Positions 1-64,000 of a DNA stretch of 64,000 nucleotides are shown one piece after another. Under the pieces are notes generated by a model, which saw only the letters and a list, made by a program, of their open reading frames with translations, did no database searches and was not told the origin of the DNA. Positions within the stretch are counted from its first letter, which is position 1, and each line of letters starts with the position of its first letter. Made by a program: the position numbers and the translations under genes. This DNA comes from Gnetum montanum (Eukaryota; Plantae; Gnetophyta), in NCBI GenBank assembly GCA_015680685.1, contig MNCI01000721.1:356595-420594 (forward strand), written 5' to 3'.

Positions 1-106
1 GCGACGCGATATCGCGTACGCGATATCACAGGAGAAGACGCGATATCGCGTCGGCCGCTATATCGCGTACGTGATATCGCGGCCTAGTGAAAACCGCGTC
101 TCATCA
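1..106 (-). mobile_element. 5' terminus (U3 start) of an LTR of the D/E Athila-like family, continuing off the left edge
   Basis: Ends in AACCGCGTCTCATCA, the reverse complement of the D LTR start TGATGAGACGCGGTT. Carries about 5 CGATATCG-type palindromes. No PPT follows, so it is a 5' or solo LTR. Confidence 0.85.
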
Positions 107-119
107 AGAGTGATCTAGA

Positions 120-2423
120 GATATTCCTTTTCTTAATTGTTCTAAATCTAAGCTCATAATAACTAACCTTTCTTCTAGTTTCTTATTTTTATATTTCTTA
201 TTTTTAAGCAATGATTCCTTGATGATTATTGTTACCTTGAGCTACCCATTTTTTCTTTTTAATCCTTTAACTTCCTCTTGTAGCTTTGATACTTCTTGTT
301 CATTCTACAAGATAAATTCCTTGAGCTTGTATATCTGGCTTCCACCTATCTATCTCATATCTTTGATTAATGTGTCTATAGTGTCTAACATATCTTGATG
401 CAACATTACAAGCCTTTGCTTACCCATTTGTGGGTGGGTCATCTTCCTTATGTAGGAAGATTACATTGGATTCTATTTTTAGTTTAGTAGGGAGCTTTTG
501 ACTTAATATAATTTGGCCTTATTTTTCTCTAATCTTAAAAGCTTATGCTGCTCCTTTCATCAAGTATCTAGATGGGAAAGTAAGAGTTGAAGAAGAACTT
601 TCTCATTCTTTTTGTTGTTGCTCCTTTTATAACTCCACTATCTTTTGTTATTTCAATAGTAGTAGTAGTTGTTTCTCTTTTAATATTTGTTCCTATAGTT
701 GTTGTTGTTGTTGCTATTGTTCGTTCTTAGCCCTTGCTTATTTGACTCTAACCTTTCTTATAGCTCTTATTATGGCATATTCTATCTTATTAGGGGGAAA
801 CTTCTCATTAGGCATGGCATTCTCTGACTCTAACAAGTTCCAAGAAAAGTAATTATTTTCCATTATAGGTAGGCACTCTTCTAAGAAATATTTGGCTAAA
901 GGATGTTATTTATCCTTCATTCATCTACACACTTCAATAACTAGGGCATTACAAGTTAAAGATAGTAACTTCATTGATAGGCTCTTTTTCAATTGTGCTA
1001 GAGCTTCCTCTTTAGCCTGATTATCCTCTTTATTAGAAGCCTTGAGATAAACTATATTAGTATCATCTAGCTAATGAACCTTTCTAGTCTTCATAGTGGA
1101 GTATATTCAATTATAAACTAGAGGAAAACTACATTACTCTCTATATCTTTTGACCATGGCTCTCAAATGACTTGAATTAATAAACTTCCAATAGTTGAAA
1201 TTGAGAGGAAAAACTTCCTTGTGCTTGTAGTCATGTCTCAAAGAGCTATCCCACATTTATTGCCTAACCTTCAATGTAGCCAAATATGGAGCTATGAACC
1301 TAGGTATCTTGAAAGCTTTTTCTTTAGATCCTACTATGAGGATATGTGTATAATAGGCATGAAAAAAATAGCTCCATGGCACTTTCCCCTTATCTCATTG
1401 ATGAATTTTTGATCAACCCTAAATAGAAAAGCTTCCAAAATCAACTTAATTAAATGAGGGTAGAAACAATTCATTGGAAATTATAAGGCTTGGGCATCAT
1501 AGAAGCTCTTCTAATAGCTGATTGGAAAAATTCATAACAGGGGTCCTTTGGGCAAGATCTTCTCTATGATGCATAGCCCACAAAAATTGGAGTCATTCTT
1601 TCAAACTCAAGCATCTCACTTAGTAAATAGTCTAGTAAGAATGAACTAAGCTTTAGGTGTACCTCTTACTCATGGATCTTAGATAGGCTCTACTATAATG
1701 CATCATTCATATGTTGTATAGGGAAGAAGAGCCTATTATTTTCTAATGCTACCTAATCCCAAACATGGTAGTAGATAATAGTATTGTGTTCATAGCTAGA
1801 ACAAGAATTTAAAGTAGAAAAAAAATCCTATGGGGTAACCTAAGCTCTAAAGCTTTAGGGGTGACATTTCTATATCCCTAGGCTTTTGCTAAGTTGGCTT
1901 GTGGTAGCTTGATGTTCTTTTCGGACTTACGATGATTCCAAACTTTTTCACTCAGCACTTCCTTGTTGTACTGATGAACTTTAATTTGTGTAATATCTAG
2001 TTTAATCAATCTATAGAGCTCATATACTTTCTTGATGTTGATGTTAATGAAACACTTAGTATTGTTCCTAAATTGCAACATGTCCTTCTCATAGATCATT
2101 TCTACTATCAAGTGACTTAGGACATCTCTACTTAGATTTTCTTTGGGTCTAAAACTGAGCTTATATAACCTTGTTTTCTCATAAATCTCACACAATTCCT
2201 CCATCGACTTTGTAGACTATAGGCCTAATTTCTCCACTAGATTATGATCTTTGTCAAAATAAAACAGGTTTGCATTTTCCACTTCTAGATTTAGTCATGC
2301 TACATCAATCCATTGATGTAGCTTATAGATATTCAAATTGTACTTCTATAAATACATAGAAAAAACAAAAACATCAACATCCTAAAACTTTTTGGGAGAT
2401 TTTTTCTTCTCTTTTTGTGACAT
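120..2423 (-). pseudogene. Decayed retrotransposon accessory-type ORF with a C-terminal coiled-coil-like region (element G remnant)
   Basis: Minus-strand reading from MSQKEKKKSPKKF, the 108-aa ORF at 1878-2204, and an E/K/L-rich tail near 200-400. Many stops and no recognisable pol motif. Confidence 0.35.
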
Positions 2424-2699
2424 CCTAGCTTTTTCTTAGAACTTGAAGCTTCTTTGTATTCTTCAATGATGGCTTTATCTCTTTCTTAGCTCTATTTTAT
2501 CTTTTAACTCTACTTCAACTCTAAGCTTTATTTGCTAGTGGTTTTGGGTTTGAAATCTATCTAAATCTCTATTATTAATATTCAAATCTTTAGTCCTTAA
2601 TTTGTTTACTTGAGATAGGTTGTTCAATTAAGTTCTCAACACTTGTTGTAGGCTCCAATTTGGTTGAGATACTTCATTTACAACTTAAGGGTTTAAATT

Positions 2700-4270
2700 C
2701 AAAGTCTCAATCTATTGTAGCTTCATATTATTTCTAACATTAGCCTGTAGAGCCCTTTCTAAACCTATTTGTATAGTTAAATTTACTCTAGAAAGGAAAT
2801 TGACATGGTAGAGTGAATTTGAGCTTCTATGTAGAACTAATTTTTGTTTCTACATGTTGCATCATGTCTTTTCTTGAGCTAGATTAAAATTTGACATACA
2901 CATGTATGCCATTTTTGGTGGATCCATGATAGGATTTGACATGGTATAGTCATTTTTCATATAGGCTTAGAGAGTTGGATTCTGATTCTATGACAAACTT
3001 ATGTTCATATTTTTTGATGATGTGGCTCATAGAATTGATCTAGCCTCTTTTTGTAGAACCTACCTATAGCTCTATAAACTAGATTCATATGACAAATGAC
3101 TTGGTAGATCTTTCTCCATCTTTAATAATTTGTTGTTATTCTAAAGTTGACATGGCTCATAGAACCATTTTTAAATCCATTCATAGATTTGATCTTTAAC
3201 TTCACAAAACTAGCTATATAAGATGATGTGGTGATGAGGTTAAACATTACTAAAAATATTCTAATGCACTCATAGCTCTTAATAGAACCATTTTATAGAG
3301 CCACTTTTTAGCCTTATGAATTTATTCTACATAGTTTCTCAAGTGGTAGAACCATTTTTTGGCTTGCTTCTGGAGCTAAATTTTAACTCTACAAGTAATT
3401 TTTTTATTCTAAGGTTGATGTAATAAAGCTTATTTCATGCTTGATTTTTAGAGCTAGATTTTAATTCTACAAGAAACATCCTTTCTCTAGTGCTAACATA
3501 GTAGAGCCAAAAGTTGTGATTCTTGTAAAGCCATTTCATAGAACTACTTCTTTGCTCTATGAGTTCTTTACCATAAGATAAAGTTGATGTAGTAGAACCA
3601 TTTTTTAGAGATGCTTTTCAATTCTACAAATTTTTTCTATAAGATCATTGACATGGTAGAACCATTTTTTGCCTTGTTGGTAAAACCATATTTCGGTTCT
3701 ACAAAGGGCTTAGCTTCAAGCTTCCTTCTTGAGTGATGATGTGGCATGTAGATCCATTTTTAGCTTTTCTTGTAAAGACAATTTTTCTCCTACAAACCTT
3801 CTCCCAACATAGCTCGCGTATCACATGGGATTTATGGATAAAGCTAATTTTTATCTTTCCTTATGATTAATCACTATGAAGCTAGCCCAAGTAGAATCCT
3901 CTTGTAGAGATAATTTTTTTTTTTTTTTGGCTTTGTGAGCTTCTTCTACAAGTTGACATGGCTCATAAAACCATTTTGTAGAACCTATCTTTGTCTCTAC
4001 AAATTGGGGCTAATAGCCTACATGGCAAAGCTAAAAAGTGGTAATTCATAGTAGAGCCATTTTGGAACCCTAAGAATCTTTTCGTCTAAAAGGAAGCTGA
4101 CTTAGTAGAGCTAATTTTAAAGTTCTCCTAGAACAAATTTATAGAATCTCTTTTTGGTCCTATGCACAAGCTTTTTTTATGCTCCACAGCTATATGCTTA
4201 TGTGGCTCATAGAACCATTTTATAGAATTTATTTTCTATTCTATGAGTCTTTCCTATGAGCTGATGTGAC
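2700..4270. repeat. Degenerate tandem array, inferred ancestral unit TGACGTGG(CTC)GCAGAGCCATTTTT
   Basis: Repeated variants such as TTGACATGGCTCATAGAACCATTTTT (~3147), GTTGATGTAGTAGAACCATTTTT (~3583), TTGACATGGTAGAACCATTTTT (~3648), TTGACATGGCTCATAAAACCATTTT (~3953) and TATGTGGCTCATAGAACCATTTT (~4199). Confidence 0.7.
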
Positions 4271-5379
4271 AATCATATCTAATGAATTTCCCTTTTTTGT
4301 AATCAATTTGATTTAGAAAAGTTTTTGAAACCTTATTCAAAGCTCATTTTTTATTGTACTATTCCACCTCACTTATCAAAAATGACTTAAAAAAGGTTAA
4401 GTTAGCCTTGGATAAAGCCCCTTTTTCCTAAGATGAATAAGCTTATTATGCACTCAACTATTTATTTTAATGCCAACTTCTCCTTGAGATGAGAATAATC
4501 TTAAAACTTTGCAAATCTAGCCAATAGAAAAGGACATTTGTTTAAATCAACCCAAACTTGTGCAAGCTCTATCCTTTATAGCTAACTTAATTTTCCATGC
4601 AATGTTAGACTTAGCTTGAAACTTTAGCTTTTGAAACCAGTTGAAACTTCACGAGATTAAATAATCAAGAAATTAGTTCTTCCTTAGCCCTAAAATCTAT
4701 TATTTTGTGAATAAAAATTAATTAGAATGAATTAAATCTCTTTAGTATTTCTAAATGTTTTCTTGTTATGCAAACAAGGTGTGATAAATCTTAGCTCATA
4801 TGCAACACCTAAGTATGTTTAGAATTCTCCAATAATCGTTTAATGGTAGGCATAGAGAATCAAGCCTACTATTCTAATTTTATGGTTATTCCATGAATGT
4901 GGTATATTGTTGCAACAACATATTTATTATCCAACATAGTTTCACTTTAAACTTATCTTCCCCATTCATCCTCTTAAGATTAACCTCTCCAATATCACTT
5001 ATCTTATAATTAATTTTTCTTACATGACTTACAATTTTACTAAAAACATACAAAAATAAATAAACATTTAGTGTCATTCTTCATATGATGTCATCCTAGA
5101 AACCATCATCATCATTTTATTAGTATTGTTTGTTATTTTTTTAAATTTGCAACTTGTATTACAATTTTAATTGCATAATTTCCTATCAATTTCATCTTAC
5201 TTTTTATTTCATTCTTGCATTGGGTGACCTTAAGTTTCCATTTGATTTAAGGGTTGTCTCTTAAATCATTTTTGGCCACATATAGCATTTGATTTATATT
5301 TAATGCTTCATTTCCTTTTAGTTATCAAAACATGTTATTCTATGTGAGTTATGTAAAAACAACAATTTTCACTTTGAAA

Positions 5380-6200
5380 TCTTTGACACTAGAAGGATGA
5401 CTTGATTAGTATTAGGTTACATTAGAATATCATAGCTATTAAGTCATCTAGATGAGGATCACTGCTACTCCTTTTAATCATTCTTTTCTTTTTCATTATT
5501 ACCATTGTAAATGTCACTTTTCATATCAAGGAGAAATAAAATGATGATATTATCATTTTTAGACATGAAATTGACATGAAAATTAATTTATCTTACAACA
5601 TTATTTTATCAATAAAATTTGAATTCTAATATATCTTGTTTAGCTATGAGGCTGTTTTTCATGTACTAGAAGTGTTGATAATAGTTTTATACTTGTGATT
5701 ATATTTTGAGCAATTCTAAATCACAATTATTATGAATCAATGGCCTCATCATTTAAATGATAATATAACTCAAACATGGCTAAATTATTAGTTGAATATC
5801 TCAAACATGAATTCTTTGAAAGAATGGATAATCATGATTACAAAATTTCTTATGCTAATTGTGAACTTGGCTTCACTTTACCTCCAAAAATGTTCAAATG
5901 GATGTTGGTGTATGAGAATGCTAATGCCCTACCTTCTTGTCTCTTGGATTCAAAACATCCTATGAAACTTAATAGAAGTAAAATAAGAAAATTAACGCAC
6001 CATTCTGAATGAGAGAAAGAACTTACATGCAAGTAGCAAAAGCAACCTTGACCATCCTAAATAAGGACTAGAACATAACATCATTATGATAATAGGAAGT
6101 AATAACACTCTAGATGACTACTCAAATCACATTATCATTGACAATATGGAAGATGATTAGTTAAAGATAATGAGTCTTATAATTTTTGTAGCAAATAAGC
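5380..6200 (+). pseudogene. Possible decayed transposon accessory ORF fragment
   Basis: ORF 5776-6012 (AKLLVEYLKHEFF...ISYAN) looks protein-like and loosely resembles the C-terminal part of plant transposon accessory proteins. No boundaries found. Confidence 0.2.
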
Positions 6201-6385
6201 CAATTATTCATCCTTTTAGAGCCTTATCCCAATCATACATCATCTTCCCGAGTCCTTTTCAACATCCCTATTAATTCCAATAATTCCATCAACAGTTCAC
6301 TCTACAATGTATTCCTAGATAACAACATTAATTAACTACACTTCTTCCATCAAAATCCTAGTTCAATTCTAGCTACATCAATCTC

Positions 6386-7151
6386 TATGTGGTATGGATG
6401 TGGCCACATCAAACTCCAATTCATGTTCAAATCCTTAATTAAGAACTCACAATAAAATAAGAAAAGTAAAAATATCTTTTTTCTTTCTTAAAAAAATAAA
6501 AAGAATTACAAAATGAAATGGATGCAATGTCCCAAGAACAAACAAGTATTCAAGATCCTCACATCACTACCTCTTACAAAAGGCTCAAAGTCATACAAGA
6601 ATTACTTTCTTACACTCACTCACACAATGGCCAAAATACCTTACCAAAGAAATTCTTAAGATGAGCTAGGAACTATAAAATGACTTTTAAATTCTATATT
6701 TTAATTTCTCTCTCTAATTCTTCCTTAAACACTGACTTTTGATGTTAATTTATAAGTCAAATATGACCTTTTAGCTTCCTTCAGTGTCAAAGGTTAAATT
6801 GGAAACTATTAGATAACTTATGTTAATTTTTTCCTTTTGCTAGTGGTATGTTTGGCATTTTCAAAACATTTGGAAATATGGGTTAAAATGTCTCACATGT
6901 GTGAGACTACTAGCTAGAATGGCCTTGCATAAACTTATCTTATTTTAAGATTTCTAGCTTGCACATGCCATAATCTACCAAGATGTCTCAGGAAATAAGA
7001 TAAAGTATACATTAAAATTTTTCTCATAGTTTTCTTGACCTCCATACTATCTTGAAACATTAGAAACACAAGATGAACATGCACAATATGATGAATAAAG
7101 CACATATATAAAATTTAGGATGAATACATTGGGTGGATGATGTCATCATCA
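6386..7151 (-). repeat. 3' LTR of element I (left boundary approximate)
   Basis: Starts TGATGATGACATCATCCACCC immediately after the PPT. Size and layout are similar to the A LTRs. Confidence 0.65.
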
Positions 7152-7269
7152 TATCTCTCACCCTTAAAAGGATACTTATAATCAAGTGGAATTTACACTT
7201 AAAATGACATCAATCTCCCTTAAATCTAAGTTAGACTCATAAACCTAGATTACTTTTTTAGATCCTTCA

Positions 7270-7768
7270 TCTTAGGAATTTGATGTATTCTAGCAAGTTT
7301 AACATGATGATTGGAATCTATATGATATAACACTATGAATATATTTATACACCATTTTTTCATTTCATACTTTAGTGTAACATTATTAACATATTACTAA
7401 GGTACCTATGCATTAAATTTTTTTATAAATAAATTTATTATTTATATCACTTATATACCCTTAACTATTTATCATGTCTATTTTTATCAACATGACTTAT
7501 CTCTCTTACCTATAAATGTGTTGAATATGATTTGATCCAAGTAAGATGTGCATACAATGATAATACAGAAACTAAGGACCATTTACATATTAATTTCCAT
7601 CTTTTTTTATACATTATATGTGTATGAATATGGATTGAATACTTGACATTTTGATGGTCATCATATCCATACTATGTTACAACTTCAATATATTCATCAT
7701 TTGTAAAAGTCATGACGTTGATTTTAGTTTCCTTGGATCTAGTGATATAAATACCACAAAACTCAACA
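7270..7768 (+). repeat. 5' LTR of H
   Basis: Colinear with 51997-52479. Ends ACTCAACA, followed by the PBS. Confidence 0.85.
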
Positions 7769-7780
7769 TGGTATTAGAGC
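7769..7780 (+). promoter_or_regulatory. Primer-binding site (tRNA-iMet type) of H
   Basis: TGGTATTAGAGC versus canonical TGGTATCAGAGC. Confidence 0.8.
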
Positions 7781-9366
7781 TAGATTTTGATACCAAAATC
7801 TACCAACATGATGAGATACTTAAGGTGTTTTGGTAGTTAGGAGCATTAAATGCAAATGTAAGTGTAAAAATAAACCATAGAACTTAATTTGCACATTTAC
7901 TAAAATCACAAAAATTGTAGAGCCCTCTTGGCATCATAAGAATCTTGTCTTTTCAAAGCTTGTTTAGAATAACTTATTTTGTGAGTTATAATGTTTTCTT
8001 AAACTAAATTATATCATTCTATATTCTTGAACTTAGCTTATAATTAATATAGATCAATGTACAAAAGTTGAAATAACATATGCATACCAATTTGTGGACA
8101 TTTAAAGTAATTTTGGAAAAGCCCTAATTTTTTAAATATTTTATAGCAACTGATTGAATAAATGGTTCATGGTAATAAAGGTGAGGAAAATTGCAAAGAT
8201 CATCAAAGAGAAATCTTGATGTCAAAACATAGACTTCAAAAGATTTTTTTTAAAAAAAGAAAATACATCATCATGGTTACCACCATCAACACCATTGTCA
8301 AATTTCTATAGTAGAAGTATTCATGATGAAGGTTCCTCCTCCATGTAAAAAGACTCCACTAAGAAAATAAGACTTTATTTTGCAATGGTAACACATCATG
8401 AAGCTATTGCAAATAAAAAATAGAGCTTTGATTTACTATTATTAAAGGAAGAATACATTACATATCTAGCTCTTAGAGTCACTATACTATATTCTCATTT
8501 GAATCTTACTTTGACAACAAAATCAGTAAGTAAAGGCTATGGTATGGAGCTAGAGCATTCTATTCTAATACCATTCATTGAACTTGTGGTGTTGAAAGAA
8601 GAGACCCTAGTGAAAAATTGTATAAGAATGTCTAATAATAATTGGTTCATATTTTAGTCTAGGAAAACTTGATGGTATTCTAAAATTTAGAAAAGGCTTT
8701 TACAAATTTTCTTCTACATAAGGAAAAAATACTATGTTTTAAAGGAAGTAACCATTCCTCGGCAACAACTATGAAGAAAGGAAAAAGACATGTTGTTCCA
8801 ACACCACTAAAATTTTTATTAGTTAGCTAAATATGTTCTATTTTTGACTTGTAAATATAATTAAATTAGATGACTTTGCTTTATTCCATGATGAAAGATA
8901 GCAAAAATGCAATATCATGGTCCTTGATGAACTTGCTTAATATCATGGTGAAAGAAAAGAATTGTGTGGATTGGATATCACTATTAAAGTCTGAAATAAA
9001 GGGATATGTACTTGGGTATTATTGTTCTTCTTCATGATACTTATCTTATGATTATCTCCTCCCTATTTTTGTTAAGGTTTTTAAAGAAACAAATATATAT
9101 AAGGTCATTAAGGTGGTGCATGAATGAAAGAAGGAATTACTTTTAAGTTTTCTAAAAATGGAGAAAACTTTGATAGAGCTACCATCCTTGATACAAATCA
9201 TCAAAATCTACGTTGAGGGATGAGGTAAACTTGAATATAACTACCTAACCCTAGCTATGATACAAGAAGTTATGTAACACCACAACTTTGAAAATAAAGT
9301 TATTCACATGGAAGCCACAATTCATTTCCTCAAGATGATGGTGAAAAAGAGCCTAGTGAAACAAAT

Positions 9367-10158
9367 TGATAAGGACATCACCCAATGCATGCTTAATCAT
9401 CAATATGTTTGTACATAGATGTTTGTGTGTTGTTGTGTTTGTATTTTTGTGTTGTTTTGTTGATGATTATCTGAGGATATTTTGACATGTTTGGGAGTGT
9501 TTTGAAACTATTTTGATGAGTTTAGGAGGTTTTGGTGGCTATGGGAAGTTGTTTGGAGGTGTCTAAAGGTTCTAGGCCTTGAAACAAGCATCTTTGTATT
9601 TTTCCCTTGCAAGTGGGACATTCCAATTGTAGGTGAGATGTCCCAATGGTAGGTGAGATGTCCAAACTACATTTTAGACACCCAACTAAGACATCCTAGG
9701 ATGGTATGTCCCATTCTCCCCTAAGACATCCTAGATGGAAATGAGACAATTTCCTACAAGTTTTTAAAGATTTAAAATTTGAATTTAAAGAGGGAATATG
9801 AAGAGATGGGAGGGGAGCAAGGGATGAGGGGGGAGGGGAAAGTATATAAATAGACCTCTTGAGCCTTCATTTTGGTCAAGAGAGAGTGTAGGGAGTTAAG
9901 AAAAGAGTAGAAGGAGAGATAGAGTCTTGGAAGGGTTCCTTGATCATCATCCTTATGTGTGTGTGTGATTGCTTTATCTAAGTGTATGTGAAAATTTGAT
10001 TGACTCTCTTATTTGTCCTTAGAAATTTGTACTTCCTTTCAGCTATAATTTTTGCATTTAAGCATGAATAAAGCTTTCATTTTCTTTCCTTATTTAAATT
10101 TGTTGTTTTGTAACATTGAAAGAGCTTGGATTGTGGAATCCATGGAAGCTTCTCTTCA
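9367..10158 (+). repeat. 5' LTR of A
   Basis: TG...CA termini. TATA-like TATATAAATA at ~9843. Aligns with 49801-50556. Confidence 0.9.
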
Positions 10159-10518
10159 GATTGGTGTTAGAGTAGTTTAGAATTGAAGACAATTACATCC
10201 AAGTGGATAATTCTCATCTCAATTACAAAGAATCACTCCAAATTCTCAAGCTTGGGTGAATTCTCTCTTGCTACTTATTCTACTCATCCTAGGGTTTGAA
10301 AATCTCCCTTTGATCCCTAAGTTTTTCATACCTTTTAAGAATTGGAATATAACTATGAAATTGGACATCCATTGGCTTGTAGTAGCTAGGGTTTGAATAT
10401 CTTATGCTCATTTCTCTTAAGATCTAAGAATTTCTTATCTCATTCCTTGAGAAATCTTGAAAATTTCACTTTTCCTGATAGAATTTTATGAACATTACCT
10501 TTTAGATCAATTTCCATC

Positions 10519-12281
10519 ATGCCTCTAGACAAGAATGTTGTTGAAGCTTTATCAAGAGATGAGGATGACATGATAAATGCTCTCAAGATCATTGTTGAGA
10601 AAATTGAAAAGCTTGGAGAGAACAAAGGACATGCTACTTCATCAAAAACATCTAAGAAAGGATACAAATCATGCAATTCTTCACCAAGAGCTTCTTCAAG
10701 ACATTCCTCAATGCCATCCCTGAAGATGATACTTCCTTTAAATATGAATACTTTGAAGAAGGAGAAGCTAAAGATGGTGTTTTTCTTCATGCTCCTAGTG
10801 CTAAAAATAAGTCTCAAGGTTTCATTCCTAAGAAAAGAAAAAAGGAACTTCTTTCTAAGCCTCAAAGGAAGCAAGTTGAAGGAATTAAAGTCACTCTTGT
10901 AAAGCTTTTAGACATGCTTAAAGGATGCCTCATGTTGAAGTTAAATCATTCAATGGCATAAAAGGAATTGAATCTTTTCTCTCTTGGCTGAAAATGATTA
11001 ACAAGTACTTTGAACTTAAAGATGTTGGAAATCATCAAAAGGTATCTTATGCTAAAACTAAATTAGAAGGCATAGCACTTGTATGGCCTAAGAAGGAAAG
11101 TCATTCTACCAAGGTAAATAATGGTACTCCTATCAAGGATTGGTCTTTAATGTAATTCATTGTCAAGCAAAAATTTGAGAAGACTCATCATAGACAAGAG
11201 ACCATCCAAAAATTGAAGTACCTAAGGCAAGGTGATAAGAGTGTGAAGGACTAATATATGGATTTTTATAAGGCTTTCCAACTAGCAAAAGTTCATTGGA
11301 ATTATTATGAATAAGAATATAACTTTCAAGGAGGACTTAAAAGGGAGTATCAACAAGAGATAATCTTCTATGAGCCCCAACGTTTGGATGAGGCTTTTGA
11401 ATTGGCTCTTATGGATGAGAAGAAACTTCTAGGATACAATAGAGGTCCAAAATTTTCTAAAGGTAAGGACTCAAAAGTTTCTAAAGGTGAGAAAGGAGCT
11501 AAGGAGAAGGGAAATGCCAATGAAGACACAAAGGAGAAGTAAGAAAATTTCAAGGAGGGGCAAGATTCCAAGAAAAACTACTCCAAGAATGGAAAGGATT
11601 CAAGGAAATGGCTATGCATCTAGACTTTAATGCTTCAATTGTGGTGAAAAGGTACATAAAAAATGGGAGTGAAAAATGCCAAAGATCTTCAAATATAAGG
11701 AACTTTAGACCTTAGAAAAGAAAGAATCCTCTAATGAAGTTAATTTTCATGCACCAATGATTGGAGATATAACTAAAATTAATTCTTGCACATTTATGGA
11801 AGATGTTAATGCCAATGAAGATCCTTGAAAAAAGAGGATCTTTAGGATTGAAGCTAAGTGTCTAGATAGTGGTGAATGGATACACATTTTAATTGATGGT
11901 GGAGCTCAAGAAAATGTGATTTTTTCAAAGGTTTTTTCTAAGCTTGGTTTGAAGCCATTTCAATATCTTAGACCCTATAAAGTCCATTGGATATCCAAGG
12001 ATCATTTTCAAGAAGTTAAGGAGAAGTTTATTTTATCTTTTAAAATTTTTTCTTTTAAGGACAAGGTACATTATGACATCCTTCCTATTGATTGTACTAA
12101 TGTTATTTTGGGAAGACCTTGGAACTTGGACAACAGGGCTTCTTTTAGTGGTGAAAGAAATGTTTGGTTTATTCCAAGAGAAGATGGGATACATGAACTC
12201 ATTTCTATAACTTAGCAACAGTATAAGAAAAATCCCCTTGTTAATTCTTCATTAAACGTGCTAACTAGACAAGAGTACATA
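10519..12281 (+). pseudogene. gag: Gag and aspartic protease of A
   Basis: KVSYAKTKLEGIALVW, zinc-knuckle remnant CFNCGEKVH (~11633), LIDGGAQEN, PYKVHW and DILPIDCTNVILGRPW (typical of CRM). Stops and frameshifts present. Confidence 0.88.
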
Positions 12282-13255
12282 TGATAAAACTCCAATTGTT
12301 CCAATTTTAGCTCATAAAAACCCCTTTTTTGTTTTTATTTTTTGCTATTTTACTATATCAAAGAGCATCAATTTATTTAATACCCATTAATATGAACTAA
12401 TTACTTTGATAAGTATCTATCATCACAGGTTCTATCTAAATCGATAATGATATTGATTGGGATTGGGAACTTTAACATATGCTAAATAAGATGACATCAA
12501 TATGCATCATCGAATTGATATAGACTGACCCAATTCATGTTGATTTTAGCAGTTGTCATGACAAGGATTAATATCATATACTTATGAGAGAAATTTCCTC
12601 ACTAGGGAATGAAGATATCAATTTGCACTATTGTCTTGATGCAAATTAGATATCAAAGGACATAGCTACCATGACACAATTCAGTACTTATAATCAATCT
12701 TCATTGAAGTGTTCGATACCCAAATAATAACACTTTCTAAATTTTAATAAAACCTTTTCTAGTATAAATGGGAAAGCTTGAATACTAGGGGAAACCCACA
12801 TCAAATTAAAACCAATTTTTGAAACTTTTTCATTTGTAAATATCTAAAGAAGATTTGTTGAACCTTTTGAAAATTATCAACCATTAGAGTTCATTGTTGG
12901 ACTATTGAAGTTGTTGCATTGTAGAAACAACATGGTAGGATCACAAATTAGGTGAAGTATCTCTTATAATCTTCTATTACCTATGTTAATATTACATGAT
13001 TTAAATTTTGTTAAATCATTTAATTTCCACTCTTGAAGTTGGAATTAGAAGTTAGGGTGAAATTTATGATTTTACTTATGAGTGATAGTTGTACATGTGG
13101 GATTTTATTTAGGTTTGGATCTAACCATTTATTGTCTTGATGTTTTCTCTGACTTTGAACCATTCCTCCATGGATACAAGTTGTAGGTTAGTCACAAAGG
13201 AGGTGACATCTCTACAACAAAGGTAATTTAGCACTAAACTTCGGCTAGCTCATCA
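12282..13255 (+). repeat. 5' LTR of B
   Basis: TGATAAAAC...CTCATCA followed by the PBS. Aligns with the three copies at 43796-46915. Confidence 0.92.
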
Positions 13256-13869
13256 ATTTGGCATTGTTGCTGGGGAAGCAAACAAAGTCAATCATCATCA
13301 AGGGTTTAGTATGTTTTTCATATTTCTTTTAGAGATTTAGAACTTCTAAAATGGTACATACTACTTTCATTTCCATTTCTTTTGTTAGTAGTTTTAGAAA
13401 TGATTTCTTTTAATTATTTTCCTTGTAAGAAGAAAAGTAAAAATATTAAAAATGAGGAAAATGTACAATCATAAGAATTAGTTCCCCTGATTTACAAAAT
13501 TGAAGAAAGCTACAAAAAAATTACAATTAAGGTAGTAATTATAGGGGTAATTAAGTCAATTTACAAAATTCTAGGATTAGTTGCCCATGAATGTGCTAAA
13601 GAAGAGTGTATTTGTTAAATGAAACCAAGCAGCATAAAAATCCAATATGAATTCAACCTTCTAGAAATACCACTAGCTTTTATAAAAATATCTAAACCAA
13701 TTTGAAACAAACACAAGAGGAACAAGGATAGCCTAGCTCTATTTTCTTAACCTCTCTAAAGAAACAAAACAATAATAAAGTGAGAAATCCAACATAAATC
13801 TTTCAAGAAAAATTAAAAGCACAATTTAAATTTTCCACATGTTTAAACCCTCTTTTTGACATACCAAAT

Positions 13870-16800
13870 ATTACAATGCAATCCATGAATTCAACTATGG
13901 TAGCAGGTTCTCAAAATTTAAGTTTTAGCCAAATACTATGTAAAATGTCCACTATTGAAGGAACGACTCAATAAGTGAACACATTAAATTTTCAAATTCC
14001 CACTACATCAGCAACCACTATTTCCATAGCAAGTTTAATTATGACCCCAATTATAACTCCTACTTTTACCATTAGGTCCTCTTCACATCATACACCTCCT
14101 CCTCTTTCATATGGTTTAATTCATTTTTCTTTTGGTAGTATAGGCTCTAATATTCCAATTGGACAAGCCTATCAAGGACAAACTCTTTGGGACATATTAA
14201 ACCAAATAACACTAGTAATACCTCAAGGACCATTAGTCTTTCCCAAGGTAGGGATGTTAAAGTAAAAAATATTCATCATCTACCAATTTTTAGGAGGACC
14301 AAGGATGAAGATCTAGTAACTCATATAAGAGAATTCAAAACCACACTTTCAATGTTAACAACTCAAAGTAGAGATAGAACTAAAATAATTGCCTTGAAAT
14401 CAACATTAAAAAACAAAGCCAATTTTTGACTACAAATTCTTAGGACAAAAATCAGCTCATGGGATGAATTCAAGGTTTTCTTTATCCAAAGGTTTATTTC
14501 TAATGATAGGCTATACCCATTAAGAAAGTAATTGATAAGTTTCATGCAACAAGAATATGAAGATCATGAGAGCACATTTGATAGATTCTAGAGGCTATTT
14601 TTGAAAAATGCCAACCATGGATTTCCAGCCCAACTTATCCAAATCTTTATAGAAGGCCTACTACTATATTGTAGGAGAAATGTTGACGTTTCTTATGGTG
14701 GGAATATCTTGAATGTAACACTACAGGATGGCTAGAGAATAATAGTTGGTTGATCAAAGTAAGAGATGGCCAAAACCTAACTTCATGCAAGGGATGATCC
14801 AACAAATTGAACAACTAAATAAAATGGCTAATGAATTAACTTGTTTAATAAAGAAACAAGCCCATATGATGCAAGGTGAGGTATGTAACATTTTTGATAG
14901 CCAACAACATGATTGCATCACCTATCCAACCTTAGCCTATTATCATGAGGAGATACAAGAATCTGTAAAGGCTTTACAACAATATAAAAGTTAATTAGCA
15001 AGTACATTCCAACAAATGCCACCTTTCCAACAATAGTATTTCCAAAATAATTACAAACCTTTTAAGAGCCAAACTATTGAAAACTTGGATAGAATCACTC
15101 AAAATTTGACTTCCTTCATTGAAGAAAGAAGGAAATTTATGAATGATATAAGAAGATAGTTCCAAGACTTGATAAAGAATGACTTACCTTCCCAACTAGA
15201 TCTAAATCCGACATCACAAAGGAAGGGTAAGGAACAACTACATTCCATTATTACTAGGAATGGAAAAATTATTGAGCCTAGATCTATGAAGAAAGTTAGT
15301 TTTGAAGAAGTCGAGATACAAGAAAAGGATCAACCACACACAATGAATGAGGAAGAAAGTAAACAACCAATTAAAAAAAGAGAACAACCATTAACCTATC
15401 CTTCTTTGAATAACAAAACAATTTGACCTCCTTTCCCTAAATGATTACAGGAGGAATTTACAACCAAAGCACATATAGAAAAAATGTTTAATGAATTATA
15501 TTTATACATTCCATTACAACAAGCTATTAGAGACACACCTCTTTATGCTAAATACTTAAGGAAATTATGCTGAAAAGGAGAAAATAAAAAATTTCCAAAA
15601 AAATTTATTTGGTTGACAATTTGTCTCAACTTATAAAAGGCTAAGAAGTTCCAAAATAACAAGATCCATGGGTTTTCACAATTCCAATAAAGATAAATGG
15701 AAAGAACATTAAAAATGCCCTATTGGATTTAGGAGCTAGCATCAATATTATGCCACTTGAAATGGCTAGGTCACTTCATTTGAAGGATGCAAAGAAAATT
15801 AATCTGACAATACCTTTGGTTGATGGCTCAATTGTTAAATCCATAAGAGTGGTGAAATATTTAATTGTAGAGGTTGAAAAAGAAAAATACTTGGTTGATT
15901 TTGTTGTATTAGAATTAAAAGATCTAGATTTTTCCTCCATTATATTAGATAGATCTTGATTAGCAATAGTTCATCCAATAATCAATTGTAGATCAGGGCA
16001 ACTCCAATTATCTTTTGCCAACCTTACTTTTATGCTTAATATATATGACATAGCAGAAGAACACTAATTGAACCAAGATATTAAAGAAGTAAGTGTGCTT
16101 TATACAACACCCACATCAACAATGGCACAATATAGGAAAACATTAGTATTAAACAATTTTGAGGAAGGATCCTTAGACCCCTCCACAAAAGAACATCAAT
16201 ATCTTCCTGATCAAATCTTGAATTTAGAATCAGGGAGTATAGGAGAAAAATTTCAACCACCAAGTAATGATTCCTTTGAACTTCAAGAATTACCTAGTAA
16301 TCTTGAGTACATTTTTCTTCACCAAAATAAAACCTTAATAATAAATTTCCAACTGTCTAATGGGAAAGAAGTAAAATTGGTAGTAGTTTCAAAAAGAAAC
16401 TTTGAGGATGAGGATCTCCATCAAGGAATTTCATCCAACATATGCCAACATCACATTTATCTTGAAGAAAATATTAAACTGATTTGAATTCCCCCTAGAA
16501 GAATTAATTGAGTCTTAAAACAAATTGTTAAAGATGAAATCTCTAAGCTTTGGAACAAAAGAATTATTTCTCTAATAGCTTATAGTGAGTGGGGTAGCCC
16601 CATCACTATAGTACCCAAAAATGGAGGAAAATGGAAAGTTTGTGTGGACTATAGAAAACTTAATCAAAATACAAAGAAAGTTCATTTCCCCCTACCTTAC
16701 ATAGACTAAATTTTGGAGAGATTAGAATGGCATTAGTACTATTGATTTTTGGATGGATTTAATGGTTAAAATAAATTAGTCATTACCATAGAAGATTAGC

Positions 16801-18455
16801 ATATACCAAATTTCACATATTCATATAGAACCTTTTCTTACCATCGGATGTCTTTTGGTTTTTGTAATGCACACACTACCTTCCAAAGGGCTATGATATT
16901 AGTGTTTTCTAATATGTTAGAAGAATATGTAGAAGTATTCATGGATGATTTTTTGTTATATGGGGATACTTATGAACAAACATTAAAACATTTGGAATGT
17001 GTCTTATATAGATGCATTAATAAGAACTTAAAACTAAGTTGGGAAAAGAGTCATTTAATGATCACAAGTGGTGTAGGTTTAGGACACATAATTTCTAAGG
17101 AAGGAATAAGAATGGATGGAGAAAAATTAAAAGTAATCTCCACACTTCTAGCTTTAACAAACTTAAAGACTCTTTGATCCTTTTTAAGAAATGCCAAATA
17201 TTATAGATGACTTATTAATGACTTCTCAAAAATAGCCAAGTCACTTTATATGCTCTTAGAAAAGAATGTACCTTTTACATGGATTGATTACTACCAAGAA
17301 GAATTCTTTGAATTAAAAAAGAGAGTAAATACTTAATGTACCTAATTGGGATTTTCAATTTTATTTGATGTGTAATTCTAGTAACATAGCTATGGGGGTA
17401 GTCTTGGGATAATACATAGAAAATACCCCATGAGTAGTTTATTATGTTTCTAAAAGCCTAGATCAAGCCCTAGTAAATTATACAACTATAGAAAAAGAAC
17501 TCTTGGCCATTGTGTATTCTTTAGATAAGTTTAGGCATTATTTAATAGGATATAAAACCAAATTTTACACTGATCATTCAACCATTAAATTTCTAGCAAA
17601 CAAAAAAAAATAGAAAATGCTAGGATAATGAGATGGTGCCTATTACTCCATGAATTTGATCTTCATATTTTAGAAAAAAGGGGTAGGAAAAATTTTGTGG
17701 CAAAAAATCTTTCTAGACTAGAAACCAAGGATGAAAAGAAAACAAAAGGAGTATTTAATTACAAATTTCCTAATGAAAAACTCTTTTTAATGAAGAAAGA
17801 CCCTTGGTTTGCTGATATAGCAAATTACCTTGCCACTATAAAAACACAAACCTAATGAGGTAAAGAGGAGAAGAAATATTTTCTATGAAACATAGGACAA
17901 TGGAGCAAGAAGATGTGTCACTATGGATGAACAATAAGAAATCTTACACATGTGTCATGATGAACTTGGAGGTGGACATTTTGATAGTTGAAGAATTGCT
18001 ATAAAGATATTACAAAGTGGATTTTATTGGCCTACTATATTTAGAAATGCTCATAAATATGTCAAATAATGTAATAAATGTCAAAGAATAGGAGCAATGA
18101 CAAAAAGACAAGAGATGCCACTTAACCCAATCTTAATAAGATAACCTTTTGATGTGTGGGGTATACACTTCTTAGGATCATTTTAGCCATCTAATGGATG
18201 TCAATATATTTTGGTCTGCATAGACTATGTAACTAAGTGGGTAGAAGCTAAAGCTATCCCAACAAATGATGTTAAATTTTTTGTATCTTTTCTATAAGAA
18301 CATATTTTGACATAATTTGGAACCCCATGAGTAATCATAAGTGATCAAGAAACCCACTTTGTAAATACAATAATGGAGAAATTCCCTAAGTCTTATGGAA
18401 TCTAACATAAGATAGATACTACCTATCATTTTTAAACAAATGGTCAAGTGAACAA
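13870..18455 (+). pseudogene. pol: Gag-pol of B: gag, protease, RT, RNase H, integrase N-terminus/core
   Basis: LPIFRRTKDED gag remnant, LDLGASINIMP, MSFGFCNAHTTFQRAM, VFMDDF, EKELLAIV, RWCLLLHEFDL, CHDELGGGHF and DYVTKWVEAKA. Many stops. Confidence 0.92.
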
Positions 18456-19274
18456 TTTTGACCTTTTGATATGTCAAAAACATTAAAAAAATGGAGAATG
18501 GAGAACAAGGATGCTTGTGTGGTTGTTGTGTTTGTAGGGCAAGAACTTGGTTTTAAAGAATAAGAGAGATTAAACAAGAAGGGCATCTACAAAGATCTAA
18601 AGAAAGCATGCAAGAGTTCAAAGTGGATGGACAAGGAACAAAGACCTCAAAGCTCAACTTTGGTGATTAAAGGGAAACCTTAATATTAAAGAACTTAATG
18701 AAGAAACATGTCTCTAAGACATAGTAGACAACTACTATCAAGAAAAGATGTCTCCATGATGATGAAGACATTTTGTCTGAGTTGAAGGTTACTCAGAAGA
18801 AGACGTATCTCAAAAATAGTAGACATTTTTCCTATGAGGAGACATCTTCATGAAGATGCCTTCTCAAAGATGTCTTCCTTGTGGAGAAGACATCTCTTGT
18901 GAATGGAAGTCTAATGCAGAAAGACATGTCAATCTTGAAGAAGATGTCTCCAATGACCATTAGATAGCCATTGGATGAATTCTGAAGTGATTTTAGAAAG
19001 ATCTAGACTATATGAAGACTTAATTCTCCTTGAAAATATGTAAGAATTATGAACTATCAAGTGTCAACATTAAGAAGTCATTATATAAATCATTCTATTA
19101 TTCTTGCACCTCATTGTAGTATCTTTTGTACTGTTGTAAGTGATCAAAGTGTGTTGCACCTTAAAGTACAAGGATCTATAAAATTATTTGAATCCTTTCC
19201 TTATAACTTATGTTTCTCTTTTGTTTTCCTATGGGGTTGATGTGCTTCTTGTAGGAAGGCATTGTCATTGATCT
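18456..19274 (+). repeat. 5' LTR of C, 3'-truncated
   Basis: Aligns with 31528-~32340, then runs directly into gag. Confidence 0.85.
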
Positions 19275-19275
19275 G

Positions 19276-21100
19276 CCATCCACATTTGATGGATTCAACT
19301 TCACTTATTGGAAAGCTAGAATGCAAAGATTCTTCAAATCTATGGAGTTCAAAGTTTGGGAGTCCATCCTTAAAGGTTACACACCACTTGCCAATAGCTC
19401 TATCGGAACCATCAAGCCTTACAAAAAATGGAGTCAAGAAGAAAAAAATAAGTTTATGTTTAACTCAAAAGTAAAAATTATCTATATTGTGCTTTAAATA
19501 AATATGAGTTTAATATAGTTGGATACGAAATGGCCAATGAAATTTGGCAAACATTAGAGGCTACTTATGAGGGAACCTCAATTATTAAACAATCTAAATT
19601 GTTAGTTTTACAAAGTGAATATGATACACTCAAAATGAGAGAAGATGAGAAAATAAAAGATCAATTTTCTAAAGCCAATGATCTTATTGTGGCCATTAGA
19701 TGCATTGGAAAAAAATTTCCAGAAAGTGATGTCATTATTAAAATGAGCAAAACACTCCAGTTGGAGTTCAAATCAAAGGTCATGGCCATAGAAAAAATCA
19801 AATATTTTTCAATTTTAAAATTTAAAGAACTTCAAAGTGCTCTCATTGCTTATGAAATGAACCTCATAAGCGAAGGAGATATCCAAGAAAAGGCATCCAT
19901 CACACTTAAATTAGTCACAAAGGAAAAGGAGCCTAATGAGCTAGATTAGGTAAGTGAAGAGGAGATAGCTCTTCTCTCAAGGAAGGTGCAAAGACTCTTA
20001 GAAAAGAAGCGTAAATGCACCAATTAGCAAAGATTAAACCATTTTAGAGGTAAAGAGAGAGATAAAATTTGTTTAAGTTTATCTTTTGGTTCTTCCTCTA
20101 TAGAATGTTGAATTTATGGTGGAAGAGATAATATGGCCTTTGAATGTCCTAGTAGTGATAGGTTGTAGCACAAGAATAGATCTAATGATGAGGTAAAGAT
20201 GACCAACTTCTATACAAGTTGGGAAGATGGAGAGCAGAGTGAGGAAGAGGTTAGGGATAATGTGAAAAATTATCATCTCATCTACATGGCCCTAACTAAT
20301 GATGACGATGACTCATTAGATGATGATCTTAATGATGAAGAGAGGTTTGATCTATTATGCAAGGAGCTTTTGTATTTTCAAAATATTTGTAATAAGTTAA
20401 ATAAACAAGTAAAAAATAAGGATAATAAAATCTTCGTATTGAATTTAACTATTTTTGACCTTACTAAGGAACTCTTAGACCTAGGGGATAAGAATGAAAA
20501 GCTAACCTTGTCTTATGAATAGGCCAAAATGGAAATTGCAAATGTCAAATTAGTAAATGAAAGGATGGTATGGAAAAAGGAATCCCTTCAGATGGTATTG
20601 GAACAAGGAAGAAGTTCACATGATAAGAGTGGACTAGGATGTTCTATGCAAGAGTAACCACCTTCAACAAATCCATTAAAATTAAATAATCCTCTAAAGA
20701 ATAATGCTACTGCATCAAAATCATAAGAAGCTCCTATCCACCAAAATGATCTAAAAATGTTTGATCATCCTAATCATTCATACTACCATAGGAGAATTAG
20801 GTGCTATTATTGTCATAAATTAGGGCATAAATAATGGGATTTCAATCTTAACTATTGTCATATGAATAGTTTTCTCATATCATAAGACTCCTTGATCTTA
20901 TCAAAGTGCAACAAGAAATGAATTTTTGTAGGATCAAAGAAGATATTGGACAAAAACTCAAAAGAACAAAGGAATTAGGAAAGAATGGAGAGTTAAAAGG
21001 TAGGAATAGGGGAACTAGGAAACTCTCACTAACAAATTCATAAGAGGAAGTCAAGCCTTGAAAATTGAAGAAGTTTGGTTGAGAAGAGAATCCTCAAAAG
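19276..21100 (+). pseudogene. gag: Sirevirus-type Gag of C
   Basis: PSTFDGFNFTYWKARM, ANEIWQTLEATYEGTSIIKQSKL (UBN2-type), coiled coil, DKSGLG, and two zinc-knuckle remnants (e.g. CYYCHKLGH). Confidence 0.88.
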
Positions 21101-21159
21101 AGGAAATTCCTTTTCTAGATCTCTAAGTACCTTCAATTTTCAATAGAATAGTAGGTAAG

Positions 21160-22069
21160 TGATGAGACGCAGTTCGCACAAGCCACGATATTGCATCCCC
21201 CGTGATATCGCATCTTCCCCTACGATATTGCGTACATGATATTGTAGTCTGCCGCCATGTCTATAAATAAGAGGTGGCTCTCCCTTATTCGGGATCCCAG
21301 TTTTAGAGTAGCGAAGCTCTGGCAGTTTGATCCCTCCAGAGTTAGATTTTTTCCCGTGTCTGCCCGCAGTGTGGTGAATGTAATTGTACGGTGTCTTTAT
21401 TCGAGTGTTTCGTACTTGGACACGCACATGACCGGCAATAAAGATCGAGATTACTTCATCATTGCAGCATTCACTTAGTTTATTTATTTGTTATTTATTT
21501 AATGTTATTTATTGCTTTCATAGCGTAGTGTGAGTATGACTTAACTACGAGCATCTACGGGTATGTACGGCTAGTTAAGGAATCGGTTACTCATCGTGAT
21601 TAGTCTCTCACCCTTAAACTCCTAGAAGCGGAACGAGTACGACTTGGTTTCAAGCATTTAAGTGTGACTGCTTGGTAGCCTAGTGGTGTAGCTAGGGGGA
21701 TCTATGCTTGGTAGTCCCAGTGGCAGTTGTGCACGAAGTCCAAGATGTGTATGGTTGATCAAGGAATCGATTGCTCATCGCACTTAGGCTAGATTAGATT
21801 TTCTTATCCTTTTCCTCTTAGCTTAGCTTAGTTAGTATTCTTTTCCATTGCCTTCAGGAGTAGCATAGATTAGGAAACATATCATACACCTCATCTAGAC
21901 TAAACCATACGTGACATATGCAAAACTAGTCTAGGTGGGAAGATAGCGAACTGCGACCTAAGGCTAACTATCTAGGTGCGACAACTAGTCCATCTACGGA
22001 GCTCGACCGGATCGCGCGTGCGATGCTTGTTTCGTATGGTTTCGTGTAGGGTTACCTCGCCACTCATCT
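21160..22069 (+). repeat. 5' LTR of D
   Basis: Near-identical to 28265-29174. Palindrome array followed by TATAAATA at 21262. Confidence 0.95.
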
Positions 22070-22201
22070 TTGGTGCCGTTGCCGGGGCTGGTGCTAGTTA
22101 TTTAGATTAGTTATATCATACAAGGTCGCTATAAAGAACTTAACGATATATCTTTTAGAAAATAATAATTATTAAAAAGTCACATAAATTCACACACAAC
22201 A

Positions 22202-23896
22202 ATGCCTCTCCCACAAGATGATAATAATGCCACACTAAGTGAGGAAGTTCATTGGAGAACCAACGAACTATATGACGATGAAGATTGGAGTATACAACCT
22301 GAAGTGGGAGTTTCCTATAAGAATGAACAAAAACAACATCATCGTAACACACGAAAGCCTAAATTACCCAATGACGATGAACCCCCACTGGCCACTACAA
22401 GCTTAACGCAAATACAAGAGACTGTTCGAATCTCACATAGGCATCGTAAAGAGAGTTGTCTACCCAGGCTCGATTTAAATAACTTTCCAAAATTTTCAGG
22501 AGGCTATGACTTAGATCCGCATCAACATTTACTAGCCTTCTACGATGCCTGCACATGGAATAACATTGACAACAGTTGGCAAAAACTAAAGCTCTTTCCT
22601 ATGACGCTCGTTGACCAAGCTAAAGTATGGTAAAGATCATTAAAACCAAATTCAATACTATTCTAGTCAACAATTGTAGAGGTCTTTAACAAAAAATATC
22701 AAACCTACGTAAGAGTGTCAGCCTTGAGGAAATAAATCCAAGGATGGAAACAAGCACAACATGAACCCTTGGACATGGCCTTAGAAAGATATTATGCACT
22801 GTTAAACAACTGTCCAGGCCATGGGTTTTTTGAGGAAAGGCTAATGTATCACATCATTGATGGGCTACATAATGAAACCAGAGAGACCTTAGGAACGTAT
22901 GCCCGAGGTCAACTATACAACCTACGAACCCATCAAATCCAAGAGCTTATTAAGTGGGTAGCAAAAGAAGAAGGAGAATTAGCTACATGGGAGAGTGTTG
23001 AAAAACATCAACGGGACCAAAATATTAACTAAACAAAGGTCCATGATTATAACAAGGAGATATCAAAAAATCTCAAGGTGGAAACATCATCTTTGCCAAT
23101 ACAACAATCGTTAGAAGAAGTCGAGGCAAAGATCAATAAGATGTTGGAATGGATGTATCAAAAGAGTGGAGAATTTATCAACACCATTAGAGATAGAGTT
23201 TTGACAACCTAAGAAGTAGGACGAAATCATAGACATTCGGAAAGAATAAATGAAGGGACTAAGTGCTCAATTGTCAATCCTACATATGAATGCAACATAT
23301 GCCTATACGATCACCCCAAAGGTCAATGCCCAATATTGTTACATCTACATGAGCATTGGGGAAACACGTTACATCCCGAGTTCATACAGAGATACTGTGT
23401 TAGACCACAGTGGCAACAATCCCAGTTGTGGGGGAATCCACCCTTAGACTAGAGGCACCCTTCACATTTTCTGAATCCAAATGCTTATAACGTCCAACAT
23501 CCTATTTCTTCATTTGGGCCACCATACTCTATCTCACCAGAATACCATTCTTCACAAAACCATCAACCCATGCCTCCAACACAACCACCACCTTGTGCAC
23601 CTTACATTCCTCCTAACTTTCAACATTCTCATCCTTTCCCTCCTTCCACAATGCCACCAACTATTCCTAAGGTGTTTGTACCACCGCAACCCACAAACAA
23701 CACTTGTGCTACTACTACTAATAGCAGTGAAGAGCCTCCTCAAAATCAAAGGCGTCCTTTCTTTAAAAATGACCGTAGGAAGGGACAACATAACTCTGAG
23801 GCCACTGCATCTTCCAACCCAGCACAAGTCCAACAATGTGGTGCACCCTTACCTTCGAACCCAATGCCTCATGTAACTTCATCAGGGCCACCAACT
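22202..23896 (+). pseudogene. gag: Athila-type Gag of D with Pro-rich tail
   Basis: FPKFSGGYDLDPHQHL, KLKLFPMTLVDQAKVW and LLNNCPGHGF. Internal stops present. Confidence 0.9.
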
Positions 23897-24982
23897 NTAA
23901 AACTTAAAATTAATTTTGTGTTCATTGTACCCAGAATGAAGAAGGATGGACCAAGAGGGAATGATTAGGGTGTGACATCAAGGGGACTTGTGGATTCTCT
24001 TTGGTGACATCTGTGGGAGTTATCATGCAATATGGTTGTACTAAGATCCTTGTAGATCTAAAGAAAAATGGGAGTAAGAGTAATCAAAAGGGCACTCGAA
24101 ATTAAAAAGCTATTCTAGGGGGTCCCACTAGAAAGACATGCACCCATGCCTGAAGGTTGGCAGCTTCTCTAGATTTAGTAAAGTGAAAAAGAAAAAAAAA
24201 GAGAAAAAGAAGTGCCATAAAACAAAAATTACTCCTCCCTTGTACTACATGACAAGTGATCATATGCCTTGTTGTTATGGTACTCTCACCATTGTTCATC
24301 ATGGGATGAAACAATGTGATGTCACTGTTTAGAGGAATGGACTTGGTCTTGATCTTGGAATGATGGGTTAATGGCACATTAATCATGCTTTACACGCAGG
24401 ATTCACTGTGTCCTGAGTCAGTTACCTCATGTTCCAATCTCTACGATCCCTTTCTGTAGTTCATCTCATCTCACTAATTTGTGTAATTGTAGCTCGTGTC
24501 TCGTGTAACATAAAATTTTCATCTCATTCCGATGATAATTACATGTGTGTGTTTTGTGGAGTTAGTGCAGATTACATTAACCCTTCTAGTGCCCACAGAC
24601 ACTTTAAGTGTGATTACACAAGGGCATTATAGGTTGAAACCTACTTTGGGGAGGACCCACGTGTGTAATTTTGTTGTAATCTTCATTAATTCTCTAGCTA
24701 GAACACACAATTTCTTACCCTCAGCTTAATTTTCATAAATTTCTTTCCCATTTATTAACCCTCAAAACTTTAACGTTCCAATGTACCATTACATTCCCTT
24801 TTCTTCATAACCGCCAAATTTTTAATTGTTAAATTCACATCATTATCATTCAAAGTGCCTCTCGAATTCATGTAATTACCCTTGAATATATTCATCCTTG
24901 TTAATGTCCTCATTTTACACATTAATTTCAAGAAAAATCATTAAACATTCGGTCTTTTTCAAGTGTCTCACTATAGTTTGGA

Positions 24983-25058
24983 CGAGATAACGCGTACGCG
25001 ATATCGTGTCCCACGTGATATCACGGACACGATATCGTGTTCCCTTTTCCTATAAATA
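24983..25058 (+). promoter_or_regulatory. Putative internal promoter of D ORF2: four CGATATCG-type palindromes plus TATA box
   Basis: CGAGATAACGCG, CGCGATATCGTG, CGTGATATCACG and CACGATATCGTG, then TATAAATA at 25051. Same architecture as the D LTR start. Confidence 0.7.
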
Positions 25059-25141
25059 GGAACCCCTACCACAACACTTAGCTTCATTTGATCATTTACG
25101 TGGGGGGAATTTTTGAATTTTTTCTCTGCGACTTGCGATTG

Positions 25142-25797
25142 NNNNNNNNNNNNNNNNNNNNNNNNNNNNNNNNNNNNNNNNNNNNNNNNNNNNNNNNNNN
25201 NNNNNNNNNNNNNNNNNNNNNNNNNNNNNNNNNNNNNNNNNNNNNNNNNNNNNNNNNNNNNNNNNNNNNNNNNNNNNNNNNNNNNNNNNNNNNNNNNNNN
25301 NNNNNNNNNNNNNNNNNNNNNNNNNNNNNNNNNNNNNNNNNNNNNNNNNNNNNNNNNNNNNNNNNNNNNNNNNNNNNNNNNNNNNNNNNNNNNNNNNNNN
25401 NNNNNNNNNNNNNNNNNNNNNNNNNNNNNNNNNNNNNNNNNNNNNNNNNNNNNNNNNNNNNNNNNNNNNNNNNNNNNNNNNNNNNNNNNNNNNNNNNNNN
25501 NNNNNNNNNNNNNNNNNNNNNNNNNNNNNNNNNNNNNNNNNNNNNNNNNNNNNNNNNNNNNNNNNNNNNNNNNNNNNNNNNNNNNNNNNNNNNNNNNNNN
25601 NNNNNNNNNNNNNNNNNNNNNNNNNNNNNNNNNNNNNNNNNNNNNNNNNNNNNNNNNNNNNNNNNNNNNNNNNNNNNNNNNNNNNNNNNNNNNNNNNNNN
25701 NNNNNNNNNNNNNNNNNNNNNNNNNNNNNNNNNNNNNNNNNNNNNNNNNNNNNNNNNNNNNNNNNNNNNNNNNNNNNNNNNNNNNNNNNNNNNNNNN
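25142..25797. other. Assembly gap (N run) hiding the 5' end of D ORF2
   Basis: Run of n characters. Confidence 1.
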
Positions 25798-28093
25798 GCC
25801 CCCATGTTGCTCAGTTATCTACCCAATCGGACCCTGATGTGCAAAAGGATTGGCTAGAAAAGGCTTATGGTAGAGATAAAGCTTTTGGTGAGCTGACAAT
25901 GAAAGAGAGAGTTTATTTCAAAATCAGAACCTATCACCTCTTCCCCACAAAAGGTTTAAAAAGAATATCAACGTATGTGGCAAGAGGATGTGCAGCGTTG
26001 ATGGAAAAGGTTAATGCTAACCTTCCTCATCTATATTTGACGGAGATCCTAAGGTGATTCGAAGAACAAAAGACAGGAAAAATGGCACTCCTTTTTCCCT
26101 GCCTTATCAGAAAACTATGTCGTCGGGCTGGCATTCGGGGATACACAAATGATGTCCTCTAAAAAGCCCAAAATGCTTCTTACACTGAATTGTTAAAGGT
26201 GCCAGCTCTAAGAAAGAGCACTGGTGAAGAGCTAGGACCTGATGAAGAAGATGAAGAAGAAATGGCTGGACCCCTGCAACTCAACTTACAGGACCCAGTC
26301 AACCTCCAGCCATAGGTCCCAGCCAACAACAAGAAGTAGGACCCAGCATGGGCTAGGATCAGCCACCGCCACAAGACTATAGACCGTCGATGAGCCATCT
26401 GAGGGCCATTGCTGAGATGGTTAGTTGGGGAAGTCGTGATGACGCCAATCTCTTCCACGTCATCGATGATGCCAGCCAGCCTACGATCTCAGTAGATCGC
26501 ACACGGGGTGAGTTGTCAATGCAAATAGGAGGAGGGGAAAGCAGATGGTCACAACAGATTTCTGGACACGCGGCATCTTTTCAAGTTCAGTTAGAGATTG
26601 GTGAAGGGGCCACTATGGTGGTCATGCAATACTAGGATGCCGCGGGAGCTGCTGAAGTGGTTGTTGACCACATCAAAGATTCTTTCAATGTACCTGTTGT
26701 GCCACCGGTAGATCTTTTAGGAGCACAAGATGCTCAAACTATTGCCGGAACCTCAATGACTCCTGCGGAACATGAGGATGTATTGGACAGATTGCTTCAA
26801 ACAGGACAAGTTTTGACGTCCTTGTTTGACATTCCCCAGGATGTAACAGCAATTTAGTCAGATCTCATTTCCACAAAGGGAAAGCTGGTCATATCCGAAG
26901 TAGGGGCAGAGCATGCTAAAGCTAAAGTGCAGAAACTACAAGAGTAGCTCTTGGCCTTACAAGTAGCGCAGCAGGATCCTTTGCGATTGGTTCCCGCAGA
27001 CCAGCTAGACAATTTTAAAACTGAGCAACTAACAAAACTAATTGCAGAAAATAAGAAGGTGGTAGAAGAAAAGGAGACGGCCACTTGGGATGCCTCCACA
27101 GCAAAGGCACAAACTCATGCGCATCTTAAGTCATTCAAGGCCTTGCAAGAAGAGAATAAGCAGTTGGTTGCAGATAACCTTCAATTGACTTCTGTGGAGA
27201 AGCAAAAGAATGTTCTCGATGAACACTTTCATCAGTTGCGAGAACAATTCATTCGAGTTAACTGAGATGTAAGCCGTTTAGCCAGAGAAAATCGAACCCT
27301 CTCAATGGAGGAGGTACATGCTATTCGACAAAAGTCAGCCATCGAGATTAGCGTGTGGTAGAATGAGGCTAAACGACATGAGAAGCTAAAGGAGCATTTC
27401 CATGATCAGGTAGGGATGTATAAACAAATCTTGGAGAAGGAGATCCATATGGCCAAAGCTCAAATCAACAACATTAGTGCCTAGTACACTAATTGGGGGG
27501 CCATATTTGACACTTATGCCTACACCCACCAAGCGGAAATTAAGAACCAGGACCTGCAGATCCAGGACTTAACTGAATACATGGAGTTGGCAAACCTTCG
27601 ATATGCCAACTTGGCCATGTTAACAACAGGACGCCCGAGGTCAAAGCTCGAGCAGCAGCTAGCTTCCACCCATATCAAATATGAAGTAGAATTTACAGAA
27701 CAAAAGAAGTTGGCTGAAAAACTAGATGTTGCAAATTCTGAACTCGCAGTGGTAAAAGAAAGCTACCAAGCACAGAAAGATGTGGCAACCAACTTGGCTC
27801 GATAGCTAACAAAACTTCATGAATACAAAGACAAAGCCAGAGCCTTTGAAGAGGAACGACGGGTGTTCGCGGAATGGTACGTCAAAGCTAATCAGATGTT
27901 CCCGCAACTACCCTATCCGTGGGAAGTGCCAACTCCATCAAACATCGGAGCATCAGCATGGATGGCACAAGACCCCCAGACCGAAGAGGAGAAGCTCTAG
28001 GCTATTCTTCAGTGTCATCAACCTTCAAAGCTTGGAGTGCGTGAAAAAGGGAAAGCACCCATGGAGGAGCCACCGCCACCAGGAACTACATGA
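25798..28093 (+). pseudogene. Accessory ORF2 of D (Athila env-like/'putative plant transposon protein' region plus long coiled coil)
   Basis: LLFPCLIRKLCRRAG motif, acidic linker, and ~400 codons of E/K/Q/L-rich sequence. Colinear homolog in F. Confidence 0.8.
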
Positions 28094-28264
28094 GTTCCAC
28101 ATTTTTGTAGTTGTAGCATTTTTTCTCTGTGTTGTGTCTTTCCACACTACGGCATTAGTCCATTTATTTTTTCCAGTTAATAATCCCATACCTATCCACT
28201 ATGTAATCACTGAAGTTTTTTCTCTTGTAACTTAAGGACGAGTTTTTATTCAGTCGTGGGGGTA

Positions 28265-29174
28265 TGATGAGACGCGGTTCGCACAGGCCGCAATATCGCA
28301 GCCGACGCGATATCGCATCTTCCCCTACGATATCGTGTACGCGATATTGTAGTCTTCCACCATGTCTATAAATAAGAGGTGGCTCTCCATTATTTAGGAT
28401 CCCAATTTTAGAGTAGCGAAGCTCTGGCAGTTTGATCCCTCCAGAGTTAGATTTTTTCCCATGTTTACCCACAGTGTGGTGAATGTAATTGTACAGTGTC
28501 TTTATTCGAGTGTGCCGTACTTGGACACGCACATGACCGGCAATAAAGATCGAGATTACTTCATCATTGCAGCATTCACTTAGTTTATTTATTTGTTATT
28601 TATTTAATGTTATTTATTGCTTTCATAGCGTAGTGTGAGTATGACTTGACTACGAGCATCTACAGGTGTGTACGGCCAGTTAAGGAATCGGTTACTCATC
28701 GTGATTAGTCTCTCACCCTTAAACTCCTAGAAGCGGAACGAGTACGACTTGGTTACGAGCATTTAAGTGTGACTGCTTGGTAGCCCAGTGGTGTAGCTAG
28801 GGGGATCTATGCTTGGTAGTCCCAGTGGTAGTTGTGCACGAAGTCCAAGATGTGTACGGTTGATCAAGGAATCGGTTGCTCATCGCACTTAGGCTAGATT
28901 AGATTTTCTTACCCTTTTTCTCTTAGCTTAGCTTAGTTAGTATTCTTTTCCATTGCCTTCAGGAGTAGCATAGATTAGGAAACACATCATACACCTCATC
29001 TAGACTAAACCATACGTGACATATGCAAAACTAGTCTAGGTGGGAAGACAACGAACTGTGACCTAAGGCTAACTATCTAGGTGCTACAACTAGTCCATCT
29101 ACGGAGTTCGACCGGATCGCGCGTGGGACACTCGTTTCGTATGGTTGAGTGTAGGGGTACCTCACCACTCATCA
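28265..29174 (+). repeat. 3' LTR of D
   Basis: TGATGAGACG...CACTCATCA, preceded by the PPT. Confidence 0.95.
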
Positions 29175-29269
29175 ATAAGTAGAGGTAAGATTTTGTTTTT
29201 GTAAGCATCTATTAAGACTATAGTTCCTAGTAGCTTTTCCCAAATACCATCCTATTGAGCCTCTCTCAG

Positions 29270-29470
29270 TGAAGATGTCTACCTGAACACATCTTCTAGA
29301 AGATGTCTACTACAAGAAAGAGACATCTACATGAAGATGTCTACTCATGAAATGAGACATCTATCTAATTTTTCCTATAGTGCAAAAAAGAAATCTACTA
29401 TGTGGGAAAGACATCTACTAGTTGTTTTAAAATGTGGATGAGACATCTTCTCTCAATGAAAGATGTCTTC
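29270..29470 (+). repeat. Array of AGACGTCT-derived palindromes upstream of the C env-like ORF
   Basis: About 9 AGATGTCT/AGACATCT copies. The same motif occurs in the C LTRs (18700-18955, 31785-31950). Confidence 0.8.
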
Positions 29471-29559
29471 TTTTTCATTCAAAGCCCTTGTTCATCACCA
29501 CTATGAAAGTCAATACCCTCATTATTTTATCTTGTTCTTCTAAATTGACCCCACAAAGA

Positions 29560-31104
29560 TGACTAGGGCTCCATCATTAGTAGAAATTTTGTCAAAAATG
29601 ACTCACAAGAAGATTTCGACATCTAGGCCACCATCAAAGAAGAGATCCAAGGGTAGTTCCTGCAATGTACCATCTTCCTACACATCCCATTTTAGAAGCT
29701 CAAGCACATAGCATAGGTTTGAGGCAACTTGAACAACAAACATTATTACTAAGCATTGTCTTTCTTTTCCTATCCATAGGCAAAATACATTGATGGAATA
29801 TTTTAAAGTTTTAAACTAATGCTCCTTCATTGCAATCAATTTTCTAGTTTCTAAAGTGTTGATTAAAGAATTCTATTGCAACGTTGTTGTTTCAAATGTT
29901 GTTGTTGGGGCATTCACATCCATGGTTGGGGGTCTTCTCAATGAGGTCTCTTCCCAAGTTGTAAATGCAATCCTTTGGATTTCTAGTAAAGATGTCTTTC
30001 ACATCACCATTGATACCGTGACTAACATTTATTCAAATAGTGTAATGCCTATAGGATATGATGAATTTTATGATGTCTTTTTTGGAGAAAATATATCCTT
30101 TGATAGAGGTCATATTTAGAGGAGCATGATGACTCTTGATGCTTCCACCTTGTCCCTTTTCATGTTGTATAACATTATGGTAAAATGGAGAAGCTATAAT
30201 TATTTGCTGCCATCCCAATCTTTTGTGCTTTATTTTCTCCTCATAGGAGTACTATTGGATCTAGGACATACACTCTACTAAGACATGCTGAGTTTGTATG
30301 CTAAGGAAAGAATCCTTGGGTACCCTTACCTCATCAACTTGTTGATATGTTTGAAATATGTGCCTATTTCAAAGATGCATTTTCTCAAATGTAAGAGGAA
30401 CCTCAGTGAATATGTTGAGAAGGGAGCCTTTCTAATATAGCAAGAGTAGGATTGAGCACCAGATCGAAGAAGAATAAAGTAGTAGCATCTTCTTCTAGGA
30501 CCTCTCCTTAGTTGAGTAGGTCCAAATATTCTAAAGCATAGATTAGATCATTCTTGAAGAAGCTACTTCATTCATTTTCTTGCATCATGGGGATGCTACT
30601 TGAGTAAGAGAATGGATGTAGCTGGTTTTCCTCTTCCTTCAAATGGGTAGGAGTTTGAGGAGATTACCACTCCTTCTATTTATCCCACTGAGGTACTCTA
30701 CAATAGTTGATCCTTCTCAAGCACATGACTTAGGGATGGATTTAGAATCTAAGCCTAAGGTGCCACAAACTCATGTCTAGGGGGAGCATCATGTTTCCAT
30801 ATAGTAGCCTAAGTATCATGATCCTACACCACCTGTACATTTAGTTTCTCTATCAACCAATTCTCCTAGCTCATTTGAGTAGTAGGCTATGGTGAGTATC
30901 TTAGGACCATGTCTTGATGGTTACCAACTCAGTAGCCTCCAATTTAGCTAGTAGCACCAACTTCATCTTGATTTCAAGTGTAGCTTCATCCTTGGAAAAC
31001 TCCCATTTAGTAGATTGAGTCATTTGATGAGCATGAGCAATGGTTGAGTTGATCCAACACCAGCAGTGATGATGATGAGGAGGAGACTTATCATTCATCC
31101 TAAG
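29560..31104 (+). pseudogene. Env-like accessory ORF of C
   Basis: LIKEFYCNV and LGYPYLINLL motifs, in the Sirevirus env-like position before the multiple PPTs. Confidence 0.65.
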
Positions 31105-31527
31105 TAGTAGAGGGATTTGAGTTTGGTAATGTGATCAAGGTTAGTGATTAGGCATCTTAGGTGATCATTTTCTCTCCCCTTTATGTTGCTATCCAAAAAG
31201 GGAAAGAAGGTTTGCTTTTTCATATATGTGATTTTTGGACTTGCACATATGTGGTTGATTATGTATGATGAGACCATTGTATAGATAGTTGGTTGTATGG
31301 ATAGTTGTTGATGATTTATGGTATAGACTGATGGTGTTTCTTTAGTTATCTCTATGATCCTTATTTTTGCATTGTTTCCTTGTCTCCCATGTACCAAATT
31401 GCCTTGAACCTCAACAATTTTATCCTAGTCCTTGGCTACCATAGAAATTTACATGTCTTGATATTTTTTTTATTAGTTTATCTCACCCATTTTCTTAAGT
31501 TTTGAACATCACCAAGAATGGAGAGAT

Positions 31528-32697
31528 TGTTGACCTTTTGGTATTTTAAAACGTTAAGAAAAATGGAGAATAATAATGTTTGTATGGTTGTTGTGCTTTT
31601 AGGGCAAGAACTTGGATTTGGACAAAAGGAGAGCTTAGAGAAGAAGAACATATACAAGATCTCAAGAAAGTATGCAGAAGTTTAAAATGGATGGACAAGG
31701 AATGAAGGCCTCAAAGCTCAACTTTGGTAATTAAAGAAAAACCTTAATATTGAAGAACTTATTGAAGAAAGAAATCCTTAAGAAATAGCAGATGTCTACT
31801 ATCAAAAAAATACATCTCCTTGATGATGAAGACATCTTGATCAAGTTGAAGGTTTCTCAGAAGAAGACTTCTCTCAAAAATAGTAGATGTTGTTCTTGTA
31901 AAGAAGACATCTTCATGAAGATGTCTACTCAAAGACATCTTCCTTGTGAAGAAGATGACTCTCTCGAATGGAAGTCTAATGTAGAAATACATCTCAATCT
32001 CAAAGAAGATTTTTATAGTGACTATTAGGTAGTCATTTCATGAATTTTAAAGTGATTTCAAAAACATCTAGGATATAAGAAGACTTCATTCTCTTCAGAA
32101 ATGTGCAAGAATTTTGAACTATCAAGTGTCAACATTAAGTAATCATTGTATACATCATTCTATTATTCTTGTATCTCATTGTACTATCTTTTGTACTATT
32201 GTAAGTCATCAAAGTGTGTTGTACCTCAAAGTACAAGGATCAAAAAAATTAGTTGCATCCTTCCCTTGCAATTTATATTTCTCTTTTATTTCCCTATGGG
32301 GTTGATGTGCTTCTTTTGGGAAGGCATCATCCTTGAGCTTATTCGGATCTTGTGGGATTGAGTGTTGGTGTAGCATCACAACACTCTGGAGTGGAGATCA
32401 AGTTGCAAAGGTTGTGGAATCCTAAAAGCCAAATTCCAAGCTTGTGAAGACCTTGCAAGGTTGAGTGGATTCAAGGCATTGAATCACTCCAAAGTGGAGC
32501 TTAGAGCTTGTATAGGGTGTGATATTGTTCAAATCATAGTTTGAGAGCAATAATATCTAGAGGTGTGCTAGTGAACTACCCTCTAAGTGTGGCCTACCTA
32601 AGTTGGGGAACCACATTAAATTTGGTATGTTATTTGGCTAATTAATTTTTGAATATAAGAACTTATTCATCCCCCTTTCTAAATTCAAAAATTCTCA
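31528..32697 (+). repeat. 3' LTR of C
   Basis: TGTTGACC after PPT AAGAATGGAGAGAT. Ends ...ATTCTCA. Confidence 0.85.
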
Positions 32698-33330
32698 AAA
32701 GATGGAACTAGAATCATTCTAAAGATTCTAATGAAAACCATATGTGCTAAGAAGAAAGATTGAACAAAAAAATTACAAGATGCACTTTAGGCTTACAGGA
32801 TTATGTATAAACCAAATTTATTATATTCACCTTATCAATTGGTTTATGGAAAACAATGTTTATTTCCCATATAAATAAAATACTAATCTTTATGATTAGC
32901 ACAATAATTAAATTTTGATGAAGAAATTAACCAAGACTTTAGATTGGCTCAAATACATGAACTTGATGAAATACGTTTGCAAGAACTTCACAAGAAAAGA
33001 CTCATTAAGAAAAAAATGAAGAGTATGCAAGATAGAAATATATTTAAGAAATATTTTTCAATAGGTGATAAAGTCCTATTATACAACATGAAACTACACA
33101 AATTTTCAGGGAAGCTAACAACTTGGTGGAAAGGCCCATACTTAGTATTACAACCTGACAGTAATAGAAGTGTCCTAATTACACATATCAATGATTTATC
33201 TATTATATTTCTAGTAAATGGCCAAACAATTGAGCAGTATCATTAACACCAAATAGAGGAACTGGGAGAAGATGAATTAGTAGAGTTAAGTGATACAACT
33301 TATCCTGAGGATAATTTAGAAAATGAAACA
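32698..33330 (+). pseudogene. Integrase C-terminal part of B
   Basis: KKD*TKKLQDAL*AYR, SPYQLVYGK, GDKVLLYN..LHKFSGKL..WKGPY and FLVNGQ. Confidence 0.9.
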
Positions 33331-34171
33331 GCTCAATTAGAAGTCCAGGCCATGGAAAGTAACCTCAAGCAAACATTGTATTCAATATTGTAATATAATA
33401 ATCTGAACATAATAGTCTACAACGTTTCCCTTGAAAAATGTAGAGGATAACAGAAAACTCTATTGTTAGTTGGAATTCTAAAATATTGATTAGCATCATG
33501 TCTAGAATGCAAGGGAGAAGGACAACTTTCCCTACCTTGAGATAGGTCAATTTTAATCCAAAATCCAACTAAAGGTGAGCCTTAGACTAATAAAAAAATA
33601 GCCTATGTATCATAAACTCTTTTTTCTTCTTTCTCAATGATATTATTTAAGTTTAAAAGTTCCATGAGTCATAGGAAAAATAACTAAGTTCATGGTTATT
33701 AATGTATGGTTCTATTAATTACTTGAATACATCAATAAGGTGGAAAGAGTGTCATATTGGAACTAGCAACAAAGGTGGAACCAATATTTGAAGTTGGATT
33801 AGCACCTAAGTGAGAAACCCATTAAACAAATCCAAAAATATCATTGGCTCACACAAGAACCTCATAATTAAAAAAGGCCTAGATTTAAAAAAAGGGGAAA
33901 GGGGGGAACACAACAAAATTAAAATGAGAAGTTGTTCATATTTAAATTGGTCCCACAAGAACCTTCAACCATGAGAAAGGCCACACTCCCAAAAGAACCT
34001 TAAAGTTTGGGTGATGCTCAAAGCTCACAATCTAAAGCATCCAACAAGAACCCCCTTTTGTAAGTAGAGTGTAGATGGATGGGGTAACGATCCCTCATAA
34101 TAAATTTCTATGCCATCCCCTTTAAGCTAGGATATGATACTAAATTAGGTGGGTTGACTTAACTAAGAATG

Positions 34172-35405
34172 TGATGAGTGGTGAGGTACCCCTACACTCA
34201 ACCATATGAATAAGAGTGTTTCACGCATGATTCGGTCGAACTCCGCAAATGGACTAGTTGTGGTATCTAGACGGTTACTCATAGATCGTAGTTCATTGTC
34301 TTCCCAGCTGGACTAGTATTAGCTTTTTCACGTATGGTTTAGTCTAGGGTATGGTTTAGTCCAGAGTGAGGTGTATGATGTGTTCCTACACTAATGCTAC
34401 TCCTTGGTATGATGATAAATAATATCAACTAAGCTAGGAGAGAGGGTGAGAAAATCTAAACTAGCCTAAGTGCGATGAGCATCCATTCCTTAATCATTCA
34501 TACACATCCTAGACCTCATGCATGACTACCACTAGGATTACCAAGCGAATGGCCTAAGTAAGCTACTGGGTTACCAAGTAGTCACACTTAAATACTCATG
34601 ATTAAGTCGTACTCATCCCGTGTTACTAGGAGATAAGGGTAGAGAGATGTTAACTAAGAAAGTAGTAAATAACAATAACAATTAAATACATAATTAAGCT
34701 AAATGGATGCTGCAATGGATCTTGATCTTTATTGTCAGTCATGTGGGTGTCCAAGTACATCACACTTGAATAAGGATGCTGTACAATTACAATCATCACA
34801 CTACAGGCATGCACTAGGAGAAAAGGGTTGAGAGGACTAAGTGGCTAACTTACATTAACTATTCATTAATTAAGTTCTAAATGTTCCTAACACCAGTATC
34901 CATTCCCACTTGTTGTACACATCCTGAACCAGTGCAACACTACTAAGATTACCAAACACTAATCATTACTGGGTTACCAAGCGCTACACGCATGCTCAAA
35001 GTGGGAGTACTGAGTGTACTTAACTAAGAGGATCGAAGGTTGAGAGAGAGATTAATTAACTAGGAAACATTAAATATTCAAAAATAATTAATTACTAATT
35101 AGCTTAATATGTATGCTCAAAGGTTTATCATAAAGTTCATCTTTATTGCCGTACACAAATATGTGCTCAGGTACAAATTGCTTGAATAAAGATCCGTTCA
35201 CTCTATGACTCCTACTGTGGGCACAAAGAAATTATTCTAACTCTGGAATGACTAAAATGCAAGAATATGGCTAAGGGTCTAATTCTAACTTCCTTGAACA
35301 AATGGCACCACGTCTTATTTATAGAAGATGAGGCAGGATGTGATATCGTGTATGAAATATCATGTGGCGGATGCGATATTGTGTACATGATATCACGGCT
35401 CATCA
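34172..35405 (-). repeat. 3' LTR of E
   Basis: Aligns with 39399-40574. PPT adjacent. Confidence 0.93.
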
Positions 35406-37389
35406 TACCCCCATGACTGAATGAAAACTTGTCCTCGAGTTCTTTACAAAATATTGGGAAGGTATGAGATTATTGACTTGAATGACAACTAATGGTGAAT
35501 GGAGTGACATGTGAACAAATCAACATTACAATACATGGCAACATTAGTGTTCATGAGCACAAGAGGGAACACTATACACAATTGACATCCAACCTTATTT
35601 GGTAGTTGAGAGAGAAGAGAGAGAAAAGAAAGGGGAAGATGTTTTGTTGTTGATGCCAAGATTGCACCTTCTATTATCCATCCATGAGTGCACCATCAAT
35701 CTTGTTCCTTGCACAACTGTTCTAGGACCAGTCCATCCTAAGTGTTTTCTCTAGGTCTAGTCCATTGTTCTATGATTGCCATCTGTACACACAACACAGT
35801 CACATATGAGCAAGGATAAGTAAATCACAATACAGTTGATACCTTGCTTCAGTGTAAGGTCCGTTGGCTGAGTTGTAATATGGCCAATACGAATTCTAGA
35901 GATATAACACTGGTGACTACCCAAGATGTAGGGGTTAGAAGAAAATTGAAAAAATTGGACCAGGGCCCCCATAACTAAGAGCGATCCTCCGGTAGTGATA
36001 GAATGGAAAAAGATAAGGAATAAGAAAGATGGAGAAAAGAAAACAATGAAAACACTGATAAAATGAATGTTAGAAGTGGGAATGAACAAAACAAATGTTG
36101 ATTGCGGGAATGTTTAAGGGAAAAAAGTTAACTAATGCATCAAATAGGAATGCCAGTGGGTCCTCCCCAAAGCATGCTTATGCCCTTGATGTCCTAACAA
36201 TCCCACATTCAAAGAGTTCATAGGCTCTAGAAATGTCATTAGGAAGCAAAAGTTAAAGTCTTAACCACAAGAATTCACCAAAATGAAAACAATGCATCAA
36301 CCAAAATATAGACTACTGATACAACCGACAATGAGGTGGAAAATGGAGAAAGAATGACGAGGAGAAGAGAATGGAATAGAGTCCCAAGAACAAGGTGGTG
36401 TATAGCCCCTTGTGTATGTATGGTTAATGTGATTGAGTAGATCTCATTCCAAATGTAGCCTTAAACAATCCACATCCAGTGACTTCGCATTAATACACTT
36501 AGTCAATCCATCCACTTGAAGTAACAAGAAAAGAGTCACCACCATTCTGAGGAAATAAGGGAAAAGTAGGAAGTGAGAGAGGGCCTTAGTTAGAGGGAAC
36601 ATGTTTTTTTAGTTTCATAACCAGTGCTTGTAGCCTACATGATTATTTTTTCTAATGGGTGTGCTTTAAATTCTCACTATTTTTTCTTTGTTATTTTTTT
36701 CCATGAGAACCACACTATGCAAAGACTTATTTTTATTGGCTCAGCTTCCCAATAATGGAGCAATGTCAGAATGGTAAAGAAAAGTTAAGAAGAAAACATC
36801 CAAGCACCCAAGAGAATAGCCAACAAAAATGCATCAAATCCCTTTGAAGTTACACCCTTTTCAATCCTTGAGTCCTTTCTTAGTTTGAGAAATGCCTAGT
36901 CACCAATTTGTTAATAGTTTTATTATTAGAGAAGGGGACTACATAGTTCCTAGCCAAGAGAGACCATAGAAATTCATGGATGCATGGATGATGTGGACTC
37001 ATTGCCTGTTATATCAAAAGAATTATACCTTAGTATCAACATTATAACTCAAAGGAAAAAACCAAACATTAGCAATCAATAGAATACAGTTCATACCACC
37101 ATCATGAGCACTTATTAGGTAACAAATCTAACAAAAAAAAAACAACAAAGATAAAAAAAACAAAAACAAACAAAAAAAACAATCACACAAAGAAATGAGA
37201 AAGTATAATGATGTTGCAAAACAAAAAGTTGTAAAATTAAAGAGAATGAAAAATATTTATTAATCCTACTTGTTATTAGAATGAGGGATATCCCCCATAA
37301 CTAAACAGTTGAGCATGGAAAGGATTAATAAATGAAAGATGAGGATCCTTGCATGTTGGAAATATCAAAACTTGGTCATACTTACCCCA

Positions 37390-39257
37390 TTAGAGTTCAC
37401 ACACCTGATTATAGTAAGCATAGTAGGGAAATTTATAAGATGTGGTTCCTGGGTAAAGAGTTGACCCACTATGATACTTGAGACGGTAAGATGGTATGCA
37501 AGGATTGGAATGTTGCCCTCCATGGCTGTATTCATTGGGCCATATGGTTATTGGAGTGTTAATTTGTGGTCCTGATGAGGTGACATGAGGCATTAGGTTT
37601 GAGGAGAAGGATGCATCACAGTGTTGGACTTGTGCTGAATTGGAGAATCCAGTGACCTTGGAACTATGTTGTCCCTTCCTATGGTCATGTCTAAAGAAGG
37701 GATGCTTTCAATGTTGAGGTGGTCTCTCACTACTATTAACAATAGTAGCACAAGTAACGTTCGTGGGTTGTTGCTGTGGTGCAGACACTTTAGGAATAGT
37801 TGGCGGTGATGTAGAAGGAGGAAAATGATGAGAATGTTGAAATTTAGGAGAAGTGTATGGTACACAAAAAGGTGATTGTGTTGAGGACATGGGTTGATAG
37901 TATTAAGGAGAATGATAATGTGGCGAGATAGAGTATGTTGAACCAGTTGGGGAAACAGGATGTTGAACTCGATAAACATTTGGATTCAGATGATACGAAA
38001 GGTGTCTTTAGTTTAGGGACATCTTCCCCCATGACTAGGATTGTTGCCATTGTGATCAAACATAGTATCTCTGTACAAAACCTGGGTGTAACATGCTTCC
38101 CCAATGCTCATATAGATGTAACAAGATTGGGCATTGGCCCTTGGGATGATCGTACAGGAAAATGTTGCATTCATACATGTGATTGGTAGTTGAGCTCTTA
38201 TTTTCTTCATCCTTTCTTTCTAATTTTCTAATGATATTTCGTCCTACTTCTCAGGTTGTCAAAATGCTATCTCCAATAATATTGATATATTCTCCACACT
38301 TTTGATGCATCCATTCTAGCATCTTATTGATCTTTGCCTCTATTTCCTCTAATGATTGTTGTACTAGCAAAAATGGTTCTTCCTCCTTAAGATAGGTTGA
38401 TTTCTCCTTTTGTGATGATGGACCTCTGTTAGGTTGATATTTCAGTCCCATTGATGTTTTTCAACACTCTCCCATCTAGTCATTTCTCCTTCTTCTTTTG
38501 CTACCCACTTAATAAGCTCTTGGAATTGATGGGTTCGTAGTTTGTATAGTTGACCTTGGGCATACATCCCTAGGGTCTCTCTTGTTTCATCACGAAGCCC
38601 ATCAATGATATGGTACATTAGCCTTTCCTCGGAGAACTCATGGCCTGGACAGTTGTTTAATAGTGCATAATAGCTTTCTAAGGCAATGTCCAAGGGTTCA
38701 TGTTGTGCTTGTTTCCACTCTTGGACTTGTTTCCTCAAGGTCGACACTCTTGTGTAGGTTTGATATCTTTTGTTAAAGAGTTCTACCATTGTTGGCCAAC
38801 ATCGTATTGAATTTGGTTTTAATGATCTATACCATACTTTTGCTTGGCCAACGAGTGTCATAGAAAAGCTTGAGTTTTTGCCAATAGTTATCAATGTTGT
38901 TCCATGCACAAGAATCATAGAAGGCTTGTAAATGTTGTTGTGGATCTAAGTCATAGCCTCCTAAGAAATTGAAAAAGTAGTTTAAATCAAGCCTAGGTAG
39001 GCGACTCTCTTTACAATGCCTATGGGAGATTTGAATAGCCTCTTGTAGTGCATTAGGCTTGTAGTGGCCAATAGGGGTTCATCGTTATCGAGTAAGTTAT
39101 GCTTTCATGCTTTGGGATGATGATGCCTTTGTTTATGTTTATAAGAAACCACCACCTCAGATTGTGTACTCCAATCTTCATTATCATATAATTCGTTGGT
39201 TCCCCAATGAATTGCCTCACTAGATATGGAATTATCGTAGTCTTGTAGGAGAGGCAT
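37390..39257 (-). pseudogene. gag: Gag of E
   Basis: Colinear with D gag (MPLLQD..., QAKVWYRSLKPNSI, LLNNCPGHEF, MPHVTSSGP). Confidence 0.9.
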
Positions 39258-39398
39258 GATTGTGCAATTGTGTGTGAATTTGTATGTGACTTTTTGTAAT
39301 TATTTCTTCCTAAACGATGTATTGTTAATTCCTATACAGCGACCTTGTATGATATAACTAATCTAGATAACTAGCACCATCCCCAGCAATGGTGCCAA

Positions 39399-40574
39399 TG
39401 ATGAGTGGCGAGGTACCCCTACACTCAACCATACAAATATGAGTGTTTCATGCACGATCCGGTCGAACTCTGCAGATGAACTAGTTGTGGTATCTAGATG
39501 GTTACTCGTAGATCACAATTCATTGTCTTCCCACCTGGACTAGTATTAGCTTTGTCACGTATGGTTTAGTCTAGAGTGAGATGTATGATGTGTCCCTACA
39601 CTAATGCTACTCCTAGGTATGATGGTAAATAATATCAACTAAATAGGAGAAAGGGTGAGAAAATCTAAACTAGCCTAAGTACGATGAGCATCCATTCCTT
39701 AATCATTCGTACACATCCTGGACCTCATGCATGACTACCATTGGGATTACCAAGCATATGGCCTAGGTATGCTACTGGGTTACCAAGTAGTCACACTTAA
39801 ATGCTCATGATTAAGTCATACTCATCCCGCATTACTAGGAGATAAGGGTAGAGAGATGTTAACTAAGAAAGCAGTAAATAAAAATAAAAATAAAATACAT
39901 AATTAAGCTAAATGGATGCTACAATGATGAAGTAATCTCGATCTTTATTTCCAGTCATGTGCATGTCCAAGTACACCACACTCAAATAAGGATGTCGTAC
40001 AATTACAATCATCACACTACAGGCATGCACTAGGAGAAAAGGGTTGAGGACTAAGTGGCTAACTTACATTAACTATTCATTAATTAAGTTCTAAATGTTC
40101 CTAATACCAATATCTATTCCAACTTGCCATACACATCCTGAACCAGTGCAACGCTGCTGGGATTACCAAACGCTAATCGTTACTGGGTTACAAGCACTAC
40201 ACGTATGCTCAAAGTGGTAGTACTGAGTGTACTTAACTAAGAGGATCAAAGGTTGAGAGAGAGATTAATTAACTAGGAAAGCATTAAACATTCAACAATA
40301 ATTAATTACTAATTAGCCTAATCTGTATGCTGCAAGGTTTATCATAAAGTTCGTCTTTATTATCGTACACAAATGTGTGCTCAGGTACAAATTGCTCAAA
40401 TAAAGATCCGTTCACTCTATGACTCCTACTGTGGGCACATAGAAATTATTCTAACTTTGGAATGACTAAACTACAAGAATCTAGCTAAGGCTCTAATTCT
40501 AACTTCCTTGAACAAAGGGCGCCGCCTCTTATTTATAGAAGATAAGGCAGGATGCGATATCATGTGGCTCATCA
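39399..40574 (-). repeat. 5' LTR of E
   Basis: PBS adjacent on the left; TSD GAATG on the right. Confidence 0.93.
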
Positions 40575-41519
40575 GAATGTATTCTAATGTCTACCATCAT
40601 TTCTAACCATTTACCATAGCTTATTTAGTTCCTTGTGCTACTTCATATGTTAAAGAGTATTGTTTGTTAAATCTCTCTACGTATTTACTATTCCTATTTT
40701 ACTTCTTTACTTCTGACCATATCCCTCCAATTTTTCATTTGGATGCCATCTATTATGTCCACTAGTAATTAGAATTTTGGGATCTTCCATTTGTTTCCCA
40801 TTATGCTTTCCATAGGTGTTAGTGATCAAGATCCCTATTATGGCAAAGCATTATGGATACTAATGATTGGTAGCCCAAAGCTTACCAGTATCTTATATAT
40901 AGAGGAGATTATATAAAATCCATGGCACTCTTGCTTTTGGTATATTCTCCTATTAGGGCTCACTACACATTCCATTAATAATTATTTAACTAATTGACCT
41001 AGGCATGAGGCATATCCTAGGTTCATTAGAGGGGATAACCAACTTTAAATGGATAGGATAGTAGGGTATAACCAACATGGAAGCTTATCCAAGGGCAAGT
41101 TAGCAAATGAGTTTGCTACAAGAAATGCATCTCAAATTCTTAAAATTGGAAAAAGCACAAACTTTGAGATTGTAAGACATCCTTGTTACAAATGAAGGAA
41201 ACCTCATGAGGTGATGTTTACCCCAATTAATCCTAGGAAGGGCCTTCCTAACTGAGTTACATATGGATTTATACCATAGTAATAAGAACTAATTATAAGA
41301 AGTAAAAAAGAAATAAAATTTTATACATCTTATTAAGTAAATAAATTTATTGTCCTATTATTGATTCATATTACAATAAGCGATAAATGGCTATTAATAA
41401 AAAAAATTTTATTAAAGGACATCACAAGATTGATGTTCATAGATATCATGTGTAGAAATAAAAAAGTTAAGAAACTAACAATATCAAGAGACATCATGGA
41501 TTTGATGTCTAGTCATAAA

Positions 41520-41950
41520 TAAAATCACGGTATATCGATTGGTGTGACGTAAATCGATGTGTATAAAAACATACTCCAGGTTATCACTAGAATTATCAAT
41601 TTCTTTGATCTATATGGATATCGTAATATGCAGGGATACCAATTCACATCGATTGAATCAATATGGATTCGTAACAAAGAAATTTTTTCAAATGACTCAC
41701 GTCTGAACAATGTGGCCACGATGAACTTCGATATGTTGATTAATTCGTATCGATTCGTATTGAGCACCCGAATCAAAATTGTTAAGAATAGAATTTTCCC
41801 AAATATTTCATTGTTTATTAGTACAGCCGTGATGAATTTTGATATCCTAGAAGCCTTTTGTCCGTAGTCATCGATTAGTATCGATTCCGCAACATAGCTC
41901 TAACTTAAATTTTATCAATCCTCATTAAAGTAGTGATGGACATCGATATA
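41520..41950. promoter_or_regulatory. CpG-retaining ATCGAT palindrome cluster upstream of the B accessory ORF
   Basis: Seven perfect ATCGAT (~41534, 41553, 41648, 41749, 41870, 41880, 41942) and about 20 CpGs in ~430 bp. Confidence 0.65.
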
Positions 41951-42285
41951 ATAAAAATATGAAAAAAAATAAAGTTAAGTTAATAGTAAGATTGTGCCTT
42001 CTTGTAAAAGCCACCGCCTTCAAGATAACCTTTATCCCAAAACCCTGCGTTGAAAATATAGGACCGTCAACTTTCCACTTCTTTGCCCACTCCTCCGACC
42101 ATCCCTACAATGCTCCAGCCTGATTTAGGGGACCATGATGGAGTGGGGTATACGCGTGCAACCCCTCATCATTCTCTTTGCCATCGGTAAGTATATCTTA
42201 CCATGAAATGTCAATTTTGTGGTCTAGGGTAGAAATGATAATTTTGTTTCTTTTTGCATAGCTTCCACGTGCAAGTATAGGTTAA

Positions 42286-43330
42286 ATGGCCAAATCATCC
42301 ACCACAGAATAAAAGGCTAAGGTAATTATGGGGATTACTAAAGAAATTACATATAACTTCAAGATGCTTGATTTTCTTGTTGTATTTCAAGTCCCAAACA
42401 ACTAAAAATCGCTCCTTGGCATCACAAAGTAGATTACACGAAGTGGTTTGACCATACGTGGTTATGAGGCAATAATTGAAAATAATGGGTTGAGGGGATT
42501 TCATGCAACCCTCCATTGATTAGTTTTACTAGAAAGAAATCATGGATTTTTATAGAAATCTCAAGCTACATTTGAGTATTACTTGGTTTCCTTGGTGAGG
42601 AAAACACAAGCGAAGGTGACTGCAGAAAGACTCTAGGAGTGGTTTGGACTACTAGATAAAGGGGATGACATCTTCAAGATCAAGGCTAGCATGGAGAAGA
42701 AATATGATCTCTTCCACCAATTTATTGGTGAATTTCACTCTGACAAGTTGCAAATTTAGGGTTTACATTTTGTAAACCTTCGTCCAAAGCACTATGTGAT
42801 GGCAAGGATGATTGTCATGAATGTCCTGTCATGTTCACATACAACGTATGTTTTGAGTCCAACCCTCCAAGTAATGAAAGTTTTGAATTTTGAGAAGGAA
42901 GAAAACTTTGCCTATCTTCCAATCAGATATATGGTATACCATTACAATGATGATTCTCTCAATCTTTACTTTTCCTTCCTTATTTTAGTCATATTGTAGA
43001 TGTCTAGGGTTCTAGAACCTTAAACAGGTATGAAGGTACATCTCATAGTGCTCAAAAAGTATACCTTCACCCGTTCTCTCAACATTTATACCAAGGGTTG
43101 TCCCTTTGTTGAAGACTTAGAGGATCCAAGCTCTTCATTGGCACTAGAGGCTAGTGAAGCTTGTGAATTCCAAGAAGAAGTTTGAGCCTAGTTGGAGGAA
43201 GTCAAATCCACACAAAGGAAGATCCTTTCCATGTTGAAGAAGGTAAGTTCCACCCCCATCACCATGGATACAAGGGTCATGGACATTAAAAAGCATGTCC
43301 ATCCTTAAATTATGAATGATGATGAAGTGA
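42286..43330 (+). pseudogene. Accessory (env-like) ORF of B
   Basis: GLRDFMQP...KEIMDFYRNL motif (xxFYxN type). Lies between pol and the PPT. Confidence 0.6.
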
Positions 43331-43795
43331 TGAAACCTTCTCATTTTTAAGAAGACATGAAAGTGGAGGAAGGATTAGAGGCATGTTCCTTGCAACAATA
43401 TTCATTTTTGTTTTGTGTTGATATGTCTATTGAGCCATTGAAGGGTCATAGGACAAGTGAAATTTTTTTTATTTACTTTTAAAAGATTAGAATCAATGAT
43501 GGAATGTTTAATGTTTGATTTTGATAATGTATATATGTATGTATAGATTGTAGCATGATACAGTTCCATTTCCTTATGAATTAAAAACTTAATGAAAATG
43601 TGAATGTTATATAATTCATGGTATTAGGTTTATATGGGATGCAACTATTTAACTTTTTTTGAGTTTAGTTTAACTAATTTATCAACTAATAAGCTTGGCT
43701 ATGTGATGAAGGTTTAGATTAGATATTAGTTAAAATTTATATGCATTCCCTTGCCTTTGTTGGCTAGGCACTGGCCAACGACTAGTAGGGGGCTA

Positions 43796-44799
43796 TGATA
43801 AACCCCCAATTGTTCTAGTATTCACTAATAGAAATCCCTTTTTTTCACTCTTTTATTGTTTTACTATACTGAAGAGCATCAATTTCTTTTGATGCCCACT
43901 AATATGAGCTAATTACTTTGATAAGTCTATGTTATTGCAGGTTATCATAGGTTCTATCTAAATTGATAAGGATATTGATTAGGATCAAGAGCTTTGACAT
44001 ATGCTAAAAAAGAATGACCTTGCTATACATTATCGAAGCAATATGGATTGATCTAATTTATGTTGATTTTTGTAGTTGTCACAACAAGGATTGATATCAT
44101 CCAAATTATGAGAGCAATTGCCTCACCAAGAATGAAGATATCAATTTGCATTTCTAGCACAATGCAAATCGACTATTGAAGGACATAGATACTACGACAC
44201 AGTTTGATGCTTTATAATCAATCTCCATTGAAGTGTTCAATAAAGATTGATATACCCAAAATAATAACATTTTTCAAATTATAACTAAACCTTTTCTAGT
44301 ATCAATTGGGAAGCTCGATGTCTAATAGGGGGCATTGAATACCAAGGAAAACCCACATCAAATTGAAACTATTTTTTGAAACTTTTCTATTTGTAAAGTG
44401 CTAAAGAAGATTTGTTAAACCTTGTGGTAATTATCAACCATTGGAGTTCATCGTTGGGATGTTGAGGTTGCTGCATTGTAGAAACAACAAGGAAAGGTCA
44501 TGAATTAGGTGAAGTCTCTCTTGTAATCTTCTATTATCTATATCAAGATAACATGATTTTAATTTAGTTAAATCATTTAGTTTTCACTCTTAAACTTGGG
44601 ATTAGAAGTTAGGATGAATTTATGATTTTACTTATGAGTGACAATCATAAGTGTGAGATTTTAATTGGATTTGGATCTAACCATTTATTTTCTTGATGAT
44701 CCCTTTAACTTTAAACCATCCCTCTATAAATACAACTCATGACTTAGTCACAAATGAGGTGACATCTCTACAATGAAGGTAACTTTAGTTGGTTTGCCA
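43796..44799 (+). repeat. B 3' LTR, copy 1
   Basis: Follows the PPT and aligns with 12282-13255. Confidence 0.92.
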
Positions 44800-44806
44800 A
44801 TATATG

Positions 44807-45822
44807 TGATAAACCCTAAATTGTTCTAGTTTTGGCTAATAAAAATCTCTCTATTTTTATCTTTTTTATCATTTAATTATATCAAAAAACATTAATTTCT
44901 TCGATGTCCATCAATATGAACTAATTACTTTGAAAATTCTTTGTTATTATAGGTTATCGCAAGTTCTATCTAAATTGATAAGGATATCGATTGGGATTGG
45001 GAGCTTTGACATATGCTAAAAAAGATGACATCAATATACATCAGTGAATCAATATAAATTGATCCAATTTATGTTGATTTTTGTAGCTAACATGACAAGG
45101 ATTAGTATCATCCAATTATGAGAGTAATTACCTCGCTAGAGAATGAAGATATTGATTTGCACTGTTGGCATAATGCAAATTAGCTATCGAAGGACATAAC
45201 TGCTATGATACAATTCAATGCTTTGTAATCAATCTTCATCAAAGGGTTTGATAAATATTGATATATCCAAACAATAAAATTTTCCAAATTATAATCAAAC
45301 ATTTTCTAGTATACATGGGGATGCTCAATGTCTAATAGCAAGGATCAAATACTAGGAAAGACCTACATCAAATTGAAATCATTTTTTGAAACTTTTATGT
45401 TTGTAGAGTGATAAAGAATATTTTTCAAACCTTGTGATAATTATCAACCATTGGAGTCTATTGTTGGGCTGTTGAAGTTGCTGCATTGTAGAGAAAACAA
45501 GGTATGGTCATGAATTAGGTGAAGTTTCTCTTATAATCTTTGGTTATCTATATTAATATTACATGATTTCAATATTGTTAAATCATTTAATTTTCACTCT
45601 TGAATTTGGGATTAAAAGTTAGCATGAAATTTATGATTTTACTTATGAGTGATAGTCATAAGTATGAGATTTTAATTGGATTTGGATCTAACCATCTATT
45701 GTCTTGATAATCCCTTTAACGTCGAACCATTCCTCCATGGATACAACTTGCAGGTTAGTCATATGCAAGGTGACATCTCTACAATGAAGGTAATTTAGCA
45801 CCAAACTTCGGCTGGCTCATCA
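44807..45822 (+). repeat. B 3' LTR, copy 2
   Basis: TGATAAACCC...GGCTCATCA, full length. Confidence 0.92.
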
Positions 45823-45829
45823 ATTTGTG

Positions 45830-46915
45830 TGATAAACCCCCAATTGTTCTAGTTTTTTCAAATAAAAATCCTTTTCTTTCTATTTTGTTACTATTTTTCT
45901 ATATTGAAGACCATCGATTTCTTTAATTCCCATCAATATGAACTAATTACTTTGAGAAGTCTTTGTTATTGTAGGTCATCGCATGTTCTATCTAAATTGA
46001 TAAGGATATCAATTAAGATAAAGAGATTTGACATATGCTAAAAAATATGACATTGATATACATCACTGAATCAATATAGATCAACCCAATTTATATTGAT
46101 TTTTGTAGCTATCATGACAAGGATTTATATCATCCAATTATGAGAGCAATTGCCTCACCAAAGAATGAAGATATCAATTTGCACTACTAACATGATATAT
46201 TTTAGCTATCAAAGGACATAGCCATAGTGATATAGTTCAATGCTTTGTAATCAATCTTCATCAAAGCATTTGATTGATAAAGATTGATATATTGAAATAA
46301 TAACATTTTCCAATTATAATCAAACCTTTTCCAATATAAATGAAGAAGCATGATGTCTAATAGGAGGGAATGAATACCAAAGGAAACCCACATCAAATTA
46401 AATCCTTGTGCTAAAGAATATTTGTTAATTACAAACCTTGTGCTAATGAACTACCATCAAATTAAAACCTTGTGCTAATCAAGACTTTTCTATTTGTAAA
46501 GTGCTAAAGAAGATTTGTTAAACCTTGTGATAATTATCAACAATTAGAGTTCATTGTTGGACTATTGAAGTTTCTACATTGTAGAAATAGAAAGGCAACA
46601 TCATAGATTAGGTGAAGTCTCTCTTGTAATATTTTATTATCTATGTTAATATTACCTAATTTTAATTTGGTTAAATTAGTTAATTTACACTCTTGAACTT
46701 GGGATTATAATTTAGGGTGAAATTTATGATTTTACATATGAATGATAGACATAAGTATTGGATTTTAATTACATTTGGATCTAACCATTTATTATCTTGA
46801 TGATTTGTTTAACTTTGAATTGTTCCTCCATGGATACAACTTGTGGGGTTTCCATAGATGAGGTGACATATCTACAATGAAGGCAATTTAACATCAAACT
46901 TTGGCTATCTTGTCA
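45830..46915 (+). repeat. B 3' LTR, copy 3
   Basis: TGATAAACCCC...TTGTCA followed by TSD ACATA. Confidence 0.92.
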
Positions 46916-46920
46916 ACATA

Positions 46921-49786
46921 TAAGCACATGAAGAGGTTGGGCATGGTTTTTTCATGGTGTCAACACTTGCAACAAGTATAGAGGAGCATATAAATGAGCT
47001 TCCTCCAGTGGTGCAACCTTTGGCATTAGAATTTTCTTATGTTTTCAAGGGAAAACTGGAAGGCCTTCCACCACTGAGATCCATCCAACATCAAACAGAC
47101 TTCATACCAAGAGCCACAATTTCAAATGAAAGAGCCTACCACATGACTCCAAATCAGAGTAAAGAATTGAGAAAGCACATGAATTACTATCTAATGGCTT
47201 TATTAAAGAATTTATCTCTCCTTGTGTCATTCTAGCTATGTTACTTCCTAGGAAGGACATCAATGATTTAAGGATGTGCATAGATTCTAGGGTTGTTAAT
47301 AGGATTACTATCAAGTATAGATTTCCTATTCATAGGATGGATGACATTCTTGATGTGCTTGTCAATGTTAACATTTTTTGTAAAATTGATTTGAAAAGTG
47401 ATTATAATCAAGTAAGGATTAGATTGGGAGATGAATGAAAAACAACCTTTAAGACACCTAATGACTTGTATGAGTAGTTAGTCATGTCTTTTGGACTAAC
47501 CAATGTGCCAACCACATTTATGAGGCTCATGTTTTCTTTGATGACATTCTTGTAAACAATTCTTAGAAATTGGACCATGTACATCATTTAAAGATGATTT
47601 GATTTGAGTTACAAGAGGCAAAGTTGGTGATTAAAGCCAAGAAATGCTATTTCATGAAGAAAGAAATTGTCTACCTAGGTCATGCCCTCTCCAAGGACCA
47701 AGTGAGGATGGAACCAAGTAAGATAAAGGTAATTAAGGAATGGACCTCATCTAAGGATGTGGGAGAGATGAGATCTTTTCTTAGCTTGATTGACTTCTAT
47801 AGGAGATTTATTAAGAATTTTAATTCCATTGCATGGCCTATGCTCTCTTGTTTGAAGAAACATTTAGCCTTTGTATGGAATAATGAGAAAAAAATCCTTT
47901 CAAGCATTGAAAGAGAAAATTTATAGTGCTTTGTTTTTGGCAATTTCAAATTTCTCAAAACTTTTTGAAATGGAAGTAGATGCAAGTGGGCTTGTGATTG
48001 GAGGTGTGCTTTCTCAAGAAGGTAAGCCAATTACATTCTTTTCAAAAAAAATTAAATAAATCTAGACAAAAGTATAATGTGCATGAAAAGGAGTTATATG
48101 TTATACTTCAAGCCATTAAACATTGGAGTCATTACTTGCTAACGAGATTTTCTTTTATTTATTGATCATAGATCACTTCAATTTTTAAATTGTTAAAAGA
48201 AATTGAGTACCAAGAATATGAAATTTTTAGAGCAATTGCAAGAATTTCATTTTGTCTTCAAACCTAGGAGTGCAAAGTCTAATGTTGTAATTGATGCTTT
48301 GTCTAGAGTTCATGTTGTTTCTTCTAATGTGAAAGTTCAATGATTTAACTCTTTTGCTTCATTATATTCTAATGATAAGGAATTTGATGTAATTTGGAAA
48401 GATCTATCTTCCACATTATTAGGAAGGATTGATAAATGGAAAGCTTATCATGTGAAGAATGGGATTTTTTTCTAAGGATTCCAAAGTGTGAATTCAGGTA
48501 CAACCTCCTTGAAGAGAAACATCAAAGTGACATGCCTATAGCTATAGGAAAGACCAAGGCATTGGAATTAGCAAGCAAAAATTACATTTGATCATTTATG
48601 TATAGTGATGTGGTTAAATTTGTAAAAGAATGCTATACTTGTCAAAATTTCAAAGAAGAAAAATATGTATATGACCATTATCTATCTTTGCCAATCCCAA
48701 ATGTTTCTTGGAAAAGTGTTTCTTTGGACTTTTCTTGTAGCATTCCTTAGATAAAACCTAGTCATGATTCTATACTTGTTGTAGTAGATGGATTTACAAT
48801 GATGGCCTATTTTATTCCATGCAAGAAAAGTAGTGATGCTTCCTATGTTTCACATTTATTCTTTTAGCATGTTATGAGGCTACATGACATTTCTTTAAAC
48901 ATTGTGAGTGATAGGGATGTCAAATGTACCAACCATTTTTGGAGATAACTTTAGAAAATACTTGGAACCAAGTTATAGTTTTCCATAGCCTATCATCCCC
49001 AAAATTATGGAAAAAATAAATTTTTGAATAGGTTTCTATTGAAGATCTTGTGGTGTTTATGTTAGGATCAATCTAAAAGGTGGGAAAACATGTTGGCCCA
49101 TGCTGAATTCTCATACAATAATCCTTTCCATTCTAGCATCAGTAAGAGTCCCTTTATGGAACATTATGGAATTTCACCATGAATGGTTGATGAATTGAGG
49201 AAATTTGAATATTGTTCCTCTTTGAGTTTAGACTTTGTTGAGAAAATAAGAGAATTACATTAAGAAGACAAAGATTATGTCTTCTAATGCCATTGATGAC
49301 AAGAGAATAGTTAATTTCTAAATTGGTGATTATATTTTGATTTACTTCATCAAAAAAAGAAAAAATAATATGCACTTATATAATCTCAAGTTAAGGAGAA
49401 TTGGTCCATTTCAAATTGAGGCCAAAATTAATCCAAATGTTTATGAGATTGACTTGCCTAATGATTTTCCTATTTCTTGTGTTTTGAATGTTTTATATTT
49501 GAGACCATACCATGGGAATGTGATTAAATTATACCTAATGGATAGTCTTGAGATCCTCAAGAATTCACTTGAAGACTCAAACTTAGCCAAGCCACCAAGG
49601 AAAGAAATTGTGTTGCAAGCAAGGAAGGCTAGGAGCATAAGAGGTAGAAAAAGGCATGTGTACTTGGTACATTGGAATGATGAAAGGTCTAAAAATTCCA
49701 TTTAAATTTCTGAGAAAGATTTGGATTTGTGGGGACTTAATGCTACCCCAAGTGTATAGCCAACTTGAGGATAAGTTTAATTTCTT
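46921..49786 (+). pseudogene. pol: Pol of A: RT, RNase H, integrase and chromodomain-like tail
   Basis: GLPPLRSIQHQ, RMCIDSRVVNRITIKYRFPI, KIDLKSDYNQVRI, FFDDIL, EVDASGLVIGGVLSQEG, IVSDRDVK, GPFQI and YLVHW. Confidence 0.92.
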
Positions 49787-49800
49787 AAGGGTGGTAGAGA

Positions 49801-50556
49801 TTATGAGGACATCACCCAGCCCATGCCTAATGTTCAATATGTTTGTACATAGATGTTTGTGTGTTGTTGTGTTTGTATTTCTATCTTGTTTTGTTGATGA
49901 TGATCTCATAATATTTTGACATGTTTGGGAGTATTTTAGAACTATTTTGAGTTTAGGAGGCTATGGAAACTTTTTTTGAGGCATTTGGAGGTTCTAGGCC
50001 TCAAAATAGGCATCTTCGTATTTTATCTTTTCAAGTGAAATGCTCCAACTATAGGTGAGACATCCCAACTGTAGGTAAGACATCCCATATGATTTTAGGA
50101 CATCCTATATATCAACAGAAACTTTTGGGTGAGACGTCCTATTCTCCTCTAAGACATCCACATGGAATCAAGACAATTTTCTACAACTTTTTAAAGATTT
50201 AAATTTTGAATTTAAAGATGAAAGGTGAAAAGATAATGGGGAAAGGATATAAATAGATCTCTTAAGCCTTCATTTCAGTCAAGAGAGAGTCTAGGGAGTT
50301 GAGAAAACAGCAGGAGAGATAGAGTCTTGGAAAGGTGCCTTGATCATCATCCTTGAGTGTGTGTGATTGCTTTGTTTGAGTGTTTGTGAGAATTTGATTG
50401 AATCTCTTGTTTATCCTTGGGAATTTGTGCTCCCTTTTAGTTGTAATTTATCCATTGGAAAAAGAAATAAAGCTTTCATTTTCTTTTCTTATTCAAATTT
50501 TTTATTTTGTAACATTGAGAAAGCTTGGCTGTGGAATCCATTGGAGCTCCTCATCA
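49801..50556 (+). repeat. 3' LTR of A
   Basis: Follows the PPT, aligns with 9367-10158, ends CTCATCA. Confidence 0.9.
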
Positions 50557-51996
50557 AAAATAGTATACAATAAATCTTCGTGGAAGAATTTTGATGAAAT
50601 AAATGATGATAACTTTCTAGAAGTGATTAGAGTTATGGTCAAGAAATAGCTTAGAAATGTATTAAAGATTTATTTCATCAAGTGAATAATGATTTACTGT
50701 ATGGTTTAATAATTATCAATTATACCATGGTGGGATAATATTGCAAATCTAGAGCTTATAGTGACATGTTGAGACTTAATAAACAGGTTTTTGAAACCAT
50801 TCTAGCACAAAATGAAGCATTAAATAAATATTTAAAATTTATCTATGAAAATAAATATATATATTCCAAAGCTTTTCAAAATTCAATAAGAAGATAGAAG
50901 GTGCTTTCATGCTTGGAAAGAAGCAATCAAAAGATATAATAGCATTCAGAATAGTAAGAAACAATGTGAGCTCTAGTTTTGATCTTAAATTAGAAAGTAG
51001 AGTGGAGGAATTGATGGTAAAATTTATGGAGTTACAAGCCAATGAAAACTCTATATAGTCTAAAAAATTTTAATGTCAATGAAGAGCTAGACATAATACA
51101 GAAAAGAGTTAAGAAACTCACAAAAGTAGAAAACTGCATTAGTTGAAACTTTCAATGAGGAGAAAGAAAAGCTAAATAACATGATGGTTAGCTTACAAGA
51201 ATGGTTATTAATAAAATAGTTTAGAAATGATTATAGAGATTTATTAAAAATATTTATTAAGTAGGGTTGTGAATTACTATTAGCTCCCATTGTGTGTTCA
51301 TTGTAATTTTTAACTACATACAATGAAATAAGGGATAAACTCTTTAAGAAATTTTCTACTTTAGAATCATTGGATCCTACTGCTAACACTCCACATCATA
51401 GTCTAAGAAACCTCTAGTTCATTTGGAGTTCATGATCCATGGAATTGCCTCAGTTTCACAAGATGAATCATCTTCCAGCTTGTATGATAATCTTTTAAAT
51501 GCAAATATAGATGCTTATCTTGGTTGATGGTTCTATTTTCTAGACATTCTATTGTTTATAAAGGTATATGCTTAATACCTTCTTTTGATGGTTATTTTTT
51601 ATAATTTTAAATTATCATGACATGATTATATTTCTTTTCTATGGTTGAATTATCAATTATGTTGTAATATATTTTGAATGAGATAATTGCCCTTAATATC
51701 TCTAGTCATTCTCCTATGCATTTTAGGAGAAATATGTTATACTTTATAATTTATCACTTTACTAATTAGAGATATAATTTTTTAAATTATATTATTCTCA
51801 TTATGAAATTCATTTTATAAATGGAATTCTATTTAGAGTATTATTCCACAACTATTGACTATGAATACAAATTTCTAATTCATGTTGTTTATTGAAGAAT
51901 AGTAATAAAGTGATTTTTTATCACTTATGAAATTTATGGTATGGTATTTAGAAAGTAAATCACATCATTGTTTTTTATGCTAATATTGAAGAGTGT

Positions 51997-52479
51997 TATT
52001 AACTATTTTATGTATTTTAGTAAGCTTAACATGATGATTGAGATTTATATTGTGTAACACTATGAACATATGTATACACCATCACAGTATACAACACCAC
52101 CATGATATTGGTACCTAGGAGTTAAAGTGTGTTATAAGTAATTCTATTATTTATATCCCTTATTTAGCATTACCTATTCATCATGTATATTTATTATATC
52201 AACCTAAATATTCTTTCTTACCTATAAAGGTGTTGAATTCGGTTCGATCCATGTAAGATTGTGTACAATAACATGATGGAAACTAAGGAACATTTATGTA
52301 TTAATTCCCATCTTAGTTTACACATATTATGTATATGGGTGTGACTTGAATACTTAACACTATGATGGTTTGGATATTTTTAGTGTATTATAGCTTTAAT
52401 ATATTCTTCACTTGTAAGAGTTATCAAGTTGATTTTAGTTTCCTTGGACTTAGTAATATAAATATTACAAAACTCAATA
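51997..52479 (+). repeat. 3' LTR of H
   Basis: Colinear with 7270-7768, followed by TSD CTTCA. Confidence 0.85.
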
Positions 52480-52484
52480 CTTCA

Positions 52485-54084
52485 TCATTCTAATGGATCA
52501 AGTATTCATGCTTCTTATCTTTTATTATGCGCATAGCCTCTCTTCCTTGCAAACAAATTGGCTTTGTTGCTACCTTGGATGAAATTTTCTCTTCAAATCC
52601 TCTATTTAGGATTTTAATGTGATTCTCAAGATCATATGCAAATACCTTATCATAGAAATGGTTGAAATATAAAACATTAAACAAACAAGAAAATGGAAGA
52701 AGGTTAGGAAGATTAAGTTCATAAGCATTATGATTTATTTTGGTCTTGATTTTTTTGGGATTAATTTTCTTGATCTTAAGTTTGAATAAGTTCACATTTC
52801 TCAGCCTCTCATTACCCAAATGTAACCACACATAATCACTAATATCAAATGTCATTTTTTTCATTTCCAAATTCTTACTTTTGGTAATTTTTTATGTCTT
52901 TGCTCTTAATTTAGCCTTAACTTATCAATGCATCCTTTATATATTCTTAACAAAATTTGTATTAAGAAATGAAAAATCATCAAAATTCTTTAAATTATTT
53001 GCCATTCTTGGAGAAAAATCATAATTAGTCTTAAATTAACTTTTTCCAATGCCATAATGATAAGAATTATCACATCTAAACTCAACATGTGCAAACAAAT
53101 TTTCCAATCTATTGGGTTCATCCTCATAAAGATACCTCAAGATTTTGAGTTATATTTTATTTAAAACTATAATTTGACCATCACTTTATGGATGATTGGT
53201 ATTAGAGAAAGATAATTTAGTATCCAATAACTTCCACAATTATATCCAAAAATGACTTGTAGATTCTACATTTGTATCACTCACATTATTTAATGGAATG
53301 CATTGTAATCTAATAACATTTTGAAAGAATAAATGAGCAACATGAGATGCATCATTACTTGTCTTACATGAAATGAATTTTCCCTTTTAGAAAATCTATT
53401 AACAATAATAAAAATATAATCATTATTAGATTGTATCTTTGAAATCTCACAAATAAATACCATTGAGATACTTTTTGATGGAGTATTAGAACTGGAGTAA
53501 GGGTAAATAATGACCTATAATGTTTTTACCATTATTATAATTTTAACAAATAAGATACTTCCTAACAAATTTATTCACATCATTTGATATACTTTTCTAG
53601 AAATGATTCTTGGAAATAAGCTCATAAGTCTTGGTGTTATCCATATGTTCAATAATCTTAATACTTTTCTTTTTATGTAAAATTTCTTATTTGAATCATA
53701 AGTAGGTATACATACATTACCAATTTTTAAAAAATTCCCTATTGTAGAGGATAGCTTCACTACCTATCCACTTTATTAAGTCATGGAGCATTAAGATCCT
53801 TCCAAAGCTCACCAAAATCTACATCATCCAAATACAAACAACTAAATGCCTCAAGTCTCTCTACTTGAGCACATGAGTGATTCTCCATATGAATTCTAGG
53901 AAAAGCATCTATTATAACATTACTTTTTTTAGTTTGACACTTTAATACAAAGTGAAATTCTTGTAGCTACTCAACCTATTTCATTTGCTTAGAACTTACC
54001 TTCTTTTAAGAATTCAAAAATTATAATGCCTTATGATTAATTAATGATGAAAATTATTTTAAGTTATTCACTTCAATGCATCAA
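52485..54084 (-). pseudogene. RNase H end and integrase of element I
   Basis: LQEFHFVLK, SNDASHVAHLFF, HP*SDGQ, DYVWLHL and KHEYLIH. Homologous to A 48100-49700. Confidence 0.85.
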
Positions 54085-55079
54085 TGTCAACATAGTTGAA
54101 TCAACATTGACATAGCCTAGGCTGTGTTGATGAAACATCCATAAATGCCTATATAAATGTATTGCCTACTACATTGATAGCATTGTTTTGATTAGTAGTG
54201 TAGTTTAACTTTTACAAATTATTTTTGTAGAAGCTAGAATAGTCAATCAGCTCCCACAACATAACTGTAAATTGATTGATGAAGTCTTATTCAAGTGAAC
54301 TTATACTTGGATACAATTCACAATGGCAATAAGATTGAAATTAATTTATCTTCACTATAACACTTTGAATTAGCTTAATATTTTTCTATTTATAATTTAT
54401 TTTTATTATTACTTATGTTTATATGCTTAATTAATATTTTATTTTTGAAATGCATCTAAAGTATGTGGAATGAATATAGCTTACTATGAGCATAAACACA
54501 TTACTGTTTAGTAATCCTAGTAATGTTGTCACTTGGTATGCCTAGGAGTGCATACTTGATAACTCGACAATCATAGCATGAGTTCAGGATATGCACAATG
54601 AGTTGGGAATGAATGTATATCACTTAGGCTATAATAAATTTTATTTTATTTAAAATTAATTAGATTAAAATTTAATATTTAAAAAAATATTTTCATCATG
54701 ACTAAATAATATTAATCATATCACTCAATTACATTTAACTACACTAGTTAAGGGTCATCATGAGTATAATTGAAAAGATAGCAACCTATGATCATTGTTG
54801 GAAACCTAAAGATTTATCTTTTGAAAACCATTATTATTTTATTAAGTCACACATGCTAATTCTAAAATGTCTCCTTCTCTTAGAGCTAATTCCCCACCTA
54901 CTCATAATTTCATAAGGGAAAATGATAAAACAATAAGAAATAATAACAATGTACCTTATCAAGTGAGGATTATTTATTAGCATATAGATTATTATTATGC
55001 AAACTTCACCTTAATCTTACACTAGGATGACTAGATGAGATGTAGGGACTTAGAAGGAAACATTGTGTTATTACCTAAT
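54085..55079 (+). mobile_element. Element J: probable old Athila-type LTR interrupting I and itself interrupted by F
   Basis: Begins TGTCAAC where homology to I stops. Palindrome-like cluster, then CTATATAAAT (~54149). GTTCAGGATATGCACAA..GTTGGGAATG resembles a module in the D/E LTRs. Other end not visible. Confidence 0.45.
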
Positions 55080-55930
55080 TGCTAAGTAGCGAGGTACCCC
55101 TATGCTCAACCATATGAATCACAAGTGTTCATGCACAATCCAATCAAATTTCATATATGGGACTAGTTGTGTCATCTAGATCATTATTCTCTAATTGCAT
55201 TTTTTTGTCTTCCGACTTGTACTAGTGGTAGCTTTGTCATGTATGGTTTAATCCAAAGTGAGGCATATGATGTTATCTAATTCCATGCTACTCTTGATGA
55301 TGATAAAAAGGTAAATTAATTAAGCTGATGGACAATGGAGAATAAAATCTAACTAGCCTATGTGTGATGGATATCTGCCCTTAATCGTCCATACATGTCT
55401 TAAACTTCACGAGACTACTTCTGGGATTGCCAAGTATATGTCACTAGCTATGCCAAACAATACACTTCTGGATTAAGGTGTATGCATTCTGGGATTGCCA
55501 TGTATATGTCACTAGCTATGCTTAACAACAAAAATAGTAAATAGCAATAAATGGAAACATTTAACTAAAGAAAGTAGTAAATAATTAATAATTAAAAGCA
55601 ATAATAGTTTAAGTGGATGCTACAATGATGGAAGTAATCTCAATCTTTATTGCCAATCATGTAACATGTTCAAGTACATCACACTCGAACAAAGGTGTCA
55701 TATGATTACAAACATCACACTGTGGACATGCACTGGGAATAATAACTTTTAGGAAAAGAAACTAAAAACTAAAACTATCTCTCTACTTCATACATTCTAC
55801 CTCCCCCTCAAACCCAGATGAGGTGACGTCAGATATATGACATCACTTTTTGGCTCTAATGTCAAGTATCTAACGTTAGGGCTCTAACATTGCATATCTG
55901 ATGTGAGGGCCTACCAATGATGACTCATCA
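55080..55930 (-). repeat. 3' LTR of F
   Basis: Aligns with 63358-64000 and with the D/E LTRs. Confidence 0.9.
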
Positions 55931-56125
55931 TACCCCCATGACTAAATGAAAACTCATCCTTAAGTTAATAAAATGAGGAAAAAGTTCCTTACAAAATATT
56001 GGGCAGGGATGGGATTATTGACTGACTTAAACAATGAATAAAATAGTTGATTCTTTGCATGTTGTAGTTGTGTAATACAAAATTGGAATGCATTATTACA
56101 AAAAAAAATAACAAAACTGGGAAGC

Positions 56126-58849
56126 TCATGTGGTGTTGGAAGGTGGTGGCTCTTCCATTGGCTACTTCCCATTATTACCAAGCCATTGAAATTTGTAGTG
56201 ATTGAGCAACACCTGCAACTTCTCCTCCCTCATCCTTGGATCATGTACTATCCAAGCTGTTGTTCCAATATGTGCTAGTGCTGGTACATTCCAAGGATAT
56301 GGAAGTTGTAGAACATCTAATTTACCTTTATGTACCAAGCTGCAAACTATCTTCTTTCTTTCTCAAAGGCCCTAGCTTTGTCTCTGAGCTCATGATGATT
56401 TGTCAATCTTTGAGCTATGTTTGAGGCTACATCCTTTTGTCCCTAATTATTGGCTTTGACCATCTCTGATTTTGAGTTTTCCATTTACAACTTTTGCAAA
56501 CCATCCTTTCAATTTTCAAACTCTTTCTCATACAATGCATAGGTGGTTTCCACTTCTTTCTGTAGCACATTTTGGGGCCAACCTATAGAAGGTTGGCATA
56601 TCTAAGGTTAGCCAACACCATGTATTCTTTTAGATCTTCTATTTGTAGATCTTTGTTCTTGACTTTTGCTTGATAGACCAAGGCATAGCTATCCAAAAAT
56701 GGGCTACCACTTAGGATTCTACGTTAACAAGGAGCTAATGTGGGCTTTGGCCATCTGGATTTTTTTTCATTAATTTTCTTGTACATGCCAACTTGGTCAC
56801 AAAATTTGTCTTTTAATTTTTCATGCTTTTCAGCCTTATTTTACCATGTACCAATTTCAATTGCTAATTTTTGATGGATAGCATTAACCTCCTCTATTGA
56901 GAGGATTCTATTCTCTCTAGCGAATCTATTTATGTCTTGGTTGATCTTCACTAGTTGCTCTCTTAACTAGTTGATGCTTTCCTCTAGAATGTTCTTCTAT
57001 TTCTCCACTGTGGTCAACCTAGATTTTTTTGTGGTGAGATACTTATTCTCTTCTTGTACAGTGGTCAATGCCTTTTTGTATGCATGAGATTACACATTAG
57101 TGGTAGAGGCATTCCAAACCACCTTCTCCTTCTCTTAGTAGCTGCTCTCTCCTTTGTTAGCTAGGTTAGCTATTTTTCCTTAAATTGTTCAAGTTGGTTT
57201 AGTGCAACAACATGGACCAAATTCCATCATTCAGCTTGCAAGGAAGCTAGCTCTTCTTGTAATCTTTATATTTCAACTTCTGCATGCTCTACCTTGAGTT
57301 CTATCATGACCAACTTCCCTTTCATAGTGATGAGGTCTAATTGAGCTACAATGACATCATTGGGGATGTCAAATAAGGTAGTCATTACTTGGCCCATCTA
57401 CAACAATCAATCTAGCACATCATCATGCACTACAAGAGTCATTAAAGTCCTAGCCAATACTTGTACATATCTGGTCCCTATTAGATCTATTGAGGGCACA
57501 ATAGGCATGTTGAATGACTCTTTGATGTGAGCAGTGATGACTTCTACTACACTTTCTGCATCCTCATGTTGTAGTACCATGACTATGCCACCTTCTTTAG
57601 TTTCCAACATTACTTGAAAGGATGCAACATTCTCAAAGATCTATCATGATCATTGGGATCCTTCTCCTTCTAACTGTATCAAGATCTCCCACCACATTAG
57701 GTTAGTTAACATTATGAGCTGTACAGCACCATCCATGACTCAGAAGAGGTTATACTTATCCCTACTTTCCAAACTAACTACCTTAACAATCTTCTACAAG
57801 TGGCTCATCGAGGGCCTATAGTCTTGTGATGGTGGTAGCAATGGAGCTTGTGCCTATGGGTACTATTTAGGCTCGTGTTGCATTTTTGTTTGTGGCTCTA
57901 CCTCCTTCTCTACTTGTTCTTCACCAAGATCCTTTCTTGGTGTTGCCAATTTTAGGAGCTTAATGAAGAAGGTATTTTGAGCCTTCCTAGGGATATCATT
58001 GGTCTATCCCAATATTTCAACATGCTTTCACAACTTCCTAATTAAGAAGGAAAATGGAAGTATTGGTCTCCTAGACTTCATTTCTTCACATCATTGTTGG
58101 ATTTTAGTGAAGTAATACTAGGGAAGATTGGCAAAAAAATTACTTATTAAAATGGAACTTCCCCTAGCTACAAAAGTGGAAATTTGATTGAGCCCTTTTA
58201 TGGAAAACAAGTGGTAAGTCTTGATCTTGAAATAGGATTTCTCCTCTAGAGTCATTTCATTGCATGTTTTGTTCTCCTTGCCATACACCCATCTCAACCA
58301 CAATTTCTTGGTCTTGGGGTCAAATTTGGTTGACAAATGAGAAATCTTAGCCCCTTCATTGGGTAGGTTGAGAGCCATAGCAATTACTTTAACTAAATAA
58401 GGGACAATTACCCTACAAATGTTAATGGTGGTACCCTCATCGTTATTATGCCAAAACTGATAGGTTTTTCCTAGGTTCCATTTGCCACTATCTAATAAAA
58501 TGGACCACAATGGGGATAACTTGAGTTGTGTCCAAATTTCTTCTAGAGTGAACTCCTTTAATGGGTTGAAGTTCATCTCCATGATGACTAAAGCCAACGT
58601 GGACTTTTCTAACATGGAAGCAAGGCAATCAAAAGGCAACATGAGACATTGTCCTTACTTGGGAGCTAGTAGTTCTACTGCCTCCCATTAGGCCAATTTC
58701 CTGGTAGCATGAGACTCTTAGTAAATACTAAAGGATTGTACCTCCTACTTAGCATGTTTTGCATGTTCACCCTGTGAACCATAGCCACCATGTGGATGCT
58801 TAGCGATTCTTTATGAGGGTTCACCTTGAGCACCTCTTTCTAGGACCAT
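56126..58849 (-). pseudogene. Accessory ORF2 of F (~900 codons, decayed)
   Basis: YFKIKTYHLFSIKGL, HIKESFNMPIVPSIDL and a coiled coil, matching D ORF2. Confidence 0.82.
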
Positions 58850-59330
58850 TTGCAATCAAGCAAAGGTCAAGTATTACTAAGGATATATTTGTTATCATAA
58901 ATCAGTTTATACCTTACTCATAACCTTAGTTCATTAAGTTCATAATGCATATGATAGCAGAATTAGGAAATTCTCAAGAGAAAAATCCCCAAATATGTGG
59001 CTTATAATAATGGTTATGGGCTCATGGGCTCGAAAAATTTGATTTTTGGCATTAACGTGAGTGATTTTTTATTATAACTTCTAAAGGTTTTAATATTTTT
59101 ACCGTTATGATATCTTCTAGGTGATAGAAAATTTTAGCAATTTAGTGCCCAACAACTAAGCTAAACACTTCAAGTTTAGATGGATTCAAATGACATAGAA
59201 ATTGAAGCGGTAGAGAGAAAAATATTGCAAGTGGAAGATGAGTGCGTAGAGCTCTAACTCATGTGAGAAAATTTCAACAATTCCCCTAGTAGCAAATGAT
59301 GAAAATGAATTTCAAGTGCCATGGGGATCA

Positions 59331-59425
59331 TATATTTATAGTTTTACATGACCCGACGTTAGGTACACAATGTTGGGTATGTGACATCGCATCAAATCCA
59401 ACATCAGGTACACAATGTTGAGGTC
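59331..59425 (-). promoter_or_regulatory. Putative internal promoter of F ORF2: CGACGTCG-derived palindromes plus TATA box
   Basis: CGACGTTA, CAATGTTG, TGACATCG, CAACATCA and CAATGTTG with GTAC linkers. CTATAAATATA on the minus strand at 59331-59341. Confidence 0.62.
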
Positions 59426-60869
59426 CAAAAATATTCATGATATGGGGTAAATGAACGTGCAAACTAAAGATCTTGATTGGTTGGAAGGTTTGAAGTTAAG
59501 TCCATTAGTCTAGGATAAGTGAAATATTAGTTTGAAGCACCAAAAGTATGATAAGGTAATGTTGTTGACATGGAAAATAGTAGAATGAGCAAGAAAAAGG
59601 CATTGAAATTAAGGTTGTGGTACAGATTAGTTTCATGATAAGGGAAACAATAAAATGTAATAATTTGAGTGCTTGGAAGGTGAAGAATGATGTGGTAATG
59701 CTAAACACATATGAGTTACAAAAAATTACACAAGTGGATCCTCCCCAAACCAAGCTCTAGCTAATGATGCCCTTGTGTAACCACACCTATAATGTTCATA
59801 AGCACTAAAGGGATTGAAGGCAATGCAGACCTATGAAACAAACATGCATGTGAAAACCATCAAATTAAGATAATAACTCTATGTTACATAAAACCACAAA
59901 CTATGATCACTTGGATAATGAGTCAAGATGGACAATAAAAAGGTTGTAGAAATTGGGACATGAGGTGGCTTACCATGGTCACAATAAAACCTTGTGTGTT
60001 ATTAATGGTTAAATAACCATGTGTTCATGTTTCCAAGATTCAAACCAAGTCCATACCATCTTATAGTAACATCACATTTCATCACATCAGCAGACAACCA
60101 TATGACCAACAAAGTTGCGAGGAGTAACATCACTTGGTTTTTTGTCCAAGGGAAGAGCTTTATTATGGCACAATTATTATTTTTTATTTCTTTTTCACTT
60201 GTTTTTTCATTGATTCTAAGAAGCCACCAACCTTTAGGCTTGGATACATGACTTTCTAGCAAGACCCACAGAATTTTATTCGATGTCATTTTAGGTTACT
60301 CTTACTCCCATTTTTTGTTAAATCTACAAGGATATGGTTACAACATCATAGAACATACAAAAGTGACCAAAGAGAATCCACAAATCCCCTTGATGTCACA
60401 CCCTTTACATTCTGCCTTGTGTCTACACTCTTCTATGAGGATACAATGATTATAAACTTATTTTTAGTTTAGATGATGGAAAATATTACCATTATGACCG
60501 AGGCAAGAACCTCTTATTAATGGAATGGGTGTCTAGATGTTGTGATCTCAATGTTTGAACAATTAGTCCCTCATGAATTGACAACATAGAAAAAACCTCA
60601 CCTTAAAGTGCAACATGATCATTTTATTCACGAGTGAGATTACAAAAGAAAATGAAAAAAAAAACTAGAAAAATTGAAAAAAATAGATCAAGAAATATGA
60701 AAATGATAAAAAATTATAAAATAAAAAGATGAAAAACACTTTAAAATCCTAAATATTAGAATGGGGGATAATCCCCATCACTAAACATTTGGCCGTAACA
60801 AGGATTAATAAGTGGATAAGTAGGATCTATGCATGGATGAAGCATTGGTAACCATTCATGCCCTAGCCA

Positions 60870-63232
60870 CTAGGTGTCTATTAGTGGTGTGGTGGCTAGG
60901 TAGAAAAATTGTTGATCACGCACTTGATTGTTGTATAGATGGTGGGCCAAGGCATGAGGTGTGTTAATATTATGTATGTCTAGCCTATGATTGCACCCTT
61001 GATTATGGTATGATATACGTGCATTTGTTTGTCTCCCCATGCTTATAGATTCAATGGTTGGATTTGAAATTGGAATACTAATGGGTGGTGGCCCTTGTGT
61101 ATGGTCAGAGGATGTTGGTTGAGACAAGGAAGGTGGTGCACTAGATTGGCCTTGTGCTGGCTTGGATGATATGGTGGGTCCATGCATGGTCTACTTTGTC
61201 TTACGACCTTTCCTTCAACAGGAAATTTTCCTATGTGGCAATTGAGACCCACTAGTATTAGCATGTTTATGCACATTTTCACCACAAGTGGCACTCATTT
61301 GCTGACATTATGGTGCAAAACCTTCATGTGTTGATGGTGATGGCATATAAGAAGGTGCATTATGAGAATATCAAGGATAGGATGGATGGTAAGAGGCATA
61401 AGGTGGTGATCCCTCAAAGGATGTCATGTATTGATGGTACTCGATAGAGTGGTAGTGGCAATTTGAAGTAGAGGATGTAGAACTAGTTGGAGAAAGAGGG
61501 TCTTGAACATAATATCCATGTGGTTTCAATGGATATGGCTAATTTCGTGATGGTCTCCCCCATGACTGTAGTTTTTTCCACTACAATTGATGACCATGTT
61601 GAGGCTGGTAATAGGTCCTCCTATGATGGTATGATGGGTTGTGGGGCTATCTATAACTACCTTATGGGAGAGAAAATCTCTTAGGCATGTGCTTCTACAA
61701 AAATTTTGAATTTAAGACACCTACCCAGTACTCTTGTAAATGTAACAATACTAGGCATTGGCACTTTGCATGGTCATATATGCATATGTTTCATTCATTA
61801 TCTTTGTTTGTGGTTGAGTCTATAGCTTTATTTTTTTAGCCATTTTTCCAATTTCCTGAAAATTGTTCCTAGGTGTTTCTTGGTTCTATATCCTTTATTT
61901 AGTGTGATTATTTGGCTTGTTTTGTATGATCTTATCCACGACTATCTCAATAAGAGTTGTGATGTGTTCATTTATCCATTTGGACATCCTATTAAACTTT
62001 GCTTCTAATTCATCCATAGACTCTTATATCAACAAAGTTTGTTGTGGAATCACCTTATTGAGAGTAGTTTCATTCTCCTTACCATAAATTTGGACCTCCT
62101 TTGGTTGAAGAGTTGGATCCTATTGATATTTCTTGACATTCTCCCATTTTCATAGCTCTCCTTCTTCTTTTACCATATGCTCTAGTAGCTCTTTGATCTG
62201 ATGGGCTTGGAGTGCATATAATTACCCTGGGGCATACATCCCAAGGGTCTCTCATGTTTCATTATGAAGCCCATCTATGATGTGAAAAATTTACCTTTCC
62301 TCAAAAAAACCATGGCTTGGGCATCTATTTAGTAAAGCATAATATCTATCTAAAGCCATGTCCAAGGGTTCATGTTGTCCTTTCTTCCACTCTTGGATCT
62401 ATGTCCTTAGGTTGGACACTCTTGTGTAGGTTTGGTATTTCTCATTGAATAGTTCCATCATTGTAGACCATTGTCAAATTGAATGCGGTCTCAATGATCT
62501 ATATCATACTTTGGCTCTATCAAGTAGTGTCCTAGGAAAGAGCTTAAGCTTTTGGCATCCACTTTCAATGTTGTAAAAAGCACAAGCATCATGGAAGGCT
62601 TGTAAATGATGTTGCAAATCTAAATCATAGCCTCCTACAAATTTAGGAATATTATTCATGTCAAGCTTAGGTAGAAAACTCTTTTTGCAATGCCTATGAG
62701 ATATCTTAAATACCTCTGTGATATGCATTAGGCTCTGAGTGGCTAGTAAGGATTCATCATCATCAAACAAGTTAAGAGGGAAATGTTTATTGTTATTCGT
62801 TTGATCATGATGATGCTATCTTTGATCTTTCCCATGGGTTTGATTCCAATTTTTAATCCAATCCCTTAATGGATCTCTATCTCTATACCTACATTCATCT
62901 TCATCAAAACTAGACATTGAAGGGAAAGAGGAAGATGAGGAACTGGAAGAATTGCTATGGCTTCTATGGTATTCTTCAAGATCCTTTGATATATCATTTC
63001 TAGGTTTTGAGGAGGTCTTAGGCCTTGAGGCCTAGTCTAGGACTTACATCATCTCCTCAAATATTTTTTGCTTTAGGTGAATGTAGTCTTTGAGGGTTGT
63101 TAGGATAATCATGATGATAAGAAACCCCTGCATACTATTGATCACTCCAATTTTTTCATCATATATTGCATCATTTCTCCAATGAATGTGTTTGCTATAT
63201 AGTGCATTATCATTTTTGTGTGGAAGAGACAT
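60870..63232 (-). pseudogene. gag: Gag of F
   Basis: MSLPHKNDNA..., IPKFVGGYDLDLQHHL and KLKLFPRTLLDRAKV. Confidence 0.88.
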
Positions 63233-63357
63233 TGTTATTGGTTTATAGTGTGTGTGATTTAATATTTTTTGAATGATATATCATTAGTACCTTTACAACG
63301 ATCGTGTATAATATAACTAATCTAGATAACTATCACCATCCCTAGAAATAACACCAA

Positions 63358-64000
63358 TGATGAGTGACAAGGTATTGCTATGCTTAACCATACAAATCAC
63401 AAGTGTTCATGCACAATCTAATCAAATTCCATGGATGGGACTAGTTATGGCATCTAGATCATTATGCTTTGATTGTAGTTCAATGTCTTCCAACTTAGAC
63501 TAGTGGTAGCTTTGTCATGTATGGTTTAGTCCAAAGTCAAGTGTATGATGTTATCTAATTCTATGCTACCCTTGATGATGATAAAAATGTAAATTAATTA
63601 AGCTAATGGACAATGGAGCATAAAATCTAACTACCCTACCTATGATGGTTATCTACCCTTAATCATCCATACATTTCTTGGACTTCATGAGACTACTTCC
63701 AGGATTGCCAAGTATATGTCACTGGTTGTGCCAAACAATACACTTATAGATTATCAAGCATCTACACTTAAACCCTTGTGATTAAGGTGTATGCATTTTT
63801 CTTAATAATAGGAATAGTAAATAGCAATAAACAAAAACATTTAACTAAAGAAAGTAGTAAATAATTAATAATTAAAAGAAATAATAGTCTAAGTAGATGC
63901 TACAATGATGGAAGTAATCTCGATCTTTATTGCCAATCATGTAACGTGTTCAAGTTTGTCACACATGAACAAAGGTGTTGTACAATTACAAACATCATAC
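63358..64000 (-). repeat. 5' LTR of F (partial)
   Basis: TGATGAGTGACAAGG start on the + strand, aligns with 55080 onward. Confidence 0.9.

What the first reader, a model, noticed from the sequence alone, without database searches (positions are those of the whole stretch)
21160..59425. Concerted switch of a palindromic motif in both the LTR and the accessory-ORF promoter of sister elements D and F: candidate protein/motif self-recognition (anti-silencing) system
Seen: D has about 4 CGATATCG palindromes before the LTR TATA (21185-21245) and about 4 more before a second TATA upstream of ORF2 (24983-25058). Its colinear relative F has arrays at the same two positions (55824-55905; 59346-59420), with similar GTAC-type linkers. 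In F the copies are best explained as decayed CGACGTCG (TGACGTCA, TAACGTTA, CGACGTTA, CAACATCA). So two sites several kb apart carry the same motif within an element and differ between relatives, while ORF2 also diverged. Established: VANDAL DNA transposons encode VANC proteins that bind family-specific short motifs arrayed in their non-coding regions and cause sequence-specific demethylation. The function of Athila 'env-like' ORF2 is unresolved. Inference: ORF2 may be a family-specific DNA-binding activator or anti-silencer acting on its own promoter and the LTR, co-evolving with the motif.
Basis: partly seen in the sequence, partly recalled or inferred. Interest (0 to 1): 0.88.

Follow-up and report, generated by a model that had tools for sequence, protein, structure and literature searches.

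The report
Twin-promoter palindrome switch in plant retrotransposons
Two related plant jumping genes each carry one short DNA palindrome repeated in both their terminal repeat and just ahead of their extra gene, the palindrome's centre differs between the two lineages at both places, and this likely marks a switch read by the element's own extra protein, which has not been tested.

Summary
D and F are pol-less, Athila-like LTR elements (gag plus a 3' ORF2). Each has arrays of an 8-bp palindrome, paired at 14-bp spacing around a GTAC-type linker, in the LTR U3 and before an internal TATA upstream of ORF2. All 19 D-type copies (D, E, a fourth LTR) have a TA centre; 0 of 11 F copies do (CG/TG/CA). 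The internal promoters of D and F are orthologous and are not copies of the LTR promoter, so the centre changed at two separate sites. ORF2 was under purifying selection; in D it has no membrane helix, a basic Transposase_32/ATHILA-type domain and a coiled coil. Corrections: D and F are distant families, F's LTR motif may be TGACGTCA, and no TATA follows it. The layout is already described for Ty1/copia Sireviruses; I found no report for Athila. That ORF2 binds the motif is untested: folding failed, only two lineages are in hand, D's array CpGs are not protected, and array-ORF2-U3 are physically linked. Self-recognition about 40%; host factor or structure-driven turnover about 55%.

The parts
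21160..29174 (+). Element D: pol-less Athila-like LTR retrotransposon, LTRs 910 bp, 94.2% identical, 5-bp target duplication matching at 4 of 5
21186..21244 (+). D 5' LTR U3 array, 4 TA-centred palindromes, spacings 17, 20, 14; TATAAATA at 21262
22070..22087 (+). D primer-binding site next to the 5' LTR (resembles the tRNA-Asp site of Athila elements; recalled, not tested against tRNAs)
   Evidence: recall
22202..23896 (+). D gag, broken by 6 stops; Retrotrans_gag E 6.9e-09, above cut-off
24985..25058 (+). D internal array (3 pattern copies plus 1 degenerate; spacings 14, 17, 14) and internal TATAAATA at 25051
25800..28093 (+). D ORF2, visible part (5' end lies in the N gap 25142-25797); broken by stops and a frame change; N-terminal Transposase_32-like domain (E 2.2e-08, 34.6 bits, below the 45-bit cut-off), acidic linker, middle domain, heptad-rich C-terminal half
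28265..29174 (+). D 3' LTR with array 28291-28349 and TATAAATA at 28367; polypurine tract directly upstream
55080..64000 (-). Element F: colinear relative of D, cut by the window end inside its 5' LTR; LTRs 85.5% identical over 634 aligned bases
55824..55906 (-). F 3' LTR U3 array, 6 copies with CG/TG/CA centres, spacings 14, 14, 14, 19, 14; no TATA box found after it
56128..58654 (-). F ORF2, heavily decayed (stops, frame changes), about 47-52% identical to D's in protein; true start not determined
59333..59420 (-). F internal array (5 copies; spacings 14, 17, 14, 14) and internal TATAAATA at 59340
61086..63232 (-). F gag, decayed
34172..40574 (-). Element E: gag-only relative, closer to D (gag 82.5%); TA-centred motif in its LTRs (1 copy in the 5' LTR, 4 in the 3' LTR); no ORF2, no internal array, no internal TATA of this type
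1..106 (-). Start of a fourth, D-like LTR with 5 nearly intact TA-centred copies, including a near-perfect 22-bp pair palindrome

Best explanation
The palindrome arrays sit upstream of both promoters of a pol-less Athila-like element and changed their centre at both sites between lineages D and F, and they are likely binding sites for the element family's own ORF2 protein, which would act as an oligomer to switch on its own internal promoter and the LTR. Shown: the arrays, their shared 14-bp pair geometry, the lineage-specific centre, orthology of the two internal promoters, purifying selection on ORF2, its basic Transposase_32/ATHILA-type domain and coiled coil. Inferred: that the internal TATA is a working promoter; that ORF2 enters the nucleus and binds DNA; that it reads this motif; that it activates (as foamy-virus Tas does) or strips silencing (as VANC does). 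ORF2-less elements such as E would use the protein in trans. The CG-to-TA change is the end point of methyl-cytosine deamination on both strands, and a reader that contacts the methyl groups could bind methylated F-type and unmethylated D-type sites alike, which would give a path between the two states.
For: Same core at two non-homologous promoters within an element and a different core between lineages. Downstream of the TATA, D-internal matches F-internal (z 10.6) but not D's LTR (z 1.8), so the internal promoter is not a copy of the LTR. Pair spacing of 14 bp with a GTAC-type linker is kept in all arrays with more than one copy. ORF2, D vs F: pN 0.25-0.30, pS 0.66-0.86; transversions 7-11% at 0-fold and 33-41% at 4-fold sites in the three main stretches. 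D ORF2 has no hydrophobic 19-mer above 1.1; N-domain K+R 25 vs D+E 13; heptad-rich stretch. A database relative P0005 lands near Transposase_32 (14% of members) and ATHILA (77%) clusters at score 0.90. E lacks ORF2 and lacks the internal array. Analogies: VANC binds family-specific motifs arrayed in non-coding DNA (PMC5735166, passages); Tas binds the internal promoter and LTR (PMC3798896, passages); retrotransposons encode PMD-A proteins and host PMD-C proteins associate with palindromic promoter motifs (bioRxiv 2024.09.27.615353, passages); 5mC/T equivalence (PMC5389525, abstract).
Against: No binding evidence. Both structure predictions failed (pLDDT 39.3 and 32.2), and no link to PMD or VANC families appeared in Pfam, PDB or Atlas searches. 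The sections I read of a 2026 structure survey link VANC to MAIN but give the Athila domain only a coiled-coil pentamer (PMC13547354 sections 10-11). D's array CpGs are not protected from decay (10 of 31 vs 12 of 77). Only two motif states and two ORF2 copies are in hand. F's LTR motif may be TGACGTCA, a classical host bZIP site (recalled), and lacks a following TATA. The N-domain diverged no faster than the rest of ORF2 (pN 0.30 vs 0.29 and 0.25).
Confidence: 0.4

Rival explanations
1. The arrays are sites for host transcription factors (a bZIP C-box type factor for F's ACGT core, another factor for D's GATATC core). Lineages re-wired to a different host factor, and both promoters followed because gag and ORF2 must be expressed in the same cells; ORF2 does something else (scaffold, trafficking, targeting).
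For: F's LTR flanks fit TGACGTCA, a canonical bZIP site (recalled). Sirevirus authors read their equivalent motifs as host-factor sites, though they found no common factor (PMC2829016 parts 3-4). E keeps LTR arrays with no ORF2. Array length changes fast (E: 1 vs 4 copies between its two LTRs), so a new variant can sweep an array.
Against: A host factor does not change with the element lineage, so both promoters would have to be rebuilt for a new factor while keeping the same 14-bp pair geometry and linker.
Confidence: 0.33
2. What is selected is symmetry (hairpin or cruciform formation, CpG-island character), not a protein site. The centre drifted by methylation-driven deamination and was spread between the two arrays by template switching or gene conversion; linkage of internal array, ORF2 and U3 in the 3' part of the RNA keeps them together.
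For: D's arrays fold strongly as single strands (z -3.15 and -4.83). CG to TA is the deamination end point. In maize Sireviruses the palindrome region forms hairpins, is an siRNA hotspot and is not conserved in sequence (PMC4728375, passages). Reads join the LTR and internal arrays in alignment, showing enough likeness for mispairing (table 5; most likely mapping ambiguity).
Against: Folding follows trivially from repeated palindromes. Linkers and promoter cores of LTR and internal arrays are not homogenised within D, so conversion would have to be confined to the cores. Fixed 14-bp spacing is not needed for hairpins.
Confidence: 0.2

Closest known systems
Sirevirus (Ty1/copia) repeated motifs, Bousios et al. 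2010 (PMC2829016) and 2016 (PMC4728375)
   Same: Family-specific palindromes in multiple copies upstream of the LTR TATA box and upstream of the 3' accessory (env-like) ORF; elements without the ORF lack the internal copies; copies occur in proximal pairs.
   Different: Those are copia elements, mostly with a CGG-CCG core and 8-32 copies; here the gag, PBS and ORF2 point to the gypsy Athila lineage, the core is GATATC or GACGTC, there are 4-6 copies, an internal TATA is plainly visible, and a paired change between two relatives can be read directly.
VANDAL/VANC anti-silencing system (PMC5735166)
   Same: TE-encoded accessory protein beside family-specific short motifs arrayed in non-coding DNA; coiled-coil region.
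   Different: VANDAL is a Mutator-like DNA transposon; VANC21's motif YAGTATTAY is not a palindrome; no DUF1985 match for ORF2; no sign of CpG protection here.
Foamy-virus Tas, internal promoter and LTR circuit (PMC3798896)
   Same: Internal promoter directly upstream of an accessory gene near the 3' LTR, with response elements in both it and U3 that differ between virus species.
   Different: Animal retrovirus; Tas response elements show little sequence likeness to each other; no homology of Tas to ORF2 was sought or seen.
Athila 3' accessory ORF (Transposase_32 PF20167 / ATHILA PF03078), Retand TRP28 and Ogre PMD accessory ORFs (PMC11728184, PMC6317226, PMC11963269)
   Same: 3' accessory ORF of a non-chromovirus gypsy element with a domain of unknown function; nuclear location or DNA binding has been predicted for relatives.
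   Different: In the passages read, none names a target motif; this window supplies a candidate site and a natural specificity pair.

Membership tests
Athila clade (Ty3/gypsy, OTA) | RT/RH/INT phylogeny in the Athila clade, no aRH | not testable with these tools
   D, E and F carry no pol between gag and ORF2/PPT; classification rests on pol domains (PMC6317226)
Athila clade (Ty3/gypsy, OTA) | Sense 3' extra ORF with ATHILA/Transposase_32 domain | tested here: inconclusive
   Transposase_32 E 2.2e-08 but 34.6 bits, under the 45-bit cut-off, in D; no hit in decayed F; Atlas neighbours of P0005 carry PF20167 (14%) and PF03078 (77%) at 0.90
Athila clade (Ty3/gypsy, OTA) | LTR element with TG..CA ends, 5-bp target duplication, Retrotrans_gag | tested here: met
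   (E duplication perfect, D 4 of 5)
Athila clade (Ty3/gypsy, OTA) | tRNA-Asp-type primer-binding site | not tested
   Resemblance recalled; no tRNA set was compared (no tRNA gene in the window)
Envelope-like (membrane) protein | Transmembrane helix | tested here: not met
   Visible D ORF2 maximum KD19 1.1; F has one 1.87 window whose counterpart in P0005 scores at most 0.91; D's 5' end is in the N gap
Sirevirus | Ty1/copia element with tRNA-Met PBS TATCAGAGC, AGGGGGAG PPT, CGG-CCG motif core | tested here: not met
   PBS, PPT and motif of D/E/F differ from those in PMC2829016
Sirevirus-type layout (works like) | Same palindrome in LTR U3 and before the accessory ORF; internal copies absent when the ORF is absent | tested here: met
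   D and F have both arrays; E lacks ORF2 and the internal array; n = 3 elements
VANC anti-silencing proteins | DUF1985 domain or VANC/PMD fold | tested here: inconclusive
   No Pfam match; models too poor for fold comparison
VANC anti-silencing proteins | Sequence-specific binding to the element's own motif | not testable with these tools
   Needs EMSA, DAP-seq or ChIP
VANC anti-silencing proteins | Loss of methylation at the motif arrays | tested here: inconclusive
   Only an indirect proxy: array CpG decay 10 of 31 vs 12 of 77 elsewhere, no protection
Foamy Tas-type circuit | Internal promoter drives the accessory gene | tested here: inconclusive
   Conserved internal TATA; in two RNA runs sense-side depth rises after it, but one read pile dominates and no start pile at the TATA was listed

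The most novel reading that the evidence does not exclude
The Athila-type 'env-like' ORF2 is a sequence-specific DNA-binding regulator that recognises a family-specific palindrome pair in its own promoter and in the LTR, giving plant LTR retrotransposons a self-encoded, family-private on-switch or anti-silencer; D and F are a natural specificity pair in which the site moved from a methylatable CG centre to a methyl-mimicking TA centre, and the Sirevirus layout would be a convergent case of the same logic.
Probability: 0.35. Interest if true: 0.85.

Novelty: new variant of a known kind. Interest (0 to 1): 0.55.

Why it matters
The function of the 3' accessory ORFs of Athila-type elements, which are abundant in plant genomes, is a long-standing open question. 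This window offers a concrete candidate target site and two lineages with different cores, so one cross-wise binding or reporter test (protein D or F against array D or F) can decide whether the ORF is a family-specific regulator. A positive result would extend VANC-like or Tas-like self-recognition to plant LTR retrotransposons and would give a testable reading of the Sirevirus motifs as well.

Tried and rejected
No genome is held for the window, so co-variation across many copies could not be tested. Scans for further copies found none: metagenome contigs, viral contigs, genome contigs. Protein searches: none at E<=0.001 for D's ORF2 C-part or F's N-domain; two short fragments, P0005 and P0006, from the representative library, each a cluster of one with no name; the alignment search returned only P0006. 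PDB sequence searches gave nothing significant. AlphaFold models of the N-domain and middle domain were unusable, and the Foldseek run on the first was noise; I did not search with the second. The second Atlas search, excluding PF20167 and PF03078, gave no usable hit; this shows neither absence nor novelty. No indexed holder of the stretch is on record as RNA ('no RNA holder listed'). Variation among genomic copies at F's LTR array was not obtained, so whether that array is CGACGTCG or TGACGTCA stays open. Rejected: chance; D's motif as post-insertion decay of F's (TA in 19 of 19 centres while many flanking CpGs survive); F's motif as decayed CGATATCG (0 of 11 TA); the internal promoter as a duplicated LTR; ORF2 as a membrane envelope protein. 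One search fetched an irrelevant paper by a wrong id; the VANC21 structure paper was not held.
Full report
Setting. The window is AT-rich (34% GC) and CpG-depleted (observed/expected 0.24), and is filled with decayed LTR elements, as in a large methylated plant genome (inference). No genome is held. D spans 21160-29174 (+), with 910-bp LTRs 94.2% identical; E spans 34172-40574 (-), LTRs 91.8%; F runs from 55080 to beyond the window end (-), LTRs 85.5% over the 634 bases that can be compared. All three have gag (Retrotrans_gag in D, E 6.9e-09; tblastn to E and F) and no pol between gag and the 3' part. D and F have a long 3' ORF2; E has none. A fourth, D-like LTR starts at 106 (-).

The observation. 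D has four palindromes before the LTR TATA in each LTR and three plus one degenerate copy before an internal TATA at 25051. F has six copies in its 3' U3 and five before an internal TATA at 59340. Five clusters of at least four degenerate copies in 70 bp occur against none in 100 shuffles (pattern chosen after the fact). The unit is a pair: two 8-mers 14 bp apart around a GTAC-type linker, itself a 22-bp palindrome. Of 16 such pairs found in the window with at most one mismatch, 14 lie in these arrays and 2 elsewhere. The centre is TA in 19 of 19 pattern copies of D, E and the fourth LTR, and CG, TG or CA in 11 of 11 copies of F. TG and CA are the usual decay products of CG in F (43 of 87 sites that are CG in D; 7 of 7 changed CG sites in F's LTR pair), whereas TA persists at 98 of 210 sites. 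The switch is therefore real and older than either insertion. Reads from other family members show the standard D motif at the degenerate internal copy, though LTR reads can map there too.

Corrections. F's internal array fits CG flanks, but its LTR array fits TG..CA flanks better on a crude model; only the ACGT core is safely common to both, and data on other F-type copies were not obtained. No TATA of the D/E type follows F's LTR array. D and F are distant: gag 73.5%, spacer 74.4%, ORF2 64-66%, synonymous sites near saturation. D is closer to E (gag 82.5%), which shares its motif.

Two sites, one change. The 75 bases from the internal TATA match between D and F (z 10.6) but not between D's internal and LTR promoters (z 1.8). 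The internal promoter is thus old, orthologous and not a copy of the LTR, and the cores changed at two separate places. One caution: internal array, ORF2, polypurine tract and U3 are adjacent in the genomic RNA, so their co-variation among subfamilies is expected from linkage and would not by itself show co-evolution (established retroelement biology).

ORF2. Between D and F it evolved under purifying selection (three main stretches: pN 0.25-0.30, pS 0.66-0.86; transversions 7-11% at 0-fold, 33-41% at 4-fold sites; trial alignments in wrong frames are in the same output and were set aside), although the elements lack pol. The N-domain matches Transposase_32 below its cut-off in D and not at all in F. 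A database relative, P0005 (62% identical to F), lies near Transposase_32 and ATHILA clusters. The domain is basic, D's visible ORF2 has no membrane helix, and a heptad-rich stretch follows (simple score). Folding failed twice, and no link to VANC or PMD was obtained.

Expression and abundance. In one DNA run, summed contig depth on D is very high, about 0.5-1.3 million on gag and 0.13-0.30 million on ORF2; the tool warns that this is no copy number. RNA reads come almost wholly from other family members (10 of 3410, 42 of 5403 and 27 of 2445 at 99% or more). In runs X21 and X22 the side that dominates at the LTR R region is low just before the gap (2.9 and 6.0; 0.5 and 3.3) and higher after it (21 and 112; 2.3 and 10), but one pile of 58 molecules dominates X21 and no start pile at the internal TATA is among the 8 of 10 rows shown. 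This is weak support for an internal promoter.

Anti-silencing proxy. CpGs in D's LTR array decayed at 10 of 31 against 12 of 77 elsewhere in the LTR (p 0.066): no protection. This weighs mildly against lasting demethylation, not against transient activation.

What is known. Sireviruses (Ty1/copia) carry family-specific palindromes upstream of the LTR TATA and upstream of the env-like gene, and elements without that gene lack the internal copies; the authors suggested host factors but found no common one (PMC2829016, parts 1-4 of 7 read). In maize these regions form hairpins, attract siRNAs and turn over in sequence (PMC4728375, passages). VANC proteins bind family-specific motifs in tandem arrays (PMC5735166, passages). 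Host PMD-C proteins associate with promoter motifs, one palindromic, resemble VANC in predicted structure, and PMD-A is retrotransposon-encoded (bioRxiv 2024.09.27.615353, passages). A 2026 survey models VANC and the Athila domain as coiled-coil pentamers and links VANC to MAIN; it does not, in the parts read, link the Athila domain to either (PMC13547354, abstract, passages, sections 10-11; its supplementary figures, not seen, may bear on this). Sunflower Athila ORF carries Transposase_32 and a predicted nuclear signal (PMC11728184, passages); Retand TRP28 is predicted to bind DNA (PMC11963269, passages); accessory domains by lineage are listed in PMC6317226 (passages). Foamy Tas binds its internal promoter, then U3 (PMC3798896, passages; lead taken from earlier finding e1-9358293, which reports a similar layout in an animal element that I did not check). 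5-methylcytosine and thymine can be read alike (PMC5389525, abstract). Searches listed no paper that reports this twin-array layout or a target motif for an Athila accessory ORF; subscription journals are mostly outside the library.

Verdict. The feature is real. As architecture it is a gypsy-lineage counterpart of the Sirevirus layout, so a new variant of a known kind. What is added is a visible internal TATA, a fixed pair geometry and a paired change of the core between two lineages with a conserved ORF2. I put ORF2 self-recognition at 0.40, host-factor re-wiring at 0.33 and symmetry-driven turnover at 0.20. Interest 0.55, because a cross-wise binding test would address the open question of Athila ORF2 function directly.

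Noticed in passing
window 34172-40574 (-): Element E has one motif copy in its 5' LTR and four in its 3' LTR, so array length changed within a single insertion.
   Followed up: partly
window 55750-55823 (-): No TATA box of the D/E type follows F's 3' LTR array; the region looks shortened against D and E.
   Followed up: partly
window 41520-41950: CpG-rich patch with nine ATCGAT/ATACGA-like short motifs, perhaps the subterminal repeats of another transposon.
   Followed up: no
window 43794-46916 and 12276-13260: About 1-kb unit repeated three to four times in tandem at 78-82% identity, with a further copy 31.5 kb away.
   Followed up: no
window 26363-26962 (+) and 57236-57835 (-): ORF2 middle region aligns without gaps at 50% identity over 200 residues and matches no Pfam family or database protein; a possible undescribed domain.
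   Followed up: partly
window 23900-24679 (+) vs 59716-60470 (-): The non-coding spacer after gag is better conserved between D and F (74%) than ORF2 (64-66%), hinting at a constrained RNA or DNA element, or a separate history for the ORF2 block.
   Followed up: no
window 21455: In RNA run X22, 61 reads from family members leave the LTR with a poly(A)-like loose end just after AATAAA, marking the end of R.
   Followed up: no
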